In this document: in pieces, positions 1 to 64,000 of the stretch | How the letters are laid out: each line of letters opens with the position of its first letter | How positions within the stretch are numbered: the stretch's first letter is position 1 | IMG/VR virus record: IMGVR_UViG_3300010429_002123 | DNA from: a virus | Taxonomy: Duplodnaviria; Caudoviricetes | Length of the DNA: 64,000 nt | Strand: one strand, 5' to 3' | Position numbers and translations under genes: made by a program | Notes under the pieces: model-generated | What the model was told of the DNA's origin: nothing | The model's database searches: none | What the model saw: only the letters and a program-made list of their open reading frames with translations

Positions 1-217
1 ATGGATTGCGGCACAGTTTTTTAAAAAAGAACTTTTCCGTCTAGCCACTTTATACAAAAAAGTCGTTTTTTTATGGATTGCGGCACAGTTTTTTAAAAAA
101 GAACTTTTCCGTCTAGCCACTTTATACAAAAAAGTCGTTTTTTTATGGATTGCGGCACAGTTTTTTAAAAAGGACTTTTTTGGCTTTATACAAAAAAGTC
201 GTTTTCTTATGGATTGC
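1..217. repeat. 72-bp tandem repeat rich in A/T tracts (two full units, a shortened third, start of a fourth)
   Basis: ATGGATTGC starts at 1, 73, 145 and 209. Units 1 and 2 are identical. May continue left of the window. Confidence 0.9.
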
Positions 218-302
218 TTTTTGGAACACCTCCCTTTTTTAAAAAGAGCTTTTTCCAAAAATTATGCAGCACATTTTTGGGGGTTTAAAAAATCGGTTCC
301 TG

Positions 303-1544
303 TTACTCTCCTATCAGCCAGTATTTTCCCAGAGCCCTTGCAAACTCCGAATTTATAGAGGGAGGCATTTTATTGTCCCACTCTGCGTCTTCGGGGTTTT
401 CCTTGAGATACGTTTCTATTGCCGGGTGAAGGCTTTTTAAAGAAGAAACTTCCAATAAGTTAGACACGGTGTTTCTGAACCACGCCTGGTTGGACTTTGT
501 GGTAGATTTTCCGAAGTAATAAAAGTCTTTTGTAAACTCGCTCAGGTATTCCGGGTATTTTGCTTCGAGAGCACCTTTAAGGTCTTTATGTATCTTATCT
601 CTATCTCCGTCGTGTTTCTCAAGAAGTTCAACAAGCATGGTAGAACAATTGCTTGAGTAGCTACCGGCGTATATTGCCTGCCCATTTATTTCGAGATGGA
701 GTTTTCTTGCTAGAAGTTCGGTCATTCCTTCTTTTAAATAGTTAGCTTTGTCCATCTCATACCACCCTGTGTCTCTTGAATCAGAGGCTTTATTCATTTT
801 AATAGCCAGTTCCCAGGCTTTGGAGTTATTAGGGTCTTTAGCGTGTATGGACTCATGAATATCGTAATGACTTTCCTCTTCTCTCTCTGACTTATCTAAA
901 GCGAGAGATAAAGGGTTTAATAATATTTTATGGCTTTCTGAATCATAAAAGCCTCTTATGTTTTCCGCTTTGTTTGGGCTTAGCCCCAGACCTTCTGCGT
1001 ACTTGTCATAGTCAAATTCTTTTGTAATGTCGGGAATTGTTTTTCTGGTATTAAACTCTTTTTCCAGTCTTTGCCGGAACTGCTCATGTAATAACTGTCT
1101 GTTAAACCAGTTTCTTTCCATTTTTTGTTCTGATGAATCGTTTTTATAGTCTTTGTCCTGTTGGTAACCAGGTATTTTTGATATATCTAACTTTCCCTGA
1201 CTATCATAGGCATATACCTTTTTATTTTCCTCTAAAGCATACTTTACTTCTTCTTCTGTTAGACTTCCGTTCTTTGGTAAACTTGGGACATTTCCCGCAG
1301 CCTTCGGGGGGGAGGAGGTGTCTGAAGAGGTTCCTCTCTTTCCTCGGAGAGTTTCGTCTTTTTCTTTTATCTTTGCAAAGAGGTCATTAATTACATAGTT
1401 TTTGCTTTTATCTGGTCTTTTCCAGTTCCCGCTCCCGACACCCCCGTCCTTAGGAGGACCTCCCTCCGACAGTAGGAGGGTCAAGTAAGCTGGATTTGAG
1501 TAATTTTGTTCTGCCAGAAGAGTCTTAATTTCTTTAGTGTTCAT
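303..1544 (-). CDS. Zincin-like metallopeptidase paralog 1 (putative head-packaged internal protein)
   Basis: Leader NPAYLTLLLSE-GGPPKDGGVGSGNW, HESIH, EGMTELLARK. Confidence 0.75.
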   Translation of the reverse strand: MNTKEIKTLLAEQNYSNPAYLTLLLSEGGPPKDGGVGSGNWKRPDKSKNYVINDLFAKIKEKDETLRGKRGTSSDTSSPPKAAGNVPSLPKNGSLTEEEVKYALEENKKVYAYDSQGKLDISKIPGYQQDKDYKNDSSEQKMERNWFNRQLLHEQFRQRLEKEFNTRKTIPDITKEFDYDKYAEGLGLSPNKAENIRGFYDSESHKILLNPLSLALDKSEREEESHYDIHESIHAKDPNNSKAWELAIKMNKASDSRDTGWYEMDKANYLKEGMTELLARKLHLEINGQAIYAGSYSSNCSTMLVELLEKHDGDRDKIHKDLKGALEAKYPEYLSEFTKDFYYFGKSTTKSNQAWFRNTVSNLLEVSSLKSLHPAIETYLKENPEDAEWDNKMPPSINSEFARALGKYWLIGE

Positions 1545-1828
1545 AGTAATACACCTTTGTTTAATCCTTCCAGATAGGCTAATTGCACCGTTACGTCTCT
1601 TTCCATGTCGGGGTCTTCTTTGGCTACTTTATCCCGCAAGTCTCGAAGGGTTTGCAGTTCCTCTTCGGTTGCTTTCTTCCCCACGAGTCCTGCTCTTATC
1701 TGAAACTGCTGGTAGGGACTCCTCTTATTTAAGTAATCGTTCAAGACTTTTGGGTTCATCATCTGTAATTCGTGTTGAGGTTTCATGTGTCTCAATTCTC
1801 TCCTTCCCTTTTTTAAAGTAGGTCTCAT
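1541..1828 (-). CDS. Small partner protein of the zincin array
   Basis: C-terminus LAYLEGLNKGVLL resembles five other small ORFs. Stop overlaps the zincin start (ATGA). Start may be ATG 1786. Confidence 0.65.
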   Translation of the reverse strand: MRPTLKKGRRELRHMKPQHELQMMNPKVLNDYLNKRSPYQQFQIRAGLVGKKATEEELQTLRDLRDKVAKEDPDMERDVTVQLAYLEGLNKGVLL

Positions 1829-2543
1829 CTTTTTCGAAGCATATATATCTACGTCCGGTATTCAGGCAGGCAATAGCTGTAGTGAAACTTCCTGCACAGG
1901 TGTCCAGGACAATATCGTCTTCGTTTGTGTAGCTTTTTATTAAAAACTCAAATAGACTGATAGGCTTTTGTGTGGGGTGAAATTTTGCCTTTTTGTCCCT
2001 GGGAAATCTCTGAATTGATGATGGGTGTCTATCTCCGGTGTTTACTGTCAGGTAACCAGAACAGTCAGCACCCTGCAGGTTTGGTCTTTTGCTGTTACCG
2101 GCTTTACAGGTATAGGGCAAGCCTGCTGTCTTCTGGGGGAAGTATTTCATATAGTTCTGGGATTTTGTGAAGGTTGTGGCACCATAACCAAAAACCAGGA
2201 CGTGTTCGTGCTTACGGAAAGGTTGCCAGTTCACGCTTGTGAAGTTAGTGCCGTTGTCTTTCTCCCAGACCCATTCGTATTTGAACATGTCCAGATTGCT
2301 CATGACCAGGAAGGAAGAAAAGGGATTTGTTGCCGTTAGCACGATGGCACCATCCGGGGTTATGAGTCTTTTGGATTCACTCCAGAACTCTTCTATGTCT
2401 ATGGGTAAGTCCCAGAAATTACCTGTGACCCTGTTTCTATTTTTCATGGAATAAGGTAAGTCTGTTAACAATAAGTTTATACTTTTATGAGGGAGGTCTT
2501 TCATAAGTTCAATACCATCACCCCACTTTATATGAGAGTTCAA
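1725..2543 (-). CDS. N6-adenine/N4-cytosine DNA methyltransferase (beta-type order)
   Basis: Motif IV TDLPY, HPTQKP, motif I VLDTCAGSFTT. Confidence 0.9.
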   Translation of the reverse strand: MNSHIKWGDGIELMKDLPHKSINLLLTDLPYSMKNRNRVTGNFWDLPIDIEEFWSESKRLITPDGAIVLTATNPFSSFLVMSNLDMFKYEWVWEKDNGTNFTSVNWQPFRKHEHVLVFGYGATTFTKSQNYMKYFPQKTAGLPYTCKAGNSKRPNLQGADCSGYLTVNTGDRHPSSIQRFPRDKKAKFHPTQKPISLFEFLIKSYTNEDDIVLDTCAGSFTTAIACLNTGRRYICFEKDETYFKKGKERIETHETSTRITDDEPKSLERLLK

Positions 2544-2812
2544 CGTATACAGTCCCCTTCGTAATGATATTCTACTTCTACTACTGTCGGGTGCTTTTCC
2601 CAGAGCAAAACACTTATGTCCCCGGGAGGCAGTGTGTCAAATTCTTCTCGCGTGCCTGCGAGGGTTTCGAGAACCTGTTCATAAGACATGTCTATGTCTC
2701 TCAGACCGTGTTCACCATCAGAATGATACAGTGTCCATTTTATTTTCCTATGGGCTGGAGACACACCGAGAGCTTTCATATAAAAACTTCCTGTGTTTAG
2801 CTTAAAAACCAT
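2540..2812 (-). CDS. Hypothetical protein
   Basis: 90-aa ORF packed between neighbours in the same orientation. Confidence 0.5.
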   Translation of the reverse strand: MVFKLNTGSFYMKALGVSPAHRKIKWTLYHSDGEHGLRDIDMSYEQVLETLAGTREEFDTLPPGDISVLLWEKHPTVVEVEYHYEGDCIR

Positions 2813-4239
2813 TTTATAAGTTTTCCCTCCATGTCTGTGGCAGAAGATTCTCTTCGACTCTTATTAGACCTGAAACCCTGGAGTTTATCCCCGGATTTTA
2901 TGCGGGATATTTCCATTTCTATTATATCTTCATCATATTTGAACTCGGAATTACGCATTTGTTCTCGGATTTCGTCGAGTTCCTTTTCCGTTCTGGGACG
3001 AACGCTGTGATACTGTTTTAAGTCGGAGTCATCCACTACATTATACTTCCTCAGGGTCTCCAGAAGTTTTGGGTAGGTGTCCGGGTTATTTAAGGCTTCT
3101 ACTCCATATTTCAGTGAGCGGGCAAAGTCCAGCACTTCCGGTCGTTCTGCTGTGCGGAGAGATTTTAACTCTTTGTGAATGCTTTCTTTGTCCCCTTTGT
3201 GTCTTTCGACCATGTTTGCAAGGGTTACTATGACTTCGTCTTGATAAGAACCCTTTTTTAAGTCCTCAACGTTCGCTCCGGCTATTTTGTCAGCTACAAA
3301 CTTTCGTGAAAGTAATTCCGTTACGCCTTCTTCTTTGTTGAGGTTTATGGGCTTGTAGTATTCTTCTATATAGTTTGGTAATTTTTCTGTTCTTATTCCC
3401 AGCTCTTTCATCTTGTTCTGAAGGGCTTCTTTAGACGGGAAGGTTTCCCCCGATATTTCCAGAACGGCGTCCAGTTGTGTTTGAGAGAAGGGATTTCTTT
3501 TTCTTCCTCCCTGGTTATCGAAGTTATCGTTAGTGTCTCTCATAAAGCGTAGAACAGAAAATGGGACAGTGTATTCCGGGGGAACTAACTTACCGTCCGG
3601 GTTTCCTACAGAACTGAGAAGAGTTTGTCTGCCGTTATCCTCCGTTTTTGCCACGGCGTGGACTAGCTCGTGAACGAGTGTCCCTGTGCTTTGAATTGTG
3701 GTTTCTTTTAAGTAGCCTTTTTCTGTATTTTGTCCTATACACTGTATGTCTTCGTCACGGTAGACTACCAGAGGTGCCCCCTCTCTTTTGCAGAAAGCCC
3801 CCACAAAAAAGATTGAGCTCACAGTTGCGTCTCTGCTGTAAAGGGATGCAAATTCCTCTGCAGACTTTGTTAATACGCTTCGAATTTCACCGGGGTCAAA
3901 CTTTATTTCTTTGATTAACTGTTCTTTAACGGCTTCGAGCAAGACGGAAGTATTTTTTCGAGCCTTTTCTGACCTTACTTCCGAGGAATCCTGGGGAGAG
4001 ATTTCCTGCCAGCCTTTTAACTTCTCTTTTGTTATTTTTCCAGCGTTCTCTCTGTTTTCGATGTCTCTCTGAATAATCTTGTTAAAGAACGGGTTACTGG
4101 TCTCCGGTCGTTTCCAGTTCCCGCTTCCTATACCGCCGTCTTTCGGGGGACCCCCCTCCAGCAGGGTCTTGACCCTGACGGTTAAAGAAGCAGGGTTTGA
4201 ATAACCCATAGTTTTTAATTCCTGAAAAAGATTTTGCAT
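2797..4239 (-). CDS. Zincin-like metallopeptidase paralog 2
   Basis: TLLE-GGPPKDGGIGSGNW, HELVH, EEGVTELLSRK. Confidence 0.75.
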   Translation of the reverse strand: MQNLFQELKTMGYSNPASLTVRVKTLLEGGPPKDGGIGSGNWKRPETSNPFFNKIIQRDIENRENAGKITKEKLKGWQEISPQDSSEVRSEKARKNTSVLLEAVKEQLIKEIKFDPGEIRSVLTKSAEEFASLYSRDATVSSIFFVGAFCKREGAPLVVYRDEDIQCIGQNTEKGYLKETTIQSTGTLVHELVHAVAKTEDNGRQTLLSSVGNPDGKLVPPEYTVPFSVLRFMRDTNDNFDNQGGRKRNPFSQTQLDAVLEISGETFPSKEALQNKMKELGIRTEKLPNYIEEYYKPINLNKEEGVTELLSRKFVADKIAGANVEDLKKGSYQDEVIVTLANMVERHKGDKESIHKELKSLRTAERPEVLDFARSLKYGVEALNNPDTYPKLLETLRKYNVVDDSDLKQYHSVRPRTEKELDEIREQMRNSEFKYDEDIIEMEISRIKSGDKLQGFRSNKSRRESSATDMEGKLIKWFLS

Positions 4240-4240
4240 G

Positions 4241-5683
4241 TTAATCCTCCTTTAGAAACCACCGTAAGAATTTTTCTTCTACCATAGTGTCCCGCCTGAA
4301 CCCTTTAGCCCGCAGGGTTTCTCTGCCTTCTTTTTCTTGTTTTTTAGTCAGCCTTACCCCGGATTTCCTGAGGGTTTCCATTCGTGCGTCTATCTGCTCT
4401 TCTGTGAGCGGTTTTGGAATGTCGTCATAGTCCTGCTGGGTGATGATTCCGTGTTTCAGAGCCGAGCCCATCATGTGAAAGTATGTTTCCTGGTGAGATA
4501 AACCCTCTACACCGTATTTAAGAGAGTAAGTCCAGTTTTCAACGTCTTCGTCGCTCTGGCCTTTTCTTAAGTCTTTCAGTTCTTTTAAGACGGAGTCGCG
4601 GTTACCCTGGTGTCTTTCTATCATGTTTCCGAGAGTAACTATGCACTCATCTTGATAAGCCCCCTTTAAAAAGCCGGGAGAGTCCTCAAGAGTTTCTTTT
4701 GTAAACTTTCTTGCCAGAAGTTCTGTGACAGCTTCTTCTTTGTTCAGCTTAACAAAAGTAGGGCGTTCCAGATGTTCGTATGGGGAAGAAGATGTTTTGT
4801 CTTTTAAATCTTCCGGGTCTATTCCTATGGCTTCAAGTTTTTTAAGGAGTTCAGGAAGAGATTTCTGGCCTTCTATTCGGCTGACAGCGTCAAGCTGGTC
4901 TTTTGAATATTTCATACCCTCCCGTTTTATGAACTGATTTGTCTGGTCAAATGGAAGTTTTTCCCCTTCCTTTACAATATCTTTTAACATAGTGTAGGCT
5001 TTATACGTAGCTTTGTAATCTTTCTCAATGGCGTTTATTGAGTTTGATACTGTCATAAGGTTAGAAGGACTCCCATCAGGTTTTCTCCCCAGACCGTGCA
5101 AAACCTCATGTGCTAAAGTTCCCACTTCTTCCCCTCGTTTGTTACTTTCCCATTTATCTGTCCCGCTCAAGGTTAAGGCCGTGGCCATCTTATATACAGT
5201 AAGAGGAGGATTTGTTCGAGTTAAGCAGAAGGCGTGAATACCTGTCATCTCTCCCTCTGGTTTTCCGAATCTTTTAGCGAACTCTTCCATGTCTTTTGCT
5301 ACCATAGCGTCTACAGGCTTTGTTTCTATTCCTAAAAAGTTACTGCAGAGCCTGTTTGTTACTTCTGTGTTAAGAATTTTTAGGTTAGATGTAGCTATCC
5401 TTTGTTGGGTTGCGAGAGGCTCGTGCTCCATACTTTCCCAGCCGGATAACTTTTTAAAGTCTAACTTGGGTGGGGGTTCCTGAGTGCCTCTTTTTCCTTT
5501 TTGTTCCTCGTCTCTTTTTCTTATAAGGTCAAATATAGGATTAGAGTGTCTTTTCCAGTTCCCACTTCCTATTCCACCATCTTTCGGAGGACCACCTTCA
5601 GAGAGTTTGTTTTGCACAAGAAGAGTTAAGTAAGAAGGGTTACTTGTCCCGCTCAGTGAAAAAATGCTTTTTAATCTATTCAT
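4241..5683 (-). CDS. Zincin-like metallopeptidase paralog 3
   Basis: Start moved to ATG 5683, which follows AAGGAGG. KLSE-GGPPKDGGIGSGNW, HEVLH, EEAVTELLARK. Confidence 0.75.
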   Translation of the reverse strand: MNRLKSIFSLSGTSNPSYLTLLVQNKLSEGGPPKDGGIGSGNWKRHSNPIFDLIRKRDEEQKGKRGTQEPPPKLDFKKLSGWESMEHEPLATQQRIATSNLKILNTEVTNRLCSNFLGIETKPVDAMVAKDMEEFAKRFGKPEGEMTGIHAFCLTRTNPPLTVYKMATALTLSGTDKWESNKRGEEVGTLAHEVLHGLGRKPDGSPSNLMTVSNSINAIEKDYKATYKAYTMLKDIVKEGEKLPFDQTNQFIKREGMKYSKDQLDAVSRIEGQKSLPELLKKLEAIGIDPEDLKDKTSSSPYEHLERPTFVKLNKEEAVTELLARKFTKETLEDSPGFLKGAYQDECIVTLGNMIERHQGNRDSVLKELKDLRKGQSDEDVENWTYSLKYGVEGLSHQETYFHMMGSALKHGIITQQDYDDIPKPLTEEQIDARMETLRKSGVRLTKKQEKEGRETLRAKGFRRDTMVEEKFLRWFLKED

Positions 5684-5776
5684 AAACTGTTTGCTCCTCC
5701 TTATGAAAGGCTCATTAACACTTATTATAACATATTTTGTTAGTTTCTCACAGAGGATAGTCAAGAGGTTAAAGGT

Positions 5777-7219
5777 TTATTTTCCTGAGGAAAGAAACCA
5801 CTCTAAGAGTTTTCCTTCTATATTAGACCCTTTGTAGTCTCTGTCGGAACGGAAGTCAAAAAGCTGTTCATCTTTTAGTTTTTGAAGTTTAGACGCCCTG
5901 TATTCCTCCCGGCCTTTTCTTTCTTTCTCTCCGTATTCTCTTATGAATTCTTCATCCTCTTTTTTCCACTCTTTCTGCAGTTCTTTTATTTCGTCATCGG
6001 TACGGGGTCTTACTTTATCGTAGTCAGAAAGGTCATTATCCGAGATGATATTGTGTTTCCTTAGAGTCTTTAGTAAGTCGGGATAAACTTTAGGGTCATC
6101 CAGAGCTTCTATGCCGTAGGTAAGAGAGTCTGAAAATTCTCTCACCTGTGCCCACTCTTTCTGACGAATATTTTTTAATTCGGCGTGAATGGTCTCTTTG
6201 TCATTTCCGTGCTTTTCCACCATGTTAACCAGCATGGCAACACACTCTTCCTGGTAAGCACCCCCAAGAAGCTCTTTTGGGTTCACTCCTGTTATCTTGT
6301 CTACTACAAACTTTCGCGAGAGAAGTTCCGTGACCGCCTCTTCTTTGTTCAGGGTAATCCTCTCACGGAATTCTTCGGCTATTGGTAAACCTGGGGGAAG
6401 TTTTTTCATGTTTATGCCCTTGTCTATCATAGCCTGCCTGAGGGCTTCTTCCGAAGGATACCGCCCGGTGAAATTCTCTACGGCATCAAACTGTTTCAGA
6501 GAATAGGGTCTTTTTACTGGAGTGTCGTTCTCTCTTGCTTCTCTTTCAGCCTGCTTGATGGCCTGGCTCATGGCGAAGTAAATGTCACTGCTTAACGTGT
6601 ATTCTACGGGAATATGCTTCCCGACAGGGTTGGGGGCTGTGAGGAGAGGGCTATGAAACCCGCCGAGACCTTCTGACAGATTAGCCATGCCGTGTATCAT
6701 TTCGTGTACGAAGGTGTTTATTACTCTGGTTTCCGTGTTACTGAAGTAACCTTTTTCAGCGTTACCCCCGACAGTTTGGGCATCTTCGTTTCGATATACT
6801 AATTTTGATGGGTTTCCCCACCTACAAAAAGCGTGTACACCCAGACTACTATCGTGCCAAAAAAGAGAATCAAATTCTGCGTCTGTCTCAGTAATAAGGG
6901 CTGTCATGTTTTTTGGGGAGGTAAACTCCTTCTGAAGAGAGGAGTTTAGTTTTGACAGAAGAATGTGGGCATTATTCCTCGCCGTTACGGCCTTCTCTTC
7001 AGGGGAACCCTCGGGTATTTTCCAGCCCTGTAAGTTTTTGGGATTAATTTTACCCTCTCTATTTTCCATATCTCTGGCTATTATCTTAGCAAAAAATGGA
7101 TTGGAGGGGGTTTTTTCTCTCACCCAGTTTCCCGAGCCAATTCCTCCGTCTTTTGGAGGACCCCCCTCGTTTATTTTTTGTTTAATGAGTAAAGTTAAGT
7201 AGAGAGGGTTTTGCCCCAT
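5777..7219 (-). CDS. Zincin-like metallopeptidase paralog 4
   Basis: KINE-GGPPKDGGIGSGNW, HEMIH, EEAVTELLSRK. Confidence 0.75.
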   Translation of the reverse strand: MGQNPLYLTLLIKQKINEGGPPKDGGIGSGNWVREKTPSNPFFAKIIARDMENREGKINPKNLQGWKIPEGSPEEKAVTARNNAHILLSKLNSSLQKEFTSPKNMTALITETDAEFDSLFWHDSSLGVHAFCRWGNPSKLVYRNEDAQTVGGNAEKGYFSNTETRVINTFVHEMIHGMANLSEGLGGFHSPLLTAPNPVGKHIPVEYTLSSDIYFAMSQAIKQAEREARENDTPVKRPYSLKQFDAVENFTGRYPSEEALRQAMIDKGINMKKLPPGLPIAEEFRERITLNKEEAVTELLSRKFVVDKITGVNPKELLGGAYQEECVAMLVNMVEKHGNDKETIHAELKNIRQKEWAQVREFSDSLTYGIEALDDPKVYPDLLKTLRKHNIISDNDLSDYDKVRPRTDDEIKELQKEWKKEDEEFIREYGEKERKGREEYRASKLQKLKDEQLFDFRSDRDYKGSNIEGKLLEWFLSSGK

Positions 7220-7467
7220 TATACTTTCACTCCTTCAGGTAAACCCTGTGCTATAGAGAGTCTAAGCAACAGCTCCTCATAGTATTCAGGTTCTGTCTGC
7301 ATAATCTTTGGTAAGAGTTCTTTAAAAATAGTCATTTCTTCTGGTGTGGGCTTTCTATCCAAAATGTAGCCCATACGGGTTTTAAACTGGTCTGCAGGAG
7401 AAGACTCTGCCTCTTTAAAATATTGCTGAAGTTCTTCTTCGCTGAGTCTTTCTATTTTTTCTTCCAC
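7219..7467 (-). CDS. Small partner protein of the zincin array
   Basis: C-terminus LSIAQGLPEGVKV. TAATG overlap with the downstream zincin. Confidence 0.7.
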   Translation of the reverse strand: MEEKIERLSEEELQQYFKEAESSPADQFKTRMGYILDRKPTPEEMTIFKELLPKIMQTEPEYYEELLLRLSIAQGLPEGVKV

Positions 7468-7486
7468 GGGGTATCACTCCTCTTCG

Positions 7487-8941
7487 TTAGATATTAAGTG
7501 TCTTGCTTATGTCAATACGGTATCTTTTTGCGACTTCTTTTCTTAGTTTCATAGTTTCCGCCTCGGCTTTAGAAGTAGTCTTTGCGTCCCCACTCAAACA
7601 GTAACGGGTAATAGCACTGGAAAGACGAAGGTTCATTTTAGGGGTCACGTGACTCTCTCTCGAAGTAGCTTTAAAATTGTTCTTATACTCTTTTATCTCG
7701 TCCTGAAGGTCTTTTAATTTCGGATTCTTACTTTTCAGTACCTTGTCAAATGTGGCGTGTAGTTCTGCATTAGAGCTTGTTTTGGTATAGCCAGACATAA
7801 TAGGAAGTTTGTCTGAGTAGTCTTTAATACCCGTGTGTACAGAAGAGTCAGGACGATTAAACACGCTTTTTATCCCATCGAACATTTTGTCTGTGTCTCC
7901 GTCATGGTGAGCTATTAACTGAATGGCGGCGATTGCTACAGGTTCGTCGTAACCTCCGTGACCCAGCTCTTGTCCGGTAGTGTCATAGACAAGTTTCCTT
8001 GCCAGAAGTTCCGTAGCTGTTTCTTTTAAAAAGGTTACACGGTCTCGATAAGCCTGGTATTTACCTGCCTTGATAGCGGTTATCCAGGTGCCGTCGCTAC
8101 GATTCGGGTCACATCCATGAATGGACTCATGCACAAGACGTCCCGTGTCTGAGCTTCTGTCCTTGTCAGAGAGGGTATCGGGGTGTAAGACTATGCGTCT
8201 GGTAGGTTTGAGGGTTCTGTCAACAGGGTTATACTCTACGCCTTCGGAGTAGTAACCTTTAACTCCGGCAAGAGAACCCCTGCCGTAGTATTTTTTAAAC
8301 TCCGCCCCATTTCTCGCGTTTGTTACTTCCGGGATTTCTCTTCCGTCAGGGAACATCTTTCCGAGAAGCTGAGCAAATTGTCCTTGAATAAGAGAGCGGT
8401 TCAGGGCATTTCTGTCCATTGTTTTTTCTTTACCTTCTCCCCTGATGAAATACTCCGGGGTTTGGTATCCGGGTATCTTTGAGAAGTCTAATTTACCATT
8501 TTTGTCAAAGGCATAAACTTTCTTGTTCTCTTCAATGGCTTTTTTTATTTGTTCTGGCTGGAGAGCCTTTCCTTTTTCTGGTAGCCCTTTTATTCCCGTC
8601 GGTTTCGTGGGTTCTCCCTCTTTCTTGGGCTCCTCTTTCTTTTTCGGCTCTTCTTTTTTCTTTGGTTCTTCTTTAGGTTTCTGTTCTTTTGGTTTTGGTG
8701 GTTCTGTGGGCTTTTGAGGCTGTGTGCCTCTTGCCCCAAACTTTCTTTCGTCCTTAGCTCTTATCTTTCCGAAGATGTCAACAAGAGCATCGGTTTCCGG
8801 CTCTTTGTGTCTTATCCAGTTCCCGGAACCAATTCCTCCGTTTTTTGGGGGACCTCCCTCAGAGAGCCTGTTCTGTAAGAGCAAGGCCATAAGAGCCGGG
8901 GTAGAGTGTCCAGTTTGTTCAAAGTAATCTTTTAGTTTCAT
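7487..8941 (-). CDS. Zincin-like metallopeptidase paralog 5
   Basis: RLSE-GGPPKNGGIGSGNW, K/E/P-rich linker, HESIH, ETATELLARK. Confidence 0.75.
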   Translation of the reverse strand: MKLKDYFEQTGHSTPALMALLLQNRLSEGGPPKNGGIGSGNWIRHKEPETDALVDIFGKIRAKDERKFGARGTQPQKPTEPPKPKEQKPKEEPKKKEEPKKKEEPKKEGEPTKPTGIKGLPEKGKALQPEQIKKAIEENKKVYAFDKNGKLDFSKIPGYQTPEYFIRGEGKEKTMDRNALNRSLIQGQFAQLLGKMFPDGREIPEVTNARNGAEFKKYYGRGSLAGVKGYYSEGVEYNPVDRTLKPTRRIVLHPDTLSDKDRSSDTGRLVHESIHGCDPNRSDGTWITAIKAGKYQAYRDRVTFLKETATELLARKLVYDTTGQELGHGGYDEPVAIAAIQLIAHHDGDTDKMFDGIKSVFNRPDSSVHTGIKDYSDKLPIMSGYTKTSSNAELHATFDKVLKSKNPKLKDLQDEIKEYKNNFKATSRESHVTPKMNLRLSSAITRYCLSGDAKTTSKAEAETMKLRKEVAKRYRIDISKTLNI

Positions 8942-8965
8942 GGTTTTCTTTCCTTTCTTCTGAGT

Positions 8966-9160
8966 CTACACACACGTTTTTGGGGGAACAGACAAAAGGG
9001 CAATATCTGTGTAGAGATACGTGTATTTAGGGTCTTCTTTTACGAGAAGGTCTACTAAAGAAGACAGACCCTCTTTTCCTTTCGAAGAGGGGTTCTTTCT
9101 ATAATAATCCAGCATGGAGTAAAAGTCTCTTAATAAACTTTCTACTTTTCTAGAAACCAT
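8966..9160 (-). CDS. Small partner protein of the zincin array (divergent)
   Basis: C-terminus DIALLSVPPKTCV aligns with EIAILDGLPKGVMV. Confidence 0.55.
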   Translation of the reverse strand: MVSRKVESLLRDFYSMLDYYRKNPSSKGKEGLSSLVDLLVKEDPKYTYLYTDIALLSVPPKTCV

Positions 9161-10284
9161 TTTAGCATCTCCTTTTCCAGCAAGGGACTTATTCCGGCGT
9201 GCTCCCTTGTGTTAAACTCTTCTCTTTCTTTTTTTCGTCTTTCTACAAAGTTCTGTATAAAAGTCTCAGGGAGTTTTTTAGTTCTGTATAAGGCCACGCT
9301 TTTTTCTGTTTCTTCTTCAGAAAGCATAATCCTTACGTCCTCTTCCCCTTTGAATAGCTTGTCTATGGCTTCTTTGATTCCTTCACTTATCTTAGGACTT
9401 TTTCTTAGCTCTTTTAAGTAGTAGTCAGTATTTCCTTTATCCATATTTTTTATGTCTGTGTCTTCAATAGCTGTCTCCAATTTGCTTCTCCCATCAAGAA
9501 TCTTTCCATAGCGTTCGGAACCTGTGTCATTCAGAGAAACCCCAGAAACTCTAGCGTTTTTTAATATGTCAAAGATTTCATCTTTATCCGGGTATTTTAA
9601 CATTAGTTGGAAGAGCATGGGAGTAACAATATCCTGGTAGCAACCTTCCAGCATGTCTTCTGGTTTCACCCCTTCTACTCTTCCCGCACAAATTTTTCTG
9701 GCGAGAAGTTCTGTCAGCCCCTCTTCCATAAATTTCGCCTTTTCGGGGTCTTCTCCCCAGCCACCATAACCCTCTTTCCCTACGGCGTGTAGAAGTTCGT
9801 GAACAGGGGTGTTATAAAAATTGTATTTACTATCACTCAGGGCTGTTTCGTTGATGGCTATAAAGTTTCCTTTACTGTATACACCGAATATATGCTTTTT
9901 TTCTTCGCTGTAGAGTTTGCCAAACTCGTCTGCAGTTTTACAAACAAGAATACCTCTCCCTATAGGTAGGCTTTCCTCCAAGTCAAATTCTTTCTCGAGT
10001 GTGGTTTTCCACTCTTTACTGAATAGGTTCATATTATTATAATGTTTTTCTTTTTTCTGAGCCTCAGTATCAGAATCTGTTATTTTTTGCCAGCCCGTCA
10101 GTTTTTCCGGGTTTAAGGTGTCGCCTTCCCAGGCAGTTTTGTGTCTTATCCAGTTACCTGAGCCCACACCCCCGTCTTTTGGAGGACCCCCTTCTGTAAG
10201 TAAGACGGTGAGATATGCGGGATTAGTATAGCCCAAAGTAGAGAGGTATTCTTTTAGTTCTTTTATTCGTGTCACTCCGGTCAC
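9142..10284 (-). CDS. Zincin-like metallopeptidase paralog 6
   Basis: LLTE-GGPPKDGGVGSGNW, HELLH, EEGLTELLARK. Confidence 0.75.
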   Translation of the reverse strand: MTGVTRIKELKEYLSTLGYTNPAYLTVLLTEGGPPKDGGVGSGNWIRHKTAWEGDTLNPEKLTGWQKITDSDTEAQKKEKHYNNMNLFSKEWKTTLEKEFDLEESLPIGRGILVCKTADEFGKLYSEEKKHIFGVYSKGNFIAINETALSDSKYNFYNTPVHELLHAVGKEGYGGWGEDPEKAKFMEEGLTELLARKICAGRVEGVKPEDMLEGCYQDIVTPMLFQLMLKYPDKDEIFDILKNARVSGVSLNDTGSERYGKILDGRSKLETAIEDTDIKNMDKGNTDYYLKELRKSPKISEGIKEAIDKLFKGEEDVRIMLSEEETEKSVALYRTKKLPETFIQNFVERRKKEREEFNTREHAGISPLLEKEMLKWFLEK

Positions 10285-10362
10285 TCCTAACTGAATTCTT
10301 CCTGACTAAATGTCCTAGATTGATAAGAAGCCCTCTGAGTGGTTTAAAAGGGCTTTGAACCT

Positions 10363-10485
10363 TCAAGCATCGAATGTCTCTCGGTTTTTACTCTGTAAGG
10401 CTCTTCTCTCGGCGTATAAAGAGTATTTTCCATAGAAAAACCCGGCAAAAGCCGTAAGTAAAAGAGTTAATGCAAACAAAATCAC
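10363..10485 (-). CDS. Possible 40-aa single-pass membrane peptide
   Basis: GTG start overlaps the upstream stop. Reads MILFALTLLLTAFAGFFYGKY...; below the ORF-track size cutoff. Confidence 0.35.
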   Translation of the reverse strand: MILFALTLLLTAFAGFFYGKYSLYAERRALQSKNRETFDA

Positions 10486-10700
10486 TACACCATGACTCCT
10501 TTAGGAAGACCATCTAGAATAGCTATTTCCGGGGCGTGTACAGCTATTTCTGGGTCGAGTTCACAGAGTACCTTAAAAAGATTTTTAAAGGGCTTTTCAA
10601 TTCTTTTATAAAACTCTTTGTCCAGTTTACTTTGAAGAAGCTGGTCACGAAAGACCTCTTTCATCATCTCTATCTCTTTTTCTGTCATTTTCTTGTCCAT
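10485..10700 (-). CDS. Small partner protein of the zincin array
   Basis: ATG after GAGGTG. C-terminus EIAILDGLPKGVMV. Close paralog of 13784..14005. Confidence 0.75.
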   Translation of the reverse strand: MDKKMTEKEIEMMKEVFRDQLLQSKLDKEFYKRIEKPFKNLFKVLCELDPEIAVHAPEIAILDGLPKGVMV

Positions 10701-10721
10701 ACTTTTCACCTCTTTAATAAT

Positions 10722-10750
10722 AACATAGCACGTTTTGTCAAACTTGTCAA
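10722..10750 (-). promoter_or_regulatory. Sigma70/sigmaA-type promoter inside the zincin array
   Basis: Minus strand TTGACA-17 nt-TATGTT with extended TG. Confidence 0.65.
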
Positions 10751-10770
10751 GCCCTTTTTTACAACAATAT

Positions 10771-12234
10771 TTAGTCTTTATCGGGCTTCAGAAACCACTT
10801 TACTAACTTTTTCTCTAATCTGGGCTGTCTTTCAAAATCTAATTTATCTAAAGTTTTTTTATACTCTTTTAAGTCTTCTTTTGAATAACTGTAGGCGAAT
10901 TTAGCGAATTCCATCGCTTTTTTCTTTTCGTCGGGGGTCAGTTTTCCCCACCGAATGTCCCCAAATTCCTTTTCAGAAATTATACCATGTTCTTTAGCTT
11001 TTGTCATTATATGTTTGTAATTGAGTGGGCTATTCAGGGCTTCTATCCCATACTTTAGAGAGTTTGACCAGTCCTCCACGGTTTTTTTGTCCCCGGTTTT
11101 AGCCCCCTTTAAGTCCTCAAGGATACTATCTCTGTCTCCGGCGTGTTTTTCCAGCATATTAGCAAGAGTCACAACGACTTCGTCTTGATAACTGCCTAAA
11201 TCGGGAATGTGGGCATCTGAGAAATACTCAACAGTAAACTTTCTTGCCAATAACTCTGTGACAGCCTCCTCTTTGTCTAAGTTTATAGAAGTAACGTTTC
11301 TGGCAGACTTAAAGGGGTCATTTGTGTCTTTGCCCTTTAAATCCTCGGGGTCAAATCCTAGTTTTTCCGCCTGTTTTAAAAAGGCGGAAAGACTCTTTTG
11401 TTCCGGGATAAGAGCGAGGTTATTTAACTGACCAAGAGTATACTTCATCCCCTCTCTCCTGCCCCCGAACAAGTCCCCAGACAGTTCGTAAGCCTGATTA
11501 AACATCTCTCTGGACATCTTAAAAGTCGGTGGAATAAGGGTGTTATTCGGGTTTATAGCGTGGGCTAATTCCGACCCTACAAACTGTCCTTCAGCAGTCT
11601 TTGCAATTCCATGAAGGTACTCATGGGCTATAACCGTAAACTCCCCGGTTACTGTTGGCGAATAAGGTTGCTCATTAGAGAGGTTTTCCATAGTAGAAGG
11701 TTGAAAGCACGCTGTTGGAAGTTTGTTTGGGTAACCTGCCAGTTCGCAAAAGGCATAAAAATTTCTATTGTTATAGTTTTCACCGAATCTTTTTTCAAAT
11801 TCTTCTTTGGTCTGAGCCATGAAAATGTTTACTGAAGGTGTCTGAATTTTTAAAAAGTCCTGGCAGAGCCTGTTGTGGACTTCTGTAGCCAGTATTTTAG
11901 TATTTGCGTAAGATTTTATCTTTTTTGTCTCTTCTGAATCAGAATCCTTTAGTTTCTGCCAGCCGGGCAGGTTTTCAAGGGAAACTTTTTCAGGTCTGGT
12001 TTCCTGGTGACGGCTCCCTCTTTGTCCCCGTAGGAGCTCGTCGGCCTGTTTTATTCTGTCGAAGAAAGGGTTTATGGTGGCAGAAGGACTTGTATGTCTT
12101 ATCCAGTTTCCCGAACCTATTCCACCATCCTTAGGGGGTCCACCCTCGGAGAGTTTGTTCTGTATGAGTAGAGATAAATAGGCAGGGTTTTCTTTCCCAA
12201 GATTTTTAAGAATTTCTTTTGTTGTCATCAGCAA
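10771..12234 (-). CDS. Zincin-like metallopeptidase paralog 7
   Basis: KLSE-GGPPKDGGIGSGNW, HEYLH, EEAVTELLARK. Confidence 0.75.
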   Translation of the reverse strand: MLMTTKEILKNLGKENPAYLSLLIQNKLSEGGPPKDGGIGSGNWIRHTSPSATINPFFDRIKQADELLRGQRGSRHQETRPEKVSLENLPGWQKLKDSDSEETKKIKSYANTKILATEVHNRLCQDFLKIQTPSVNIFMAQTKEEFEKRFGENYNNRNFYAFCELAGYPNKLPTACFQPSTMENLSNEQPYSPTVTGEFTVIAHEYLHGIAKTAEGQFVGSELAHAINPNNTLIPPTFKMSREMFNQAYELSGDLFGGRREGMKYTLGQLNNLALIPEQKSLSAFLKQAEKLGFDPEDLKGKDTNDPFKSARNVTSINLDKEEAVTELLARKFTVEYFSDAHIPDLGSYQDEVVVTLANMLEKHAGDRDSILEDLKGAKTGDKKTVEDWSNSLKYGIEALNSPLNYKHIMTKAKEHGIISEKEFGDIRWGKLTPDEKKKAMEFAKFAYSYSKEDLKEYKKTLDKLDFERQPRLEKKLVKWFLKPDKD

Positions 12235-12236
12235 TG

Positions 12237-13787
12237 TTACCTTTCTAAAAACCAGTGAAGAATTTTCGATTCCAGGTCATAGTCTCTTCTCACTTTTATT
12301 CCTCGTAAAGTCTTTTCCTCGGCGGTCAGGCGGGACGTTTTCTCTTCTTTTGAAAACCATTTTGGGAACGCTTGTTCTGATTCTTTTAAACGGGCATTTA
12401 ACTCTTCTTTTGAATAACTTCCTTTTATAGAGTCAAATTCTGTAGCTGAGATTACTCCGTGTTTTAAGGCTGAGGTCATCATGTGTTTGTAGACTTTCTC
12501 GCTGTTTAGAGCCTCTACGCCATACTTTAAAGAGTTTGCCCATGACTGGACGGAAGGAATGTCCCCGTTTCGAGCCTGTTTTAAATCTTCAAAGGCCGAT
12601 TTTTTGTCTCCCCCGTGCTTTTCCAGCATGTTTCCAGCGAGAACCAGACTGTCATCATGGTATGAAGTCATACTGTCAGACAGACGTTTTGAATCTGCTG
12701 TGGGAACGTTTTCAAGTGTAAATTTTCTGGCTAAAAGTTCCGTGACAGCCTCCTCTAAGTTTACTTTAATGGGAGAAGAAGACTTTAAATTCGAAAAGGG
12801 GTCTTCAGACGTCCCTCTTTTTAAGTCCTCAGGGTCAATGCCTATTTCTTTTACTCTGGAGAAAAGGTCTTCCAGGCTGTTCGCCCCGTGGGTAGACAGC
12901 TCGTCCCGTAGCCATGATAATTTTTCAAGCTGAGAACGGGAATACTTTCTCCCTTCGGCATCTTGCACACGTCCTAGAGCCAGCTCTGTCTCTATTGGAA
13001 TGGTAAAAGTGGAATCTAATTCACTTTTTGGGAGAGACACGGAGAGGAGAGCAGGTAAGTCGTCTTTTCTACTTTCCGGGAGAGCATGTAAGAGTTCATG
13101 TGCCAACACTTTATATCTGTCTGCTGTGGTGTTTTCATCTTCCCCACTCATCTCCCTTGCGGTAATGTCGGAAAATACTACCAGTGGGGGGTGTTTACTT
13201 CTGTCGCAGAAGGCGGGAACACCTGTGCGGTCGTCTCTTCCCCTGAGTTGGGAAAACTCCAGGTCGTCTACCACAGCTATTTGAAAGGTAGTGTCTTTTA
13301 TGCTTAGCAAGTCGGCACTTACTTTTCTCGCCACGTCCCTTGCTACGAGTTTCAAATTGTGTGTTTCTTTTTGCAGTCTTCTTTCTGGAGAGTCCTCTTC
13401 TCTATTTATAATCTCCCACCCTTTAAGGGTCTGGGGGTAAGAAGGAGGCTTTCTTGGGGTTGATATGGGAGACTTCGTCGAGGAAGTCGGAGAAGAGTCA
13501 GCGTTGTGCAGGTCAGAAAGAATGTCTCCCCCCGTAAGAAGTGAAAACAAGTCCTCAAACTCCTTGTCAGATTTCTCTTTTTCTTTTCTCTCAATGTCCC
13601 TCTGGATTATGCTATTAAAAACAGGATTGTTAGACGTGTGTCTTATCCAGTTACCACTCCCAACTCCTCCGTCTTTCGGAGGACCTCCTTCGGAAAGAGC
13701 ACGAAAGACAAGAGTAGACAGATATACAGGGTTGCTGTGCTTTTTTTCCTGCAGTTCGCTTATGAGTTTGCGTATGTCCGTTCTCAT
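12237..13787 (-). CDS. Zincin-like metallopeptidase paralog 8
   Basis: ALSE-GGPPKDGGVGSGNW, HELLH, EEAVTELLARK. Confidence 0.75.
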   Translation of the reverse strand: MRTDIRKLISELQEKKHSNPVYLSTLVFRALSEGGPPKDGGVGSGNWIRHTSNNPVFNSIIQRDIERKEKEKSDKEFEDLFSLLTGGDILSDLHNADSSPTSSTKSPISTPRKPPSYPQTLKGWEIINREEDSPERRLQKETHNLKLVARDVARKVSADLLSIKDTTFQIAVVDDLEFSQLRGRDDRTGVPAFCDRSKHPPLVVFSDITAREMSGEDENTTADRYKVLAHELLHALPESRKDDLPALLSVSLPKSELDSTFTIPIETELALGRVQDAEGRKYSRSQLEKLSWLRDELSTHGANSLEDLFSRVKEIGIDPEDLKRGTSEDPFSNLKSSSPIKVNLEEAVTELLARKFTLENVPTADSKRLSDSMTSYHDDSLVLAGNMLEKHGGDKKSAFEDLKQARNGDIPSVQSWANSLKYGVEALNSEKVYKHMMTSALKHGVISATEFDSIKGSYSKEELNARLKESEQAFPKWFSKEEKTSRLTAEEKTLRGIKVRRDYDLESKILHWFLER

Positions 13788-14005
13788 ACCATTACCCCTT
13801 TAGGAAGACCGTCTAGAATAGCTATTTCCGCCCCGTGACAAGATATTCGGGGGTCGTATTGGATAAGTTCAGTATATAGTTTTTTAAAGGGCTTTTCAAT
13901 CTCTTTGTAAAAGTTTTTGTCCAGTTTGCTCTGGAGAAGCTGGGCTTTAAAAAGCCTCCTCATGTTTTCTAGTTCTTTCTCGGATTTTTTAGGTAACTTT
14001 CCCAC
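13784..14005 (-). CDS. Small partner protein of the zincin array
   Basis: C-terminus EIAILDGLPKGVMV. ATGA overlap with the downstream zincin. Confidence 0.75.
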   Translation of the reverse strand: MGKLPKKSEKELENMRRLFKAQLLQSKLDKNFYKEIEKPFKKLYTELIQYDPRISCHGAEIAILDGLPKGVMV

Positions 14006-14006
14006 A

Positions 14007-14204
14007 TTACACCTCTTTTACTTCTTTAATTACTGTTCCTAAAGTGAAACTCGCTCTGTAGCGTTCTTTACACTCCGTACAAGCGTAAGTGATTTCAACC
14101 TGGTCGGGAATGTTTCCCGCCAGAGGAACCCGGGTATGGGTTCGTATGAAAGAGTCATTCTCACAGTTACTACACGTTTTCATTAAAACTTTCTTTTTTG
14201 CCAT
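14007..14204 (-). CDS. Small zinc-ribbon protein
   Basis: CSNC and CTEC pairs, GAGGT RBS. Confidence 0.6.
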   Translation of the reverse strand: MAKKKVLMKTCSNCENDSFIRTHTRVPLAGNIPDQVEITYACTECKERYRASFTLGTVIKEVKEV

Positions 14205-14218
14205 GACATATCTACCTC

Positions 14219-15622
14219 TTAATCTTCCTTTATATTATAGAACCATTTTAGAATGGCCTCTTCAGTGCGTAAAGACCTCTGGGGAGAATACTTTTTCTTG
14301 TTCACCATTTCAGCGACCTCATGAGGCTTTAACCCCGATTTGTTAAGTGTGTTCATGTAACTTGAAAGCACACTTTCAGGAAGGTTACTTCTCTCCCTGT
14401 AATTTTGAAGTTCTTTGCTGTCTATTATACCATGTTTATGGGCTGTTTCCATCAGGTGCGTATAAGCTTGTTTATTATTAAAAACTTCAATACCAAACTT
14501 TAATGAATTCGCAAAGTCCTGGTTTTCTTTTTTTCCACCCATACGAGCAGTCTTTAAGTCTGAAAGAGCGGAGTCTCTATCCCCCTGATGTTTGTCCAAC
14601 ATGTTTGCAAGAAGAGCCACGGTTTCAAGAGGGTAGTTACCCTCGGTAAGAAATTTTGAACTCGTGTTTCCAATAAGTTCCTTAGTATAATGCCTTGCTA
14701 AAACTTCTGTGATGGCTTCTTCTTTATCGAGGTCTATTCTACTGTGTTGACCCAGTTTAGAGGAGTCTATATGTGCGAGGTTTATACCTACTTTTTCAAT
14801 CTCTTTTATGATTGCCTCTTCTGTGGGTCGAGTTCTGTAAGAGAGTCTGTTTACTTGTTCTTCCGTGTATAGCGGGTTACCGTTTTCGTCTTGTAATTTC
14901 AACAGTGCCTGACGGGTTTCTAAGGGTACGGAGTAGGCTCTTGGGAAAGTTTCTTTTGTGTTGGGTGTTGCACTGACATAAGTGTCTCCTTTGGAGGCAA
15001 GAAAGTCTGCTTCAGAAACGGCTTGCGGGGGAATAGCATGTATGTTTTCGTGCACAATAACGGAAATAGCCCTTTGCTGGTCTTCGGACAGAGTTCCTTC
15101 TATCTGGCCTATCTCCATAGAAGTATCAGCTTTAAAAACGGTAGAGATAGGTGTTCTGTTTCTGTTACAGAAAGCCACAATTCCTATGATGTTACCCTGT
15201 CCGAACAGTCTTTGAAACTCTTCAGAGGTTTTGGTCTGTATGATATTTAAGTTTTTCGGATTTGTTCCCAGTTCTTTGGAAAGCCTGTTGTGTAAGTCCT
15301 CCGCAAAAATCTTTGCGTTAGAAAAAGATTTGTTTTTTCGTGTGTCTTCCGAGTCTTCGGCGGATATTTTTTGCCAGCCCTCCAGAGTTTCCAGAGGTTT
15401 CTGAGCCTCTTTCACGGGGGGTAAATGAAGAGCCCAGTCTCTGTCGATGAGTTTATTAAAAATCGGATTATTACTTGTGTGTCTGGGGTAGTTTCCACTA
15501 CCTGGACCATCGGCAGAGGGTGGTCCTCCCTCGGCTAACTTTCTGGAGACAAGAAGAGTCAGTGTGGCGGGGGAAGAGTAACCTTCATTCTTTAACATAG
15601 AATACAAACAAGAATTAAGCAT
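14219..15622 (-). CDS. Zincin-like metallopeptidase paralog 9
   Basis: KLAE-GGPPSADGPGSGNY (variant), HENIH, EEAITEVLARH. Start set at ATG 15622. Confidence 0.75.
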   Translation of the reverse strand: MLNSCLYSMLKNEGYSSPATLTLLVSRKLAEGGPPSADGPGSGNYPRHTSNNPIFNKLIDRDWALHLPPVKEAQKPLETLEGWQKISAEDSEDTRKNKSFSNAKIFAEDLHNRLSKELGTNPKNLNIIQTKTSEEFQRLFGQGNIIGIVAFCNRNRTPISTVFKADTSMEIGQIEGTLSEDQQRAISVIVHENIHAIPPQAVSEADFLASKGDTYVSATPNTKETFPRAYSVPLETRQALLKLQDENGNPLYTEEQVNRLSYRTRPTEEAIIKEIEKVGINLAHIDSSKLGQHSRIDLDKEEAITEVLARHYTKELIGNTSSKFLTEGNYPLETVALLANMLDKHQGDRDSALSDLKTARMGGKKENQDFANSLKFGIEVFNNKQAYTHLMETAHKHGIIDSKELQNYRERSNLPESVLSSYMNTLNKSGLKPHEVAEMVNKKKYSPQRSLRTEEAILKWFYNIKED

Positions 15623-15635
15623 GAGTCGTTCCTTT

Positions 15636-15824
15636 CTAAACAATAACTCCTTCTGGGACTCCGTAGGTGAGAGCTATTCTAAGTTCTGCTCTTCCTAAAT
15701 CTTCAGGTTTTTCTTTTTCTATTCTTTTTCTGAGCTCTTCTATTTTCTTTTCCTGTGACTTTGTAATGTGCCCCTCTTTTAAGTCATTAAGATAATTATA
15801 TAAGTCGTCGATTGGATTTGACAT
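15636..15824 (-). CDS. Small partner protein of the zincin array
   Basis: C-terminus IALTYGVPEGVIV. Confidence 0.65.
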   Translation of the reverse strand: MSNPIDDLYNYLNDLKEGHITKSQEKKIEELRKRIEKEKPEDLGRAELRIALTYGVPEGVIV

Positions 15825-15825
15825 T

Positions 15826-17082
15826 TTAGTTCCCCTTTCTTAGCCAATGTGTTATAAGTGCCTTATGTAAAGTGTCTGAATATTTTGGATTTTCTGAGTC
15901 TGGTCTTGCATATCTGTCTTTCGCAAGTCTCTCTGAGTCTTCTTTTAAATATGTTTTTATTGCTTCTTTTACAGGGAGGAGGTCAGGGTTATCTGTTTTG
16001 TCTATAAGAGCCTGAAGTTTCTCTTTAAAGGCCGTCTGGGAACTCCACATCTTTCCCCTGTATGCCTGGTTGCTTTTTGTGACAACAGGATAGTCGGCCA
16101 TAAAAGCGGAAAGGTGTTCCCTTGAGGGAGAAAGTAATGCCCCTTTTATTTCCTCGTATAGCTTAGAGGTATCCCCATTATGCTTAAGAAGTCCCTGAGT
16201 GAGTAAGAGGGTAGTCTCAAGTTCATAACAGTGAAAGTGAGGGGGTTCGTCCGTAAGAGAGGTAATTACTTTTCCAGCAAGAAGTTCGGTAATTCCTTCC
16301 TGCATACTTCTGGCTCTCTCCTTTGTCTCCTCCCCCCTGACGAAACCAAAATCAGCCCTACGGACAGCTTCTTCCCAAGTCCAGCCATCGGAGCCTTCTC
16401 TTCTATTGTTGTCTTTGGCATGTATTGACTCGTGAACTATAACAGAAGAGGGATTGTTGCACTTAGATTCTCCCCGTGAAGTTGTGGGGTCTATATAGAT
16501 ATTGCCCGTATCTGCTTGATAAAAGCCTAGAATACTTTGAAGTGGAGGTATGCCTCTTTTTGGGTCATAAGATTCGGAAAATTCTTTGTATGAGTCCGGG
16601 ACAATAAGGTCTTTAATGTTCCTCCCTGAAGGGAACTCCTGGTCAAGGTACCGACGGAAATGTTCCTGAAAGAGTAGACAGTTGACCCGGCTTTTATCCT
16701 GTCTCATTTTTATGCCATCATCGGGGGTGATTTCTAGAAAAGGGATTTTACTCTTATCTAACTTGCCATCTATAATAGCGGTAACTTTTTTGTTCTCTTC
16801 AATAGCTTTTTGGGCGAGTTCAGCAGAGAGTCTTACCTTGTCTTTTTCCGGGGTAGGAAACCTTTTCTCCCAGTTAGCTTTGTATTGTTCCCAGTCAAAA
16901 TCGTCAAGGTCATCTTTTTTGCTCCTTGCCGGGTTTGGTTTTTCCGGTCTTATCCAGTTTCCTGAACCTACCCCGCCATCTTTTGGGGGACCACCCTCAA
17001 AAAGTTTTCGACGGAGAAGTAAAGAGAGATAAGAAGGCATAGAACAGCCGTTTGTTCTTAGTGTTTCTGTCAGATTAATCAT
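15826..17082 (-). CDS. Zincin-like metallopeptidase paralog 10 (first gene of the operon)
   Basis: KLFE-GGPPKDGGVGSGNW, HESIH, EGITELLAGK. Confidence 0.75.
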   Translation of the reverse strand: MINLTETLRTNGCSMPSYLSLLLRRKLFEGGPPKDGGVGSGNWIRPEKPNPARSKKDDLDDFDWEQYKANWEKRFPTPEKDKVRLSAELAQKAIEENKKVTAIIDGKLDKSKIPFLEITPDDGIKMRQDKSRVNCLLFQEHFRRYLDQEFPSGRNIKDLIVPDSYKEFSESYDPKRGIPPLQSILGFYQADTGNIYIDPTTSRGESKCNNPSSVIVHESIHAKDNNRREGSDGWTWEEAVRRADFGFVRGEETKERARSMQEGITELLAGKVITSLTDEPPHFHCYELETTLLLTQGLLKHNGDTSKLYEEIKGALLSPSREHLSAFMADYPVVTKSNQAYRGKMWSSQTAFKEKLQALIDKTDNPDLLPVKEAIKTYLKEDSERLAKDRYARPDSENPKYSDTLHKALITHWLRKGN

Positions 17083-17117
17083 GAAATTACCTTTCAAAAA
17101 AGCTCATTAATATCTTT

Positions 17118-17146
17118 ATTATATCACTGGAGACAGGCTGTGTCAA
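17118..17146 (-). promoter_or_regulatory. Consensus sigma70/sigmaA promoter driving the zincin array
   Basis: Minus strand TTGACA-17 nt-TATAAT with extended TG. Confidence 0.85.
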
Positions 17147-17225
17147 AGGATAAGATAAGAGTTTTTCTTCTTCCGGTGTTTAGTCCTAGAGAACAAAATG
17201 TTATTAATAATGTATAAATTTTCTC

Positions 17226-17254
17226 TTGACAACACGGTCATTGTATGTTACTAT
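17226..17254 (+). promoter_or_regulatory. Sigma70/sigmaA promoter upstream of a structured ncRNA
   Basis: TTGACA-17 nt-TACTAT with extended TG. Confidence 0.8.
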
Positions 17255-17263
17255 GGGAAAACA

Positions 17264-17378
17264 GGGAGGGTCTAGACACAAAATTCCCGGCGGAAACCCG
17301 GTCACAGTAGCCTTCTAAGGGAACCTCACTAGTTCTCTCTACCACGGGTTTCACGAAGAAAAGGGTAGTGTCCTCTTC
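17264..17378 (+). ncRNA. Unidentified rod-shaped structured RNA
   Basis: Nested pairings GGGAGG/CCTCTT, GACAC/GTGTC, GAAACCCG/CGGGTTTC, GTAG/CTAC and AGGGAAC/GTTCTCT, just after a promoter. No ORF. Confidence 0.45.
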
Positions 17379-17381
17379 GTT

Positions 17382-17457
17382 GGGGCAGGGTCAGCGTGAT
17401 TAGCTTTACGTGGGAAGTCATTTTGTGAGATGCCTGGTTCAATCCCAGGATGCCCCG
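17382..17457 (+). ncRNA. Degenerate tRNA-like element
   Basis: Acceptor GGGGCA/TGCCCC and T-arm CCTGG-TTCAATC-CCAGG. D and anticodon arms are not canonical. Confidence 0.45.
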
Positions 17458-17523
17458 TATATTAGATTGCCTAAACAGGCAAAAAAGTGGCGTAAAAAGG
17501 TCTTAAATTTTTAAGAAGCCCTA

Positions 17524-17552
17524 TTGACAAGGTTCTTCGTATATGTTATGAT
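17524..17552 (+). promoter_or_regulatory. Sigma70/sigmaA promoter for HU and the tRNA/Y-like RNA operon
   Basis: TTGACA-17 nt-TATGAT with extended TG. Confidence 0.8.
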
Positions 17553-17626
17553 AGCCACATAATACAAATCCAGCACCTGTAAGGCTGGAAGGCTAAAATA
17601 AATTGAATACGAAGGAGGAAATTTTT

Positions 17627-17902
17627 TTGAACAAGATGAATTTAGTGAAGAAAATAGCTGAGGAAACCGGGAAAAAGCAGACAGAGGTGCACTTAATCCT
17701 TACCTCTTTTCTGAAGACAGTGAAAGAAACAGTGGCAAAAGGTGACCCTATACAGTTAATTCCTTTCGGAACTTTTAAAAGAGTTGAAAGGAAAGCAAGA
17801 AAATGTAGGAACCCTAAAACTGGAGCAATTGTGGACGTTCCGGCAAAGAAAGTGCCCAGATTTGTTCCCGGAAGAGAGTTTAGAGACATAGTTGCTTCTT
17901 AA
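17627..17902 (+). CDS. hup: HU/IHF-family histone-like DNA-binding protein
   Basis: MNKMNLVKKIAEE...FGTFKRVERKARKCRNPKTG...VPAKKVPRFVPG. TTG start after AAGGAGG. Confidence 0.92.
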   Translation: MNKMNLVKKIAEETGKKQTEVHLILTSFLKTVKETVAKGDPIQLIPFGTFKRVERKARKCRNPKTGAIVDVPAKKVPRFVPGREFRDIVAS

Positions 17903-17930
17903 ATAAGATAAAATTGAATTTAAAAATATA

Positions 17931-18080
17931 GGCAAACGACTGGGTATATTACCTTACCCACATACACTCGCCCAACGGTAGGGCATAATCTTGAGGAGAT
18001 TACAGTAAGGGTTCAACTCCCTTGTGAGTTCTGGAAACAGAACTTTGTGGTTATAACTCGTGCCCGGTCGTTTGTTTGCC
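17931..18080 (+). ncRNA. Y-RNA-like ncRNA 1 carrying a tRNA-like domain (anticodon GAG)
   Basis: Terminal stem ACGACTGGGTAT/GTGCCCGGTCGT with 3' AACTC motif. Inside: D-arm GCCC-AACGGTA-GGGC, TAATC-TTGAGGA-GATTA, T-arm AAGGG-TTCAACT-CCCTT. Confidence 0.65.
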
Positions 18081-18105
18081 CAAAAATAAAAAGTCAGTAT
18101 TACAT

Positions 18106-18177
18106 GGCGGGGTGGAGCAGAGGTAGCTCGGTTGCCTCATAAGCAACAGGTCGAAAGTTCAAGTCTTTCCTCCGCTA
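18106..18177 (+). tRNA. tRNA-Met(CAT)
   Basis: Cloverleaf with GTTGC-CTCATAA-GCAAC anticodon arm. No encoded CCA. Confidence 0.85.
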
Positions 18178-18182
18178 TTAGA

Positions 18183-18318
18183 AAAGCCGTGCTATAACGT
18201 GTCTTACTTACAAACAAATTAGCTCACTTGGTAGAGCAAAAGTCTTAGGAACTTTAGGTCGTGGGTTCAACTCCCACATTTGTTGCCCAAAAATAGTAAA
18301 ACAGACTCGTACGGCTTT
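18183..18318 (+). ncRNA. Y-RNA-like ncRNA 2 carrying a tRNA-like domain (anticodon TAG)
   Basis: Terminal stem AAAGCCGTGC/GTACGGCTTT with TATAAC and GACTC motifs. Embedded cloverleaf AACAAAT...ATTTGTT with AAAGT-CTTAGGA-ACTTT. Confidence 0.7.
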
Positions 18319-18322
18319 ACCT

Positions 18323-18394
18323 GGGGGTGTAGCTCAATGGTAGAGCACCTGCCCTGCAAGCAGGGGGCTAGTGGTTCAAGTCCACCCATCTCCA
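18323..18394 (+). tRNA. tRNA-Ala(TGC)
   Basis: G3:U70 acceptor, CCTGC-CCTGCAA-GCAGG (C at position 33), T-arm GTGG-TTCAAGT-CCAC. Confidence 0.85.
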
Positions 18395-18397
18395 TCA

Positions 18398-18507
18398 GAG
18401 AGTCCTTACTCTAACGTAAAACGCTTACATACAGCGGACTCAAAATCCGTTCTTTACTGCAAAAAAAGAACTTGTAAACAAGGCGTTCTGAACTTGTGAG
18501 GACTCTT
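18398..18507 (+). ncRNA. Y-RNA-like ncRNA 3 carrying an isolated anticodon arm (CAA)
   Basis: Terminal stem AGAGTCCTTAC/GTGAGGACTCT with TCTAAC and AACTT motifs. Cargo GCGGA-CTCAAAA-TCCGT plus one hairpin. Confidence 0.65.
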
Positions 18508-18510
18508 CAC

Positions 18511-18656
18511 CGGGAGGTAGCTCAATTGGCAGAGCTCCAGACTTGTAAAAAGTTTCAGTTTTTATATCTCGTAACGTGTAGAAATACACGTTACTCTAAT
18601 CTTAAAAACTTACACTCATCTGGTTGTTATTGGTTCGAGTCCAATCCTCCCGACCA
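18511..18656 (+). ncRNA. tRNA-like RNA with the Y-like module inserted in the anticodon loop
   Basis: Acceptor CGGGAGG/CCTCCCG-ACCA, normal D and T arms. Stem CCAGA/TCTGG encloses a ~78-nt insert with ATCTC-GTAACGTGT-loop-ACACGTTAC-TCTAAT. Confidence 0.7.
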
Positions 18657-18663
18657 TATTTTT

Positions 18664-18699
18664 GGGGAACCGGAGGTTCAATTCCTCTCTTCCCCACCA
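18664..18699 (+). ncRNA. tRNA minihelix (acceptor stem plus T arm, encoded CCA)
   Basis: GGGGAA-CC-GGAGG-TTCAATT-CCTCT-C-TTCCCC-ACCA. Confidence 0.6.
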
Positions 18700-18700
18700 A

Positions 18701-18792
18701 TAGATAAATCCAGTCACCACCTCGGAGCTAACTTCTTTTTAGAGGTTTCTGAGGTAAGGCTTAGAAAGATTTCAGTTTAAAGAAAGTGAGTA
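18701..18792 (+). ncRNA. tracrRNA-like scaffold copy 1 (no CRISPR repeat follows)
   Basis: GATAAATCCAGTCAC...GAAAGTGAGT, homologous to copies at 19647, 20988 and 23052. Confidence 0.55.
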
Positions 18793-18820
18793 GTCACGGA
18801 AAAATATCTTATATAAATTT

Positions 18821-18893
18821 GCCCTTGTCGTCTAGTGGTCTAGGACATCGCCCTTTCACGGCGGAGACCGGGGTTCAAACCCCCGTGAGGGTA
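18821..18893 (+). tRNA. tRNA-Glu(TTC)
   Basis: Cloverleaf with TCGCC-CTTTCAC-GGCGG. Confidence 0.88.
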
Positions 18894-18898
18894 TTATT

Positions 18899-19045
18899 TA
18901 TAGGGTGCTACGACTGATATTATATACACACAATATTTAGGTTCGAATCCTAAACATCGAAGCAATTCGAAGTTTGCCTAATGGTAAGGCGAATGACTGA
19001 TAATCATTTTTTGTTTAGCTCTATAATATCGACTCGTACCCTATA
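18899..19045 (+). ncRNA. Y-RNA-like ncRNA 4 carrying a circularly permuted tRNA (anticodon GAT)
   Basis: Stems TATAGGGTGC/GTACCCTATA and GATATTATA/TATAATATC with TACGAC and GACTC motifs. Inner order is T-arm, capped acceptor hairpin, D-arm, anticodon arm. Confidence 0.75.
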
Positions 19046-19048
19046 TAT

Positions 19049-19130
19049 GGGTGAGTGGTGGAACTGGCAGACACGCTGGACTTAGAATCCAGTGAGGAAA
19101 CTCATGGGAGTTCGATTCTCTCCTTACCCA
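19049..19130 (+). tRNA. tRNA-Leu(TAG)
   Basis: CTGGA-CTTAGAA-TCCAG and long variable arm TGAG-GAAA-CTCA. Confidence 0.92.
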
Positions 19131-19140
19131 TTAAAAATAA

Positions 19141-19170
19141 GTGACAAATCCAGTCACTGCCTTGAAGCAA
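19141..19170 (+). repeat. Truncated 5' fragment of the tracrRNA-like scaffold
   Basis: GTGACAAATCCAGTCAC between tRNA-Leu and tRNA-Ser. Confidence 0.55.
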
Positions 19171-19256
19171 GGAAGGATGGCAGAGTGGTTTATTGCGGTA
19201 GACTTGAAACCTATTGGCCGAAAGGCACGGGGGTTCGAATCCCTCTCCTTCCTCCA
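19171..19256 (+). tRNA. tRNA-Ser(TGA)
   Basis: Loop CTTGAAA, long variable arm GCC-GAAA-GGC, encoded CCA. Confidence 0.9.
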
Positions 19257-19264
19257 GGTAGTAT

Positions 19265-19339
19265 GGGGCGTTGGTGTAGTCTGGTTAACACATCTGCCTG
19301 TCACGCAGAAGAGCAGGAGTTCAAATCTCCTACGCCTCG
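19265..19339 (+). tRNA. tRNA-Asp(GTC)
   Basis: TCTGC-CTGTCAC-GCAGA, G73. Confidence 0.92.
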
Positions 19340-19439
19340 TCATTGTATAAAAAAGGAGAGAATATTCAAGCAATCAATGAGTCTCTCAAATACTTTGTAT
19401 AGTTTTCCTGAAGGAATGAAAAATTATTGAGGGTAGTTT

Positions 19440-19640
19440 TTGAAAAAGGATAAAGGTTTAATGGAAGAAATAGAATTTACAGAGGATGTCTATGTGAGTG
19501 TATATATAAATGAAGGAGAAAAAAGTATTCCTCTTATGGCCGACCTCATAGTGAGGAAGGGGAGTCGCCTCAGCGTAAGAACCGAGAGCCTGAGAAAAAA
19601 CATCTCTACTATTATAAAAACAAGCATTGACAAAAGTTAA
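19440..19640 (+). CDS. Hypothetical protein
   Basis: 66-aa ORF with GAGG upstream. Confidence 0.4.
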   Translation: MKKDKGLMEEIEFTEDVYVSVYINEGEKSIPLMADLIVRKGSRLSVRTESLRKNISTIIKTSIDKS

Positions 19641-19646
19641 AAATAA

Positions 19647-19756
19647 GTGATAAATCCAGTCACAGCTCCGAAGTTAACTTCTTTTTAGAAGTTTTTGGGG
19701 TAGGGCTTACAAAACTTTCAGTTTATAGAAAGTGAGTCATTAAGCCAAACTAACGG
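19647..19756 (+). ncRNA. tracrRNA-like scaffold copy 2, fused to array A
   Basis: Covarying hairpins. Ends in CCAAACTAAC, complementary to the repeat 3' part GTTAGTTGG. Confidence 0.6.
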
Positions 19757-19918
19757 GTTTCTAAGGAACATGGTTAGTTGGAAAGTGAGTAATAATCTGT
19801 CCACTCTCCGTTGAAGAGTCGAGTTTCTGAAGAAACATGTTTAGTTGGAAAGTTTGGGATTTCTATTTCAAAATCTTTTCCGTTAATGGTTTTCTGGGAA
19901 ACATGGTTAGAGATAAAG
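19757..19918 (+). CRISPR. CRISPR mini-array A: 3 degenerate repeats (29-30 nt), 2 spacers (37 and 36 nt)
   Basis: Repeats at 19757-19785, 19823-19852 and 19889-19918, similar to GTTTCTAAGGAACATGGTTAGTTGGAAAG. Confidence 0.75.
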
Positions 19919-19958
19919 ATACAAAAGTAAATAAAGAAAAGAAAAGTTTAAAAGAGGC

Positions 19959-19987
19959 TTGACAAAAAGTCTAAAATTTAATAAAAT
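19959..19987 (+). promoter_or_regulatory. Sigma70/sigmaA promoter for the large Y-like RNA
   Basis: TTGACA-17 nt-TAAAAT, 8 nt upstream of the RNA terminal stem. Confidence 0.75.
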
Positions 19988-19994
19988 GAAAAAT

Positions 19995-20240
19995 AAGAAC
20001 TTGCTCTAATATTAATAGCATACAAACGCGACGCAAGTCGTTTTGATGGTTGAGCAAACCAACAATTTAAAGTGCCCTGAGAGTATGCCAGCAGTAAATC
20101 CCTGGTATACTCAAACACAGAGCAAAAACTTCATCTCGAAGAGAGAAGAGTTCTCAGGATACTCTGTAAGAGCCCGTTGCGACGGGAAGTAGCTGAAGTA
20201 AAAAGTAAAAACCTGTTGCTGTCATAACTTGTGAGTTCTT
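19995..20240 (+). ncRNA. Large Y-RNA-like ncRNA with a ~200-nt multi-hairpin cargo
   Basis: Terminal stem AAGAACTTGC/GTGAGTTCTT with TCTAAT and AACTT motifs. Internal hairpins include GAGTATGCCAG/CTGGTATACTC, ACAGAG/CTCTGT and CCCGT/ACGGG. Confidence 0.65.
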
Positions 20241-20256
20241 TCCCTTCGGGGTTATT

Positions 20257-20868
20257 TTGGTTGTTTTCATTCTTTTTGCAATGAGAGGAACCCTTTTAGT
20301 GTACGAGGCACACAGTTTCTTGTTCGACGAGGATGAGCAGGAGCAGGAAGTAGAAATACCATATGAGGAAAGTCTTGCCGTAAAAAACAAACTCGCTCTG
20401 AAAAAGTTGTTAACCCTCAGAAAAGAAAAGCGAAAGACTGTTATCAGAGAAGAAGTTGTGGAAATTCGTGTGTCCTTTTCGGAAACGAGACCCTTTAGAC
20501 CCACTGGAACACCCCCGGAAGAACAGAATCACCCCAAGTGTGACCCCCCGGAAAACTGTTGGAAAAAGCCCCGTAATAAAGCAGGGGATATGGCCTACCG
20601 TCTAAAGCAGGGAGAAGATACCAGAAAAAGATGGCAAAATCCTGATTTTCGAAACAAAATGAAAGAGATTTATAAGAACAGACCCCCCCTCTCGCAGGAA
20701 GTTATAGAAAAAAGAGGAGAGAGCCACAAGAAGTATAAAGGTTTTGTTTCAGAATGGGAAGACCTGCTGAAAACAGGCTGGACTAAGAAAGAGATAAGTA
20801 TAAAGTATGAAGTTCCTTACTCTACATTAAAACGCTATTTAAACACCTACAAGAAAAACCCACGCTAA
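20257..20868 (+). CDS. NUMOD3-like and C-terminal HTH DNA-binding protein (start uncertain, possibly ATG 20590)
   Basis: NPDFRNKMKE...LSQEVIEKRGESHK and TKKEISIKYEVPYSTLKRYL. Confidence 0.5.
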   Translation: MVVFILFAMRGTLLVYEAHSFLFDEDEQEQEVEIPYEESLAVKNKLALKKLLTLRKEKRKTVIREEVVEIRVSFSETRPFRPTGTPPEEQNHPKCDPPENCWKKPRNKAGDMAYRLKQGEDTRKRWQNPDFRNKMKEIYKNRPPLSQEVIEKRGESHKKYKGFVSEWEDLLKTGWTKKEISIKYEVPYSTLKRYLNTYKKNPR

Positions 20869-20930
20869 CGCCCTTTCTATCTCTCTTTTCACAGGCGAAA
20901 AAGAAAGTTAAATTATTTTTACAAAACCTC

Positions 20931-20960
20931 TTGACAATTTATACTACGATATGATACACT
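20931..20960 (+). promoter_or_regulatory. Promoter upstream of scaffold copy 3 and the TROVE gene
   Basis: TTGACA-18 nt-TACACT with extended TG. A similar TATGATAC..TGTATTA segment precedes scaffold copy 4. Confidence 0.6.
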
Positions 20961-20987
20961 GTATTAGCATCAACAAAGTTAAAATAA

Positions 20988-21107
20988 GCGATAAATCCAG
21001 TCGTAGTCCTGAAGCTAAGTCTTTTTTAAGACTTTTTAGGACAAGGCTTAGAAAGTTTCCAGCTCGAAAGAGCTTATCGAAAGTGAGTAATTAGGCCAGC
21101 CTAACGG
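20988..21107 (+). ncRNA. tracrRNA-like scaffold copy 3
   Basis: Compensatory variants GCGA/TCGT, GTCCTGAAG/TTTTAGGAC and CCTAAC/GTTAGG. Extra hairpin AGCTC-GAAA-GAGCT. Confidence 0.6.
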
Positions 21108-21137
21108 GTTTATACCCAAACATGGTTAGGAGGAAAG
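21108..21137 (+). CRISPR. Solitary CRISPR repeat (unit B) followed by a putative guide
   Basis: GTTTATACCCAAACATGGTTAGGAGGAAAG, 30 nt, homologous to the repeats of arrays A and C. Confidence 0.6.
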
Positions 21138-21242
21138 ATTGAAAAAGAGCGACAGAAAAAAGACTCTTCGTCTTCGAGGGCGAAAACTCAGAGAGTAAAA
21201 GACTTTGAATAAGACTACGAATAAGAAGGAGGCGTGTCTATT

Positions 21243-22736
21243 ATGGCAAATCAGAAAGAACAGGATTACAGACTTCAGATGTTAAATTCTTTCCTGATGA
21301 CTCCTCACGGAGCTCTGGATAGACTGAAGAATTTACATCAGGAAATGGCGAAAAATGACCCTATTTTTTACGCCCACCTGGCTTCATGGTATAATAAAAA
21401 CGGAGAAGTCAGAGACCATAAAGAGTTGTTTTCTGCCCATTTAATGACAGGTGATGTAGCGTTTAGAGACACAGGTTGTGCCTTGCTTGAGGTACTTCCT
21501 CCGTATCAGGTTGCAAAAATAATGGACTATTGCAAAAAGACTCTGAACAAGTTTCCGAAGATAGCACGAAAGACCGTAGAGAGCTACCTAAAGACCAGAG
21601 AAAAAGATTCAGCATGGTTCGATTCCTCAGTGGTAAGAGGAAAGAAGGCTATAAAGCACTTATACGCTTCTGTAAGGGTAAAACCTTCAGAGAGAGCTCA
21701 GAAGATACTTTTTGAGAACAATCCTCCTCAGGATAGCACTCTGTATTCCCTGAAGCTCCTTGCGAAGGAGACAGAACCCACAAAGCAGGCAAAGATTATC
21801 TTTGACCACAAGATACCCTACCCTATTGCTATAGGTGCAGTAAAGACTGTAAGTCCTTCTTTGCTGGTAGCTCTGGTGAATAACATGTCCAGCCAGGAAC
21901 TTATAAACAATATGTCTTCTCTTCAAAAAAGAGGAGCTTATGAGATAGAAGGGCTGAAGAAAATCATAGAAGAAAAGCTCGTAGACGCCCAGAAGGACAA
22001 GAGGGTCTCTACTTTAAAGGCGAGAGTAGCCGTAAAACAGGCGAACTTGTCTGCTGACTTGACCGAAAATCTTGAAAAAGTAGCTACAGTCAAGGCACAA
22101 AGTAAGGGAACTATTAATAAACCTCTGGCAATCTTTATTGATAAGTCCGGTAGTATGGATATAGCCATAAAAATAGGAAAAGAAGTTGCTACTCTGTGTT
22201 CCGGTATTTCAACTTCCGACTTATTTGTCTACGCTTTTGACACTATGGGTTTTCCTGTTACAGCCTCCGGGAAAAAAGACATGGCTGACTGGGAAAAGGC
22301 TTTTAGAGGTATTTGTGCCGGTGGTGGAACCAGCATAGGAATAGCTTTAGAGCTGATGAGAAGAAAGAAAGAGAGAGTAGAGCACATTATCATCATAACT
22401 GACGAATGTGAAAACTCTTCTCCCTATTTTCACGACGCTTATAAGGCTTATTGCGAGTGCTTGTATACTTACCCCACGGTGACTGTGGTAAAAGTAGGGA
22501 ACGCGACAGAAGGAGCTTGCTGGGGAGACACTTTACTGTCCTCTTCCCTGAAAGCACACGCTATTGACCATATGATTTTTCACTTTACTGGTGATTACTA
22601 CTCACTGCCTAACATTATACCGATGATAAACCAGTCAAGTAAATTAGATTTATTGCTTGAGATAATGGAAACTCCCTTACTGGCGAGGAAAAAGACAAAA
22701 AAAGCCTTAAAAGAGGCCGAAGAACTCGTAGCGTAG
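21243..22736 (+). CDS. TROVE/Ro60-like RNA-binding protein with C-terminal vWA domain
   Basis: Helical N-terminal region (DPIFYAHLASWY...RD), then MIDAS DKSGS, GGTS and IIITDE. ~500 aa, like Ro60/Rsr. Adjacent to tRNA-like RNAs. Confidence 0.7.
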   Translation: MANQKEQDYRLQMLNSFLMTPHGALDRLKNLHQEMAKNDPIFYAHLASWYNKNGEVRDHKELFSAHLMTGDVAFRDTGCALLEVLPPYQVAKIMDYCKKTLNKFPKIARKTVESYLKTREKDSAWFDSSVVRGKKAIKHLYASVRVKPSERAQKILFENNPPQDSTLYSLKLLAKETEPTKQAKIIFDHKIPYPIAIGAVKTVSPSLLVALVNNMSSQELINNMSSLQKRGAYEIEGLKKIIEEKLVDAQKDKRVSTLKARVAVKQANLSADLTENLEKVATVKAQSKGTINKPLAIFIDKSGSMDIAIKIGKEVATLCSGISTSDLFVYAFDTMGFPVTASGKKDMADWEKAFRGICAGGGTSIGIALELMRRKKERVEHIIIITDECENSSPYFHDAYKAYCECLYTYPTVTVVKVGNATEGACWGDTLLSSSLKAHAIDHMIFHFTGDYYSLPNIIPMINQSSKLDLLLEIMETPLLARKKTKKALKEAEELVA

Positions 22737-22749
22737 CGAGTAAGCCAAC

Positions 22750-22779
22750 AAAAGGGAGGAGTAAAATCCTCCCTTTTTT
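22750..22779 (+). terminator. Rho-independent terminator
   Basis: AAAGGGAGG/CCTCCCTTT hairpin and T tract after the TROVE gene. Confidence 0.75.
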
Positions 22780-23029
22780 GTGCAAGGAAAGGACTAACAT
22801 CATGTATGGAACGGTAACAGTTTATACAGGCACTGAAAGTGTCAAATACAGGGTCTCTAAAGAAGAGATAGAAAAACTGAAAAAAGAAGTGAATAATCTC
22901 GAAGTGACCCGGGTGACCTTTACTCACAGCCCTTCCCATAGAAGCACGGTTTGTGCGGGTAGGACTGTCTGTGTAAACTTATTAAATGTGCAGGTATTTG
23001 AAATTCTTGACTATGATACGATGTATTAA
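22778..23029 (+). CDS. Hypothetical protein
   Basis: ORF with likely ATG at 22802 after AAGGA. Confidence 0.5.
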   Translation: MCKERTNIMYGTVTVYTGTESVKYRVSKEEIEKLKKEVNNLEVTRVTFTHSPSHRSTVCAGRTVCVNLLNVQVFEILDYDTMY

Positions 23030-23051
23030 CATCGATGGAGATTTAAAATAT

Positions 23052-23161
23052 GTGATAAATCCAGTCACAGTCCCGAAGTTAAGTCTTAAAAAAGACTTTT
23101 TGGGGTAAGGCTTAGAAAACTTTCAGTTTATAGAAAGTGAGTCATTAAGCCAAACTAACGG
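23052..23161 (+). ncRNA. tracrRNA-like scaffold copy 4, fused to array C
   Basis: Close to copy 2. Hairpin AAGTCTT/AAGACTT replaces AACTTC/GAAGTT. Confidence 0.6.
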
Positions 23162-23389
23162 GTTTCTAAAGGAACATGGTTAGATGGGAAGCATAATATA
23201 GTCCTCTGAAAATCTATATTCAAAAGAGTTTCTAAAGGAACATGGTTAGATGGGAAGGATTAATTTCAGATGCTCTAGTTGCCTCTCTGTAGGGTTTCTA
23301 AAGGAACATGGTTAGATGGAAAGGTGGGGAGAAAAAAACAGAGTCGCAACTTTTGTGCGGTTTCCGAGGAAACATAGTTAGTTGGGAAG
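23162..23389 (+). CRISPR. CRISPR mini-array C: 4 repeats of 30 nt, 3 spacers of 36 nt
   Basis: GTTTCTAAAGGAACATGGTTAGATGGGAAG at 23162, 23228, 23294 (1 change) and 23360 (degenerate). Exact 66-nt period with unique spacers. Confidence 0.88.
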
Positions 23390-23424
23390 GAGAAGTTCTG
23401 TAAAAAGAAAGGGGAGGAAAGAGT

Positions 23425-23736
23425 ATGGAAGAAGAGTATGTTTTTGACCTGTGGAATAAGGAAAAGGGGCAGTTTGAGGTAAGAAAGAGATGGCCGAAAG
23501 GAAATCAAAAAACAGCTCTTTCCTTTTTCAACTTTATGGCTGGCAGAAGTTTTGACTGCCGGTTATGGTATGATGGGAGAGTTCTCCAGAGTTATTCTGT
23601 GGGTAAAGGGATAAAAATCTTCCCGGAGAAAAAGCCGGAGGTAGAGATAGGAAATGCCCACAGGGGGAGAAAGCTCGCCACAAGACCAGGTAAGCAGGTT
23701 TCTCTATTCTCAGCACCTATGAAAAAGAGGCACTAA
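23425..23736 (+). CDS. Hypothetical protein
   Basis: GGGGAGG RBS, 103 aa. Confidence 0.6.
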   Translation: MEEEYVFDLWNKEKGQFEVRKRWPKGNQKTALSFFNFMAGRSFDCRLWYDGRVLQSYSVGKGIKIFPEKKPEVEIGNAHRGRKLATRPGKQVSLFSAPMKKRH

Positions 23737-23738
23737 TT

Positions 23739-23960
23739 ATGGAAAAATATGGTCCTTCTATAAAGAGAGAAGACAATAAGCCGAAGTTCATAAACCCGAA
23801 GTGTAAAGATTGTGGCACACCACTTGTTCCGGTAGACACTCTTTACACTCCCGGGGTATCGGAAGACAAGATATGGTGGGACGAGTGGGCGTGTCCGAAG
23901 TGCCATGACACTCAAGGTATTTCTTTAGACTGGCCGGAACAGGCACTAAAAGATTTTTAG
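23739..23960 (+). CDS. Small zinc-ribbon protein
   Basis: CKDC and CPKC pairs. Confidence 0.6.
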   Translation: MEKYGPSIKREDNKPKFINPKCKDCGTPLVPVDTLYTPGVSEDKIWWDEWACPKCHDTQGISLDWPEQALKDF

Positions 23961-23983
23961 TTAGTTGGAAATGAGGTGAAAGA

Positions 23984-24460
23984 ATGGTAAAAAGTGAGGT
24001 ATGTCCTAACTGCGGGGGAAATGAGATAACCTTTGCTCTTCAATGTAACTATTGCGGAAGCAGGCTCGAAAGAAAAGCGGAAAATCTGGTTATAGCCTCC
24101 GTCGGGTATAGATGCACGAGATGCCATATAGATAACCTCCCCACCAGTGAGTTCTGTCATCAATGTGGGGAAAGAGTCCAGAAAAAATGTGGGCATTGTA
24201 AGGGTATTCATCATGTAACGTCTCTTTTTTGCCCTGTGTCCGGGTTTGCTCTCTTAGAAAAGGCGGTAAAGACTTTTACCGTTCCTTATGATGAGATTAA
24301 GACCCGAATTGACAGAGAGTCAGTTCTGATGTCAGCTATCTTTAAAGAAGTAGATACTAAATACGGGTTAGATAACTCTTCTTTAACTATCACAGAGGCA
24401 GACACGGCCAAACCGGGAATTTCTAACGAGATTCCACCGGCAGTAAAGTATAGAAAATAA
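23984..24460 (+). CDS. Multi zinc-ribbon protein
   Basis: CPNC, CNYC, CTRC, CHQC, CGHC and CPVSG motifs. Confidence 0.7.
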   Translation: MVKSEVCPNCGGNEITFALQCNYCGSRLERKAENLVIASVGYRCTRCHIDNLPTSEFCHQCGERVQKKCGHCKGIHHVTSLFCPVSGFALLEKAVKTFTVPYDEIKTRIDRESVLMSAIFKEVDTKYGLDNSSLTITEADTAKPGISNEIPPAVKYRK

Positions 24461-24492
24461 CACTCCGTGAGAATGAGGGTGAGGAAATACAA

Positions 24493-25116
24493 ATGACCTG
24501 TGGACTGGGTATTGACCTGGGGATAAAAACCTATGTCTCTTTGAGTAACGGGATGACTTTTAAAGGAATAGAGAAGTCCAAAACTTTTCAAGAAAAGGAA
24601 AGGAACTTACGAAAAGAGCAAGGAAAACTTGTTAAATTAAGAAAAGGAAAACGAAGACGGAGTTATGAGGCTTGCGGAGCTTATTTAGCCCAAAAGAAGA
24701 AGGTGCAAGCCCTTTTTGATTCTGTCAAAAAATTAAAAGAACTCTATATAGATAAAATCATAGAACAAATTCTTAGACTAAACCCCGTGTACATAGCTAT
24801 AGAACATCTTGACATTCGAGGTATGACTAAAGGTTCTATGGCGAAACCTCTACTCGCTCGGAAATTTAACTACTTCAGGAAAGCCCTGACGAAAAAGTGT
24901 AAAGAAAAAAACGTAGAGTTACGCTTAGTTGATACTTATTTTCCCTCGTCAAAGAAGTGCTCGAGATGCGGGAATGTAAAAAAGAGTCTGCTATTAGAAG
25001 AACGTATTTACTACTGTGAAAAATGTGGACTTGAACTGGACAGAGACCTGAACGCCTCCATAAACCTCAGGGATGCTACCGATTACAAATTAGCTTTCAA
25101 GCTAAAAGCCTCTTAA
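24493..25116 (+). CDS. tnpB: TnpB/Cas12f-like RuvC plus zinc finger, lacking the N-terminal half
   Basis: GIDLGIK (RuvC I), IEHL (RuvC II), SSKKCSRCG...CEKCG, DRDLNAS (RuvC III). 207 aa, with its own GAGG RBS. Confidence 0.85.
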   Translation: MTCGLGIDLGIKTYVSLSNGMTFKGIEKSKTFQEKERNLRKEQGKLVKLRKGKRRRSYEACGAYLAQKKKVQALFDSVKKLKELYIDKIIEQILRLNPVYIAIEHLDIRGMTKGSMAKPLLARKFNYFRKALTKKCKEKNVELRLVDTYFPSSKKCSRCGNVKKSLLLEERIYYCEKCGLELDRDLNASINLRDATDYKLAFKLKAS

Positions 25117-25507
25117 AATAAAAAGCTCATTAATATTAGCTTTTGTTAATCAGTAAGCCTTTTAAATAAAATACACCTGGGAGATAGCTCTCAGGTGTTT
25201 TCATAAACTGCCCTTTTAGACCGCTTTTATCATGACTGTTCCTTTTTGATTCAGGTTCGGAGTGTTTCTCCCAGACTACAGCCGGGTCTGATAAAAACCA
25301 TTATATTTTAAAAAGGAACTTTCGTCAACAAGTATAAACACCAAGCCCAGACAATAAGTGTAAAGAGTAATTATTTTGCTGTCCTCTCTCTTCCTTACCT
25401 ATGCGTGTTTTTCGTTATTACATAGAGTTTCATATTGTTACATATTGACATAAAACTTTCTTGACAGCACAACGTTTTCCTCTATGGCGTCGTAAAAAAT
25501 TAAGGTC

Positions 25508-25536
25508 TTGCTAAAGAAAAAGTAATATAGTATAAT
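25508..25536 (+). promoter_or_regulatory. Promoter for the head operon
   Basis: TTGCTA-17 nt-TATAAT upstream of the portal gene. Confidence 0.6.
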
Positions 25537-25587
25537 ACAAATTAGAACTCCTTATGGTTGAGCCACAAAGCGAAAGGACATATTTTA

Positions 25588-27312
25588 ATGCTACTCGAGG
25601 GGATAATAGACAGAATAACTAGAGCGTTTGATAACGCCACTATACCTTCTACCTATGATACTTCTCTCGAGGTGAGAAAAGAATACGCTTATGACCCGTC
25701 AGCTTTTGGACTTCACGGAGATAAGTCGGGGTTTTCTTCGTATGACTGGTACGCAAAAGAAGTTCGACTGGCTGTTTTTCGAAGGAAAGTCTATGAAGAG
25801 TATGATATGATGGACACCGAATCCCCGGAAGTGTGCTCAGCGATAGACATCTATGCTGATAACTCTACACAGGGAGACGTCACTACAGACGACATCGTAA
25901 ACATCGTGACCCAGGACAAGCGGGTAGCCGAACTTTTCTTAATACTAAAAAAAGAGCTCGGAATTGACGAAGACACCTGGTCTATAGCAAGAAACATAGC
26001 AAAGTATGGAGAGTCTTTTGAGGAAATTGTAATAGACGAAAACAATAACATTGTCCGACTCAAAAATCTGGACGGGAGATACGTTCGTAGAAATGAGGAC
26101 AAATATGGAAGACTCATGAACAAGGCGTTTACCCAGTTCAGAGAGGGCACTGAGGTAGAAGAGGCTGAATTTGAAAAGTGGCAACTTGTTCACTTTAGAA
26201 TGCGTAAAAATAGAAACAGTAAGTATGGTTCTGGCATTCTGTACCCTATTCGAAAAGTTTATAAACAACTAACTATGATGGAAGATGCTCTTGTTATAGG
26301 GAGGCTCACCAGAGCCCCACAGAGATACGCTTATCTTGTGGACACGACTGGAATGACCCCCGCACAGTCCAGAGAGCACATAAACGAAGTAAAGAGAGAC
26401 TTAAGAAAAAGAAAAACAATAGACCCTATAACCGGGAGAATGAACGTAACGTATAATCCTATGAGTCAAGAAGAAGACATTTTCGTATCTGTGAAAAACG
26501 GGTCAAGAGCTGATGTTAAGACTCTCCCGGGGTATATTAATACGTCGATGTCAGACATCGAATATTTTCAAAATAAACTTTTTTCCGGCATAAAAGTACC
26601 GAAGGCTTACGTAGGACTTGAAAGGGATTCGAGTTCCAAAGCAACGCTGACAGAGCAGGACGTTCAGTTTGCCCGCTCAGTAAGAAGAGTTCAATGTGCT
26701 CTTCAGGGCGGATTAAAGCAAGTTATAAACCTCGCCTTAATCCTTAAGGGGATTGCCCCGTCCACAGTGCATTATAGTCTCAAGTTCCCACTTTTAAGCA
26801 CGATAGACGAGCTAAGGAAGTGGCAAATATATCAGTTAAAAGTAAATATAGCGGCCACCTTGAAACAGGCGGTTAATATTCCGAACAGGTGGATATACAG
26901 AGAGCTTTTAGAAATGAAAGAAAAAGACATAGAACAGCTTGAAGCGGAAACAGAAGAAGAAATGAAAAAGAACGCCAAACTGCAGGGGGAACTGAACACA
27001 CAGGCCACCCAGCAACAGGGAGACCAACAGTTACAAATGCAACAGAAACAGTTCGATTTACAGATGAGGCAACAAATGCAGTTACAGCAAATGCAGGGGG
27101 TAATGGCTACACCCGAGACTAACGAACCTGTTCCTGTGCCGGAGGTTAGAGTGTTACCCCCGGTGGGAATGTTGCCACTATCGGAAAAAATGATAGGCAG
27201 AATTAAAAGACAAGAAAAAACTAACTTAAACAACCTGAAGATGTTTGTAGACTGGGGTTTACGAAAAGAAATAGATACTGAGCTATTTGAAGAAGACTTA
27301 GTTACTGTATGA
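25588..27312 (+). CDS. Portal protein, T4 gp20-like
   Basis: PEVCSAID, KQLTMMEDALVIGRLTRAPQR, EEDIF, DIEYFQNKLFSGIKVP. Gln-rich C-terminus. Confidence 0.9.
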   Translation: MLLEGIIDRITRAFDNATIPSTYDTSLEVRKEYAYDPSAFGLHGDKSGFSSYDWYAKEVRLAVFRRKVYEEYDMMDTESPEVCSAIDIYADNSTQGDVTTDDIVNIVTQDKRVAELFLILKKELGIDEDTWSIARNIAKYGESFEEIVIDENNNIVRLKNLDGRYVRRNEDKYGRLMNKAFTQFREGTEVEEAEFEKWQLVHFRMRKNRNSKYGSGILYPIRKVYKQLTMMEDALVIGRLTRAPQRYAYLVDTTGMTPAQSREHINEVKRDLRKRKTIDPITGRMNVTYNPMSQEEDIFVSVKNGSRADVKTLPGYINTSMSDIEYFQNKLFSGIKVPKAYVGLERDSSSKATLTEQDVQFARSVRRVQCALQGGLKQVINLALILKGIAPSTVHYSLKFPLLSTIDELRKWQIYQLKVNIAATLKQAVNIPNRWIYRELLEMKEKDIEQLEAETEEEMKKNAKLQGELNTQATQQQGDQQLQMQQKQFDLQMRQQMQLQQMQGVMATPETNEPVPVPEVRVLPPVGMLPLSEKMIGRIKRQEKTNLNNLKMFVDWGLRKEIDTELFEEDLVTV

Positions 27313-27356
27313 GTAACCCGAGATAAAGGCAGTCTTAAAGGAAGGAGACAGAAGAA

Positions 27357-29492
27357 ATGCGAGAGCAACAGGAATTAGTCGAGTTTTTCGGTCCCGACTG
27401 TATTCATTTAGTAGAGGAAAAAGAAGAAGAAAAGACCCTCTCTGAAGGGCTTGATACAAAAAAACCTCTTAGAATTCGCGGAGTGGCTGGAAAAGCCAAC
27501 ATAATAAACGAGAACCGTCGTCTGTACTCTGCAGACGTGTATGTAACCTGTATAGGAAAAGCACAGAACAAGCTACAGGCCGGAAAAATTCTGGGAGAAG
27601 TTGACCATCCCTCAGCAGGAAGTGCAGGCTCTCTTCAGAGATGTGCCGTGAAATTCGACAAGCTTTACATGGACGGAGACCTCTTTAAATACGAGTGTAT
27701 TGTGCTCCCCACACAAAACGGCGAGCTACTGGAAAAACTCCTGAGGTCGGGCGTTGGCTTGAGTAACTCGACAAGAGGAATAGGGGATGTTGAACTTAAA
27801 CGCACAGAAGATGGGAAAGAAATAGAAATAGTTAAAAATTACGAAATACACGGAATTGACTTTGTGATTGAGGGGTCTAATCCTTACGGACGCCCCGTAG
27901 CATTTGAGAACAAAAAGACCCCGGAAACAACTCAAGAGGTATCCCCCGATGCGGAAGTAACCCGGGCGAAAGAACAACCCTGTCTTGACACTCTCCGAGA
28001 GAATTTAAAGCAGGAACTTTTTGCGGAATTGAAAACTGCTCTGGAAGAACAGAACGCTTCTGTTTCCAAACCCGCACTCTGTGAAAATCCCGGAGAAAAA
28101 GTTGCTTCTACAGAAGATTCAGGAGTAACCGAAGCAACTTCCGAGGAGAAAGACACAAGCCAGGCAGAGATACCTGCAGAAGCAATTGACGAAGAGAGAG
28201 AAGAAGAACAGGAAATTATGGAAAGTGAAATGTTTAGCATAGAAAAAGACATAGAAGAAGTGGAGGTGAACAACACAAATAGTAATTCGGACTTCACAAC
28301 AGAAATTATAGAACAAACTAATATAAAGGAAACAAAAGGAGGAATGGTGATAATGACCCTGGAACAATTAAAAAAGGAACACCCCGACGTAATAACTATG
28401 CTTGCAGAAGAAATCGAGACAAAAGTAAAGGCAGAACTTGAAGAAGAAGCAGAAAGAATTCTCGCCCAGCAGGAAAGAGAAGAGAAAAAGATGCTTGCTA
28501 TGAGGGAAAGTCTTTACACTGACTTAATGAGCCAGTTAGAAGCAAGACTGGACACAAAGTTAGAAGCAAAACTCGAATTAGCTAAAGCAAAAAAGAGCGA
28601 TACCCCTGCAACTATAGACACCGCTTACGACAAAATGGGTGTTGTGGAGAAAAAGTGCTCTGAAGAAGAGGAAGCTCCAGAAGAAGAATCCGATGACGAA
28701 GGTTTTGAAAAATTCAAAGCCCTCTTAAAGAGGAAGAAAAAGGCTGAATCCAGACTTGCTGACCTTCTCGGTATGCTTCAGGAAGAAAAAGATGAAGAAG
28801 CTGAATGCGAAGTTTGCGGTAATCTGGAAAGTGAATGCGAATGTGGAAAAGAATGCAAAGTTAAAAAAGAATCTGTTTCTGCCACAAAGAAGTTCATAGC
28901 CAAAGAAAAACAGGCTGTTAAAGTTGTGACAAAAAACACACCAGATTCTGAGAAATTAAGAGTTGGTAAGACTCCCATAACCCCAGAAGAATTAGATAAT
29001 CAGCCTGACGAAGAAGAAACCGAAGTAGGTATGACTTACGGAGAGGCAGACCCTCCAGAACCTACAAAGGCATCTAAAAATCTCTACACCCCAGCAAAGA
29101 ACGAAAGCGTAGACATCGACGCACTCAAAGCACAGCTTAATGAAGCCACAGCTAAACTTCAGATACTGGAAGAAGAGAAAAAAGTTAAAGAGGGTATGGC
29201 AAAAAGAGCTAAAGCTATCGAAGAAGAACTGAAAGACTACAAACATAGAGACATTCTTCGCCCCCAGTTAGAAGAATGCAAAACCGCAGACGAAGTAAAA
29301 GCCTGCAGTAACAAGTATAAAGCTCTTATCGAAGGTATAAAAGGCCAGTCAGAACAGACTGCACCTACAGGACAGGGAGCTGTTGTGAGTAATGAAAAAA
29401 TAGGTACTACAACTGCAATGCTCAACGAAGACAATTATAGAGCACTTGAACTCAAAAGACAGCGTGCTCTGGCCGGTTTAAGCGGAAAATAA
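27357..29492 (+). CDS. Prohead protease (T4 gp21/S77-like) fused to acidic scaffold
   Basis: INENRRLYS, GEVDHP, STRG and IDFV motifs, then a long Glu/Lys-rich coiled region. Lies between portal and capsid. Confidence 0.85.
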   Translation: MREQQELVEFFGPDCIHLVEEKEEEKTLSEGLDTKKPLRIRGVAGKANIINENRRLYSADVYVTCIGKAQNKLQAGKILGEVDHPSAGSAGSLQRCAVKFDKLYMDGDLFKYECIVLPTQNGELLEKLLRSGVGLSNSTRGIGDVELKRTEDGKEIEIVKNYEIHGIDFVIEGSNPYGRPVAFENKKTPETTQEVSPDAEVTRAKEQPCLDTLRENLKQELFAELKTALEEQNASVSKPALCENPGEKVASTEDSGVTEATSEEKDTSQAEIPAEAIDEEREEEQEIMESEMFSIEKDIEEVEVNNTNSNSDFTTEIIEQTNIKETKGGMVIMTLEQLKKEHPDVITMLAEEIETKVKAELEEEAERILAQQEREEKKMLAMRESLYTDLMSQLEARLDTKLEAKLELAKAKKSDTPATIDTAYDKMGVVEKKCSEEEEAPEEESDDEGFEKFKALLKRKKKAESRLADLLGMLQEEKDEEAECEVCGNLESECECGKECKVKKESVSATKKFIAKEKQAVKVVTKNTPDSEKLRVGKTPITPEELDNQPDEEETEVGMTYGEADPPEPTKASKNLYTPAKNESVDIDALKAQLNEATAKLQILEEEKKVKEGMAKRAKAIEEELKDYKHRDILRPQLEECKTADEVKACSNKYKALIEGIKGQSEQTAPTGQGAVVSNEKIGTTTAMLNEDNYRALELKRQRALAGLSGK
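28353..29492 (+). CDS. Nested in-frame scaffold protein
   Basis: Internal AAAGGAGG near 28337 after an AT-rich stretch. In-frame ATG reads MTLEQLKKEHPD. Confidence 0.6.
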   Translation: MTLEQLKKEHPDVITMLAEEIETKVKAELEEEAERILAQQEREEKKMLAMRESLYTDLMSQLEARLDTKLEAKLELAKAKKSDTPATIDTAYDKMGVVEKKCSEEEEAPEEESDDEGFEKFKALLKRKKKAESRLADLLGMLQEEKDEEAECEVCGNLESECECGKECKVKKESVSATKKFIAKEKQAVKVVTKNTPDSEKLRVGKTPITPEELDNQPDEEETEVGMTYGEADPPEPTKASKNLYTPAKNESVDIDALKAQLNEATAKLQILEEEKKVKEGMAKRAKAIEEELKDYKHRDILRPQLEECKTADEVKACSNKYKALIEGIKGQSEQTAPTGQGAVVSNEKIGTTTAMLNEDNYRALELKRQRALAGLSGK

Positions 29493-29529
29493 CTAATTTA
29501 TAATAAATTTTAAGGAGGAATGACATACA

Positions 29530-30873
29530 ATGAGACCCGAAATTAAATCACGTGCAGTCCATTTAGACGAAAACAGAGTACGCCAGGAAAAATGGGCACA
29601 CCTCACAGAAGGATTAAAAACTGAGTATGACAGAATTGTGTTAGAGAACCTTCTCGATAACACACAGAACTATATGCAATCCCTGGAAGAAGCTACCACA
29701 ACTGGAAGTTTCCCAACCTTTACAACCTACGCTTTCCCACTTATAAGAAGGGTGTTCCCGGCTCTTATAAGTAACGAGCTGGTAGCTACTCAGCCTATGC
29801 CAATGCCTACAGGTCTGGTATTTTACCTTGACTTTAAGTATAGCAATTCCCTTGCCCCAACAGTTGCCCAGGATAGAATGGACATTCAGAGATACGGAAT
29901 GACCTCCTATTCTGACAGAGGTAAGTTTAATCCTTACTACGGCACAGGAGCAAGAGGGGAAGTTCCCTCAGGAGCTGTTGACAGCTCAAACAAGAACTTC
30001 TCTTGTTTAAATCATCCAATCAGAAACCTGGTTGTCTATGTAGATGCCGTGATAGCCCCTATGGACTCTTATGACCTCAGTGCAGGTACTTTTGTCCTTC
30101 ACACAGCACCAACCACAGGTTCCACTGTCACAGTAGATTATGACCTTTCTTTCGAGGGTTTGGATAACAGTCCCGAAATCGAACTCGGAATAACTCAGGA
30201 CAGTGTCGCAGCAGAAGAAAAGAGACTTAAAGCAAGATGGACACTGGAAGCACAGCAAGACCTGATGGCCTATCATGGTCTTGATGCCGAGAACGAACTC
30301 ATCACCTTACTCGCTGATGAAATCAGAAGAGAAGTTGACCGTATGATAGTAAATGACCTTTACGCAAATGTAGGTCATAATGTAAACTGGAGCAAGACCT
30401 ACAACCCAGCAGCAGGACAGCCTGGCGAAGGTTACACCAGAAAAGAGTATTATGAAACCCTCTTCCACGCTATCGTAGATGCAGGCACTCAGATATTCAA
30501 GAAAAGATACGTACAGCCAAACTGGATTATAGCTGGACCAGAAGACTGTGCAAGACTTGAAAAAGTTAACGGTTTCAGATTTATGGGTGACGTAGCCGGT
30601 GGAGACATCGTAAAAGGCGTGCACTTATATGGAACCATTCAGAATAAATACAAACTCTTCAGTGACCCTCTTTGCCCAGCAAATAAAATATACGTGGGTT
30701 ACAAAGGCAACTCCTTCTTTGATGCTGGTTATGTGTATTGTCCTTACATCCCATTATACACCACACCAACTATCATAGACGTAGACTTCAAGCCAAGAAG
30801 AGCTATAATGACCAGATTCGGAAGAAAGTTAATAAGTAACGACTTCTATTCTTCTGTTACATTGACTTCCTAA
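29530..30873 (+). CDS. Major capsid protein, T4 gp23-like
   Basis: KWAHL, LIRRVFP, QPMPMPTGLVFYL, RLKARWTLEAQQDL, DAGYVYCPYIPL. Confidence 0.93.
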   Translation: MRPEIKSRAVHLDENRVRQEKWAHLTEGLKTEYDRIVLENLLDNTQNYMQSLEEATTTGSFPTFTTYAFPLIRRVFPALISNELVATQPMPMPTGLVFYLDFKYSNSLAPTVAQDRMDIQRYGMTSYSDRGKFNPYYGTGARGEVPSGAVDSSNKNFSCLNHPIRNLVVYVDAVIAPMDSYDLSAGTFVLHTAPTTGSTVTVDYDLSFEGLDNSPEIELGITQDSVAAEEKRLKARWTLEAQQDLMAYHGLDAENELITLLADEIRREVDRMIVNDLYANVGHNVNWSKTYNPAAGQPGEGYTRKEYYETLFHAIVDAGTQIFKKRYVQPNWIIAGPEDCARLEKVNGFRFMGDVAGGDIVKGVHLYGTIQNKYKLFSDPLCPANKIYVGYKGNSFFDAGYVYCPYIPLYTTPTIIDVDFKPRRAIMTRFGRKLISNDFYSSVTLTS

Positions 30874-30882
30874 CCGGACAAT

Positions 30883-30911
30883 AAAGGGGGAGAATCAACC
30901 CTCCCCCTTTT
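30883..30911 (+). terminator. Rho-independent terminator after the capsid gene
   Basis: AAAGGGGGAG/CTCCCCCTTT hairpin. Confidence 0.75.
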
Positions 30912-30982
30912 GGGTCAGTCTTCATCAGTATGCTTTAATGACTTACAAAAATTCTAACAGATAACTAAAGGAGGATAAGACA

Positions 30983-31213
30983 ATGGCTGAGAAATTGTAT
31001 AAAAATATAACAAACATAACACAGGGTGTTTACGGCAAACATGGCGACCAGATTATAGTAATACCTCAGGGTACTATAAAAATGGAAGAGGGTGTTATGA
31101 GGGGTAACACCCACGCATTTAGAGAAGTAACTTTTTCTCCAGAGGGTGTTCCTATGCAAGATTCTCTCATAAACACAGATGACCCGTATATAAAGAAAAG
31201 ACCAAGAAGGTAA
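30983..31213 (+). CDS. Small head-associated hypothetical protein
   Basis: GGAGG RBS, position after capsid gene. Confidence 0.55.
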   Translation: MAEKLYKNITNITQGVYGKHGDQIIVIPQGTIKMEEGVMRGNTHAFREVTFSPEGVPMQDSLINTDDPYIKKRPRR

Positions 31214-31267
31214 CAAAGGTGGCGGGTTAAGCAGTAACGCGAAGGTCTGAAAAAGTCAGCTTAATGA

Positions 31268-32029
31268 ATGGGGAGTGGAACAAGGGTGATTGAAACAAAG
31301 GCTGTTCTGGCCGTGGACATAAGAAAACACGCCGGGGGATTTACCGAAGAAGAAATCTCCACAAAAAGAATCGAAGACTTGATAGACAGAGGAGTCTTTG
31401 AGTTTTTTCGTGTACGACCACGTATTATTTACAGAGCCGTTCCCCTTGTGAAAGGCCAAGATGCCTACCCCGTGCCTTCAGATGTGTGGCACATCGAAGA
31501 CGTTATTTTTAACCAGGACGCCAGCCAGGTTCCTTCGGTCTTAGGTTATGGTCAAGGGAGTTGGGGCTTCATGTCAGGAGTCCCCACTCTCTTTCCCATG
31601 AGCACGGGTACGGGAGGAGAATTCCGTACAAGTTCGGGATTTGACAGCACTTCTCTCATCACCCTCTGGTACCAAAAATTGGAGGCCATGTACGAAAAGT
31701 TTGGTTACGACTGGTATTATAGAGAAGGCGTCATATACATTCAACCCACCCCCGTCGATAGTGGGTATCTTCTCTACAAGGCTCATTTACAAGGTGACCT
31801 GGCTTTTATTCCTCAATTCTGGAAAGAAGTTTTCGTTCATTTTGTTGTGGGTTTTGTCTGTGAAGAAGTAGGTGCTTCACGAATGGCGAACCGAGTTACC
31901 AGCATACCAAACCCCGGAGGCAGTATATCTTTTGACAACGGACAAGCCCTCATGAACCGCGGTGAGAAATTACAAAAGGAATTTTACGAACAGACTGGGG
32001 CGAATGCCTCTAGTTTCTTAATAGGTTAA
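31268..32029 (+). CDS. Putative head-tail adaptor (neck) protein
   Basis: Position. IYIQPTP and PGGSISFDNGQALMNRG resemble T4 gp13-type neck proteins. Confidence 0.6.
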   Translation: MGSGTRVIETKAVLAVDIRKHAGGFTEEEISTKRIEDLIDRGVFEFFRVRPRIIYRAVPLVKGQDAYPVPSDVWHIEDVIFNQDASQVPSVLGYGQGSWGFMSGVPTLFPMSTGTGGEFRTSSGFDSTSLITLWYQKLEAMYEKFGYDWYYREGVIYIQPTPVDSGYLLYKAHLQGDLAFIPQFWKEVFVHFVVGFVCEEVGASRMANRVTSIPNPGGSISFDNGQALMNRGEKLQKEFYEQTGANASSFLIG

Positions 32030-32032
32030 AAA

Positions 32033-32428
32033 ATGTTCACAAGACTTTTATATCAATGGGAATTTAATCAAGTAAAAGAGAGAGTGTATGCCTGCTCTAA
32101 GATGCTCATGAAGCCTATCATCTTTATCGACGGAGCAGTTGAGGTGCCGATGAAGGCCGTTGTAGAGGACGCTCTCTCCACAAATATGGAAATGCAACTT
32201 GATTATCTAAAATTAAGTTTTCCCAAGTCCTACTTGGAGGAAATAGGGGTGAGAGCCTTTACGGCATTTGACCAGTTTAAATACCGTAATCTGGAAAACC
32301 TCCCATATAGACTGTTTAAAACAAGAGAAATGTATCCTAATGGTCAGACAATGGTTATAGGAGAGAACGGGCAAGAAATCACCGATTATTTGTTCTTAGC
32401 CTTGTATGTTCAGCAGACAGTTACCTAA
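32033..32428 (+). CDS. Putative head closure protein
   Basis: Position and size. Confidence 0.4.
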   Translation: MFTRLLYQWEFNQVKERVYACSKMLMKPIIFIDGAVEVPMKAVVEDALSTNMEMQLDYLKLSFPKSYLEEIGVRAFTAFDQFKYRNLENLPYRLFKTREMYPNGQTMVIGENGQEITDYLFLALYVQQTVT

Positions 32429-32435
32429 TAAGTGA

Positions 32436-32909
32436 GTGAAAGAGGTTAAAAGTATGCCGGGAGTAAAAACACAAATTGAGGGTCTGGAAGAGACAAAAGA
32501 GCTTCTTGAAAGTCTTGTCGAACTGGATATGAAAAAACCTTTTGAAAGAGTAAAAAATCAAATGATACTTCAGGCGAATAAGAGTTTTGAGACGGAGACT
32601 TCCCCCACAGGAAAACCGTGGGAACGTCCAAAGGCGAAAACAGTAAGAGAAAAAACTCGACTGGGTTTTCCCGACGCCCTTCTTCAAAGAACAGGAAGGC
32701 TGAAAAACTCAACCTCAGACACCTCAGCGTGGTCTGTGACTGAAGATACTTTGACTTTCGAACCGAAAGTTCTTTACGGGAAGTTTCATCAGGAGGGGAC
32801 AAAGAACCTTCCAGCAAGGGAGTTCTTAGACGACTTGACTTGTAAACAGGATTTTGAAAATGAGATAAATAATTATGTAAACAGTGTCATAGAGAGGCGT
32901 AATTACTAG
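32436..32909 (+). CDS. Virion morphogenesis (tail completion, Mu gpG-like) protein
   Basis: SPTGKPW, LQRTGRLKNS, YGKFHQEGT, LPAREFL. Confidence 0.8.
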   Translation: MKEVKSMPGVKTQIEGLEETKELLESLVELDMKKPFERVKNQMILQANKSFETETSPTGKPWERPKAKTVREKTRLGFPDALLQRTGRLKNSTSDTSAWSVTEDTLTFEPKVLYGKFHQEGTKNLPAREFLDDLTCKQDFENEINNYVNSVIERRNY

Positions 32910-33388
32910 TGTTAAATGAAACAATAAGTGCCTTAAAAACTAAATTACTTACCGTTCCTGTGGCGAAAGTCCTGGAGTCCGAGCATCGAATAGCTATGGT
33001 GAGCAAAAATGACTACTTACAGGTTAAGTTTTCTCCCACAGACTTTCCTTTAATATTGTTAGACTTTATAAAAGGGGATATGAAGATTGCCGGGCTACAA
33101 CCTGGCGTAAACAATCTAACCGTCTATTACGGATATTCCTTTCCGGGAAATATAATAGTTGTCGGGAGAGGTTCGAGTATTAAAGATGTCAGAGAATCAG
33201 TAAATAACCTGGTGTTTGGAAATGCCGGGGTTTACAAAACTCTTTTACCGCCCCCCTCTATCTCTGTTGGGGGTGTTTCCGTAAAAATGAAACTTGGTCA
33301 GGCTTACACGCAGGCACTAAACATGGACTTAACAGAAGTTGCTTACATAGCTGTTATTATTCCGTGCGAGATAGAATTTAACTTATAA
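32909..33388 (+). CDS. Putative tail terminator
   Basis: Position before tube genes, FPLI motif. Confidence 0.45.
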   Translation: MLNETISALKTKLLTVPVAKVLESEHRIAMVSKNDYLQVKFSPTDFPLILLDFIKGDMKIAGLQPGVNNLTVYYGYSFPGNIIVVGRGSSIKDVRESVNNLVFGNAGVYKTLLPPPSISVGGVSVKMKLGQAYTQALNMDLTEVAYIAVIIPCEIEFNL

Positions 33389-33413
33389 TAAACAAAAAGA
33401 AAGGAGAACTATC

Positions 33414-34178
33414 ATGGCAACGACTTACGATTTTTTGGAAGTGACTCTCGGTGAATCCTACCTTAAGTTTGACGGAGAAACTCCGGGATACGCTGATGGA
33501 GTAGGAATAGAAGCTAAGATTGAGTATAAGACTTATGACTTTGGTGTACCCCTCAGAAGAATAGGGAAAGCAAAAATTAAATTGACCTTTAACGCAGACG
33601 CCTCTTTAAAAGAAATAAGACCTCTTAATCTTTTAATGTGTCTGGGCTTAAGTGAGGCAACTTTTCAGGACATTCTTGGGGCTACTCACACAGTTTCGAA
33701 TGAAGCAAAAACTTTTTCAGCAGAAAACGGGGGGACTTTAGAAACCGTCACTCTGGCTCACCCCGCACTGACGTCTACCCCTATAGTGGTCACAAACTCT
33801 GGAGGTACTGTGACTTACACAATAGGAGAAGATTACATAGTAGATACTCGAAAAGGAAGAATTTATCGGAATCCTGATGGAATAATCACCGCTGGTCAGG
33901 CTGTTCTGGTGGACTATGAATATAAAGAACTGAGTTACCAGCAGGTTAACTTTGCCCCGGACCTCTTGACTACAAGAGAAATAGACGTGAATATCTATCA
34001 CAGAAAACCAACCACCGGGGAACTTATAGTCATAGACTGCTTTAAAATGAGAGCGGGCGAAACTTCGATGGCGTGGAACCCTCAGGACTGGGTATCACTC
34101 CCTATAAAACTTATGGGATTTTATATGCCCGAACGTCCTAACTATTCTTACGGTCGAATAATGTGGTACTTAAACTAA
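33414..34178 (+). CDS. Putative tail tube protein 1 with inserted beta domain
   Basis: Position, beta-rich sequence, insert EDYIVDTRKGRI. Confidence 0.55.
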   Translation: MATTYDFLEVTLGESYLKFDGETPGYADGVGIEAKIEYKTYDFGVPLRRIGKAKIKLTFNADASLKEIRPLNLLMCLGLSEATFQDILGATHTVSNEAKTFSAENGGTLETVTLAHPALTSTPIVVTNSGGTVTYTIGEDYIVDTRKGRIYRNPDGIITAGQAVLVDYEYKELSYQQVNFAPDLLTTREIDVNIYHRKPTTGELIVIDCFKMRAGETSMAWNPQDWVSLPIKLMGFYMPERPNYSYGRIMWYLN

Positions 34179-34197
34179 TAGGAGGTGAGAGTAAATT

Positions 34198-35277
34198 ATG
34201 ATGCAACCCTTTGCAAATTATATGACCTTTAATAACATGAAACTCGGAATAGGTCCCCTTTTGATAAACGGACGTAATGTCGGATATTTAAACGGGACTG
34301 TAACAGTAGAGTGCGGGGTACAGACAAAAGTTGTAGAAGCTCTTGCCCCTATGGTTCAGATAGGTTCTATACCTATTCAGATTTATCACAGGATAAAAAC
34401 ACAGCTTATGCAAATTTCCCCACAGAACTATTGCGAAGCTCTCGGTGTAGCCCAGTCCTCTCTTCGCACCTGGGACGGTGTGACTGATGAGTATGACTAT
34501 TACTGGGAAACAAGTCCAGCAAGTCAGCAGTTACTTCAGTTCTCAAATAGAGCGGGGAGCACCTTACAGTCAGTCAGGCTCGACCACACAAGGATAAAAA
34601 CAGGAGTAGACGCTCTGGTAGTAGGAAAACCTACTTCCGGGTCAACTGGTCCTATTGCGACCCACTCTATAAACGCTGCAGGAACCGGGTATTCTGCTTC
34701 TGCTGTAGTAACTGTGACGAATGGGGCAAATGACGCTACTATCACCATCAACACTGTCGATACTGGCGGAGAAGTTCTTACTTACACAATACTTTCAGCC
34801 GGAACGGCCTGCACTGTAGCTACAGGAGTAGCCACGACTTATGCGGGGGCAGGCACAGGCTTTAGAATAAATATTCTTACTGTTGCGTCCTCAATAACGT
34901 TGGTGGAAGGGGTAGACTACCTGGTAGATAATCTTCTAGGTGAAGTCATAGCAATTCCAGGTGGGGCTATAACCGCAAACATGGAGGCTTACTTTAAATA
35001 TAAGTGTGTTCCTCCGAAGAGTATTGAACTTGCTTTTGACCCCTTCGGTCTACTGCCAGCACAGAACGAGATAGATTACACAGCTCTGGACGTCAAAACC
35101 GGACAGGCTGTGAGAACATGGATGCCAAAAGCTGAAACTACGGTAGGTAACTTGACCATGAAAAATAATGACATATGGTTATACGACGTCACTATTGAAG
35201 CCGTTTTTGACTTCACGCCAGCCAATGTTAACTACCCACTTGGTTATACCAAGTTTGCTATAGATGCTTTGACCTAA
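34198..35277 (+). CDS. Putative tail tube protein 2 (paralog) with inserted domains
   Basis: KLGIGPLLING..VGY and VDYLVDNLLGEV parallel tube protein 1. Confidence 0.55.
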   Translation: MMQPFANYMTFNNMKLGIGPLLINGRNVGYLNGTVTVECGVQTKVVEALAPMVQIGSIPIQIYHRIKTQLMQISPQNYCEALGVAQSSLRTWDGVTDEYDYYWETSPASQQLLQFSNRAGSTLQSVRLDHTRIKTGVDALVVGKPTSGSTGPIATHSINAAGTGYSASAVVTVTNGANDATITINTVDTGGEVLTYTILSAGTACTVATGVATTYAGAGTGFRINILTVASSITLVEGVDYLVDNLLGEVIAIPGGAITANMEAYFKYKCVPPKSIELAFDPFGLLPAQNEIDYTALDVKTGQAVRTWMPKAETTVGNLTMKNNDIWLYDVTIEAVFDFTPANVNYPLGYTKFAIDALT

Positions 35278-35316
35278 GTAAGCGGGAAACACTAATGAAC
35301 AGAGGAAATCTGAGTT

Positions 35317-35961
35317 ATGGACAATATAGGGTGGGCAGGGATAGGTTATCTTCTCCGAGGAGAAGAAGTGGAAACCAGTATAGGACCTGTTTTGGTAAAA
35401 GAATTTACCTTTAAGCAGGATATGCTTTTTAAACTCCATTTTAGTCAGTCTCCCCCCATAACTCAGGTTTCTTTTATTTGTCCTTTTTTATCTGAAGAAC
35501 ACCTGAGAACCCTGGGTGAGGAAGACATAAATAAGATTCTGGCCGTTAAAGAAGAGGTTAATACTGTGGTAAAAATTCCCGAGCCTGAGGGTAAAACTTT
35601 TGAGAGTGACTTTGACGAGGGGGTTGACCACCTCTGCACCCGCTGGGGAAGGTCTGCTGTAGAAATTTCCGAGACTTACAGCGTTTCAGGAATTCTTTAC
35701 TGGAATTACAAAGGAAACCAACGTGACAAAAAGGAATACGATTTTGCTATGGAAGAAGCGGGCGAAACTAAAACAGAAAACAAAGGACAGGGTTTACCGA
35801 CGGGGGCAAAAGAAGCTATAACCCAGAAAGCAAAAATTTCAGGAAGCAAACTCGAACAAGAAATAGACAAACTAATAAATAGTAAAGATTACAAAGAACA
35901 GTTAGAAAGAGCCAAGACTCTTATCCCCCGGGAGAAAGGTGGGGAAAACACCCAGAAATAA
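35317..35961 (+). CDS. Putative tail assembly chaperone
   Basis: Position between tube and tape measure genes. Confidence 0.5.
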   Translation: MDNIGWAGIGYLLRGEEVETSIGPVLVKEFTFKQDMLFKLHFSQSPPITQVSFICPFLSEEHLRTLGEEDINKILAVKEEVNTVVKIPEPEGKTFESDFDEGVDHLCTRWGRSAVEISETYSVSGILYWNYKGNQRDKKEYDFAMEEAGETKTENKGQGLPTGAKEAITQKAKISGSKLEQEIDKLINSKDYKEQLERAKTLIPREKGGENTQK

Positions 35962-35973
35962 GGAGGTGAAACT

Positions 35974-38900
35974 ATGCCAGATTTAAAGTTTAACTTTTCA
36001 ACCAACGCTGAGAAAACAAAAAACGATTTTGTCTCTATTATAAACGAGGTAGACAGACTCACCAAAGCTCAAGAAGAACAATCCAAACTGGTTGAGGCTC
36101 TTCAAGGAAAAGAGAAGGGACTTATTGAGCAGATAACTCAAACCAGAGAAAAAGCTACAAAAAAGGCTATTGAAGATGGGAATAAGTATGCAGAAGCCAG
36201 TTCTGGTCTTGACAAAGAAGAACAGAACCTGAAAAAACTGTCGGAAGCTTACGAGAGTTCTAAAAAAGCTACAAAGAGTTATGCAGACAGTCAAAAAGAC
36301 GTTGAGAAAGCAATGGACGAGCTTAGGAAAAAACACGAAGCCCTTGTAGAAGAAATAAAAACTGCTCAGGGTCCTATCAAACAACAGCAAACGGTCACGG
36401 CTAAACTCAAGGAGACTTACGCTGAGACGGAGAAAGAGGCGGAAAAACTTGCCACGGCTAATAAGAAGGGCTCTCTGTCTTTAAGAGACTATGATACAGC
36501 CATGAAACCCATATCGGCTCAGCAGACTCTGCTAAAACAGCAAATAAAAGAGTCTGTTACCGTGCAAAATGGGTTGATAGACAGCTATGAGAAGCTAAAA
36601 GGTCAGCAAAAAGAAAATGTGGATTCTTACAAAAAACTGGAAGAGCATGGGCAGAAATTAGTAACCCTCAGAAAAGAAGAAATGGCCACAACCGAGAAGT
36701 TATCCGCTGAGATAAAAATAACTACAGAAAACGTGGCGAAACATCGTGAGGAAAAAGAAAAATACTCAGCTTCTTTAGGGGCTTCTCTACAAAAAGAGAA
36801 AGAACTAATTACAGCAATGAAAGATTCAGAAGAAGCACAAAAAGCTCTATCTGCAGAGGCTAAAAAGTATGATTCAATTGTAAAGACTCAAACAGAAACA
36901 CTGGAAAAACTGCAACGGGCAAAAATACAAGAAAAGGAAACTAACAGAGAGGCTTTAGATAATGTAAAAAAATTAACGGAGGAGACAAAAAATCTTGTTG
37001 AGCTTGAAAAAGTTCAAACAGTTGAGATAGAGAAACAAGAAAAAGTTCTGAGAGAACTAAACAAAGCACATTTAAAAGGGCAAATATCTCCAGATGATTA
37101 TAAAACTAAAAAAGCTGACCTCACTCAAGAGATTACCACTGGTCAGGCTAGTCGAACACTGACTAATGAAAAGTTAAAAGCAAATACACAGGCTCTGGAG
37201 GAGAATAAAAAAGTTGCGAAGAGTAGCAGTCTCGCTCTCGCTGAGTATGAAAAGAAGGTGGAGGAGACCGGAGCAACCCTCGTGCTTTCAACCATTCAGC
37301 AGGGTAAGGCCACAAACGCATTAGAGAAAGAACAGACTGTCTACTCACACCTCTCTGAGGAGAAGAAAAAAGTTTCTCAAGAAGTAGCAAAAGCACAAAA
37401 CGCCTTAGTAAACAGCACCAAACAGGAAGAAAAAGCCTTAGTAGCTGTACAGGGTGCCCTTGTTAATGAAACCACAGCCCTTGCTAAAATGGGAGGTGTT
37501 CTTTCTGCTACCGGAGAAAAACTCAAAAATTCCAACGAGGCAATGGAGAACACCAAAAAAGCTCTTAAAGGCATGGCCTTTGAAGAAAGAATGCGGGGTA
37601 TTGAAGAATTCAACACCTCAGTAAAAGACCTTATTTCTCCTCTGGAGCGTTTCGGTAAAGAATGTATGAGTGCCGGAAAGCAGGCTAACGACCTGGAAAA
37701 AAGACTAATTGGCTTTTCAAGAAGTGGGGAAGAGGCTAGAAAAGTAATAGAGCAGATTCACAAATTCTCTACTGAAAAACAGCCCTTCAAGTTAACCGAC
37801 TTGATGAACGCCGGTATACAGATGCAGAAGTTCGGGAAAAACACTGAAGAACTTCTTCCGAAAGTGGCCAACCTGGCTGCGGGGTTAAAAATAGGTATAG
37901 AAGGTCCTGCCCGTGCTGTCTCAATGGCTCTTAATGACAACCAGCGTGGTATGATGCAGTTAGAGAGGCAGTACGGTTTCACAAAAGATAAATTAATAGA
38001 ATACGGTGCTCAGTTAAAGACCTCCGGGCAGGTTGAGTTAAAGAGTGCAGAAACTAAAAAGGCCATCGTCGCTATACTGGACTCCTACGCAGGGTCTGCA
38101 GAAAAAGCGGGGTCTTCTTACAATGGAGCAATGACCCAGATGAGCAACTCAATTCAACTCATGAAAGAAAGTATAGGAAAAGAGCTTCTCCCTTTACTCG
38201 CACCCCTCGTGCAGGGGGCTGCAAAACTGGTAAAAACCGGTACTGAATTTGTTTCTGCAAATAAAAATGTGGTAGCTTCTGTTCTCGCTGTGGCGGCAGG
38301 TCTTGGTATGATGATGAAGGTAACAGATACAGTCATAGGTACTGTCGCTGGTCTTCAAAGAGCCTGGGGGGCGGCGGAAAAAGTCTACCAGACAACCACC
38401 AATCTGTTCAAAGCCGGAGAAATTACCAAACAAATACTTTCAAAAGAAACAACCCTCACAGTAGTAGCAGGTGAAAAAGTCCAACAGGCGGAAAAAATAC
38501 AGGGTGCCGTGGTCCAGGAAACCACCACGGGCACAGTAGTAGCTACAGAAACCCTGAAGCAGGCAGTTTTAGCAAAAACCGCTATTGCCGCCCGTGCCAT
38601 GTGGGTAGCCATGCTGGGTCCTGTGGGTTGGATACTTGCGGGTGCAGCCGTTGTGGGAACTCTCCTACTTATAAAAACTCGAATCATGGAAGCAAATGCC
38701 GAAGCGGAGAAAAAAGACGTTGAAGATTACGGGAAGAAGATGGCAAAAGGGTTCAAAAACGCCCGAGAAGAGATTGAACTCTTAAATAAAACTCCTGTCC
38801 AGATTGCTATAAAAGGAAATGCCGGAGAAATACTTGATGCCCTGACGGTAAAACTGAAAGCTCTCAGAGACCTTGAAAAAGAAAATTTAAAACAGGGTGG

Positions 38901-41900
38901 GCAGGGCTTCTCGGACTACACAACAAAAGAGAAGGTAATGGTTCCTATCTACAAAGAGGGTGGGGCACAGTATGGTTTAAATGCTGGGGTGCAGGTTCGG
39001 GTGGGGGCGGAAGAAAAAGAAATTGATGTCACGAAAAGGGGCGGAGAAGCTGTCTCAACAGCCCAAACAGAAATAGCAAAAACTGTAGGTGAATTAAAAA
39101 CCCTTCAGGAAGAGTATGATAAACATAACGTAACTTTAGATGATTACAAAAAACGTTACGGGGAGCTAAAGACGACTCTCGAGACCCACACAAAAACTCT
39201 GAGAGACGTGGGTCAGGCCACAATCGACTCAAAAGAGGGAGACAAACTTCTCGGAAAGCAACTTTTGCTTACCGCAGACGAAGTAGACAAAGTCAGTTCC
39301 GCTTATGACACTTACACAGCGTCTATGGCGGATGCCCAAAGAGGACTCACAGCCTTTTTAGACCAGCAAGCCAGGTTTAAGACCGATGCTCAGACTTCCA
39401 GAGCTAATTTTAAGTCTGCTATCGAAGAGAGCACAAAATACGCTGATGCTATTCGAAAAAACAATGAGGACATTGCAAAAGCTAATAAATGGCTTGTAGA
39501 GCACGGTTTTAAAGAAGAAAAAGCTGAAGACATGTTTAAGTCTGCTGGCTGGGAGAAGTATTTTAATAGTGTGGGGGAAGGGCAGAAAAAACTCGAAGGC
39601 GGAATGACTGCCACCCAGAGAGACGAGTTTGCGAAAAGACAGGCAGATTTGAAGCAAAACGAGAACTTCACAATGGAGAGTCTCAAAACCACACTTAACA
39701 CCATAAAGACCTCAGCCAAGCAGAACCTCGAAGTCTTCGCTGATTCAACAGGTAAACTCTTAAATGTAGACACTAAAGACCTTGAAGAGTTGCCGGGGGA
39801 AACGAGGGACATTCTGGGCAATGTGGTTAAAGAGTATAAGCTGGCAAATGACATAGAGATAGATGGTGAAAAGCATAAAGCGGGAGAGATAATAAAGGCA
39901 CAGAAAGTAACATACGAACAGACCCGTAAAATAATGGAGGATATGCTTCTCGCCCATGCCGGAGATGGAGAAAAACAAATCGCCGCCCGTGAGATGATTT
40001 CTAAAGAAATTCAAGCTACCTACATGCAGGAGCTGGAGCAAAAGAAAAAGCAGGTCAAAGCCTGGGAAGAAATGGACGCCGAAGCCTACGCCAAAAATGC
40101 GAAAGCCTCCCGTGAGATGTGGGCTCAGATAGAAAAAGATGACAAGGTTTCAATGGAAACCCGCATAAAGATGCGACAGACCTATGAGCAAGATGTAATG
40201 AAAGCTCAGTCTTCTTACTTTAAAGAGGAAAAAGACCGTCTCGACATGGGGTTGCATAACTATGCTCAGTATTACGACGCCCTGAGAACCTATCTGGTTG
40301 AAAACGCTGAGGAGCTGAAAAAGTTCCCGGAGAAATATGAACAGGTAGCAAGAGCCGTAGGGCAGGCGGGGGAACAGTTCTTCTCAGATTTCCAGAAAGA
40401 AAATGAACGCCTGGTAAAAGAGGGCACAATGAGTACCGGAGAGTCCCTAAAGGCTTCTCTCCAGTTCATGAAAGAACACGCCGAAATATGGGCAATGGAC
40501 GTTCAAAAAAGAGAGGACTTGGAAAGAGACCTTCAAAGAAGACTCCTTGAGTTCGAGAGACAGAGAGTTCAGGAAACATCAAAGATTGAAAAGGCGATAG
40601 CTGAAGCCAGAGGAGATAAAATAGGAGCTATTAAAGCAGAAACAGACGCACAGATAGCTTCTCTTGAAACACAAAAAGAAGCCTACCAGAGAAGCGGTGT
40701 GGAAAGAAACACTATTGATAAGTGGTATCAAACCGAAAAAGTAAAATTAAATGCCGATGCAAACTTAAAAATATCCCAGGACAATGCCAGAGTGATGCAA
40801 CAGCAACTAGATAATTACCAAAAGTTGCTGGAATCACAAAACAGAGCCAGAATAAACGTCAAGGGCTATCAGACAGAAGAAGATATTTCCTACGAAGAAA
40901 ACAGACAGAAAAAATTAATGGCTAGCCAGATGAACGCTGAAAAGAACTATACGGCGTTTTATGAGCAACAGTTAAACACAAGACATCAGATACTTCTAAA
41001 GAGCGGGGAAGTGGTCACAGAATCCGGGGCAGACATTCTTGAAAAAGCCAGAAACATGGTGGAACTCACAGATGAAGAACAACAGTTCTTTAATGTGATA
41101 GAACAGGCGAACAGCAAGATAGTAACGTATCAGGACAGCCAGCTTAACGCACAAAAAACTCTTGTTGACCTCGCCAACCAGAGAATAGCTCTTGAGAAAA
41201 AGCACATGGACTTCCGTCACCAAAACGACGCCCTGGATAAAGACAACTGGGAAAAATCTCTCGCTCTCGATTCCTCAATGTATGAGCTGAAGAAACAACA
41301 GTTCCAAAAACACGCTCTGGATATGAAGATGTCTGCAGAACAAACCAGCAGACAAATCTTAGACATAGAAAAAGCCAGATGGCAGAAAGAACGGGAAAAC
41401 CAGAAGAAAGTCTCCGAAGAGTTTATTGAAGGCACTGAAAATCAAATTGAAGCTATTCGAGTCCAGGCGAAAGAATATGCCTCTCAGGGAATGAAGAGAG
41501 AAGAGATTGAAAGAAACACTCAGGGCAGGTTAAGGGCTCTCTACATAGAAAGCACAAAGAACTTTGTAGAACAGGAAAAAGCAAAACTCGCTGAGGCGGT
41601 AGCAACAGCAGAGGCCATAAAAGGTCTCAATGAGCAGGTAGCGGCGAAACAAAAAGAATTAGAAGCTCTGAGAGGCACCTCTTCTTTTATGAGAGGTGAG
41701 GGAGACTCCCCTCTTCTTACAGCAGACCAGGCTCTCAGTAAGCAGAGAAGTCCAGAAGGTTTTTCAGACCCTGTCCTCCAGAAACTGCAGGCAGAAAAGC
41801 AGGCTGAAAAAGACATAGGAACTTTAAAGAGCCAGTTAAACGCTGAACTAGAAAAAGAAAAATCTTTAAATCAGGATATAAAGCAACTCCAACAGGAAAG

Positions 41901-44001
41901 ACTCGACGTAGAAGACACTTTCCAGAAAAAAGTAGCAGAAACTGTTGACGCTATAAAGAGTGTTTCCGGGGAAACTCAAAAAGCTGAAGACTCTGTTGAC
42001 GGGCTTAATAAAAATCTGGTAAAGACTTCAACTTCTTACCAGAGTGTGAAGGAAGCCTCCCCGTGGAAAAAAGAGACAGAAAGCACAGAGGACTATAATA
42101 AAACACATGGGAAAACTAACAGTGCATTAGGTGCCACTGTTACTATGAACAAAGATGTTACAAAGAGTTCTCCCTGGAAAGGGGAAGCAAAAGCTGTTGA
42201 GGGTTACAAAAAAGCTCTCGATGATGCTGTAAAGTCAGCTACTGACCTCTCTAATGTTCCTCCCCCACAGGTAACAGGAGGGTCGGGCGGAAAAGAAGGA
42301 GAAAAGCCCGGCGGAGAACCTCCAAAAACGGGAACAGAAAACGCAGTAAAAGACGGAGCAAAAGAAGGCTCGGAAAAAGGTTCTAAAGAAGGAACAAAAG
42401 AGGGGGCAGAAAAAGGTTCAGGACAGGGCACAAAAGAAGGTTCTAAGGAAGGCTCTAAAGAGGGAGCAGAAAAAGGTACAAAAGAGGGAGCTAAAGAGGG
42501 AACAAAAGAAGGTATGAACCTCTTTAATGCCTCAGTAGCCTTAGACCTTAAGGGTGCCGGGGGTATCACTGACCAATTAAAAATCCCCATGAAAAAAGCC
42601 TCAGACTTTACTTCTGCTCTGGCCGGAGATATGAAGAGCCTTTCTTCTGGGATAGAAAAAGCAGATAAAGCCTTCGCCAAAGGTGCAACAAGTGAGGCAG
42701 AACACGCCACCCAGGTAAATAAGCTGGTCTCTACAGTTAAAGATAAAGTAAATAAGAGTCTCGTAGCTATAAGTGAATCTTATACAAAAGGAGAAATAAG
42801 CCAGGAAGAGTATAACAAAGGGGTAGAGAGTCTTAACAATGTTCTTGATTCCGTAAAAAGTTCAGCCGTAGAGTTCTCACAGGCACTTTCCGACGGGGCA
42901 AAAAGCGTAAAAACAGCAACTAAAAACGTGGAAAAAAGCACAGAAGGTGGAGGAGCACAAGGGGGAGGAGAAGGAACTGCCCCTGCAGAAACTGGTGGGG
43001 GTGGAACAGGAGAGAACCCTGTGACCGGGGGCTCCTTAGGCGGAGGAGGAACAACCGGAGGAAGTTCTTTCACACCCGGAACCAAACAGAAATCGGAGAC
43101 AACTCCTATTACTACCCTTTCGGACACAGAGAAGGAGACTTTCACAAAAACAAGTCTGAACAGTCTGAAAAATCTTTCGGCTCAGCAAGACGCTTTGGCA
43201 AAAGCGTATAAAGACGGAACAGTAAAGCAAGATGAATACGTAGCGGGATTAGAAGCCCTGGCAAAACAAGCAAAAGCTGTATATAAAGCGGCGGGGGATT
43301 ATGGGGTAAACTTACAGGAGGCTTCCAACGCCCTTAAAACCGGGCAGTCGTCGGTCGGAGGAGAACAAGGAGACACGACAAAACAAAACTATAATCCTGG
43401 GTATGCTCCCAGAGGAACGGGGGGAAATAATCCAGGTGCTGATAATTTAACGGGGAAGGGTGGAAACAGCCCTCAAAATTACACCGATAGTGGTTACGGC
43501 ACAAATACAAGCAATATTGCCAACCCCTATGCGGGACAATTCGGAACTCCAGGGGTTACAAATTCCTCAGGAAGTTCAAAAGGTGTAACTACCGGGAGTC
43601 TCTTCGGTTATGGAGGAATGGAAAGCCCGGCTCATGACAATCCTATAAATGATGATAGGTTACTTCAAGTAGGAAAGCAAATAGCCACGGCAACAATAAA
43701 TAAAAACCTGGTAGACATGGTGAAGTTCATGAATAAAGGCTCGGTAGAAGCCTCTAAAGAATACACTCCGGCTAAGGTAAGAGCAGAGGTAGCTCAGGCT
43801 CAACAGGCTCAGATGGTGAGTTACCCGACGACAAATAATAATCATGTAAATCATCAGTATGACAATAGAAATTACGCTTCTTCCAGCAGTGTTCAGCAAA
43901 CCTGGATAGTAAACGTAGACGGAAAGACTGTAGGCGGAACTCCCGAGGTTCAAAAGAGCACAGGGGCACTCACAAGTTTCGCAGCAAAATTCGGTAAGTA
44001 G
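35974..44001 (+). CDS. Tape measure protein (2675 aa)
   Basis: Long coiled coil, tape-measure core (PFKLTDLMNAG...), hydrophobic segment LGPVGWILAG, C-terminal VNVDGKTV. Confidence 0.88.
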   Translation: MPDLKFNFSTNAEKTKNDFVSIINEVDRLTKAQEEQSKLVEALQGKEKGLIEQITQTREKATKKAIEDGNKYAEASSGLDKEEQNLKKLSEAYESSKKATKSYADSQKDVEKAMDELRKKHEALVEEIKTAQGPIKQQQTVTAKLKETYAETEKEAEKLATANKKGSLSLRDYDTAMKPISAQQTLLKQQIKESVTVQNGLIDSYEKLKGQQKENVDSYKKLEEHGQKLVTLRKEEMATTEKLSAEIKITTENVAKHREEKEKYSASLGASLQKEKELITAMKDSEEAQKALSAEAKKYDSIVKTQTETLEKLQRAKIQEKETNREALDNVKKLTEETKNLVELEKVQTVEIEKQEKVLRELNKAHLKGQISPDDYKTKKADLTQEITTGQASRTLTNEKLKANTQALEENKKVAKSSSLALAEYEKKVEETGATLVLSTIQQGKATNALEKEQTVYSHLSEEKKKVSQEVAKAQNALVNSTKQEEKALVAVQGALVNETTALAKMGGVLSATGEKLKNSNEAMENTKKALKGMAFEERMRGIEEFNTSVKDLISPLERFGKECMSAGKQANDLEKRLIGFSRSGEEARKVIEQIHKFSTEKQPFKLTDLMNAGIQMQKFGKNTEELLPKVANLAAGLKIGIEGPARAVSMALNDNQRGMMQLERQYGFTKDKLIEYGAQLKTSGQVELKSAETKKAIVAILDSYAGSAEKAGSSYNGAMTQMSNSIQLMKESIGKELLPLLAPLVQGAAKLVKTGTEFVSANKNVVASVLAVAAGLGMMMKVTDTVIGTVAGLQRAWGAAEKVYQTTTNLFKAGEITKQILSKETTLTVVAGEKVQQAEKIQGAVVQETTTGTVVATETLKQAVLAKTAIAARAMWVAMLGPVGWILAGAAVVGTLLLIKTRIMEANAEAEKKDVEDYGKKMAKGFKNAREEIELLNKTPVQIAIKGNAGEILDALTVKLKALRDLEKENLKQGGQGFSDYTTKEKVMVPIYKEGGAQYGLNAGVQVRVGAEEKEIDVTKRGGEAVSTAQTEIAKTVGELKTLQEEYDKHNVTLDDYKKRYGELKTTLETHTKTLRDVGQATIDSKEGDKLLGKQLLLTADEVDKVSSAYDTYTASMADAQRGLTAFLDQQARFKTDAQTSRANFKSAIEESTKYADAIRKNNEDIAKANKWLVEHGFKEEKAEDMFKSAGWEKYFNSVGEGQKKLEGGMTATQRDEFAKRQADLKQNENFTMESLKTTLNTIKTSAKQNLEVFADSTGKLLNVDTKDLEELPGETRDILGNVVKEYKLANDIEIDGEKHKAGEIIKAQKVTYEQTRKIMEDMLLAHAGDGEKQIAAREMISKEIQATYMQELEQKKKQVKAWEEMDAEAYAKNAKASREMWAQIEKDDKVSMETRIKMRQTYEQDVMKAQSSYFKEEKDRLDMGLHNYAQYYDALRTYLVENAEELKKFPEKYEQVARAVGQAGEQFFSDFQKENERLVKEGTMSTGESLKASLQFMKEHAEIWAMDVQKREDLERDLQRRLLEFERQRVQETSKIEKAIAEARGDKIGAIKAETDAQIASLETQKEAYQRSGVERNTIDKWYQTEKVKLNADANLKISQDNARVMQQQLDNYQKLLESQNRARINVKGYQTEEDISYEENRQKKLMASQMNAEKNYTAFYEQQLNTRHQILLKSGEVVTESGADILEKARNMVELTDEEQQFFNVIEQANSKIVTYQDSQLNAQKTLVDLANQRIALEKKHMDFRHQNDALDKDNWEKSLALDSSMYELKKQQFQKHALDMKMSAEQTSRQILDIEKARWQKERENQKKVSEEFIEGTENQIEAIRVQAKEYASQGMKREEIERNTQGRLRALYIESTKNFVEQEKAKLAEAVATAEAIKGLNEQVAAKQKELEALRGTSSFMRGEGDSPLLTADQALSKQRSPEGFSDPVLQKLQAEKQAEKDIGTLKSQLNAELEKEKSLNQDIKQLQQERLDVEDTFQKKVAETVDAIKSVSGETQKAEDSVDGLNKNLVKTSTSYQSVKEASPWKKETESTEDYNKTHGKTNSALGATVTMNKDVTKSSPWKGEAKAVEGYKKALDDAVKSATDLSNVPPPQVTGGSGGKEGEKPGGEPPKTGTENAVKDGAKEGSEKGSKEGTKEGAEKGSGQGTKEGSKEGSKEGAEKGTKEGAKEGTKEGMNLFNASVALDLKGAGGITDQLKIPMKKASDFTSALAGDMKSLSSGIEKADKAFAKGATSEAEHATQVNKLVSTVKDKVNKSLVAISESYTKGEISQEEYNKGVESLNNVLDSVKSSAVEFSQALSDGAKSVKTATKNVEKSTEGGGAQGGGEGTAPAETGGGGTGENPVTGGSLGGGGTTGGSSFTPGTKQKSETTPITTLSDTEKETFTKTSLNSLKNLSAQQDALAKAYKDGTVKQDEYVAGLEALAKQAKAVYKAAGDYGVNLQEASNALKTGQSSVGGEQGDTTKQNYNPGYAPRGTGGNNPGADNLTGKGGNSPQNYTDSGYGTNTSNIANPYAGQFGTPGVTNSSGSSKGVTTGSLFGYGGMESPAHDNPINDDRLLQVGKQIATATINKNLVDMVKFMNKGSVEASKEYTPAKVRAEVAQAQQAQMVSYPTTNNNHVNHQYDNRNYASSSSVQQTWIVNVDGKTVGGTPEVQKSTGALTSFAAKFGK

Positions 44002-44018
44002 TAAACGGAGGGTTAATT

Positions 44019-44414
44019 ATGGCAATAGATTACTTTTGGATAGCAAATGAAGACGAAACTGATAAAGTTAATATGCTACCCATTGATGTGTCTCCGGCTC
44101 CAGAACTTAAAAAGGACGTTTATTTGTCGGGGTCTCCCCCTTCGTGGGAAGACTTGACAGTGTTACCTCCTGTCTACACAATAGCAGACCCTGGAGCGAC
44201 TGACCACGGAGGAACTCTGTTTATATCAGGTGAAAAAATGACCATCGCCGACAAGAACCTTCTTCAGGCTAAGGCGAAAGCAGGAGCACTGCAAAAGTAT
44301 TACGACGCTTACAACGCTATTACTTACCTTGTTTACTTATATCCCGCCCCGAAGTTTAAGTATCTTCGAGGCAGTACGTATATAGAATACACAATAACAA
44401 TGGTGGTAGCTTGA
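44019..44414 (+). CDS. Putative distal tail protein
   Basis: Position right after tape measure, size. Confidence 0.45.
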   Translation: MAIDYFWIANEDETDKVNMLPIDVSPAPELKKDVYLSGSPPSWEDLTVLPPVYTIADPGATDHGGTLFISGEKMTIADKNLLQAKAKAGALQKYYDAYNAITYLVYLYPAPKFKYLRGSTYIEYTITMVVA

Positions 44415-44623
44415 TGAGTAGGGAAACACACTTATTAGATTTTATTCAGGCCGTTCTTTGCCCCTTTTGCGGAGGAGATGCCTGGGAGGCTGAAAAGACA
44501 GAGGGTATTCTGTGGAAAAAACAATTAGAATGCCTGTGCTTTGAATGCGAAAACTCTTTCATAGTCGAGTTGAATATAGAGGAAGATAAATTAGAAATAA
44601 AAAAGTTAAATCGGAGGAGATAA
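44411..44623 (+). CDS. Small zinc-ribbon protein
   Basis: CPFC and CFEC pairs. Confidence 0.5.
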   Translation: MMSRETHLLDFIQAVLCPFCGGDAWEAEKTEGILWKKQLECLCFECENSFIVELNIEEDKLEIKKLNRRR

Positions 44624-44624
44624 A

Positions 44625-46073
44625 ATGGCAAATATTCAGTTAGTCGATACAGACCAGTCTACCCTGGTAACAGATGTACCCGGAGGAACAATCAAGGCGG
44701 GAGATGCCCTGATAAAGAAACTGGGTCTAAAAAATAATAAGTCTTCCGGGGGACTCGCCAGCGTAAAAGTAGAGTGCTTTCCCGGCGTAAAAGACAACCA
44801 AGTTGCCCTTCCCATTTCAGGCTTGCAAATAGTAAGAAGAAATCAGGGTGGGGAAATGCAGGTTACCTCAGTGGCCAAAGAGGCACTTACCCTCTCTACT
44901 GCAGTTATGAGAACACTAAGAGAAAAAGTTTACAGAAAGACAACCGGTTCACTTTTTGTAGACTACCCTGACGGCACGCCCATAACAATGCTGAGCACCG
45001 GAGAAACTACTTATTTTGGGTGTAATGAGATTTATTTCAGTTACTTATGTAACGTGACAACAGCCGGTTCTTATACCAGTCTGACCTATGAAATCTCTAG
45101 AGGGTCAGATACATGGCTTGACATAACCTCCTTAGTCACTGATGGGACAAACGCCTTTTCTGTGGCAGGTTCGAACGTCATAACTCTTCCCTCTTCGGTA
45201 GGGACTAGCTGGGCAAAAGACACCATAAACGGACTTACAATGTATTGGCTGAGGATTACGTGTGCTACTTGTACTACTACGGCTATTTTAGGAACAGCCT
45301 CTTACTGGAATCTGGTGTTTCAGTTACCCAAAACCTGTTTGCTCGGCGTGGCTGATAACTTTTATAAGAGAACGACAGCCCCCGCCTTTACTCTCGTGTC
45401 CAGACCAGATAAAGAGTATTCAAACATGGCCAGATTTGCTTATATCACTTCTCCAATTAACGCGGGTGCGGGAGATACTCTTTGTGTAGCTTACACATAT
45501 AAAAACCCTCAGCCAGATAGTTACGTTTTCACTTTCCACCATGCTCAGACTTCTACATGGGTGGCTTCTACCTCATATGCCTCAAACAGTTTGGTCGAGC
45601 CCACTACCTTGAATACTTATTATTATGAAGTTACGGCTGGAGGGGGTGGAAACTCCGGGTCAACTGAACCTACCTGGCCTACTACAGTAGGAAACACAGT
45701 TGTGGACGGAGACCTTACGTGGACTTGCCGACAGGGCACGGGAGTTCCTCTTTTCTGTAAAATTAATAATGAAGTTCCAGCAATAAGTATAGTATGTAAC
45801 GGTTCTCTCAGACATTACTCCGTGTTACCTGGGTGTGAACTGGTTTTTTCTTCTGGAGCACTTGTATCAAATACTGTAACGGTTATTATCTCTAAAGATT
45901 TAGAGTTTTTCTGGCTGTCCCTCGATGGCTCTAGCTGGTCTAATCAAGATTTAACAGTTGGGAACATAGCAGAGGCGGGAACATCGGCTTTCTGGATAAA
46001 AGTGTGTCCTCACATAGGAGAATCTGGGTCGGATAACGAACGTTACATAATTATCTACGCTCGTGAAACTTAA
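44625..46073 (+). CDS. Tail structural protein
   Basis: Thr/Ser-rich beta sequence. GSTEPTWPTTVGNTVVDGDLTWTC is a carbohydrate-binding-like module. Confidence 0.55.
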   Translation: MANIQLVDTDQSTLVTDVPGGTIKAGDALIKKLGLKNNKSSGGLASVKVECFPGVKDNQVALPISGLQIVRRNQGGEMQVTSVAKEALTLSTAVMRTLREKVYRKTTGSLFVDYPDGTPITMLSTGETTYFGCNEIYFSYLCNVTTAGSYTSLTYEISRGSDTWLDITSLVTDGTNAFSVAGSNVITLPSSVGTSWAKDTINGLTMYWLRITCATCTTTAILGTASYWNLVFQLPKTCLLGVADNFYKRTTAPAFTLVSRPDKEYSNMARFAYITSPINAGAGDTLCVAYTYKNPQPDSYVFTFHHAQTSTWVASTSYASNSLVEPTTLNTYYYEVTAGGGGNSGSTEPTWPTTVGNTVVDGDLTWTCRQGTGVPLFCKINNEVPAISIVCNGSLRHYSVLPGCELVFSSGALVSNTVTVIISKDLEFFWLSLDGSSWSNQDLTVGNIAEAGTSAFWIKVCPHIGESGSDNERYIIIYARET

Positions 46074-46088
46074 AAGGAGGGGTAACAC

Positions 46089-47483
46089 GTGGGAGAAGAA
46101 CTTGGTCCAGCTCTTTTTCATTATTCGGTAACAGATTCTTATGATACCGAAATCTCTTTGCCTTTCCATTACAGTATTGTACCCTCCTATGATATGGGGT
46201 ATGCGACCTTTCACTACAGAATAGGAACAGTTCTGTATTCAGGGATGGGTAATGCCCGTTTTCACTATAAAATAAAAGACCCTCTTATAGTAACTTCCCC
46301 GGCACCAGACGGAGGAGCTTTTGAAAGAGTAATCGAATGTTTTCAAGGTACCAACCCTAACACTGTAATAGACGGCGACGGTTATCAGGCAAGGGGAGTG
46401 TTGAAGGCACCACTTCCTGCAGACTATCACGCTTACTTTGCTGTGAAGGTTTTCTTGCAGACCCCGGAGTTGCCAACAAAAGAAATTTTAATACCTCAGA
46501 AAGACATTATCTCTGTAACCTGCAAACTGGAGTTAAACAGAGGAATAATGTGGTCTCTTTCTCTCAAAAATTATGATAGGAAGTATACAGACAGAGACAA
46601 CGCTACTTTTGGGGGGCTCATAACGAAGGGAATGTATTCTTACGCCAGAGAGACAAGAAAGTTTATAAGAATGCAGTTTTGCTGTATCTACGACGGGGTT
46701 CCCACAGTTAAGTATGACTTTCCCCGTCTGGTCATAAAGCAGAAAGAGGGCACAAAAGAAATCACTATCGGCGGGATAGATGAGATAACAGAGTTTCTCT
46801 ACTCACGGTGTGACCTGGAAACCTATTGCGTTGAAGAGAATCTTCTGCCCGTAGAGACTTCTAAAGTGGAGGTCACGACAGATTATGGAACGGACACGTT
46901 TTACACCCGTTGGAGAACAATAAACCTGACATCAAACTGGAACGACCCCACCACAACACAGATTTTGGTTAATTACGCCCCTTATACAGGGGGAAGTTAT
47001 AATTCCACCTCCAGAGAGCTCGCAACAGGGCAGGTAAACACAAACTATCCAGTAACTATGTTAAATCCCATCTCTGTACATAATTTGATAAAAGACTTGT
47101 GCACAAAAACTGTGGACAGACTGCCTGCGGGGGTAACAAAAGAGTATTTCCCTGTGAACCTGGACTTTCCTACCTATATGGTCAAAGCTGACGTGCCTGT
47201 GCAGGGAAAAGAGCCTATAAAAGTCATAGAGGAACTTATAAGCGTTGTTCCGGGAGAGTGGTTTCCTCAAACAATAGGTGACCGTCTGGGACTTGTTATT
47301 CGAAGAAGACCTATAGAAGATGAGTTCCCCTCAGTCGGAAAGTTTGTGTTGAGAGAAAGTACCTTGAAAGAAAAATTATCTATATCCAGTTCAAATGTAG
47401 ACAGAATAAATACTATTAATGTAATTAGACCCTCCGTCGTAAGGACAGCTTACAAGCAGGTAATTACAACAGAAGAAGAATAA
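46089..47483 (+). CDS. Putative tail tip or hub protein
   Basis: Position, N-terminal FHY repeats. Confidence 0.45.
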   Translation: MGEELGPALFHYSVTDSYDTEISLPFHYSIVPSYDMGYATFHYRIGTVLYSGMGNARFHYKIKDPLIVTSPAPDGGAFERVIECFQGTNPNTVIDGDGYQARGVLKAPLPADYHAYFAVKVFLQTPELPTKEILIPQKDIISVTCKLELNRGIMWSLSLKNYDRKYTDRDNATFGGLITKGMYSYARETRKFIRMQFCCIYDGVPTVKYDFPRLVIKQKEGTKEITIGGIDEITEFLYSRCDLETYCVEENLLPVETSKVEVTTDYGTDTFYTRWRTINLTSNWNDPTTTQILVNYAPYTGGSYNSTSRELATGQVNTNYPVTMLNPISVHNLIKDLCTKTVDRLPAGVTKEYFPVNLDFPTYMVKADVPVQGKEPIKVIEELISVVPGEWFPQTIGDRLGLVIRRRPIEDEFPSVGKFVLRESTLKEKLSISSSNVDRINTINVIRPSVVRTAYKQVITTEEE

Positions 47484-47497
47484 GGAGGAGAGTAATA

Positions 47498-48313
47498 ATG
47501 GGAAGTGTTACTGTTACGTCGCCAGACCCCGGAGGACAACTTGGGGTGTTTACAGCATCCACGTCAATAAGTTTTGGAGGAAAAGCCAGGGCAGATTCTG
47601 TAAGGTCAAGAACAGTTTCTACCACACTTAAGGGCGGGAGTGGTAGTGCTGGCACAAAAACAGGACTAAACACAGAATCTGATGGAGTTCAAACCTGTAC
47701 TGGGTGCGTTGTGAACTTTACAGTTTACACACAGGAATCAATGGGTTCTGGGTGGTATTCTTACTCAACCTATGTGCCCTCTTCAGTTACTGTGAGAGTA
47801 GAATGGACAGACTACGTACCTCCTCCTCCTCCTCCCCCTCCTCCCCCGGAGAACGACGGTTCACCCGAAGTTCCGCCCGGAGAAGAGGGAAATTCTCCCG
47901 ATGGCCAAGAAGATTACGGGGAAGAGGCGAAACCCAGAACAACTGAGCAGTGGGTAGAACAACAAGTAATAATGATGAAGGGTATTAACGAAAAGTGTAT
48001 AGACACTTACCATAAAAATGACTTAAAGTTCGGGGAGATAAAGGCTCTTGAGAGTATAGTGTCCCCTTACATACCAGATATAGAATCGGCTCATAGAATG
48101 GGAAAAGTTGCTGTTTACATTTCTTCAAAAAACTTAAATATCTCAGCAAAAGTCCAGCCAATATTCGACGCACAGATAGGCGACTTTGTAAACGTAATAG
48201 CTACAGATTTGTTTCTGGATGTAATAGACAGACTGCAGTCCATAGAACTTTCTGCGTCCGTTTCAGACCAGGCAGTAAGGTGGGGCTTTAACATAAGGGA
48301 AGAGGAAGAGTAA
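47498..48313 (+). CDS. Tail tip protein with poly-Pro linker
   Basis: C-terminal IVSPYI...QIGDFV resembles hub C-termini. Poly-Pro run. Confidence 0.4.
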   Translation: MGSVTVTSPDPGGQLGVFTASTSISFGGKARADSVRSRTVSTTLKGGSGSAGTKTGLNTESDGVQTCTGCVVNFTVYTQESMGSGWYSYSTYVPSSVTVRVEWTDYVPPPPPPPPPPENDGSPEVPPGEEGNSPDGQEDYGEEAKPRTTEQWVEQQVIMMKGINEKCIDTYHKNDLKFGEIKALESIVSPYIPDIESAHRMGKVAVYISSKNLNISAKVQPIFDAQIGDFVNVIATDLFLDVIDRLQSIELSASVSDQAVRWGFNIREEEE

Positions 48314-48855
48314 TGTCTGTTGAAAACCAGGTAGCCATAGTAAATAATCTTGCTGTAGAACAGGTGCACGGGCGGGCAAATATAAAACCTGCTATTGTGG
48401 TTGAACCAAAACCAGGAAATAAATATGATTTACAAATTTCTGGTAACTCTGCTATTGTGCCTGAAGTTCCCAGTGTAGTAACAACTGCTTTTATAAAAGG
48501 AGATGCGGTAATAGTTAAGTGCCCTCTCGGTAGTGAGTGTACACGCCAGATAGTTTCTGCTTCTTCTTTTTCTATACCGGAGGAAACTGTTTTCGAATTT
48601 TCAACAAAACCCAAAGAAAGACCGAGCGTAAAAAAATTCTTGCATGTTTATTATAATAGTTCAGATAATATGTATAGAAAGCATTACATTTCTTATTTTT
48701 CCGTGTATAGTGAGACTCCGATTTTATATTCCTGGTGTGTAGCCCCAGGATTTAAGGGGTCTGACCGTGTGTACGCCCCTTATGGGCACGGAATACGTAA
48801 ATTTGACCTGGCAGGTAATTTAATAGCAGAGAAAAGTTCTTTTCCATTGCCGTAA
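48313..48855 (+). CDS. Tail-tip cassette 1, shared N-terminal domain protein
   Basis: ENQVAIV...YDLQISG...GDAVIVKCPLGSE...EFSTKPKERP shared with 50144 and 52038. Confidence 0.55.
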   Translation: MSVENQVAIVNNLAVEQVHGRANIKPAIVVEPKPGNKYDLQISGNSAIVPEVPSVVTTAFIKGDAVIVKCPLGSECTRQIVSASSFSIPEETVFEFSTKPKERPSVKKFLHVYYNSSDNMYRKHYISYFSVYSETPILYSWCVAPGFKGSDRVYAPYGHGIRKFDLAGNLIAEKSSFPLP

Positions 48856-48865
48856 GAGGTGACAT

Positions 48866-49555
48866 ATGATAACTCCCCCAAGAACTGAATATGAAATAGG
48901 TGAAATTGTAAAACATCCTACGGAAGAGGATAGTGTGATTGCTATTCTCTGGAGCGATTTTTGGTATACTATGCAACCCTATGATTATTCTGAAATAGTG
49001 AAATATGATTTTAGCACAGGCGTTACGGTGAATTTGCTACATTTTTCTAATGCGGTTTTTCAGCCACACGCCTTGCGGTATTTTAATGGGAAGTTGTATA
49101 TTTCAGGAATAAATTATGAGATACCTGGGGGATTAGCTGCGATTCGTATATATGAGACAACTTCGTGGACATTGGTAGATACGCTAAATTTTGATGAGTT
49201 GTGGGTAACCCGGTCTATTGGGGTGGAGAATGATAATACGATATTTGCCTTTGATTCAGTTATAGATAAACTTGGAAGATTAAATATAGTTAGTAAGTGG
49301 GAAAAAAGTGGAAGTTCATGGACAAGAACCCTCTCCTTTTGTATAGACGGAGTAGATTTTTGGGTTGGTAATATGTTTGCTTTAGAGGCGGATAGAAATG
49401 GCTCTGTCTTTGTTTCTGGGGGAAATACCTGGTGGGGAACAGGAAACCGAATTATAAAATATGATTCTGTTACAGGTGAAAATCTGGGGGTAGTTTTTGA
49501 TGACCCTACTGGATACTACAGTACGCCCATTTTCATGCTGTATTGTGAGGAGTAA
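48866..49555 (+). CDS. Cassette 1 beta-propeller-like protein
   Basis: Aromatic beta repeats. Paralog of 50705..51403. Confidence 0.5.
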   Translation: MITPPRTEYEIGEIVKHPTEEDSVIAILWSDFWYTMQPYDYSEIVKYDFSTGVTVNLLHFSNAVFQPHALRYFNGKLYISGINYEIPGGLAAIRIYETTSWTLVDTLNFDELWVTRSIGVENDNTIFAFDSVIDKLGRLNIVSKWEKSGSSWTRTLSFCIDGVDFWVGNMFALEADRNGSVFVSGGNTWWGTGNRIIKYDSVTGENLGVVFDDPTGYYSTPIFMLYCEE

Positions 49556-49560
49556 ATTAT

Positions 49561-50163
49561 ATGAACAATTTAATACTGGGAGACAGTTTTGAGGTAATGA
49601 AGACACTAGAAACGGGGTCTGTTGGTCTTCTTCTCACAGACCCTGATTTTTGGGAAAATACAGAAGAAGTAAAAAAGTTTTCTGTGGAAGTAGATAGACT
49701 TTTACATAAAGAGGGTTCTTTTCTTCTGTGGACACCCCTGTGTTACCTCGATATGTGCAGGAAAAATTTTTGTAATCTTTTCTTGCAGTCCGCCCATTTT
49801 TTGGAAACACAGGACCGTTTTAGAACGAGGGTTGATACAAATTTTGTGGTGTTGAGGTTTGTGAAAACTACCCAAAATAAAGGTGATTTTGGGGAAATGA
49901 TTTCTCTGAACACGCTTCAAAAGCCAACATATCAGTTTCTAATGGCTGAGGATAAATGTCTGGGCTTTTTTACTCTGCTGATTGAAAAGTATCATAACCC
50001 CGATATTGGTTATGTTCTCGACCCATTTTCTGGCGGGGGTTCAACTATGGCTGGAGCTGAAATACTCGGTAGAGAGTATATTTGTATAGAGAAGAGTAAA
50101 GACAAATATGAAAAGTCTCTAAAATTTATGGAACGCATGAAAGGTGTACCCCGTGTCTCTTGA
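49561..50163 (+). CDS. Cassette 1 methyltransferase-fold protein with altered catalytic motif
   Basis: TDPDFW in place of DPPY, with VLDPFSGGGST retained. Confidence 0.65.
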   Translation: MNNLILGDSFEVMKTLETGSVGLLLTDPDFWENTEEVKKFSVEVDRLLHKEGSFLLWTPLCYLDMCRKNFCNLFLQSAHFLETQDRFRTRVDTNFVVLRFVKTTQNKGDFGEMISLNTLQKPTYQFLMAEDKCLGFFTLLIEKYHNPDIGYVLDPFSGGGSTMAGAEILGREYICIEKSKDKYEKSLKFMERMKGVPRVS

Positions 50164-50701
50164 AAATCAGGTAGCGATAGTAAATAAAATGTCCATAGAA
50201 CAGGCTTACGGGAGAACAACTGTTAAGCCTGCTGTCGTAATTGAAGTAAAAAGTGGAAACAGATACGACCTGCAGATTTCGGGAATAAGTGCCATAGTCC
50301 CGGAGGTTCAAAGTGTATTTACAGAAACGACTTTCAAAGTAGGAGACGCTGTCCTGGTAGAATGTCCTCTTGGTAATGAGCACATGAGACAGATAATATC
50401 TCCTTCTGTAGTAAGTATCCCTGAAGAAACTATTTACGAATTTTCGACAAAACCGAAGGAAAGACCTGTAAAAGCCGGAAGTTATATTCATGCTACAATG
50501 GGTAACTGGGGACAAAGGTATACCAAGTTTAATCTTGTTAACAAAACAGTTGTTAATGAGTTTGAAGTAGTTCCCTCACCCACTTTTGTAGCTGTTGGAC
50601 AATCGAATGTGTATTTACAGGTAGAAGGCTCTATAAGGAAATACGACTTGAACGGTAATCTTATAGCAGAGAAGGGTAAATTTTTATTAGTGGAGATTTA
50701 A
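50144..50701 (+). CDS. Tail-tip cassette 2, shared N-terminal domain protein
   Basis: Paralog of 48313..48855. Confidence 0.55.
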   Translation: MYPVSLENQVAIVNKMSIEQAYGRTTVKPAVVIEVKSGNRYDLQISGISAIVPEVQSVFTETTFKVGDAVLVECPLGNEHMRQIISPSVVSIPEETIYEFSTKPKERPVKAGSYIHATMGNWGQRYTKFNLVNKTVVNEFEVVPSPTFVAVGQSNVYLQVEGSIRKYDLNGNLIAEKGKFLLVEI

Positions 50702-50704
50702 TCT

Positions 50705-51403
50705 ATGATTGCACCGGAAAGAACAGAATATGAAACCGGAGATATTTTAAAACATCCTGCAGAAACAGACAGTATAATTATTATTCTTTATAGTGATAAT
50801 TGGAACAATATGCAAAATTATGATTACTCAAAGGTGATAAAGTATAATTTTACAACTGGAGTAAAAGAGGTTATGCTTTATTTTTCTATGACGGAGTTTC
50901 AGCCTCACGCCCTTCGATATTATAATGGTAAACTTTATATATTAGGAATTGATTACGTGGTAGAGGGCGGTAATAGTTCTCTTCGCATTTATGATTTTGA
51001 ATCCCTTGTATTACTTGAAAATATTAACTTGACGGCTTCTTTCCATTTCGGAATGTGGTCATGGAGTTTAGCCGTAGAAAATGATGATACTTTTTATGTT
51101 CTTATAAATTGTACCTACGATGAGTGGGAGCATAGGACATTCGTACAAAAAGTGGAACGTGTGGGAGGAGGGTGGGAGCACACTCTCGGGTTTGCTGTTG
51201 AGGGAGAAGACTTCGCAGCTTTCAATGTATCGTTTGTAGAAGCGGGAAGAGACGGTTATGTGTATGTTTCTCTTGGAGGAAACCTCTTTACTTATGGACA
51301 GATAGCTATGTTTGATTCTGTAACAGGAGAAAGAAAAGGTTATTTGTACGGAGACCCGACCTGGGATACGTGGCCACAACACTTATTATTTACAGACTTT
51401 TAA
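50705..51403 (+). CDS. Cassette 2 beta-propeller-like protein
   Basis: Paralog of 48866..49555 (FQPHALRY.NGKLYI). Confidence 0.5.
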   Translation: MIAPERTEYETGDILKHPAETDSIIIILYSDNWNNMQNYDYSKVIKYNFTTGVKEVMLYFSMTEFQPHALRYYNGKLYILGIDYVVEGGNSSLRIYDFESLVLLENINLTASFHFGMWSWSLAVENDDTFYVLINCTYDEWEHRTFVQKVERVGGGWEHTLGFAVEGEDFAAFNVSFVEAGRDGYVYVSLGGNLFTYGQIAMFDSVTGERKGYLYGDPTWDTWPQHLLFTDF

Positions 51404-51418
51404 CGGAGGACATTAAAA

Positions 51419-52045
51419 ATGGAACTTAATAAGATACTTAATAAAGATAGTTTTAAGGTTATGGGAGAACTCAATCCAGGGTCTGTGGGAACTATAATAG
51501 CTGACCCGGATTTCTGGGCAGATACCGGAAAGCTCGCTGTGTTTTTCAATCTGTCTAAGAAAGTGTTGCATGATGAAGGTTGCTTACTCCTGTGGACACC
51601 TCTCTGTTACGTAGACAGAGGGTTTCGTTTTTGCCAGCAGTATTTTTTCGTAGAAACTATGATTTTTGTTGAAAATCTGATTCATCCAGGCGGTAAAATT
51701 CTTGTAGATAAAAACTTTGTGATTTTGAAACTGGTAAAAAAAGAAATAGCTGTAGGAACTTACGGGGAAAATGTATTACTGAATGTATTCGTAAGTCCTC
51801 GTTATATAAGTATAAAAGCAGAAGACAAGTGTCTTGGGTATTTCTTGTCTCTTATAGAAAAATATCATGACCCTGAGAAAGGATTTATACTTGACCCTTT
51901 TTCCGGCCTGGGTTCTACAGCAACGGCTTCTTCCCTTCTTAAGAAGGATTACTTGGCTGTGGAAATAGATAGAGAACGTTATGAAAGGTCCTTAGAGTTT
52001 ATGAACTCCGTTTTAAAAGGTAATTGTGGGATTCAATATGTCTGA
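51419..52045 (+). CDS. Cassette 2 methyltransferase-fold protein with altered catalytic motif
   Basis: ADPDFW and ILDPFSGLGST. Paralog of 49561..50163. Confidence 0.65.
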   Translation: MELNKILNKDSFKVMGELNPGSVGTIIADPDFWADTGKLAVFFNLSKKVLHDEGCLLLWTPLCYVDRGFRFCQQYFFVETMIFVENLIHPGGKILVDKNFVILKLVKKEIAVGTYGENVLLNVFVSPRYISIKAEDKCLGYFLSLIEKYHDPEKGFILDPFSGLGSTATASSLLKKDYLAVEIDRERYERSLEFMNSVLKGNCGIQYV

Positions 52046-53252
52046 AGAAAATCAAGTAGCAATAACAAATAAGTTAATTATAGAGCAGGCTTATGGGAGG
52101 ACAGACTCAAAACCGGGAATAGTGATAGTTGTTAAACCGGGTAATAAATATGACCTTCAGATTTCCGGTATAACAGCTATTGTTCCCGAAGTACCCAGTG
52201 TTTACCCAAACTATGTCTTTAAAGTGGGGGACGCTGTAATTGTAGAGTGCCCCCTCGGAAGTGAGCACATGAGACAAATAGTAGCACCTTCTACTTTTGC
52301 TATACCAGAAGAAAGTATCTATGAGTTCTCAACGAAACCGAAGGAGAGACCAAAAGCCGGAGTTTCTATAGTAATTAGAAGCGGTTATAATTTTTATATT
52401 CATACGCTTGACCTTGAAGAGGGAGTTCCTCCTGTAGTGTATGATACCCCCGGAGTGGGTGATATGTGTATAGATACCCTCGGACACTGTCTTATACCTG
52501 ATTGGAATCAGTTATACAGGTATACAATAGAGACCGGGTTAACAGACAGTATAGAACTTGATGAAGGATATTTTTCCTCCTGTTGTATGAACAAGGCTAA
52601 CAATAATATGTATTTTCATAACGACCATTACTGGATGTATGGTTCAATTTTCAGAGTGACTCCAGAAATGTCCGTTCTCACTTTTATTTCGTCCCTTACT
52701 GTTCCTTTGGACAGTATTCAGTTCATAGCCTCTGATGGTACCTATACCTATGTATTCGGGTATGTGTGGATTTCAGAGCCCTATACCAGTTATTATAAAA
52801 ACATTATACAGGTGTATAACTATGATGGGACTTTTCATTCCTCATATTTCTGGCTGGAGGGAGAACCTTCATTTAATACAATGAAGATTTTTGGGGGAGA
52901 ACCCGGAGAAGTTTATAATATATTTTATAGTGACCAGACGTGGGAAGGTGCTAACTATACTATTCAAAAGTATTTAGTGTCCGATTTTTCAGAACCTGTG
53001 TTGTCTTTCAGTCTTGGCCATATGCACGTAGTACAGGACGTTGTCTATTATGATAATAACATATACGTGATAGAAGATTATGCAGAGGGAGATTGTGTTC
53101 CCCACGTATGGAAACTGGCTAAGTATTCTGCCAGTGGTTCTTTAATAAAAAGAGTAGACTTATCTGAGTTAAACGAGTGGAATAGTGCTGTTTTCATAGA
53201 TTACACGAATAAAACATTTATAGAGGACGGTGGGGGAGGAGGCATACCTTAA
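52038..53252 (+). CDS. Tail-tip cassette 3, shared N-terminal domain fused to a different beta-propeller-like region
   Basis: Same N-terminal ~105 aa, then ~300 aa of aromatic beta repeats. Confidence 0.55.
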   Translation: MSEENQVAITNKLIIEQAYGRTDSKPGIVIVVKPGNKYDLQISGITAIVPEVPSVYPNYVFKVGDAVIVECPLGSEHMRQIVAPSTFAIPEESIYEFSTKPKERPKAGVSIVIRSGYNFYIHTLDLEEGVPPVVYDTPGVGDMCIDTLGHCLIPDWNQLYRYTIETGLTDSIELDEGYFSSCCMNKANNNMYFHNDHYWMYGSIFRVTPEMSVLTFISSLTVPLDSIQFIASDGTYTYVFGYVWISEPYTSYYKNIIQVYNYDGTFHSSYFWLEGEPSFNTMKIFGGEPGEVYNIFYSDQTWEGANYTIQKYLVSDFSEPVLSFSLGHMHVVQDVVYYDNNIYVIEDYAEGDCVPHVWKLAKYSASGSLIKRVDLSELNEWNSAVFIDYTNKTFIEDGGGGGIP

Positions 53253-54077
53253 ATGGGGTTATCAAGAGAGTTTACTGAGTTAATAACAAAAAATAAAGTT
53301 CTTTATGCCTGCAGAGACTGTGGGTGTTGCTACGGTCTTTTAACACGGGGAAAGGTTTTGAAAGAGGTCTTTCCCGAACTTGTTTTAAGAACCTTTAAAG
53401 AGCACACTTTTCAGATAGAACAAATTCTCGGAGATGAAGCTAAAGACATAGAGGTAATTATTCATGACTTTTTAATAAATAGGGCGTTATTTTTATATGG
53501 ACTAAAAAGAGGGTTGCCTCAGTATTTTCTTACCATGACCAATCAAGAAGTCTTTTCCGGGATAAAAAAAGTTATACTTCCTTACCCGGAAGAGGTGTCA
53601 CCTGAATATACTAAAATAAAGCAAGAAAAAATGTTCGCCGGTTTGATATGTGACGATGTGGTAGAGGAAGCAAACATAACGAAGATAAAAGAAAAATATA
53701 ATCTCTCTAATCTGACTGACAAACCCCTCCTGGTAGTAACAGTCAGCTCGGGATTTCCTAGACAGGCCGAAGGGGTGTTTTCCTACGTAAACGAAGAGTT
53801 CTCTACGGAGGACTATCAAATTGTTTTTATATACGGGAAAAATTATTCGGGAAAGCTCTTTGATAATGTAATTACCACTTACTATGAAGAAAATATTATA
53901 GAGTTGTTTTCCCTGGCACATACAGTAGTGTGTATGGGAGGTTATAACACTCTCGCAGAGTGTGTTTCCCTTAAAGTTCCAAGAATAATAATAATTCCAA
54001 AGGCTAATTGTTATGCGGACGAAGAATCGGATAAGTTTGCCCGATATTACTCGGGAATAACCATAAAAACTTTATAA
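53253..54077 (+). CDS. GT-B glycosyltransferase-like protein (family 28 C-terminal-like)
   Basis: VVTVSSG and HTVVCMGGYNTLAE...IIIP. Confidence 0.6.
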   Translation: MGLSREFTELITKNKVLYACRDCGCCYGLLTRGKVLKEVFPELVLRTFKEHTFQIEQILGDEAKDIEVIIHDFLINRALFLYGLKRGLPQYFLTMTNQEVFSGIKKVILPYPEEVSPEYTKIKQEKMFAGLICDDVVEEANITKIKEKYNLSNLTDKPLLVVTVSSGFPRQAEGVFSYVNEEFSTEDYQIVFIYGKNYSGKLFDNVITTYYEENIIELFSLAHTVVCMGGYNTLAECVSLKVPRIIIIPKANCYADEESDKFARYYSGITIKTL

Positions 54078-54095
54078 ATTTAAGGAGGTAGTTTA

Positions 54096-55208
54096 ATGTC
54101 AAACGAACAGGACGTAAATGTCCATATTCCCCAGGAGGTAATTAACAAACTGAATGACGAGAAGTTTGTAGACAGACTTTTGTCTCACGAGGAGAAAAGC
54201 AAGGAGTTCAAGTTAATATGGTGGAACAGTGTTATCATCCCCGTAGTGCTGGCTCTAATCTCTTTTGCAGGAATAGGGCTTGGTTTATGGTCTTCTCACA
54301 AAACTACTCTACTCAGTAAAGAAGTGCAGAGAATCGAAAGAAATTCTGACGTTGTGAAAACCATAACCACCACTATTATGAACTCTTCAAGTAAGTTGTC
54401 CGGTAAGGACGAGAACGTAGCACTATTACACTATATAGCTTTGTATGAGATGGTTGGGGGTCTGTGCTCTTCAGACAGCACCTCTGACGGCCAGAAAAAA
54501 CACCTGATGTCGAGCGTGATAAGAATGGGAGCAGTAATTGACAAAAAAGGTATATGGGAGTATTTACTCGAAAAGTCAAACACAGACAGGGGAAACTTCT
54601 CTTACGAGGACATTGAGTTTATAAAAACCTACGCAGAAAAGCACTTAACGGACGAAATGAAAGGGAAAAACGAAGAAAAATTTAACACGGCTATAAAAGT
54701 CGCTGAAAAAACTAACCCCATGATAAAATTTATTCAGGAAAATCCCGTCACGAGTGTTAAAGAAGAAGCCTTTCGAACAGGCTGGATTTATATAGGTCCC
54801 ATTGACACAACAAGTCCTATTTACAAAACTTTACCTGAGGAAGACGCTGAATTAACCAGCAAATTACAGGGAAGGAAAGACCTGCCTCTTGAGGCGGAGA
54901 GAAAGACCATTGACAGTAAGTATTCGCCAACTAAAGGGGAAAAAGTAAAAGCTATAACCGACATTTATTTCAGGTCTTCAGAGCCTATTCAGGCGGGAAA
55001 AAGCAGAGTACTTGGTCCCGTGGTATTTCCTGTGGTAAAAACCGGAGAAGTTGGGGAGGTGTTAGAGACTCGTTACTATAAGTTGAGTAAAGAGCGGGGA
55101 GGGTTATTGGTTGTGTGGAGTAAGGTAACTTTGAAGGTTTCAAAAACCCCACCCCCGTCTGAAGGTAAGTTTCTTCAGCCTCTAAAAGATAAATCTGTAA
55201 CAAAATGA
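54096..55208 (+). CDS. Membrane-anchored hypothetical protein
   Basis: One hydrophobic helix VIIPVVLALISFAGIGLGLW. Confidence 0.55.
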   Translation: MSNEQDVNVHIPQEVINKLNDEKFVDRLLSHEEKSKEFKLIWWNSVIIPVVLALISFAGIGLGLWSSHKTTLLSKEVQRIERNSDVVKTITTTIMNSSSKLSGKDENVALLHYIALYEMVGGLCSSDSTSDGQKKHLMSSVIRMGAVIDKKGIWEYLLEKSNTDRGNFSYEDIEFIKTYAEKHLTDEMKGKNEEKFNTAIKVAEKTNPMIKFIQENPVTSVKEEAFRTGWIYIGPIDTTSPIYKTLPEEDAELTSKLQGRKDLPLEAERKTIDSKYSPTKGEKVKAITDIYFRSSEPIQAGKSRVLGPVVFPVVKTGEVGEVLETRYYKLSKERGGLLVVWSKVTLKVSKTPPPSEGKFLQPLKDKSVTK

Positions 55209-55295
55209 GACAACCAGAAACATAAAAAAATAAAATATAACATTTAGGGTTATAAATAGAGAGGAAAAATGTTATAATAGGATAGGAGATGAGCC

Positions 55296-55655
55296 ATGTT
55301 TGCAGGAGTAGATGAACCAGCAGTCTTAAACTTAAAAATGACACAGGGTGCCTGTTGGAATAAGGTTATAATACTAAAAGATAATCTGGGTGTTCCACTT
55401 GACCTGACAGGTTGTGAAGCTAAAATGCAGATTCGACCATCAGTCACCGATTCAACTGTGCTTTTAGAACTCTCCACAGCTAATGGACGCATAACTATCG
55501 TAGGAACTGAGGGAAAACTTTTTCTTGCTGTGGGACACATTTACACTGCTCTTCTGTCAGACGACGCGGTGTATGACCTGGACATAATGATTGGCACGTG
55601 TGTTTACACAATTTTAAGAGGTCAGATACTTCTAATTCTTCAAGTTACAAGGTAA
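55296..55655 (+). CDS. BppU N-terminal-like virion protein
   Basis: QGACW, PLDLTGCEAKMQIR, AVYDL. Confidence 0.65.
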   Translation: MFAGVDEPAVLNLKMTQGACWNKVIILKDNLGVPLDLTGCEAKMQIRPSVTDSTVLLELSTANGRITIVGTEGKLFLAVGHIYTALLSDDAVYDLDIMIGTCVYTILRGQILLILQVTR

Positions 55656-55669
55656 GGAGAGAGAATTCA

Positions 55670-56236
55670 ATGTCTACTGTACAAGTTGAAAAAAATGTGT
55701 TTCAAGTAGAGGTACAGGAAAACACCATAATTCTTCAAACTACCAACCCTGTAGATGCCCTTACGCTAAAAGGTATAGGTATAAGCGTAAACATGGAAAC
55801 AATCTCTGACGGGGATGCTCTGGTTTACTCAGAGGCTGATAACAAGTGGGTTGCCCAACCTATAGACTCTTCTACAGCTATAAAAATGGGAAGAAGTGTC
55901 CCTGCAGGTACCGCTCCTATAAGCGGACACAGGGCTGTGATGCAGGAAGACGGGGCTCTCTCTTACGCTTCGAGTGACAACCTGGCTCATTTATATAGGG
56001 TAATGGGAATTACTACACAGGCAGCCCTTTCTGGAGACCCGGCGTTTGTCTGTATATCTGGTGAGATAATAGAGCCTTCCTGGAACTGGGAGGTGGGAAA
56101 GGCAGTATTACTGGGCTTGAACGGAACTCTAGTCCAAACACTTCCCCCCGAAGCAAAGTTTGTTATGCAGTTAGGAATTCCGTTATCGCCTATAAAGTTA
56201 CAGGTAGAGAAAAAAATGCCTATCATATTAGCGTAG
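55670..56236 (+). CDS. Virion structural protein
   Basis: ISGHRAV, GEIIEPSWNW, LGLNGTL.QT.P. Confidence 0.55.
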   Translation: MSTVQVEKNVFQVEVQENTIILQTTNPVDALTLKGIGISVNMETISDGDALVYSEADNKWVAQPIDSSTAIKMGRSVPAGTAPISGHRAVMQEDGALSYASSDNLAHLYRVMGITTQAALSGDPAFVCISGEIIEPSWNWEVGKAVLLGLNGTLVQTLPPEAKFVMQLGIPLSPIKLQVEKKMPIILA

Positions 56237-56266
56237 GCCAATTTATTATAAAAGGAGAGTACAATT

Positions 56267-56797
56267 ATGGCAATAAAAAGATATTTAGCTCTTGATTCGA
56301 GCAATGACATGACTGAACAGATTCCCATCACAACTTCGACTGGTCCCTCAGACGGTGGGAAAGTTGTAGCCACCCTGGAATCCACCGGAAGATTTGACCT
56401 TACTGTTATGCCAGCAGAAATCGCCCCGGAAGTTGTAGATGCCGTTGCTTCTGAAGCACTCGCAGCAGGAGACTTTGTTAACCTCTGGAGTGATGCGGGT
56501 GTGCTGAGTGCCAGAAAAGCAGATGCCTCCGGCGGAGTAGGCAAAAAAGCAGACGGTTACACATTGGACGCCGTATTAGACGAGGGCACCGCAAGAGTTT
56601 ATAAAAATGGTATAAACGACCAGAGAAGTGGTCTCACTGTAGGGGTTGAATACTATCTTTCTAACACAGTTCCTGGCGGACTTCTCGCAAAAGGTTCTGC
56701 TCCTACTACAGCAACGCACATTCTTCAAAGAATAGGTATTGCTAAGTCAGCAACAGAAATTTTTGTAGAAATAGAAAACCCCATTATAAGAGCATAA
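56267..56797 (+). CDS. Virion structural protein
   Basis: ASEALAAGDFVNLW, RKADAS, GLTVGVEYYLS, QRIGIA. Confidence 0.6.
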   Translation: MAIKRYLALDSSNDMTEQIPITTSTGPSDGGKVVATLESTGRFDLTVMPAEIAPEVVDAVASEALAAGDFVNLWSDAGVLSARKADASGGVGKKADGYTLDAVLDEGTARVYKNGINDQRSGLTVGVEYYLSNTVPGGLLAKGSAPTTATHILQRIGIAKSATEIFVEIENPIIRA

Positions 56798-56841
56798 GTG
56801 CCTTATGATTACCATGTGTAACAGAAGAAGGAGCTAGGATT

Positions 56842-57114
56842 ATGGCTGAAAAAGTTTTGCAGTTAAATACTAATAATGACTACCAGGAAGTAATCCTATC
56901 TCCCTCTTCTGTTGACCTGGGAAACGTAACAAACGATGCCCAGATAGCAAAAAGTACAGTAACAACTAAAGGAGATTTGTTAGTGGCAACGAGCAATGCA
57001 ACACTTACAAGAAAAGCTGTTGGGAAAGATAGCTATCAGTTAATGGCCGATAGCAGTAAGACAGAGGGTATTGAGTGGAAGTATAGACCCCACCCTTTTC
57101 TTTTTGTCTCTTAA
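56842..57114 (+). CDS. Small tail fibre-associated protein
   Basis: LGNVTNDAQ, TTKGDLLVA, LMADSS..EGIEW fibre motifs. Confidence 0.5.
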   Translation: MAEKVLQLNTNNDYQEVILSPSSVDLGNVTNDAQIAKSTVTTKGDLLVATSNATLTRKAVGKDSYQLMADSSKTEGIEWKYRPHPFLFVS

Positions 57115-57129
57115 TAAGGGGAAATAACT

Positions 57130-57465
57130 ATGTCGATGAAATTATTAGATGCAGTTGATATAGATGGTACTGTAAAAGCGATAAGTACCAATCATACTTT
57201 TTATACAGTACCTTCCGGGAAACAAACAGTTGTATCCGTGATAGAAGTGTGTAATAGAACCACTTCAGCAATAAGAGTGAGACTCGCTCATGTGCAGAGT
57301 GGGCAGACTCTTGCGAACAAAAACTATATATTATATGATTATTCAGTACCAGCAAGAGGATTTGTTGAAGTCACAGCAAGAGCTATGGCAACGGGAGACT
57401 TTTTGGTTGCTTACTCACCAGCCACCGGAGTTAATTTTATAGCGTGGGGAGATGAAATAGAGTGA
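57130..57465 (+). CDS. Virion structural protein
   Basis: YTVPSGKQTVVS...CNRT, YILYD, AWGDE. Confidence 0.55.
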   Translation: MSMKLLDAVDIDGTVKAISTNHTFYTVPSGKQTVVSVIEVCNRTTSAIRVRLAHVQSGQTLANKNYILYDYSVPARGFVEVTARAMATGDFLVAYSPATGVNFIAWGDEIE

Positions 57466-59201
57466 AAACTGGAGGGGACGGGATAACTGATGTTCAGAGC
57501 GGAGGGGAAGTTGCCGGGGCAAACAGAGCTATAGGTAACTTAGATGGATATTCTTTTTCCCTCATGTCAAATGGGATAAACGTTTTGACAGTCAACTCTG
57601 ACGGAACTATCTCAGTAGCCGGAAACGTTGACGGGAGAGATATTTCTACTGACGGCAGTAACCTTGATAGTCATAGAACAAACACAGGTAACCCCCACAG
57701 CGTCACGAAATCACAGGTAGGACTTGCGAACGTAACAAACAATGCACAAATGATACGAGGAGGAAACGACTTTTCCTCTTTTAACAGCAAGGCAAGCCTG
57801 GTTTCTTCAGATTATATTCTGGTGGAAGATAGTGCAGACAGCTTTAATAAAAAACGAATCACTCTCTCGGCTGTAAGTCACTCTCTCCTTTCCGGTATTG
57901 GTTCAAACTCCCACAGTCAGCTAGACTCTCACGTAGGGAGCACGAGTAATCCCCACTCTGTAACAAAAACCCAGGTTGGTCTCGGTAATGTTCCAAACCT
58001 GGACTGTTCCAATGCGGATAATATAGAAGACGGTGTGAATAAAATGATACCTTCCCACGAGCAGGGACAGACGTGGGCACAGCATGTATTAAACACATCT
58101 AATCCACATTCGACTACGAAAAGTCAAGTAGGGCTCGGAAACGTAGACAACTTACAGCAGATACCCCTTACACAAAAGGGGGCTGTTAGCGGGGTGTGTG
58201 AGCTAGACTCCAGTGGAAAAGTTCCTTCCAGCAGGCTCAGTGTTTCTGCCCTGACTTATAAAGGTGGGTGGAATGTGAGCACAAATACCCCCGCCTTGAG
58301 CAGTAGCGGAGGGGGAGGAATCGCTGGGGACTATTATGTGGTAAGTGTGGCGGGAACAAGACTTATAGATGGTAACTCTGACTGGCAAATAAAAGACTGG
58401 ATTATGCACAACGGTTCTACATGGGACAAAATAGATAATACAGATTCAGTAACTTCAGTAGCCGGAAGGCAGGGAGCAGTAGTATTAACGAAAAGCGACG
58501 TTGGTTTAAGTAACGTTCCCAACACAGACTGTTCAAACGCTGATAATATTTCAGACGGAATAACGAAGTGTATCCCGACAGTAGCACAAAGGACAGCATG
58601 GAATAATCACGTATCAAGCACGAGTAACCCCCATAACGTAACTAAAACACAGATAGGTTTAGGAAATGTAGAAAATAAATTATCAAATTTTTCAGCCACA
58701 ACAGCACCCTCTGCAACAGATGATGGTGGTGACGGTTATTCAATAGGAAGTTTCTGGGTAAATCTTATTACGCAAAAGGTTTATGTCTGTGTAGACGCCA
58801 CTATTTCAAATGCGAAATGGTCACAGATAACTGAAGATGTATTATACGACCCTGTGTATAGTAGACCTTACTATTTTGGGACAAGTTCAACTACAAATGC
58901 TTATCTTGTGGGTGCAGGTGTTCAGCAAAGTAGAGGCTATGCTCTGTATTATTATATGTGGAAAGCAGGAATATTATCTGATATTGCTGTTAGGTGCGAA
59001 GCTACGTTAACAAATCACATCATTCAAGTAAGACTAAATGGTGCGACTGTAAGCAGTCACTCTATGACCAATGCAACAAATCAGTATTACTCCGCTATGA
59101 ATGTAGCAGTTACTGTAGGACAGAGACTCTCCGTCTACATATCAGGAACTTCCAGTGTAAATGAAACTGTAGAAATATTTTTTAAAGCTCTTAGAAGTTA
59201 G
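57462..59201 (+). CDS. Tail fibre protein with NPH repeats
   Basis: Four H...T.NPH..TK.Q.GL.NV repeats, YKGGWN, GYSIGSFW. Confidence 0.75.
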   Translation: MKTGGDGITDVQSGGEVAGANRAIGNLDGYSFSLMSNGINVLTVNSDGTISVAGNVDGRDISTDGSNLDSHRTNTGNPHSVTKSQVGLANVTNNAQMIRGGNDFSSFNSKASLVSSDYILVEDSADSFNKKRITLSAVSHSLLSGIGSNSHSQLDSHVGSTSNPHSVTKTQVGLGNVPNLDCSNADNIEDGVNKMIPSHEQGQTWAQHVLNTSNPHSTTKSQVGLGNVDNLQQIPLTQKGAVSGVCELDSSGKVPSSRLSVSALTYKGGWNVSTNTPALSSSGGGGIAGDYYVVSVAGTRLIDGNSDWQIKDWIMHNGSTWDKIDNTDSVTSVAGRQGAVVLTKSDVGLSNVPNTDCSNADNISDGITKCIPTVAQRTAWNNHVSSTSNPHNVTKTQIGLGNVENKLSNFSATTAPSATDDGGDGYSIGSFWVNLITQKVYVCVDATISNAKWSQITEDVLYDPVYSRPYYFGTSSTTNAYLVGAGVQQSRGYALYYYMWKAGILSDIAVRCEATLTNHIIQVRLNGATVSSHSMTNATNQYYSAMNVAVTVGQRLSVYISGTSSVNETVEIFFKALRS

Positions 59202-59212
59202 GAGAACCGACT

Positions 59213-60172
59213 ATGAATTTAGTTGTGAAAAATATCACAGAAAATGAATTGATAAATCTTGTTGACCTGGGGGTAGAATTACAACCCGCCGAAGAGAGAG
59301 ACTTATGTGAACTCTTTACCACAGAGACACTCAGGGTTTCCCGGTCTTTTCAAGACTTTCTTCTCATGGAAAAAATAACTTTGAATGGCTTTTCTGGGAT
59401 GGAAGCTCTCTCTTCCTTATTAGGAGAGGTTCTCCCCTCTTTTGACGGCGTTCCCCTCACGTGGACGGAGTTTAAGGAGTTCATTGTTGGGAAAGAAGAA
59501 GCTATGGCTTTTCTTGATAGAACTGATAAATACTTTATATTCACTTCGGGCTATCCTATTTACTGCTTTATTTTAAAGAACACACCAGAGGCCACAGAGT
59601 TTGAAACGACCTACAAAACCTGGTGCGGGAAGGTAAAAACTGTTCGTTCAGACGGAAGGCTGAGAGTCCACGCTACTACTTGTAGAGAAGACCATCACCC
59701 TCAGTTCGTCGGCGGGGGAGATGGTATTTACAACGGGCAGAGAACCCGTGATATTTGTGACCCTCAACTTCAGTTCAAACTTTTCCCAACGGCTAACCTT
59801 GAGATAGTCAAGGATTGTGTTTTCAAAGATGAAGTCTGGATAAGAGACGGGTTTTTAATGTATGAAAACGCTCCGTGGGGTGCTCGTCTGAACGTAGAGA
59901 TAGTTTATCCTACAGTTTACCCACCCGGACACCCTCTCGAGTTCATGAACGGGATAGTAGTGAGAAGATTTGTAAAAGACGCTCTCATCTATGGCACAAA
60001 CTATCAAGGGTTTGGTTTTGTAACTGACGCCCCGGGAATGATGCCTGCGGGAATGGCTCTGAGAATACGAATTACAAATCCAGCACTTGAGGGTATAAGC
60101 ACATGGAAAGTCTGGGGATACTTAAAAATTCATAGGCTTTATACTTGTGACATAGAAGAACTGCTTGGCTGA
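59213..60172 (+). CDS. Hypothetical virion-associated protein
   Basis: 319-aa ORF in the structural operon. Confidence 0.5.
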   Translation: MNLVVKNITENELINLVDLGVELQPAEERDLCELFTTETLRVSRSFQDFLLMEKITLNGFSGMEALSSLLGEVLPSFDGVPLTWTEFKEFIVGKEEAMAFLDRTDKYFIFTSGYPIYCFILKNTPEATEFETTYKTWCGKVKTVRSDGRLRVHATTCREDHHPQFVGGGDGIYNGQRTRDICDPQLQFKLFPTANLEIVKDCVFKDEVWIRDGFLMYENAPWGARLNVEIVYPTVYPPGHPLEFMNGIVVRRFVKDALIYGTNYQGFGFVTDAPGMMPAGMALRIRITNPALEGISTWKVWGYLKIHRLYTCDIEELLG

Positions 60173-60222
60173 AGCAGTTAGTCAAGAGAAGTTTCTCAAT
60201 TTAAAATACGGGGGGTGATGAG

Positions 60223-60519
60223 ATGAGGTCAATCCCAGCCATAGAAGAAATATTAATAAAAAAATTAGGAATCCAAAATAACACGATAGATACCTTTAGT
60301 ATAGGCGACAGTATAAAGATAGTTTCTTCCGTAATAAATAACGTGGGGTTCAAGGGGGAAGAAGGCGTGATAATAGATATAGTTAGAAGCAAAAACTACC
60401 CCATTGAAATTTCTGTGGGAGACCCCGTGAGTTTTACTTTTTTTGTAAATCCCACAGACATAATAAAAACAGAAAATTACGCCAGATTTGTGAGTAAAGT
60501 AAAGGAGATTCAGAAATGA
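60223..60519 (+). CDS. Hypothetical protein
   Basis: 98-aa ORF with FSIGDSIK motif. Confidence 0.5.
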   Translation: MRSIPAIEEILIKKLGIQNNTIDTFSIGDSIKIVSSVINNVGFKGEEGVIIDIVRSKNYPIEISVGDPVSFTFFVNPTDIIKTENYARFVSKVKEIQK

Positions 60520-61187
60520 GATGCGTTTTTGTCTCTGACATACACTTAGGTCACCCGGACAATAAAAATGATAAAAAGTTTTTTAGCTTTTTGCATGACG
60601 CGCCTTTTGATAAACTGTTTGTTATCGGAGACTTATTCGACCTTTACTTTCTTTCAGAAGAAGAGATTATGAAAAAATATCCTAATGAATACAAGTATAT
60701 GAAAACGGGTATAGCTGAAGGGAAAGTGGTGTTCATAAAAGGTAATCATGACTTTTGTATGAGCTCTCTGCCCACCCATTACCCAACGTATAAACTTTCC
60801 CTTGACGGAAAAAACTTACTCTTGACTCACGGACATTTACAGGCGTTGGAGCGAAAGTTTTATCCTTACTTAAAAGTTGTTTACGCTCTCGGGTTACTCC
60901 AACGTTTGTTCAAGTGGCTCTTTTCTTTCGAAAAATCAAAGATTCTCGATACCATCTTTCACTACTGCACAGAGGCGGGAGTACCCGACAGTGCCCTCTT
61001 TTTAAAGGCTAGAATGCGAGAGGATTTGAAAGATTATGATTATGTCATTTGCGGGCATACACACTTACCCGAAATAAGTGAGAAATATATAAACTGTGGT
61101 GACTGGCTTTCTGACTACAGTTTTATCGTCTATACAAGCGAGCAGGGGTTCAGTCTCGATTACTATAAGAAAGAGGGGGGTGAGTAG
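60516..61187 (+). CDS. Calcineurin-like metallophosphoesterase (LpxH-like subfamily)
   Basis: SDIHLG, GDLFD, GNHD, THGH, GHTH, NCGDW. Confidence 0.88.
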   Translation: MRCVFVSDIHLGHPDNKNDKKFFSFLHDAPFDKLFVIGDLFDLYFLSEEEIMKKYPNEYKYMKTGIAEGKVVFIKGNHDFCMSSLPTHYPTYKLSLDGKNLLLTHGHLQALERKFYPYLKVVYALGLLQRLFKWLFSFEKSKILDTIFHYCTEAGVPDSALFLKARMREDLKDYDYVICGHTHLPEISEKYINCGDWLSDYSFIVYTSEQGFSLDYYKKEGGE

Positions 61188-61188
61188 T

Positions 61189-61437
61189 GTGAGTACCTTT
61201 TCAGAGACAAAGTTCAAAACAAACGACCTTGACGAAAAGGCTGTTCTCTGCTACCTGTTAACTTCAAAGTTTGTTGGAAACAAGCCCAAAAGAAACCGGG
61301 GGGAGCTGGCAACTTTTAACGTGACCGGGTGTTTCGGCCTGGGGGAGCTAAAAGAACATATCCCTAGTGAAGATGTCCTGCAACAGGAGTTTGCTGACTT
61401 AGACAGACAAGTAGAGGAGTTGTTAAAGAGTGCCTGA
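61189..61437 (+). CDS. Hypothetical protein
   Basis: GTG start downstream of a G-rich RBS, in frame with ORF 61096..61437. Confidence 0.45.
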   Translation: MSTFSETKFKTNDLDEKAVLCYLLTSKFVGNKPKRNRGELATFNVTGCFGLGELKEHIPSEDVLQQEFADLDRQVEELLKSA

Positions 61438-61909
61438 GGAAAAAAACGGTGATAACATTTCAGAACTGTCTTTTACACGTTCTCTGATAAAAAAATATAT
61501 CGACGGTGGAGAAAAACTGGAACACTCTATAAATAAGTTTGCCTCCGACATTGTTGTTCTCGTAGACAAAACAAAAATTCATTTTGACGAGGAAAACAAC
61601 CGGATACGCCTCGCTTTAGAGGTAATGGGCGAGAGGGTAAATACCCTCTGTACCTCTCTTGTCAACCGACCATGTGCCCTGAGTAGCGAGAGACTTGACA
61701 GACAATTAGAAGAGATAGAAAAACTTTTAGAAGCAGAAAAAGAAAAAACAGATAAATTATTAAAGGCGGAGAAAGTTCAATTAGACCTGTGCAAAACCTG
61801 CATTGTAGCAAAGTTTGAGAAAAACTATGACCTTATTTTAAAGGTTATTATTCTCCTGGCTTGTGGGTTCGTGGGGTATGAAATAATAACAAAACTTTTT
61901 AAATTTTAG
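61430..61909 (+). CDS. Coiled-coil protein with C-terminal transmembrane helix (possibly holin-like)
   Basis: LILKVIILLACGFVGY at the C-terminus. Confidence 0.45.
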   Translation: MPEEKNGDNISELSFTRSLIKKYIDGGEKLEHSINKFASDIVVLVDKTKIHFDEENNRIRLALEVMGERVNTLCTSLVNRPCALSSERLDRQLEEIEKLLEAEKEKTDKLLKAEKVQLDLCKTCIVAKFEKNYDLILKVIILLACGFVGYEIITKLFKF

Positions 61910-61920
61910 GTGGTGAGATA

Positions 61921-62901
61921 TTGGCGACAGTAACAATAGCCTTACATAGATATAAAAATGTCTCTGTGACAGAGCAATCAATATATAGCTCAGTTTTAAA
62001 GTCCTACGTCTCCGTTCCTGTAGAGGGAACACTTGAGAACTATCCCGACGTTATGACTAATAAAGTTCCGAACCCTTTTATTGACCAGGGCTTTACTCGA
62101 TACATCACGATACAAGACACATCTCCGGCACCTGTGGTGACTGTCCCGGCTATTTATGGCGTAAGTGGTTCTCCCTCCCCTGTGGGGTCACTAGTCACGA
62201 TAACAGGGAATAATTTCGGGTCTACGCAGGCGACGAGCACGGTAACTTTTAACGGGAGTTTAGTCACTTCAGTCACTTCATGGTCTTCTTCCTCCATTCA
62301 GTGCACAATACCCGCAGGAGCTACTACAGGGAACGTAATAGTCACTGTGGGGGGACAGGTAAGTAACGGCTACCCCTACACAGTAGGCAGTCCGGTTCCG
62401 GTTGTTTACAATCTAAATCCCACTCTCGCAGAAATTGGAGCGACTATAACTATTGCGGGAAATAACTTCGGAGATACCAGAGGGACCAGTGTTGTCTCTT
62501 TTGACGGAATCGAAGGAGTCACTTACCCTCTCTGGACAAATTCTGTGGTTCAATGTGTTGTTCCTCCGGGAGTAGTAACTGGTCTTGTTACCCTGGTAGT
62601 AGGAGGACAGGAAAGCAACGGCTTTTTGTTCACTGTGGGAAGTCCCACAACAGCGGGGATAGCTCCTCTTAGAGAGGAATTTACCCTCAGCGACCTGGAT
62701 ATTGCTAATAAATACGTTACTCTGTCACAACTTACAGTAATTCCAACGTCGGTGACATTGTCGGTAGACAGTGCACCTTCACTAACTTACGGAGATGACT
62801 ACGTAGTGACGGGTAATAGAGTATCGTGGGAAGACAAAGAAGTTGATGGAATACTCTCTGTGGGTGACTACATGGAAGTATTATATATGTATACTACGTA
62901 G
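61921..62901 (+). CDS. Virion protein with two IPT/TIG (Ig-like) domains
   Basis: Two G..(V/I)TI.GNNFG.T..TS.V.F.G...W....QC..P.G..TG.V...VGGQ.SNG repeats. Confidence 0.8.
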   Translation: MATVTIALHRYKNVSVTEQSIYSSVLKSYVSVPVEGTLENYPDVMTNKVPNPFIDQGFTRYITIQDTSPAPVVTVPAIYGVSGSPSPVGSLVTITGNNFGSTQATSTVTFNGSLVTSVTSWSSSSIQCTIPAGATTGNVIVTVGGQVSNGYPYTVGSPVPVVYNLNPTLAEIGATITIAGNNFGDTRGTSVVSFDGIEGVTYPLWTNSVVQCVVPPGVVTGLVTLVVGGQESNGFLFTVGSPTTAGIAPLREEFTLSDLDIANKYVTLSQLTVIPTSVTLSVDSAPSLTYGDDYVVTGNRVSWEDKEVDGILSVGDYMEVLYMYTT

Positions 62902-62903
62902 GG

Positions 62904-63425
62904 GTGAAACGTTTGAAAAAAGTAATTGTTGTAGATGACTCCAGGGAAGTCGGAATTATAATCTCCCTGGCTCTTAGAGGAATAGCAGAGGTAAAAGTGT
63001 TTAAAAAACCTCTGGAGGCGTTAGGGTGTGTGAAAAAAGAAGACACAATTTATGATTACGCGTTCATAGACCTCTGCATGCCGGAACTAGATGGTCTGGA
63101 ACTTTCGAAAAGACTACGTAAGTTAAATAAGATTAAATCTATAATTCTCATAACGGCTTATTACTCTCTTTCAAACCCGAATGAGCTTTTAGAGAGAAAA
63201 GAAGTCACAGAACTGGCAGACTATTATATAAGAAAGCCCTTCTGTACAGAAGCTATACAAAGTGTAGTAGAACAAAATAATTTTGATTACCTTTATAAAA
63301 TAGGAAGTAAAAAAAGTGCCTGTGAAAAATATGATGGCTTGAAACCCTCCCCGTATCACAGGGAACGGGCTCACTTAAAGCTCATGACTGAGGGAAAAAT
63401 CTTAGAGGAACTGAGGCAAGTGTAA
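62904..63425 (+). CDS. Response-regulator receiver domain protein
   Basis: VVDD, DLCMPELDGLEL, ITAY, KPF. Confidence 0.85.
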   Translation: MKRLKKVIVVDDSREVGIIISLALRGIAEVKVFKKPLEALGCVKKEDTIYDYAFIDLCMPELDGLELSKRLRKLNKIKSIILITAYYSLSNPNELLERKEVTELADYYIRKPFCTEAIQSVVEQNNFDYLYKIGSKKSACEKYDGLKPSPYHRERAHLKLMTEGKILEELRQV

Positions 63426-63426
63426 A

Positions 63427-63723
63427 ATGGAAGGAACTACTGGCGGAAATGGGGGCTTAAAGCAACCCGAAGAGAAAAAAGGCTTCATCATAGGTATAAT
63501 AGAAGACTTTATACAAACAGGGGAACAGCAAGTCCTGATGACTGACCTCATGTTTGAAGAGATACGCAATCTGGTAGATAAGTTTGACAGTCTTAAAGAG
63601 GAGTTCCGAGAGGTGAGAAAAACCCTTGATAACTTCATAAGACTGACTAATATCTTAAAAGACGTCCCTAATATAGAAAAATTAATAGATAAGTTGGAAA
63701 CTCCAAAAGGAGAAAATACATAG
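63427..63723 (+). CDS. Hypothetical coiled-coil protein
   Basis: 98-aa ORF. Confidence 0.5.
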   Translation: MEGTTGGNGGLKQPEEKKGFIIGIIEDFIQTGEQQVLMTDLMFEEIRNLVDKFDSLKEEFREVRKTLDNFIRLTNILKDVPNIEKLIDKLETPKGENT

Positions 63724-63750
63724 CGTGAAAACGCAAAAGGAGGACATGTA

Positions 63751-64000
63751 ATGGGGAAAATTACTAATAAGTGGATTGCTGTCGATGCTGTGGACAATAC
63801 TCAGATAGACTTCGGTACCGGAGCAAATCAGGTAAAGGCTGCAGACTTACCGATAGTAGACACAGGGAGTTACGTAACCGCCACACAGGTAGAAGCCGCT
63901 ATCCAGGAAATTTGTGCAAAGTATATTGCAAACTGGGACTTAATCAGTTCCTTTTCCGCTCTTGGGGGCTCTGATGATATTGACACAGAAGTTAAAGCCA
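63751..64000 (+). CDS. Partial structural protein (runs off the window)
   Basis: AGGAGG RBS, MGKITNKWIAVDAVD...TATQVEAAIQE, no stop before 64000. Confidence 0.55.
   Translation, partial: MGKITNKWIAVDAVDNTQIDFGTGANQVKAADLPIVDTGSYVTATQVEAAIQEICAKYIANWDLISSFSALGGSDDIDTEVKA

Follow-up and report, generated by a model that had tools for sequence, protein, structure and literature searches.

An uncultured phage with a genome of about 234 kb encodes ten diverged zinc-protease-like paralogs on the minus strand, at positions 303-17097 of the window (the whole 64,000-nucleotide stretch analyzed here). We consider it fairly probable that these genes represent a new and very rare family, resembling gluzincin-type metallopeptidases, that serves as capsid cargo. 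The proposed route combines leader docking, cleavage by an S77 protease, ejection and a small partner protein. Loading of the zincins into the capsid and their cleavage by the S77 protease are probable, and the evidence for this part is good.

Organization of the zincin array

The ten zincins are 380-516 aa long and share 23-37% identity in a full-length alignment. A preliminary description of this DNA had reported ten paralogs of this size with HExxH and a downstream E..TE motif, which was borne out in every detail. An identical (100%) 216.8-kb contig from another sample has the 413-aa gene as its final paralog, and the array is complete at ten. Six small genes without a leader tag, not mentioned in the preliminary description, are interleaved among the zincin genes (Table 1). 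A DNA methyltransferase gene also lies within the array, and one distant zincin homolog (P0012) is likewise coupled to a DNA methylase of the N6_N4 type.

Table 1. Zincin array and head-gene features, by position in the window
Feature	Coordinates	Strand	Remarks
Candidate sigma-70-type promoter	17118..17146	-	Upstream of p10; TTGACA-17-TATAAT, 12/12, with TG; consensus match only
Zincin p10	15826..17097	-	Subfamily B; first in array; leader ...KLFE-GGPPKDGGVGSGNW; HESIH
Small partner gene a	15636..15824	-	62 aa; 1 nt past p10; overlaps p9 start
Zincin p9	14219..15643	-	Subfamily A; variant tag GGPPSADGPGSGNY
Small partner gene b	13784..14005	-	73 aa; overlaps p8 start
Zincin p8	12237..13787	-	Subfamily A; 516 aa
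Zincin p7	10771..12234	-	Subfamily A
Small partner gene c	10485..10709	-	74 aa; gene b is a close paralog
Zincin p6	9142..10284	-	Subfamily C; minimal form, 380 aa; part modeled, pLDDT 85.5
Small partner gene d	8966..9160	-	64 aa; 19-nt overlap with p6 3' end, as in MuF-zincin loci
Zincin p5	7487..8941	-	Subfamily B; linker rich in Pro/Lys/Glu after tag
Small partner gene e	7219..7467	-	82 aa; abuts p4 start
Zincin p4	5777..7219	-	Subfamily A; shortest leader, 18 aa, ...KINE-GGPP
Zincin p3	4241..5683	-	Subfamily A; 480 aa from gene-caller Met in L004; longest ORF to 5764
Zincin p2	2797..4239	-	Subfamily A
N6_N4 DNA methyltransferase within array	1725..2543	-	PF01555, E 4e-28
Small partner gene f	1541..1828	-	95 aa; overlaps p1 start
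Zincin p1	303..1544	-	Subfamily B; last in array
T4-type portal protein (gp20-like)	25558..27312	+	MLLE-G at residues 11-15
Prohead protease	27357..29492	+	Peptidase_S77, gp21-like, residues ~29-176, fused to acidic coiled-coil scaffold-like region
Gp23-type major capsid protein	29530..30873	+	HLTE-G (25-27), IVLE-N (36-39), SLEE-A (51-55) in N-terminal propeptide region

A predicted zincin core

All ten paralogs keep HExxH together with a downstream Glu and Tyr. With numbering from the first protein (p1), the residues invariant among them are P18, E27, GGPP, G35, GSGN, R43, H230-E231-H234, E272, T275, E276, Y296 and K323. Across 21 sequences, which include 11 distant homologs, the only columns without variation are those of the Glu and second His in HExxH, the Glu in EG.TELL and one Tyr; in one of the 11 (P0010) an R replaces the first His. 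Among the ten paralogs the distance between the second His and the Glu ranges from 22 to above 100 residues; in the distant homologs it is at least 13.

Two structure models were obtained (pLDDT 75.7 and 85.5). In the pLDDT 85.5 model a helix is followed by three strands, the HExxH helix (residues 99-114) and a Glu helix (126-148), the arrangement by which the zincin core has been defined (PMC5512222). The Glu helix is predicted to carry the putative third metal ligand, the Glu of (E/K)EG.TELL that is invariant in the 21 sequences. A structure-only search with model 1 matched LTA4 hydrolase (Z 9.9, rmsd 3.7, 182 aligned), tricorn F3 (Z 9.7) and thermolysin (Z 7.3). Model 2 matched tricorn F3 (Z 9.2, rmsd 4.1, 175 aligned), PSA (8.6), LTA4H (8.3) and thermolysin (7.2). 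Both models matched gluzincins almost exclusively, the top ~22 rows being zincin catalytic domains at Z 6-9.9, where values of 8-10 count as 'middling' on the search tool's scale. Comparison with zincin families, a check suggested in the preliminary description, thus returned gluzincin-type matches with HExxH...E...Y intact. Foldseek gave no match at E<=0.001 for either model. A profile search of PDB sequences ranked an M48 peptidase first (E 0.0055), spanning a strand and the HExxH helix. Viral fold matches were MuF-type 'minor capsid' and polyvalent proteins, and were weak (E 0.05-0.3).

On these models the ten proteins are predicted to have a zincin (gluzincin) core that is M1/M4-like. Such a fold is no proof of peptidase activity: YbeY and TAF2 occur in the same match lists. 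The best structural matches, M1/M4 gluzincins (LTA4 hydrolase, aminopeptidase N, tricorn F3 and thermolysin), share HExxH, a Glu in an 'EG' context and a Tyr, but show no significant sequence similarity to this family, which lacks the M1 N- and C-terminal domains and GxMEN and, with the distant homologs included, has a His-to-Glu spacing of 13 to more than 100. Membership of the M1 aminopeptidase family was ruled out, there being no Pfam M1 match, no GxMEN, no HExxH-x18-E spacing and no flanking M1 domains. The likeness to M1 is limited to the catalytic core.

The zincin-like MPTases of polyvalent proteins, which include ArdC and fall into 12 published clades (PMC5512222), resemble the array proteins in core fold and in the variable insert that separates the two catalytic helices. 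The resemblance extends to being associated with DNA methylases and with ADP-ribosyltransferases, and to a predicted delivery with invading DNA. The array proteins have the core and the variable insert, and their structural matches to polyvalent proteins are weak. They are single-domain and stand-alone, whereas the MPTases are domains of giant polypeptides. Searches with the ten paralogs found the family in neither Pfam nor PHROGs. It is previously unclassified and extremely rare.

Leader, tag and links to the phage head

Each zincin begins with a leader of 18-38 aa, the length varying with start codon choice, that has the pattern P..L.LL and ends in [L/I]-x-E immediately before GGPPKDGG(I/V)GSGNW. 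The endings are LSE, LLE, LSE, INE, LSE, LTE, LSE, LSE, LAE and LFE, exactly as first listed. Seven more tagged genes, none of them a zincin and none noted in the preliminary description, lie elsewhere in the genome. Genome-wide, all 18 tag instances (in 17 proteins with two unrelated leader types) are preceded by [L/I]-x-E. Inside the tag motif, identity at third codon positions is 41% and Ser alternates between AGY and TCN codons. Synonymous sites thus vary freely, which indicates that the tag peptide itself is under selection.

The T4 protease gp21 cleaves on the C-terminal side of L/I-x-E, taking off capsid-targeting sequences (PMC9026906), as the preliminary description had stated, and the gp21-like protease that it had noted is indeed encoded here. 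This protein matches PF03420 (E 7e-12) and T4 gp21 in BLASTP (E 6e-11), with the His/Ser/Asp positions conserved, and is a candidate processing enzyme for the tagged proteins. The major capsid protein, the protease and the portal protein each contain L-x-E-G in their first 30 residues, compared with ~5% of other genes. A matching LEE-A site had also been claimed for the capsid protein. The sequence S-L-E-E-A is present at residues 51-55, but in a pairwise alignment the known T4 LTE-A capsid site falls opposite IVLE-N (residue 39), leaving the true cleavage site ambiguous.

A close parallel is the T4 system of IPI-III and Alt, with its capsid-targeting sequence (CTS) and gp21 (PMC9026906, PMC3012670). 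The two phages share gp20, gp21 and gp23 homologs, a leader ending in L/I-x-E, diverse proteins with only the leader in common and a proposed route from core docking through cleavage to ejection. The T4 IPIII CTS has 10 residues (PMC9026906), whereas the leader here has 18-38 aa in two helices and is two to three times longer, with no sequence similarity evident between them. Immediately past the predicted cut site there is a Gly-rich, near-invariant peptide of 16 residues that T4 lacks. T4 cargo consists of small basic proteins or an ADP-ribosyltransferase, in contrast to the ten paralogous zincins predicted as cargo here. The giant phages phiKZ, 201phi2-1 and SPN3US (PMC9026906, PMC5694885) are likewise large and have families of paralogous head proteins that a gp21-related protease cleaves C-terminal to Glu, a step that is predicted here. 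Their sites are S/A/G-x-E and their cargo is proven by mass spectrometry, whereas the L/I-x-E sites of this phage are read from its sequence. They are not known to carry a zincin array or a Gly-rich tag.

The peptide GGPPKDGG.GSGNW had been taken simply as the sequence that follows the cut. It is instead the most conserved part, and in other phages the extended tag is preceded by Lys, not Glu. This argues that the peptide does more than mark a site for S77 and serves some separate function. In another phage, three of four tandem ADP-ribosyltransferases (L001; Alt-like) are headed by the same extended tag. One protein encoded near a terminase gene (P0024) has the tag at two internal junctions. 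Another (P0030), whose gene sits between those for portal and capsid in a 38-kb phage, has L-x-E-GGPGSG four times and lacks a zincin domain.

A further link to the head comes from the zincin domain itself. Seven distant homologs (P0009-11, 13, 15-17) are Phage_Mu_F fusions in which the zincin is the C-terminal module. In four of the five MuF-zincin loci read, the gene directly follows the portal gene; for the fifth (L012) no portal gene lies within the fetched stretch. None of the ten array zincins has a MuF (PF04233-type) domain match. The occurrence of the domain in MuF/SPP1-gp7 head proteins beside a portal gene provides a connection to capsid cargo that is independent of the leader.

The array is ~8 kb from the head genes and on the opposite strand. 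Together with the perfect sigma-70-type match upstream of p10, this makes early expression possible, and the array may be expressed early in infection. The same features would suit intracellular host-takeover or anti-defense enzymes that are made early and stay out of the capsid altogether. The leader with its tag would then be some other module shared by several phage proteins, such as a regulatory, localization or degradation signal. We regard this as unlikely. All 18 tags obey the P3/P1 rule of the phage's own type of head protease, and other phages have the domain as part of MuF head proteins. The tag is also present within P0030, with its gene between portal and capsid, and on Alt-like ADP-ribosyltransferases. 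As for gene position, T4 internal-protein genes also sit outside the head gene cluster.

The tag at internal junctions raises another reading, in which the zincins do not attack host proteins and are processing enzymes that cut tagged cargo or polyproteins at Gly-rich junctions. Zincin-like MPTases have been predicted to process multidomain phage polypeptides (PMC5512222). This reading is improbable, since it would require ten paralogs at 23-37% identity for one near-invariant site, and P0030 has four junctions and no zincin domain. That the tag comes after Glu in this T4-type phage but after Lys in other phages points instead to the head protease, and conserved partners are more typical of effectors that need restraint.

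Partner genes and the proposed route

The six small array genes have a homolog at every MuF-zincin gene examined, in the form of a small gene overlapping its 3' end. An HMM built from the six proteins ranked this 3'-overlapping gene first in four other loci, among 474 six-frame ORFs (E-values 6e-8, 5e-4, 0.03 and 0.09). A conserved small partner gene adjoins the zincin in six phage lineages. The small genes and zincins look like a conserved enzyme-partner module, in which the partner is perhaps an immunity or inhibitor protein. Complex prediction for p6 with small protein d gave a median score of 0.47 (runs 0.47, 0.42 and 0.80), against 0.00 for the best control; among 80 solved complexes 58 attain the mark for this score, but only 7 of them at <=0.60, and of 110 mismatched pairs 2 attain it, both at <=0.60. 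Contact agreement between runs was at least 95% and the partner pLDDT at least 80. These predictions lend weak support to a pairing of p6 with d. Co-variation between partners and zincins was not significant (47/720 permutations equal or better).

MuF polymorphic toxins, in which MuF/SPP1 gp7 with a C-terminal toxin is followed by a small immunity ORF (PMC5576092), share with the array both the zincin domain and the homologous small gene; ~20% of MuF toxins have a metallopeptidase (PMC5576092). The array zincins are unfused to MuF and stand alone behind the leader and tag. MuF toxins are typically single-copy and from temperate phages, whereas ten copies are found here in a large phage with a T4-type head. 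The conserved partner, its arrangement like that of MuF toxin-immunity pairs (PMC5576092) and the weakly supported p6-d complex would fit polymorphic-toxin-like modules of toxic zincins paired with immunity proteins, used for competition with other phages or bacteria or for killing or disabling cells and not for counter-defense. We hold this to be a poor prospect as a separate explanation. Four zincins have no adjacent partner, and the reading differs from the capsid-cargo explanation in target only, being compatible with capsid delivery. Secretion would be another way to account for a helical hydrophobic leader ending in L-x-E-G-G, with the leader acting as a bacteriocin-type double-glycine signal that a C39 peptidase/ABC exporter cleaves behind GG. 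This is highly improbable given a hydrophobic residue at -5 and not -4, a -3 residue that is always Glu in this phage but Lys in others, the occurrence of the junction inside head-module proteins and no exporter found within the window.

The capsid-cargo route that we infer, from docking, cleavage, packaging and ejection to partner binding, proteolytic activity and targets, would run as follows. The two-helix N-terminal leader would dock each zincin to the scaffold or core of the T4-type prohead, much as the capsid-targeting sequence does in T4. The S77 (gp21-like) protease would then cut after [L/I]-x-E, removing the leader and exposing the conserved, disordered GGPPKDGG.GSGNW.R. The mature zincins would be retained inside the head and pass into the next host along with the DNA. 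In the producing cell the six small untagged proteins would bind zincins as cognate inhibitors, immunity proteins or chaperones. That the zincins cut host defense proteins, as the preliminary description had suggested, is speculation.

A bolder form of this proposal is possible but doubtful. The ten zincins in the capsid would be a set of diversified zinc proteases, and each would act on a different target once injected into the host. Until then a matching small inhibitor, which does not leave the producing cell, would keep each of them inactive. The Gly-rich peptide, once bared by the head protease, would be a general 'cut-and-expose' signal with its own function in retention or ejection, shared with ADP-ribosyltransferase cargo and with scaffold polyproteins of unrelated phages. 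What is new for this family is the zincin domain as a MuF C-terminal module, the same tag on an ADP-ribosyltransferase array and the conserved small partner genes.

The zincin array and its predicted fold

Ten long open reading frames (ORFs) on one strand encode paralogous proteins, p10 from the first gene of the array to p1 from the last. The proteins align end to end at 23-37% identity, and all ten keep an HExxH motif, a downstream E..TE(L/V)L(A/S) helix, a tyrosine and a C-terminal K/E-W-F-L motif. They fall into subfamilies A (p2, p3, p4, p7, p8 and p9), B (p1, p5 and p10) and C (p6). The preliminary description, ten paralogs with HExxH, leaders and a tag, proved exact when ORFs and alignment were re-derived. 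An IMG/VR record of 183,650 bp, with an estimated completeness of 78%, has this window at its end. The identical phage turns up in both digester and wastewater metagenomes. Contigs from other samples, up to 216.8 kb (~234 kb in cluster metadata), are 100% identical across the array, and the longer ones show that it ends at ten zincins. A 72-bp tandem repeat (3.1 copies, 92% match) sits just downstream of the last paralog, at the record end, and a longer related contig continues beyond it. Among 50,697 cultured-phage records, neither megablast nor tblastn detected a relative of the array or of any zincin.

Features of the window and of loci in other phages
Feature	Position	Strand	Remarks
Tandem repeat	1-217		
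Zincin array, p1-p10	303-17097	-	
Small gene f	1541-1828	-	partner family
N6_N4 DNA methylase	1725-2543		within array
90-aa ORF	2540-2812	-	
Small gene e	7219-7467	-	partner family
Small gene d	8966-9160	-	partner family; overlaps p6
p6, minimal zincin paralog	9142-10284	-	within array
Small gene c	10485-10709	-	partner family
Small gene b	13784-14005	-	partner family
65-aa ORF	14007-14204	-	
Small gene a	15636-15824	-	partner family
207-aa ORF	24493-25116	+	
T4-type portal		+	PF07230, E 7e-65
Prohead protease	27357-29492	+	711 aa; first ~180 residues Peptidase_S77, E 7e-12; protease domain 27357-27950
Gp23-type capsid protein		+	E 9e-64
2675-aa ORF	35974-44001	+	
ADP-ribosyltransferases	L001:265-3400		four tandem paralogs (PF03496); 3.4-kb contig, another phage
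P0024	L002:1403-2848		481 aa; near large-terminase gene
P0012 locus	L007:440-2871		zincin homolog, 456 aa, overlaps methylase stop codon
P0030	L015:8001-10889		962 aa; four L-x-E/GGPGSG junctions (slash, putative cut point)

Pfam, PHROGs and NCBIfam scans assigned no family to the ten proteins and gave only sub-threshold matches, to PF25196 (DPC4_C) on the Gly-rich tag and to Peptidase_M91 for p10 (E 0.005). Among 1.84 billion representative proteins, a profile search matched 21 only, and 8 of these were the phage's own. AlphaFold models were obtained for p1 (pLDDT 75.7) and, from a 21-sequence alignment, for the minimal paralog p6 (pLDDT 85.5, pTM 0.83). In both, an N-terminal helix is followed by a three-stranded sheet, the HExxH helix and a second helix with the conserved Glu, an order that equals the defined zincin core (PMC5512222). 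Foldseek against the PDB found nothing at E<=0.001 for either model. When 48,161 chains were searched by structure only, nearly all matches to either model were gluzincins, with Z-values that are middling on the tool's own calibration: LTA4 hydrolase (Z 9.9, rmsd 3.7, 182 aligned), tricorn F3 (9.7), lugdulysin (8.0) and thermolysin (7.3) for p1, and tricorn F3 (Z 9.2, rmsd 4.1, 175 aligned), PSA (8.6), LTA4H (8.3) and thermolysin (7.2) for p6. M61, M9 and M36 peptidases, anthrax LF, SprT and ArdC came lower in the lists.

A profile search of PDB sequences ranked an M48 peptidase first (E 0.0055). In the alignment of 21 sequences, invariance is limited to two HExxH residues (its Glu and its second His), the 'EG.TELL' Glu and a single Tyr, which would supply the metal ligands, the general base and the transition-state Tyr of a gluzincin. 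Despite the middling Z-values, the predicted assignment is secure at the superfamily level because of the uniform match list and the sequence signature. The zincin identity first proposed from sequence has thus held up against predicted structures, with gluzincin matches and an intact signature, and is well supported for the ten paralogs; zinc binding and peptidase activity are predictions. The tag of the ten paralogs and of a further protein, P0020, gave repeated sub-threshold matches to PF25196 (best E 4e-4), a 30-residue C-terminal motif of diatom pyrenoid component 4. This match is probably low-complexity convergence.

Leader, tag and candidate protease

The zincins start with a leader that contains P..L.LL in 10/10 paralogs and ends in LSE, LLE, LSE, INE, LSE, LTE, LSE, LSE, LAE or LFE. 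The tag GGPPKDGG(I/V)GSGNW.R follows directly, with one paralog carrying the variant GGPPSADGPGSGNY. In the p1 model the tag region is disordered (pLDDT <50 at residues 30-50). The whole genome has 18 tag instances, spread over 17 proteins: the ten zincins and seven non-zincins at genome 92-105 kb, one of which carries the tag twice. In the non-zincins, the leader is an unrelated acidic coiled coil and the tag takes the core form GGPGSG. In 18/18 instances [L/I]-x-E stands directly before the tag. In T4, internal proteins lose their capsid-targeting sequences when gp21 cleaves after L/I-x-E (PMC9026906). Two possible sources of motif conservation at the DNA level, gene conversion and a DNA element, were considered. 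Third codon positions within the motif are only 41% identical, and Ser is encoded by both AGY and TCN codons; this free synonymous variation excludes both sources, and the peptide is therefore held by protein-level selection.

Three head genes lie on the plus strand from ~25.5 kb. The gp21-like protease claimed in the preliminary description is borne out by the Peptidase_S77 match and by alignment to T4 gp21 (E 6e-11), with His, Ser and Asp positions conserved. An acidic coiled-coil region of ~500 residues is fused after the protease domain; in T4, protease and scaffold are separate genes. This region holds >20 [L/I]-x-E sites and a Cys-rich patch (CEVCGNLESECECGKEC). L-x-E-G occurs within the first 30 residues of the major capsid protein, protease and portal each, and in ~5% of other genes. 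The nearest cultured relatives of the capsid protein are T4-like cyanophage proteins, at only 29% identity. A capsid LEE-A site had also been proposed. The sequence is present, as SLEE/A at residues 51-55; as the true cut site it is plausible only, since pairwise alignment places T4 LTE/A (E65/A66) opposite IVLE/N at capsid residue 39. HLTE/G lies at residues 25-27, and because the alignment to T4 is poor here, any of the three could be cut.

Two further ORFs accompany the head genes. The 207-aa ORF just upstream of the portal has the C-terminus CSRCG...CEKCG, which resembles a TnpB/OrfB nuclease fragment at its zinc-ribbon end. A single 2675-aa ORF lies downstream of the major tail gene; its only match is a sub-threshold one to SHOCT, and it is probably the tape-measure protein.

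The extended tag occurs very rarely. Among longer proteins, a profile of the tag alone recovered it from this phage lineage, L001 and P0024 only, and a core-tag search found P0030 and P0032 only; with 6-16 residues, a motif is too short to be significant in a set of 5.8 billion sequences. Searching the full text of the literature for GGPGSG returned no phage paper. On L001 the extended tag heads 3/4 tandem ADP-ribosyltransferase paralogs, which begin with a hydrophobic leader and K/GGPP..G.GSGN[WY]; the fourth and a preceding 121-aa gene begin ...VK/SGN.NSGSW, a variant tag. By sequence, this set would be an Alt-like 'arsenal' parallel to the zincins on a different enzyme. P0024 carries the extended tag at two internal junctions (...K/GGPPGPGPGSGNY), and its gene is 1.3 kb from that for the large terminase; its C-end is a Cys-rich, zinc-ribbon-like tail (CPLCGW...CVNPDC). 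In both L001 and P0024 the residue preceding the tag is Lys, not Glu. The four junctions of P0030 lie between its modules; in its 38-kb phage, the P0030 gene has the portal gene on one side and the decoration and capsid genes on the other. P0030 has no Pfam domain and no assignable protease domain, and on gene position alone looks like a protease/scaffold polyprotein.

The tag junction resembles a site at which head-internal proteins are processed, with the P1 residue differing among phages. What is conserved is the Gly-rich peptide after the junction, which must have its own function. Capsid loading and S77 cleavage of the ten zincins is the best explanation, and we consider it moderately probable on several independent, purely computational lines.

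MuF-linked homologs and small partner genes

Distant homologs P0009, P0010, P0011, P0013, P0015, P0016 and P0017 combine an N-terminal Phage_Mu_F domain (E down to 7e-28) with a C-terminal zincin domain. The MuF-zincin gene immediately follows the portal gene in 4/5 loci read; the fetched stretch of the fifth (L012) contains no portal gene. MuF/SPP1 gp7 proteins are portal-bound head components, MuF fusions are regarded as injected toxins, and ~20% of these fusions carry metallopeptidases (PMC5576092). Among predicted viral structures, the best (weak) matches are MuF-type 'minor capsid' and 'head morphogenesis' proteins, phage 'lethal factor'-like zincins and polyvalent proteins. The fusions suggest that the zincin family is capsid-associated in other phages via another address label.

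The standalone distant homolog P0012 is translationally coupled to an N6_N4 DNA methylase. This coupling echoes the methylase-zincin association of polyvalent proteins (PMC5512222). Very basic, Arg/Lys-rich small proteins follow P0012. In the array, the 90-aa ORF between p2 and the methylase has no domain and is unrelated to the small-partner family, and the 65-aa ORF between p9 and small gene b has two CxxC pairs (zinc-ribbon-like) and sub-threshold Pfam matches only. A sigma-70 consensus promoter-like match (12/12) precedes the first paralog. TATAATAAR, found before array, capsid and tail genes, was dropped as a shared timing promoter: genome-wide it also precedes unrelated genes, often with a -35 box, and so is uninformative on expression timing.

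Interspersed among the zincin genes are six small ones (62-95 aa). Four overlap or abut the start codon of the next zincin, and one overlaps the stop of the preceding zincin by 19 nt. Their products form one family with the C-terminus ...DP.Y....IA.L.G.P.GV.V, no Pfam match and no tag. In 5/5 MuF-zincin loci, a 65-123-aa gene overlaps the zincin 3' end by ~19 nt. When an HMM of the six window proteins only was run against 474 six-frame ORFs, MuF-locus genes ranked 1-4 (E 6e-8, 5e-4, 0.03 and 0.09) and the fifth ranked 7. Zincin and small gene are arranged as toxin and immunity genes are in MuF pairs (PMC5576092).

Complex prediction for p6 with the product of small gene d gave a median score of 0.47 (runs 0.47, 0.42 and 0.80; best control 0.00), where the mark is reached by 58/80 solved complexes and 2/110 mismatched pairs, and passing scores at <=0.60 come from only 7/80 solved complexes and both passing mismatches. 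The runs show at least 95% contact agreement, with partner pLDDT of at least 80. These models lend weak support to a p6-small gene d complex. The small proteins group as b and c; a, e and f; and d. Neighbouring zincin-partner pairs are concordant by subfamily, at a level not significant in a permutation test (47/720). The partner may act as an inhibitor or immunity protein that stays behind in the producer cell; alternatively, it may be a chaperone for folding or loading.

Implications of a possibly packaged zincin set

Three described themes come together here: T4 capsid-targeting sequence cargo, toxin-immunity pairs of the MuF type and polyvalent-protein zincins. In form the set is undescribed, since the zincin family is new and occurs in ten stand-alone copies, with a Gly-rich tag and a conserved partner. 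Zincin action on host defence proteins is unsupported speculation. If packaged and active, the ten would be the largest known protease set from one virion and a natural zincin library for bacterial targets, possibly including defence proteins. The small partner is a handle for inhibitor discovery, and the tag could serve engineered protein delivery via T4-like heads. One enzyme family with three delivery solutions (MuF fusion, leader plus tag, and polyvalent protein) would mean that phages swap 'address labels' on their cargo.

Follow-up and report, generated by a model that had tools for sequence, protein, structure and literature searches.

The 183,650-bp (184-kb) contig of a T4-like phage carries a TnpB-type nuclease gene together with scattered copies of a scaffold RNA, most of which run directly into short CRISPR-like arrays, and each of these cassettes is probably a guide-RNA gene for the phage's own TnpB-derived 774-aa nuclease.

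A structured scaffold RNA is dispersed through the phage genome

Repeat finding and a covariance model, R1, locate 14 full copies and one fragment of a ~115-nt scaffold RNA on the contig; four of the copies and the fragment fall within the window, i.e., the 64,000-nt stretch of DNA analyzed here. They correspond to the ~110-nt element that an initial annotation had placed at 18701, 19647, 20988 and 23052, with a fragment at 19141. Thirteen copies are joined directly to the 30-nt first repeat of an array of one to five repeats, among them the three window copies (cassettes A, B and C) previously claimed to run straight into a 29-30-nt repeat. R1 scores the non-degenerate copies at 149-180 bits across the contig, and the three in the window at 149-172 bits. 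The window features are as follows.

18694..18812, plus strand: degenerate scaffold copy (R1 88.7 bits, match 18694-18824; row w18706 of alignment A1)
18820-18894: tRNA-Glu, into which the degenerate scaffold copy runs
19134..19170, plus strand: scaffold fragment with an A-rich lead-in, P1 and a short hairpin (R1 23.7 bits, E 0.0013, match 19134-19216; repeat family D4)
19171-19256: tRNA-Ser, abutted by the scaffold fragment
19640..19756, plus strand: cassette A scaffold, P1-P5 and CTAAC end (R1 169.8 bits, match 19640-19791; R2 18.2 bits, E 0.0099 in a 4.9-kb search)
19757..19918, plus strand: array A, repeats 19757-19785, 19823-19852 and 19889-19918 (the last degenerate), spacers of 37 and 36 nt
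20931..20960, plus strand: predicted sigma-70-like promoter (TTGACA, 18 nt, TACACT, with TG)
20981..21107, plus strand: cassette B scaffold (R1 148.6 bits, match 20981-21143; R2 18.6 bits, E 0.008 in a 4.9-kb search; in A1)
21108..21137, plus strand: array B, a single repeat
23045..23161, plus strand: cassette C scaffold (R1 171.8 bits, match 23045-23197; R2 32.0 bits, E 5.6e-4 in 220 kb and 1.2e-5 in 4.9 kb)
23162..23389, plus strand: array C, repeats 23162-23191, 23228-23257, 23294-23323 and 23360-23389, three 36-nt spacers

In the degenerate copy, P1-P3 and P5 persist, but P4 is missing its 3' strand and neither the CTAAC end nor the repeat remains. Cassette B has an extra GAAA-loop hairpin inserted within P5.

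Alignment A1 comprises 14 scaffold copies with a mean column identity of ~77%. In A1, 97.6% of the cells pair, compared with 34-51% when the partners are slid by 1-3 columns; 16 pairs are changed on both sides, compared with 0-3 in the slid controls; and none of 500 shuffles matches the observed score. The cassette C scaffold folds at -39.2 kcal/mol (z = -4.4). The stem covariation reported in the initial annotation (GTGA/TCAC versus GCGA/TCGT, and AACTTC/GAAGTT versus AAGTCTT/AAGACTT) maps to helices P1 and P3, and is supported by the A1 statistics. The maintenance of pairing through 16 compensatory pairs despite ~77% identity suggests selection on the RNA itself. Collectively, these statistics and the R1 model confirm the ~115-nt element as the gene of a structured RNA with strong covariation.

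The 3' end of the scaffold, CTAAC, is complementary to GTTAG of repeat 1 over 5 bp and nearly invariant. One further leader-repeat pair is A-T in cassette A, C-G in cassette B and an A/A mismatch in cassette C. Thus, the pairing between scaffold end and repeat proposed earlier (ACTAAC/GTTAGT in A, CCTAAC/GTTAGG in B) is present, including the extra pair in A and B, whereas the proposed covariation is not borne out: CTAAC/GTTAG hardly varies, and the extra position pairs in only ~5 of the 13 cassettes in A1, giving no evidence of covariation there. Because the anti-repeat is only 5 bp, "unsplit omegaRNA" is a better name than the earlier label "tracrRNA-like".

Relationship of the scaffold to transposon omegaRNA

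A second model, R2, was built solely from the RNA immediately 3' of six homologous tnpB genes, with no phage sequence included. R2 matches directly after orfB in three named phages (E 1e-13 to 3.5e-10), and its top five matches in the phage are all cassettes, with E values of 5.6e-4 to ~1 in 220 kb that are modest for the weaker matches and only roughly calibrated. In a 4.9-kb region, R2 recovers the three window cassettes at E 1.2e-5, 0.008 and 0.0099. Reciprocally, R1 matches L045 directly 3' of a nuclease homologue. As a model made from relatives' RNA finds the cassettes first, the scaffold can be regarded as a domesticated omegaRNA/reRNA, supporting its descent from the guide RNA (omegaRNA/reRNA) of ISCbt1-type IS605 elements. 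Most probably, the 30-nt repeat represents the 3' module of this RNA, amplified along with the guide; two alignments of this module to the transposon RNA are possible.

A comparison with IS200/IS605 TnpB and its omegaRNA/reRNA (ISCbt1-type; ISDra2 and ISFba1 have been solved) reveals a homologous protein of the same fold as the phage nuclease. The ISCbt1-type omegaRNA and the phage scaffold have in common P1, nested P2/P3 and a AAGGCTTAGAAA-like motif and, as in IS605 elements, one phage cassette lies directly 3' of the nuclease gene. Unlike in IS605 elements, no TnpA was found on the phage contig and no right-end hairpin of the CCCC...GGGAG type in the cassettes, and the nuclease carries a ~270-aa insertion. 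In addition, the guide is a spacer within a repeat array in the phage, whereas it is flanking DNA only in IS605.

A TnpB/Cas12-fold nuclease is encoded on the same contig

A search for Cas12f/TnpB genes found a TnpB/Cas12-fold nuclease of 774 aa on the same contig, ~83 kb from the window (L035:3147-5471, minus strand). Pfam yields no significant match to the whole protein; it matches phrog_506 "transposase" (4.9e-27) and has 72 homologues, some with PF01385 or PF07282, including ISCbt1-type IS605 OrfB/TnpB. Its nearest relatives are ISCbt1-type IS605 TnpBs; the ISCbt1 OrfB proteins of phage c-st, of Geobacillus virus E3 and of C. difficile phages show 37-40% identity. Among cultured phages, homologues of the nuclease (P0001) were found only in those of Clostridium, Clostridioides and Geobacillus. 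Some homologues lie beside TnpA, and one adjoins Y1_Tnp.

D444, E560 and D655, which form the split D-E-D RuvC triad, are invariant in a 39-sequence alignment, and the predicted model has pLDDT >85 across most of RuvC (residues ~440-480, 520-570 and 590-710). Foldseek aligns this model with Cas12f, ISFba1 and ISDra2 TnpB, and LaTranC with probability 1.00 and E values down to 2e-12. The zinc-ribbon (TNB) cysteines expected between RuvC-II and RuvC-III are missing: neither the nuclease nor the clade consensus has CxxC pairs, and the TNB match of the nuclease is weak (17.1 bits). Their absence characterizes the clade as a whole and is no sign of damage to this gene.

Two cassettes flank the nuclease gene, with arrays on both sides, and one of them begins 77 nt past its stop codon. 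Such a start corresponds to the expected position of an omegaRNA. When tested for the transposon right-end position, 12 of the 13 cassettes are not next to the nuclease gene. Cas1, Cas6 and TnpA (Y1 transposase) were sought in the contig and none was found. The same contig also has a truncated TnpB.

Arrays, spacers and their possible targets

The repeat is 30 nt long, starting with GTTTC and ending with GGAAAG, and spacers mostly measure 36-38 nt. The spacer nearest the scaffold is just 7-9 nt in three cassettes, and others measure 0, 8, 14, 22 and 25 nt; truncated or absent spacers imply that some units are unable to guide, and the arrays look recombination-shaped. Repeats 2 to n have no scaffold of their own. 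In the DNA, the scaffold is continuous with repeat 1 only, and is therefore not split at that level. Internal guides are the array spacers, flanking DNA being only the sequence past the last repeat. A search with the repeat pattern returned zero matches in 185,579 reference genomes, IMG/VR and metagenome contigs, and a protospacer/TAM search found none for the window spacers. One spacer outside the window, when translated, agrees with a gene of this phage at 11 of 12 residues, yet only 25 of its 36 nt are identical, which looks like the pattern expected from capture from a related phage.

The form of the arrays would also suit a host class 1 (type I/III) system, whose Cas6 would cut the repeats, with crRNAs or repeats lacking spacers then used in inter-virus conflict or as RNA anti-CRISPR decoys, the scaffold being a mere leader. 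Type I-A, I-B and III repeats have the 8-nt tag ATTGAAAG, which the 30-nt repeat, with its GTTTC start and GGAAAG end, resembles by eye; the prevailing spacer length of 36-38 nt agrees as well, and the repeats whose spacers are short or missing recall solitary repeat units. However, this explanation, already named in the initial annotation as one that would overturn its proposal, is highly unlikely: the repeat is absent from the collections searched, the contig has no detected Cas6 or Cas1, and the "leader" is a covarying RNA homologous to TnpB omegaRNA that also flanks the TnpB-like gene, which is unlike a DNA leader.

Alternatively, the cassettes could be selfish or decaying non-autonomous IS605-type remnants (solo omegaRNA, PATE-like) that spread between genes and are useless to the phage. 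The transposon-RNA descent of the scaffold, the truncated or missing spacers, the degenerate copy and the fragment, the failure to find TnpA in the contig and the window spacers for which no targets were found all agree with such decay. We nevertheless consider it unlikely, as pairing is kept by the 16 compensatory pairs despite the sequence divergence, the catalytic triad of the effector is intact, all 13 array cassettes are intergenic and point the same way as the downstream gene, and one spacer seems to have been captured from a related phage.

Genomic setting and transcription of the cassettes

Each of the 13 array-bearing cassettes lies between the stop codon of the upstream gene and the next start codon, on the strand of the downstream gene; after array C, the start codon is at 23425, 35 nt past the last repeat. 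The predicted promoter at 20931..20960 is situated ~20 nt ahead of the cassette B scaffold model and ~27 nt ahead of P1, and a transcript from it would include the entire cassette B scaffold. In RNA-library contigs, depth rises at this site from 2-4 to 18-44, with no such step in DNA run X1, where the listed contig spans the site. Over the cassettes, RNA-library contigs have an uneven depth of 2 to 136; this stretch is also spanned by the listed contig of the DNA run, at depth 66. Upstream of the cassette A scaffold, a TTGACA occurs at 19627-19632; with the best -35/-10 spacing, the predicted transcription start of cassette A falls inside P1.

No plus-strand terminator is predicted between the window cassettes and the next genes. 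Together with the uniform placement of the 13 cassettes and the two copies that precede tRNAs instead of repeats, this would accord with a 5'-leader RNA that influences transcription or mRNA fate in cis, for instance through antitermination or stability of early or middle phage operons and tRNA transcripts, and to which the repeats are incidental. Nonetheless, the copies preceding tRNAs are the degenerate one and the fragment (88.7 and 23.7 bits against 149-180), and omegaRNA homology, fused repeats and unique spacers would be left unexplained, making a cis-acting leader very improbable.

About 100 nt past cassette B, a 500-aa gene at 21234-22736 is TROVE/Ro60-vWA-like (feature score 0.95; structural TM 0.73), raising the idea that the scaffolds are Y-RNA-like partners of this phage Ro60/TROVE protein. 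This has hardly any likelihood: apart from tRNA, Rfam yields no Y RNA or other family, either at the gathering threshold or with E values as high as 1; the scaffold is matched by omegaRNA of the ISCbt1-type TnpB clade; and most copies are far from the Ro60-like gene, while two lie on either side of the TnpB-like gene. For a Y RNA, the distinct, abundant structured RNA at ~20016-20237 is a stronger candidate.

Comparison with known systems

The closest known systems are TranC and phage Cas12r. TranC, a transposon-CRISPR intermediate (Jin et al., Cell 2025, as summarized in PMC13565253, PMC13639567 and bioRxiv 10.64898/2026.03.27.714800), resembles the phage system in having an IS605-lineage TnpB-derived effector beside short CRISPR-like arrays, an reRNA-derived guide RNA and no adaptation genes; it has a phage-borne member, CauTranC9. 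According to these summaries, the TranC reRNA is split into separate tracrRNA and crRNA at one locus, whereas the phage scaffold is continuous with repeat 1, and the phage cassettes differ in occupying at least 13 dispersed intergenic loci with their own 1-5-repeat arrays directly upstream of a phage gene. The phage nuclease is not close to LaTranC (14% identity, rank 28 in the Foldseek list). Cas12r, a TnpB-like nuclease encoded by Thermus Lalka phages, likewise comes with a short array, made up of degenerate 29-bp repeats, lacks adaptation genes, and acts against both phages and plasmids; unlike the phage cassettes, it uses crRNA alone, with no tracrRNA or scaffold, from a single array directly after its gene (bioRxiv 10.64898/2026.04.20.719267, where the term scoutRNA is also used).

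Type V-F Cas12f is the best structural match to the phage nuclease (E 2e-12), and also has a structured RNA upstream of the array and the spacer 3' of the repeat. However, Cas12f uses a separately encoded tracrRNA whose anti-repeat is long, whereas the phage scaffold has 5 bp of complementarity and a covalent link, and the phage system is without cas1, cas2 and cas4 (Cas1 being the one searched for). The scoutRNA of Cas12c/Cas12d is, like the phage scaffold, a structured accessory RNA with few base pairs to the repeat, but it is transcribed separately and probably belongs to an unrelated sequence family. Virus-borne mini-arrays, solitary repeat units and RNA anti-CRISPRs are cas-less viral arrays of 1-5 repeats, some spacer-less, as observed here, and copy the repeats of host systems. 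In contrast, the phage repeat is fused to an omegaRNA-derived scaffold and is unmatched in the reference genomes searched.

Proposed function of the cassettes

The initial annotation had read the cassettes as dispersed natural single guides serving, in trans, a compact effector that is of type V or derived from TnpB. Three independent lines now support this proposal: the effector itself, the omegaRNA descent and the lack of support for a class 1 system. In a working model, a cassette would be expressed, by a promoter of its own or by read-through, within the 5' portion of the transcript for the downstream gene. The nuclease would bind the scaffold and repeat 1, which the CTAAC:GUUAG helix would keep next to the scaffold, and would be guided by the spacer that follows repeat 1 on its 3' side, yielding a natural single guide; later repeat-spacer units would need to pair in trans with a scaffold. 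The conserved D-E-D RuvC site would then cut matching DNA, most likely that of competing phages.

The cassettes could further be RNA-guided homing units, a TnpB analogue of the intronless homing of T4 Seg/Mob, although we regard this as a rather slim prospect. If so, the nuclease would cleave related cassette-less phages at the corresponding site during mixed infection, and repair templated by the genome with the cassette would carry it, along with its neighboring genes, into the rival; the internal spacers would add outright killing of more distant competitors. In most cassettes, 9-130 nt separate the last repeat from the called start codon of the neighboring gene; as the last repeat reads into the start region of that gene, the terminal "guide" is flanking DNA, as in a transposon omegaRNA.

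Scaffold-repeat cassettes dispersed in a T4-like phage genome

Positions 49-64000 of the window correspond to the reverse strand of a 183,650-bp IMG/VR viral contig with an estimated completeness of 78%. Because this contig encodes a T4-type portal, a prohead protease, a gp23 capsid protein, a DnaB-like helicase and an intein-bearing RecA, it is assigned to a large T4-like phage, and the stretch is present in public runs from anaerobic-digester and activated-sludge samples. Sequence inspection and repeat finding recovered the repeated structured element (hereafter the scaffold) where the initial annotation had placed it, and the whole contig holds 14 full copies plus one fragment. Thirteen copies join a 30-nt repeat (consensus GTTTCTAAAGAAACATGGTTAGATGGAAAG) without a gap, each such repeat heading an array of one to five repeats. 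Three of the window copies are indeed fused to a repeat, forming cassettes A, B and C.

Scaffold copies in the window
19640-19918, cassette A, scaffold and array
20981-21137, cassette B, scaffold and array
23045-23389, cassette C, scaffold and array
18694-18812, degenerate copy continuing into tRNA-Glu, in which the 3' strand of helix P4, the CTAAC end and the repeat are missing
19134-19170, fragment keeping only helix P1, bordering tRNA-Ser

A 14-copy alignment (A1) shows that the scaffold forms five helices (P1-P5) and a sixth, in which CTAAC at the scaffold end pairs with GTTAG of the first repeat. The proposed stem covariation is borne out: 97.6% of cells in A1 are paired versus 34-51% with partners slid, 16 pairs show two-sided changes versus 0-3 in the slid controls, and none of the shuffles matched the observed pairing score. 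Folding of one copy gave z = -4.4, and the cassette B scaffold carries an extra GAAA-loop hairpin. The pairing between scaffold end and repeat, also said to covary, is present as CTAAC:GTTAG and plausibly real, but it draws no support from covariation, as this helix hardly varies; a further pair reported as covarying forms in no more than about 5 of the 13 cassettes, cassette C having A/A there in the same alignment. Rfam searches returned only tRNAs, whether run at the gathering threshold or with E values allowed up to 1. A scaffold pattern search gave 8 IMG/VR and 3 metagenome-contig matches, none of them a true copy according to R1, a covariance model of the phage scaffold.

A TnpB/Cas12-fold nuclease encoded in the same contig

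Outside the window, the phage contig region L035 encodes a candidate effector.

L035:3147-5471, minus strand, 774-aa ORF, the effector

The ORF has no significant Pfam match, and a fold search was required because a PDB sequence search returned nothing. Its AlphaFold model (pLDDT 73 overall, above 85 across most of the RuvC region) matches Cas12f, the ISFba1 and ISDra2 TnpB proteins, Cas12m and LaTranC with a probability of 1.00. The 72 homologues of the protein are each about 500 aa long, and relative to them it carries a ~270-residue insertion; D444, E560 and D655 are invariant in the homologue alignment, and the zinc-ribbon cysteines are missing from the effector and from its whole clade. 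Some homologues carry PF01385 or PF07282, one adjoins a Y1 transposase, those in cultured phages are ISCbt1-type IS200/IS605 OrfB proteins, and the effector itself matches phrog_506 'transposase'. The nearest relative shares 44% identity over 39% of its length, IMG/VR contains only distant ones, and none of the collections searched yielded a close relative of either the effector or a cassette. Cassettes lie on both sides of the effector gene, one preceding it and the other starting 77 nt past its stop codon.

A second TnpB-related ORF lies in the window.

24493-25116, plus strand, 207-aa truncated TnpB (PF07282, 2.5e-19; PF01385, 2.2e-10)

This ORF was rejected as the effector, being devoid of WED and REC domains and of a different lineage from the 774-aa protein. 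It comprises only the RuvC and TNB half of a canonical TnpB, with the D/E/D residues and CxxC pairs visible, and is followed by ~440 nt of non-coding DNA; its closest relatives, of 250-360 aa, are 43-45% identical. The ORF is probably what is left of an IS after N-terminal truncation.

The scaffold is related to transposon omegaRNAs

In homologous tnpB genes, an RNA-like element sits immediately 3' of the stop codon and shares the plan of the scaffold, with a P1 hairpin, a P2 helix around GTTAA and P3, an AAAGYCTTAGA motif, a further hairpin and a GGAAG motif. A second covariance model, R2, built from six such transposon elements only, matches the corresponding position in three named phages outside its training set (E 1e-13 to 3.5e-10) and also more distant clade members. 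Over 184 kb of phage DNA, the best five R2 matches are all cassettes (E 5.6e-4, 0.03, 0.06, 0.3 and 1), and in the 4.9-kb region of the window that carries them, cassettes C, B and A are the top three (E 1.2e-5, 0.008 and 0.0099, respectively). In the reverse test, R1 matches the transposon locus L045 just 3' of an effector homologue with 15.5 bits, a weak match apart from which it detects none of the transposon RNAs. Together these comparisons, the principal new evidence tying scaffold to effector, show that the scaffold is a descendant of the omegaRNA of the effector's TnpB clade.

The 30-nt repeat can be aligned to the 3' portion of the transposon RNA in two ways, so its correspondence there is ambiguous, and the transposon right-end hairpin is missing from the cassettes. 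Among the transposon loci compared (L038, L041, L043-L047, L056 and L063-L065), ISCbt1-type elements have a variable A/T-rich stretch of 10-16 nt between the conserved GGAAG or AGAAG motif and the AAGAACCCC right-end hairpin, and this stretch is missing from the L041 and L043 elements.

The proposal of guide cassettes for a TnpB-derived effector acting in trans is thus supported by a TnpB-fold effector in the contig and by homology of the scaffold to the omegaRNA of its clade. We infer that the TnpB-like nuclease of the phage takes its guide RNAs from the cassettes, probably for use against competing phages.

Repeat arrays and spacers

By eye the repeat is class-1-like, and the arrays could instead be served by a host class 1 CRISPR system. 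However, the repeat pattern has zero matches in 185,579 reference genomes, IMG/VR and metagenome contigs, in scans that possibly omit records of the window's own genome, and neither Cas1 nor Cas6 was found in the contig; no TnpA was found there either. Most spacers are 36-38 nt long, and eight are 0-25 nt, including the scaffold-proximal spacer in three cassettes, a pattern that recombination explains better than integration by Cas1-Cas2 does.

One spacer located outside the window, when translated, agrees with a gene of this phage at 11 of 12 residues and shares 25 of 36 nt with it, the trace that capture from a related phage would be expected to leave; orthologues of this gene were not found in IMG/VR. 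It is the only match, a synonymous one, in BLAST and tblastx searches of the spacers against the phage's own genome. For the window spacers, these searches, blastn of the window cassette region against 50,697 phage records (chance matches only) and exact 24-nt scans with four spacers identified no target.

Gene context and transcription

All 13 array-bearing cassettes are intergenic and oriented like the downstream gene, at distances ranging from a 10-nt overlap to a 113-nt gap after the upstream stop codon and mostly 9-130 nt (200-340 nt in three) before the downstream start. No plus-strand terminator is predicted between the window cassettes and their downstream genes. One cassette outside the window lies immediately upstream of the intein-interrupted gene.

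L033:7646-10306 (phage contig region), minus strand, RecA/UvsX-like gene with an intein and a LAGLIDADG endonuclease

Features around cassette B
19959-19987, promoter TTGACA-17-TAAAAT, ahead of the structured RNA
~20016-20237, plus strand, structured RNA (z = -3.3)
20931-20960, sigma-70-like promoter of cassette B, ending ~20 nt upstream of the scaffold
21234-22736, plus strand, Ro60/TROVE-like protein of 500 aa with a vWA domain and a DxSxS motif, right after cassette B

In one metatranscriptome, contig depth jumps from 2-4 to 18-44 at the cassette B promoter and stays raised across repeat B and the Ro60-like gene, a weak hint that the two are co-transcribed; a single DNA-run contig of depth 66 covers the region. 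Since the repeated scaffold interrupts the assemblies, RNA ends cannot be read from the RNA-library contigs. The conserved TCGAC-17-AYAAAT motif was considered as a transcription start and rejected, as starting there would remove P1, which covaries and occurs in the transposon RNAs.

With a Ro60-like gene following cassette B, the scaffold might alternatively be a Y RNA partner of that protein; however, it matches no Y RNA model in Rfam, and most scaffold copies are located elsewhere in the genome. The Ro60-like protein has an Atlas feature score of 0.95 and a structural TM of 0.73 to TROVE/Ro60-vWA clusters, and Pfam and PDB sequence searches with it give nothing. The structured RNA at ~20016-20237, which has no Rfam match, may be a Y-like RNA that partners the Ro60-like gene, or a phage sRNA of another kind. 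It forms a separate ~200-nt contig in each of two metatranscriptomes and lies within a high-depth 845-nt contig (19725-20569) in a third (X2), where only part of a 203-aa ORF called at 20257-20868 is covered.

Relation to TranC and Cas12r systems

In the published model, type V CRISPR originated when the guide RNA of a transposon became divided into a tracrRNA and a crRNA (TranC), and TranC systems are TnpB lineages that use arrays once the reRNA is split into these two RNAs (PMC13565253, PMC13639567). TranC9 has been reported in a phage (bioRxiv 10.64898/2026.03.27.714800), and Cas12r of Thermus phages uses crRNA only (bioRxiv 10.64898/2026.04.20.719267). The phage cassettes are of the same kind, yet they differ in that an unsplit scaffold runs directly into the first repeat, that at least 13 dispersed loci accompany a single effector, and that the cassettes are intergenic, immediately upstream of the following gene. 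A whole scaffold joined to the first repeat with extra repeat-spacer units behind it is a natural state absent from the papers examined, and here the unit is multiplied to at least 13 loci that would serve one nuclease. An unsplit scaffold at this many loci therefore makes three questions directly testable: whether array growth preceded RNA splitting, whether a 5-bp contact suffices for the scaffold to function in trans, and why a phage would put guide genes immediately ahead of genes of its own. For a TnpB-lineage nuclease, the cassettes would also provide a natural single-guide design ready-made.

Other features of the window

17961-19341, plus strand, cluster of about ten tRNA genes
303-17097, minus strand, ten tandem paralogous ORFs of 380-516 aa

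Within the tRNA cluster, the tRNA at 18511-18653 has a ~70-nt insertion (Rfam 54.7 bits, no call by ARAGORN), and 18968-19032 gives a weak tRNA-like match. Pfam searches of the ten tandem ORFs and the cassette-neighbour genes gave nothing bearing on the cassettes; none of the ten paralogues has a significant Pfam match, and none of the five searched has a PHROG match. Many paralogue pairs are 27-42% identical across most of their length, and their N-terminal ~50-80 residues are better conserved, up to 61%.

What the first reader, a model, noticed from the sequence alone, without database searches (positions are those of the whole stretch)
18899..19045. Complete circularly permuted tRNA held inside a Y-like stem
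Seen: the inner domain runs T-arm (TTAGG-TTCGAAT-CCTAA), acceptor stem capped by a GCAA tetraloop (TCGAA-GCAA-TTCGA), D-arm (GCCT-AATGGTA-AGGC) and anticodon arm (AATGA-CTGATAA-TCATT, GAT). The molecule is opened at the variable loop. Known: YrlA RNAs use the T, acceptor, D order but join the Ro stem in place of the anticodon arm. Inference: this variant keeps an exposed anticodon and cannot be aminoacylated.
Basis: partly seen in the sequence, partly recalled or inferred. Interest (0 to 1): 0.82.

Follow-up and report, generated by a model that had tools for sequence, protein, structure and literature searches.

The report
Phage Y-like RNA, back-to-front tRNA
This 147-base stretch of a T4-like phage encodes a small RNA shaped like a complete isoleucine tRNA. 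Its parts are in rotated order, its amino-acid end is sealed, and it sits on a conserved stem that most likely docks onto the phage's own Ro60-type RNA-binding protein.

Summary
Positions 18899-19045 hold a 10-bp lower stem, a 6x4 internal loop and a 10-bp upper stem. These enclose a T arm, a 7-bp acceptor helix sealed by GCAA, a D arm and a perfect 5-bp/7-nt anticodon arm (CUGAUAA, GAU). The break lies between tRNA positions 43 and 44.

The "Y-like" label also holds. The 500-aa gene 2.2 kb downstream misses Pfam TROVE but folds as Ro60. The same stem/loop module recurs in arrays beside this protein's relatives in cyanobacteria and huge phages.

The anticodon arm is not chance. In 16 relatives from other viral contigs, chosen without regard to that arm, all five of its pairs show compensatory changes.

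The element differs from described YrlA RNAs, where the Ro stem replaces the anticodon arm, and Rfam's YrlA model does not detect it.

It is not unique. It belongs to an apparently undescribed class, and this scan has already noted that class on other phage DNA.

Binding to the Ro60-like protein, the role of the exposed anticodon loop and the lack of charging are inferred, not shown.

Verdict: a real RNA and a new variant of a known kind.

The parts
18899..18908 (+). Lower stem, 5' strand (UAUAGGGUGC). It pairs with 19036-19045.
   Evidence: Read directly. Pair probabilities are 0.54-1.0.
18909..18914 (+). 5' side of the internal loop (UACGAC). It corresponds to the family motif CC(U/C)(A/G)A(C/U). 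The GA can pair with UC of the 3' side, leaving a 3-nt bulge.
   Evidence: Motif tally over 211 modules. It resembles the Ro-contact motifs GGUCCGA and GNCGAA quoted in PMC4201824. This last point is inference.
18915..18924 (+). Upper stem, 5' strand. It pairs 10/10 with 19022-19031.
   Evidence: In the family, upper-stem pairing is 1344 observed against 1133 +/- 12 with shuffled partners.
18925..18936 (+). Junction J1. UACACAC is the family motif UACAYAC. AAUAU follows and takes the place of variable-loop positions 44-48 (A44, U48).
   Evidence: The motif is present in 199 of 211 modules. A15:U48 and G26.A44 are possible, as read in the sequence.
18937..18953 (+). T arm (UUAGG-UUCGAAU-CCUAA).
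   Evidence: G53, T54, T55, C56, A58 and C61 are invariant in 17 relatives.
18954..18973 (+). Sealed acceptor helix. Strand 66-72 (ACAUCGA), A73, GCAA cap with a closing A-U pair, then strand 1-7 (UCGAAGU). There is an A.A mismatch at pair 5:68.
   Evidence: In relatives the helix is 94% paired and 7 of 7 pairs show changes on both sides.
18974..18991 (+). U8 and U9, the D arm (GCCU-AAUGGUA-AGGC), then G26.
   Evidence: U8, A14, G18, G19 and A21 are invariant in the 17-sequence alignment.
18992..19008 (+). Anticodon arm: AAUGA-CUGAUAA-UCAUU, anticodon GAU.
   Evidence: Chance at a fixed site is 0.04-0.16%. In relatives 83.5% of cells pair and 5 of 5 pairs show changes on both sides.
19009..19021 (+). 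Junction J2 (UUUUGUUUAGCUC), predicted to be unpaired.
   Evidence: It is not conserved in relatives.
19022..19031 (+). Upper stem, 3' strand.
19032..19035 (+). 3' side of the internal loop (ACUC). The family consensus is ACUU.
19036..19045 (+). Lower stem, 3' strand (GUACCCUAUA).
18820..18894 (+). Flanking tRNA-Glu(UUC). Its 3' processing would set the 5' end of the element.
   Evidence: The processing step is inferred.
19048..19131 (+). Flanking tRNA-Leu(UAG). RNase P cleavage at its 5' end would set the 3' end of the element.
   Evidence: The processing step is inferred.
21234..22736 (+). Gene of the 500-aa Ro60-fold (TROVE-like plus vWA) protein, the presumed protein partner.
   Evidence: No Pfam TROVE hit. 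AlphaFold2 model has pLDDT 81.5. The top 12 Foldseek PDB hits are all Ro60/TROVE, full length, TM 0.58-0.68, E 5.5e-12 to 5.8e-10. The profile's best PDB sequence hits are TROVE 9l5y and 9kop, E = 0.011.

Best explanation
The element is a Y-RNA-like non-coding RNA of about 150 nt. It is probably cut out of the phage's tRNA-cluster transcript by the enzymes that mature the tRNA-Glu and tRNA-Leu on either side of it.

It has two modules. The first is a terminal stem: a lower helix, a conserved 6x4 internal loop, an upper helix and a UACAYAC junction. This module is shared by five sister RNAs in the same cluster and by hundreds of RNAs encoded beside relatives of the phage's 500-aa Ro60-fold protein. 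It most likely docks the RNA onto that protein.

The second module is a complete tRNA-Ile-like body. Its acceptor end is sealed by a GCAA tetraloop, and its chain is broken between positions 43 and 44. The stem therefore leaves the body where a class II tRNA has its long variable arm. The elbow, the sealed acceptor end and a canonical anticodon loop all stay exposed.

The head most likely engages a protein that recognises tRNA. That protein could be a tRNA repair, modification or decay factor tethered to Ro60, or a host enzyme that is titrated.

Shown here: the anatomy, the Ro60 fold, the genomic association and the covariation. Inferred: expression and processing, binding to the protein, and the role of the head.
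For: Anatomy and fold:
-.

Protein partner:
- The protein has the Ro60 fold.

Stem module:
- It was found 364 times on the gene's strand and 71 times on the other strand, in 95 loci holding relatives of the protein.
- In three loci read in detail, 6-8 copies lie in arrays upstream of the gene.
- The upper stem, which played no part in selection, pairs far more than shuffled partners do: 1344 against 1133 +/- 12.
- The J1 motif is present in 199 of 211 modules.

tRNA-like core:
- A covariance model of the T / sealed acceptor / D core was built only from cyanobacterial and other-phage RNAs.
- Its best window hit is 18936-18991, at 43.4 bits and E about 1e-10.

Same layout elsewhere:
- T, sealed acceptor, D, N26, then a 5-bp/7-nt hairpin lies upstream of the Ro60-like gene in huge-phage loci L100 (twice), L101, L104 and L105.
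- It also occurs in further viral contigs.
- In a 17-sequence alignment chosen without regard to the anticodon arm, all 5 of its pairs show compensatory changes and 83.5% of cells pair.
- The Ro60-like profile matches 6 of 12 records found through the RNA alone, although many are small fragments.

Context in the window:
- No terminator-like site lies between the promoter-like site at 17524 and the end of the tRNA cluster.
Against: - There are no expression, end-mapping or binding data.
- Rfam's YrlA model does not hit the element even at E <= 10. It gives only 26-28 bits on the cores of the closest look-alikes.
- The internal-loop motif of this copy (UACGAC/ACUC) departs from the family consensus (CCUAAC/ACUU).
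- The likeness to the canonical Ro-contact motif GGUCCGA is only a resemblance.
- Nearest-neighbour folding alone does not favour the anticodon hairpin.
- Adjacent tRNA gene pairs with short spacers can score about as well as this element on the core model. The model score alone therefore does not prove membership.
- Half of the RNA-first records show no Ro60-like gene.
Confidence: 0.72

Rival explanations
1. The element is a working, unusually encoded tRNA-Ile. RNase P opens the sealed acceptor 5' of U1, the 5-nt linker is trimmed and CCA is added. The result is a two-piece tRNA held together by the long stem, which acts as a giant variable arm. It is then charged and used in translation.
For: - All universal tRNA positions are present: a 7-bp acceptor, A73 and the anticodon loop CUGAUAA. 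Likeness of that loop to bacterial tRNA-Ile is from my own knowledge.
- The phage contig has no ordinary tRNA-Ile.
- M. smegmatis YrlA, which also has a 7-bp acceptor, is cut by RNase P and gains CCA in vivo (PMC4201824).
Against: - The cap is a stable GNRA tetraloop, and GCAA recurs in 5 of 17 relatives. This suggests selection for a closed end.
- A mismatch at pair 5:68 recurs.
- Relatives carry odd 'anticodons' such as AUU, and some loops lack U33.
- The stem module is shared with sister RNAs that have no tRNA body at all.
- A 2 x 25-nt arm at the variable position is far beyond any known tRNA.
Confidence: 0.1
2. The long stems are only processing stalks, for example double-strand RNase sites that help release RNAs from the cluster transcript. 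On this view the tRNA-like body is a decaying remnant of two tandem tRNA genes with no function of its own.
For: - The element lies inside a tRNA cluster between two ordinary tRNAs.
- A dimeric-tRNA origin has been proposed for YrlA.
- No close ortholog of this exact sequence was found.
Against: - The same layout recurs in unrelated phage contigs, with compensatory changes in every helix and invariant tertiary-contact bases.
- The module's loop and junction motifs are conserved from cyanobacteria to phages, always near the Ro60-like gene.
- Both points indicate purifying selection.
Confidence: 0.08
3. The element is a permuted tRNA gene of the red-alga/archaeal kind. It would be matured through a circular intermediate made by a splicing endonuclease and an RNA ligase.
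For: The 3' half of the tRNA precedes the 5' half, and the termini pair in a long stem with an internal loop.
Against: - There is no bulge-helix-bulge motif. The loop is 6x4 with no 4-bp central helix, as read in the sequence.
- No RtcB or Rnl2-type ligase is found in the contig, which is 78% complete.
- Joining at the internal loop would leave a 10-bp arm plus about 25 extra bases in the variable region.
Confidence: 0.03

Closest known systems
YrlA (Y RNA-like A; Rfam RF02553; Chen et al. 2014, PMC4201824; structure preprint 10.1101/312249)
   Same: - It is encoded near a Ro60-type gene.
- It is modular: a terminal stem plus a tRNA-like head.
- The head has a T arm, then a loop-closed acceptor helix, then a D arm, with the tRNA tertiary-contact bases conserved.
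- It occurs in phages as well as bacteria.
   Different: - In YrlA the anticodon stem runs straight into the Ro-binding stem, and there is no anticodon loop.
- Here the anticodon arm is a closed 5-bp/7-nt hairpin, and the stem leaves from the variable region.
- The protein partner is too divergent for Pfam TROVE.
- RF02553 gives no hit here.
- The stem carries a different conserved loop motif (CCUAAC/ACUU type) and a UACAYAC junction.
I did not find them described in the searched literature.
   Same: They share the lower stem, 6x4 loop, upper stem and UACAYAC module, and the same protein family. Some heads are permuted tRNA-like cores that match model R1.
   Different: In the cyanobacterial permuted heads, any anticodon-like hairpin lies before the T arm. 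It is followed by an AGGUU-type variable loop, so the break is near position 26. Seven of 34 have this hairpin, and none has a hairpin after the D arm. The window's element has the break at 43/44, like the huge-phage copies.
Circularly permuted tRNA genes of Cyanidioschyzon merolae and split tRNAs of archaea (reviewed in PMC4090602; likeness from my own knowledge)
   Same: The 3' half is encoded before the 5' half, and the termini pair in a stem.
   Different: There is no bulge-helix-bulge motif and no splicing machinery or ligase in the contig. The linker across the acceptor end is a 4-nt tetraloop cap, not a spacer that is processed away.
Other tRNA mimics: tmRNA, and the TYMV tRNA-like structure
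   Same: They share the L-shaped tRNA-like core with D/T elbow contacts.
   Different: Those mimics have a free CCA end and are charged. This RNA is sealed at that end and has a true anticodon arm.

Membership tests
YrlA / bacterial Y RNA (RF02553) | Encoded close to a Ro60/Rsr (TROVE) gene. | tested here: met
   A Ro60-fold protein gene lies at 21234-22736, 2.2 kb downstream on the same strand. Foldseek's top 12 hits are all Ro60/TROVE. Pfam TROVE itself is not matched.
YrlA / bacterial Y RNA (RF02553) | The 5' and 3' ends pair in a long stem that carries the Ro60-binding site (GGUCCGA / GNCGAA-type motif on the 5' strand). | tested here: inconclusive
   The long stem is present and its internal loop is conserved in the family. 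The 5' strand reads GGGUGCUACGAC, which holds CGA. Its GA can pair with UC after a 3-nt bulge, much like the bulged helix of animal Y RNAs. This is resemblance only, and binding was not tested.
YrlA / bacterial Y RNA (RF02553) | tRNA-like head ordered T arm, loop-closed acceptor stem, D arm, with tertiary-contact bases conserved. | tested here: met
   Model R1 hits 18936-18991 at 43.4 bits over its full length. U8, A14, G18, G19, A21, G53, T54, T55, C56, A58 and C61 are invariant in alignment A3.
YrlA / bacterial Y RNA (RF02553) | The anticodon stem is continuous with the Ro-binding stem, and there is no anticodon loop. | tested here: not met
   A closed anticodon hairpin lies at 18992-19008 and is supported by covariation in relatives. 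The stem joins between positions 43 and 44.
YrlA / bacterial Y RNA (RF02553) | Reaches Rfam's gathering score of 69 bits. | tested here: not met
   There is no RF02553 match at E <= 10 in 18380-19100. Look-alikes in other phages reach 26-28 bits on model positions 30-81 only.
Permuted tRNA genes matured by splicing endonuclease | Bulge-helix-bulge motif where the termini pair. | tested here: not met
   The internal loop is 6 nt against 4 nt, without the 3-4-3 geometry.
Permuted tRNA genes matured by splicing endonuclease | An RNA ligase is available to circularise the precursor. | tested here: not met
   No RtcB (PF01139) or RNA_ligase (PF09414) match in the contig. The contig is estimated to be 78% complete, and host enzymes are unknown.
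Functional tRNA-Ile | A free 3' CCA end and aminoacylation. | not testable with these tools
   As encoded, the end is closed by GCAA. Opening by RNase P is conceivable, by precedent.
Phage class 'permuted complete tRNA on a module stem' (defined here) | T arm, sealed acceptor, D arm, one spacer base, then a 5-bp/7-nt hairpin, with no second T arm downstream. | tested here: met
   The window element and 13 of 16 independently chosen relatives have the hairpin.

The most novel reading that the evidence does not exclude
The phage's Ro60-like particle may use a set of interchangeable RNAs. Each would display one specific, non-chargeable tRNA body with a real anticodon loop. This cluster shows Ile GAU, Leu GAG, Leu UAG and Leu CAA. 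Relatives show Lys UUU, Ser GCU, Leu UAA and Gln UUG. Such RNAs could act as baits or sensors for enzymes that attack or repair particular anticodon loops, for example host anticodon nucleases used against phages. That would make this an RNA-decoy or damage-sensing arm of phage counter-defence, built on the Y RNA scaffold.
Probability: 0.2. Interest if true: 0.85.

Novelty: new variant of a known kind. Interest (0 to 1): 0.62.

Why it matters
Y RNAs are known to tether Ro60 to other factors, and what the tRNA-like head of bacterial YrlA binds is still unknown. A branch in which the head keeps a full anticodon arm gives concrete hypotheses that can be tested. So does the way different copies show different anticodon loops, and the way one phage carries six heads on one common stem. 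One hypothesis is that the heads are read by anticodon-specific enzymes. It also shows that a large Ro60-like family and its RNAs escape both Pfam TROVE and Rfam YrlA. Ro60/Y RNA systems may therefore be much commoner in phages and cyanobacteria than current annotation suggests. Finally, a head that looks like 'second half of tRNA 1, spacer, first half of tRNA 2' fits the proposed origin of YrlA from tandem tRNA transcripts.

Tried and rejected
- blastn of the element against 50,697 phage records gave no match.
- Single-sequence locus searches with the 500-aa protein and with the upstream HU-like protein in viral contigs gave nothing useful.
- Portal-based loci are at most 33% identical and were not used further.
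- The pattern T-loop ... ARTGGTA ... CTGATAA in viral contigs gave 102 hits. On reading, all were ordinary adjacent tRNA gene pairs with tRNA-Ile second, not relatives.
- ARAGORN on re-permuted sequences turned out to have little power for the anticodon arm. I do not rest the case on it.
- Pfam TROVE on the 500-aa protein and on the whole contig gave only a 13.8-bit hit, inside an unrelated 2679-aa frame at window 41980-42261.
- The closest relatives of the protein are 64-67% identical and come from Vulcanimicrobiota, Synergistia and Bacillota MAGs. They show no module or tRNA-like RNA nearby.
- I considered a splicing (bulge-helix-bulge) reading of the internal loop and dropped it on geometry.
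- I considered a GNRA-tetraloop receptor reading of the loop but did not test it.
- RtcB and Rnl2-type ligase searches in the contig were negative.

Full report
**What is there.**
The window is part of a 183,650-bp IMG/VR viral contig with a T4-type portal and prohead protease. Between 17.9 and 19.35 kb lies a cluster of eight ARAGORN tRNAs on the + strand.

The finding sits between tRNA-Glu (18820-18894) and tRNA-Leu (19048-19131). Reading the sequence gives, in order:
- a lower stem, 18899-18908 with 19036-19045;
- an internal loop, UACGAC at 18909-18914 against ACUC at 19032-19035;
- an upper stem, 18915-18924 with 19022-19031, paired 10/10;
- junction UACACAC-AAUAU;
- T arm 18937-18953;
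- acceptor strand 66-72, A73, a GCAA cap, then acceptor strand 1-7 (7 bp with one A.A, plus a closing A-U);
- U8 and U9;
- D arm 18976-18990;
- G26;
- anticodon arm AAUGA-CUGAUAA-UCAUU at 18992-19008;
- 13 unpaired bases leading back into the upper stem.

The break in tRNA connectivity is therefore between positions 43 and 44. The stem leaves the body where class II tRNAs have their long variable arm.

**Is it more than chance?**
- The 153-nt stretch folds at -39.4 kcal/mol, z = -3.9.
- Re-permuted, it is called tRNA-Ile(GAT) in 8 of 8 joins.
- I found that test to be lenient. With a good T arm, D arm and acceptor, ARAGORN also 'called' 17 of 34 control constructs that had arbitrary sequence in place of the anticodon arm.
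- A perfect Watson-Crick 5-bp/7-nt hairpin occurs at only 0.16% of window positions, and at 0.04% with U33 and R37. Here it sits exactly one base after the D arm.
- Thermodynamics alone does not favour the A/U-rich hairpin: pair probability is about 0.1, and the cloverleaf-like fold scores -34.8 against an MFE of -38.6 kcal/mol.
- The decisive evidence therefore had to be comparative.

**The protein.**
- Pfam does not see TROVE in it or anywhere convincing in the contig.
- The protein has more than 1,300 relatives. Most are 477-aa cyanobacterial proteins that some sources name 'vWA domain-containing'.
- A profile of 27 of them has TROVE-domain proteins (9l5y, 9kop) as its best PDB sequence matches, at E = 0.011.
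- An AlphaFold2 model (pLDDT 81.5) has Ro60/TROVE structures as its top 12 Foldseek matches. These include Xenopus and human Ro60, Deinococcus Rsr and a Thermus phage Ro60. They cover the full length, with TM 0.58-0.68 and E 5.5e-12 to 5.8e-10. Isolated vWA domains follow only at E about 1e-5.
- It is a highly divergent Ro60.

**The stem is a shared module.**
Four sister elements in the window have the same layout: 18183-18318, 18398-18507, 19995-20240 and, more divergent, 17931-18080. A fifth copy is turned inside out within the anticodon loop of a tRNA-like gene at 18511-18656. In each, a lower stem of unrelated sequence closes on (G/U)(C/A)-UCUAAC-like against ACU(U/C), followed by an upper stem and UACAYAC.

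In loci around the protein's relatives the same module appears as ...GCGC|CCUAAC ... ACUU|GCGC...:
- There are 6-8 copies in arrays upstream of the gene in Mastigocoleus, in Oscillatoria and in a third, metagenomic locus.
- Over 95 loci it was found 364 times on the gene's strand and 71 times on the opposite strand.
- The loop motifs are CC(U/C)(A/G)A(C/U) and ACUU.
- The upper stem was not part of the search criterion. It pairs far above shuffled partners (1344 against 1133 +/- 12) and alternates between A-U, G-C and U-A.
- UACAYAC follows in 199 of 211 modules.
- In this layout the (A/G)A of the 5' loop can pair with UU after a 3-nt pyrimidine bulge. This recalls the bulged GGUC-C-GA/UU-GACC helix that Ro60 contacts in animal Y RNAs, and the GNCGAA motif of YrlA. 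That is a resemblance, not a test.

**The heads.**
Among 285 modules, the heads break down as follows:
- 62 carry a native-order tRNA-like body.
- 32 carry a clear permuted T / acceptor / D core.
- 7 more were flagged as having a hairpin after the D arm, most of them artefacts.
- The rest carry partial or non-tRNA heads.

A covariance model of the permuted core was built from 21 sequences outside this window. In its alignment the sealed acceptor is 100% paired, and 6 of 7 pairs are compensatory. Its best window match is 18936-18991, at 43.4 bits. Tandem tRNA genes with short spacers reach similar scores, so this supports membership but does not prove it.

In the cyanobacterial permuted heads, an anticodon-like hairpin lies before the T arm when present. 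It is followed by an AGGUU-type five-base variable loop. Seven of 34 have it, and none has a hairpin after the D arm.

**Relatives with the same topology.**
In huge-phage contigs found through the protein, the core is followed by one base and a 5-bp/7-nt hairpin, exactly as in the window:
- L101: acceptor capped by GCAA and loop CUGAUAA, both as here.
- L100: two copies.
- L104: loop CUUUUAA.
- L105: loop UUUAAGA.

A pattern built on the T loop and D arm found more. I kept every hit with a sealed acceptor and no second T arm downstream, whatever followed the D arm, and aligned them with the window's element. That gave 17 sequences.

On that alignment:
- The anticodon helix is paired in 83.5% of cells, and all five pairs change on both sides.
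- The acceptor helix has 7 of 7 pairs changing on both sides.
- Overall, 93.5% of cells pair, against 63% in shuffles and 32-43% in slid registers.
- The tRNA tertiary-contact bases are invariant.
- Three of the 16 relatives lack the hairpin.

The Ro60-like profile matches 6 of 12 records reached through the RNA alone, many of which are small fragments. The scan's earlier notes describe the same class on other phage DNA. I treated those notes as leads and re-derived the class here.

**Comparison with the known.**
YrlA RNAs share several features: the neighbourhood of Ro60, the modular build, and the T / closed acceptor / D order. In the solved Salmonella YrlA, however, the anticodon stem continues into the Rsr-binding stem and 'YrlA lacks the anticodon loop'.

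Rfam's YrlA model finds nothing here at E <= 10. It gives only 26-28 bits on the cores of the phage look-alikes and 27-38 bits on cyanobacterial copies, against a threshold of 69.

The element therefore works like a Y RNA but fails two defining features of YrlA. I file it as a new variant, not a member. Full-text searches found no description of this class or of the arrays. [quoted passage not shown]

**How it probably works.**
- A promoter-like site at 17524 and the lack of terminator-like sites up to 19.35 kb suggest one transcript.
- Maturation of the flanking tRNAs would release the element with a few unpaired bases at each end. This is inferred.
- The stem module would dock on the Ro60-like protein. 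This is inferred from association and conservation.
- The sealed, fully tRNA-shaped head, with an exposed Ile-type anticodon loop, would be offered to a tRNA-recognising factor.
- The contig has no ordinary tRNA-Ile and no RtcB or Rnl2-type ligase.
- Whether the head recruits a repair or decay enzyme, or titrates a host enzyme such as an anticodon nuclease, is open. The variety of anticodon loops across copies makes an anticodon-specific reader attractive.
- The main rival is that RNase P opens the acceptor and the RNA becomes a chargeable two-piece tRNA, as partly happens to M. smegmatis YrlA. The recurring tetraloop caps and the recurring 5:68 mismatch argue for a closed end, but this needs an experiment.

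Noticed in passing
window 18511-18656: A tRNA-like gene scores 54.7 bits on Rfam tRNA and has an encoded ACCA. Its anticodon loop holds a 72-nt insert. The insert contains the same stem module turned inside out: CUCGU, a 8-bp hairpin capped by GAAA, then ACUCUAAU. The loop start CUUGUAA would read Thr UGU, and the UGU pairs with ACA of the insert.
   Followed up: partly
window 17931-18080, 18183-18318, 18398-18507, 19995-20240: Four sister RNAs carry the same stem module but different heads. The heads are two native-order tRNA-like bodies (Leu GAG, Leu UAG), a lone anticodon-like hairpin (CUCAAAA), and a roughly 200-nt non-tRNA head. The last has its own promoter-like site at 19959-19987.
   Followed up: partly
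window 18655-18700: A stand-alone acceptor plus T-arm minihelix ends in ACCA (GGGGAA-CC-GGAGGUUCAAUUCCUCU-C-UUCCCC-ACCA).
   Followed up: no
window 18691-18818, 19637-19764, 20978-21140, 23042-23392; ORF 24493-25116: A repeated scaffold of about 110-128 nt runs into 27-38-nt repeats spaced 66 nt apart, with four repeats at 23157-23392. This looks like a CRISPR-like or guide-RNA array interleaved with the Y-like RNAs. Nearby, a 207-aa ORF matches OrfB_IS605 and Cas12f1-like TNB (a TnpB-type C-terminal part).
   Followed up: no
window 23984-24460; loci L086, L087, L089, L092: A double-zinc-ribbon (DZR) protein gene directly follows the Ro60-like gene in the closest bacterial relatives. One also lies about 1.2 kb downstream of it in the phage. 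It may be a conserved partner.
   Followed up: no
L097:1500-5000 and 9739-11559: In one relative's locus the Ro60-like gene is preceded by an array of about 30 tRNA genes plus the module RNAs. It is followed by two RNA-ligase (PF09414) genes, which links the system to RNA repair.
   Followed up: no
alignment A3, columns 21/40 (tRNA pair 5:68); window 18956/18971: Five of 17 sealed acceptor helices carry a non-standard pair at this same position (A.A here, C.A in L295 and L303). At least one of the five (L301) may be an alignment artefact. Every other acceptor pair is almost always standard.
   Followed up: no
L095:3644-3793, L116:3014-3166, L128:4427-4579, L144:1010-1169 and others: Some cyanobacterial permuted heads have a canonical 5-bp/7-nt hairpin (CUGCUAA or CUGAUAA) plus an AGGUU-type five-base spacer just before the T arm. 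They are also complete permuted tRNAs, but the break is next to position 26. The published 'V arm' reading of such hairpins may need a second look.
   Followed up: partly
window 41980-42261: The only Pfam TROVE signal in the contig is a 13.8-bit match, to the last part of the model, inside a 2679-aa open frame. It is probably not meaningful.
   Followed up: no
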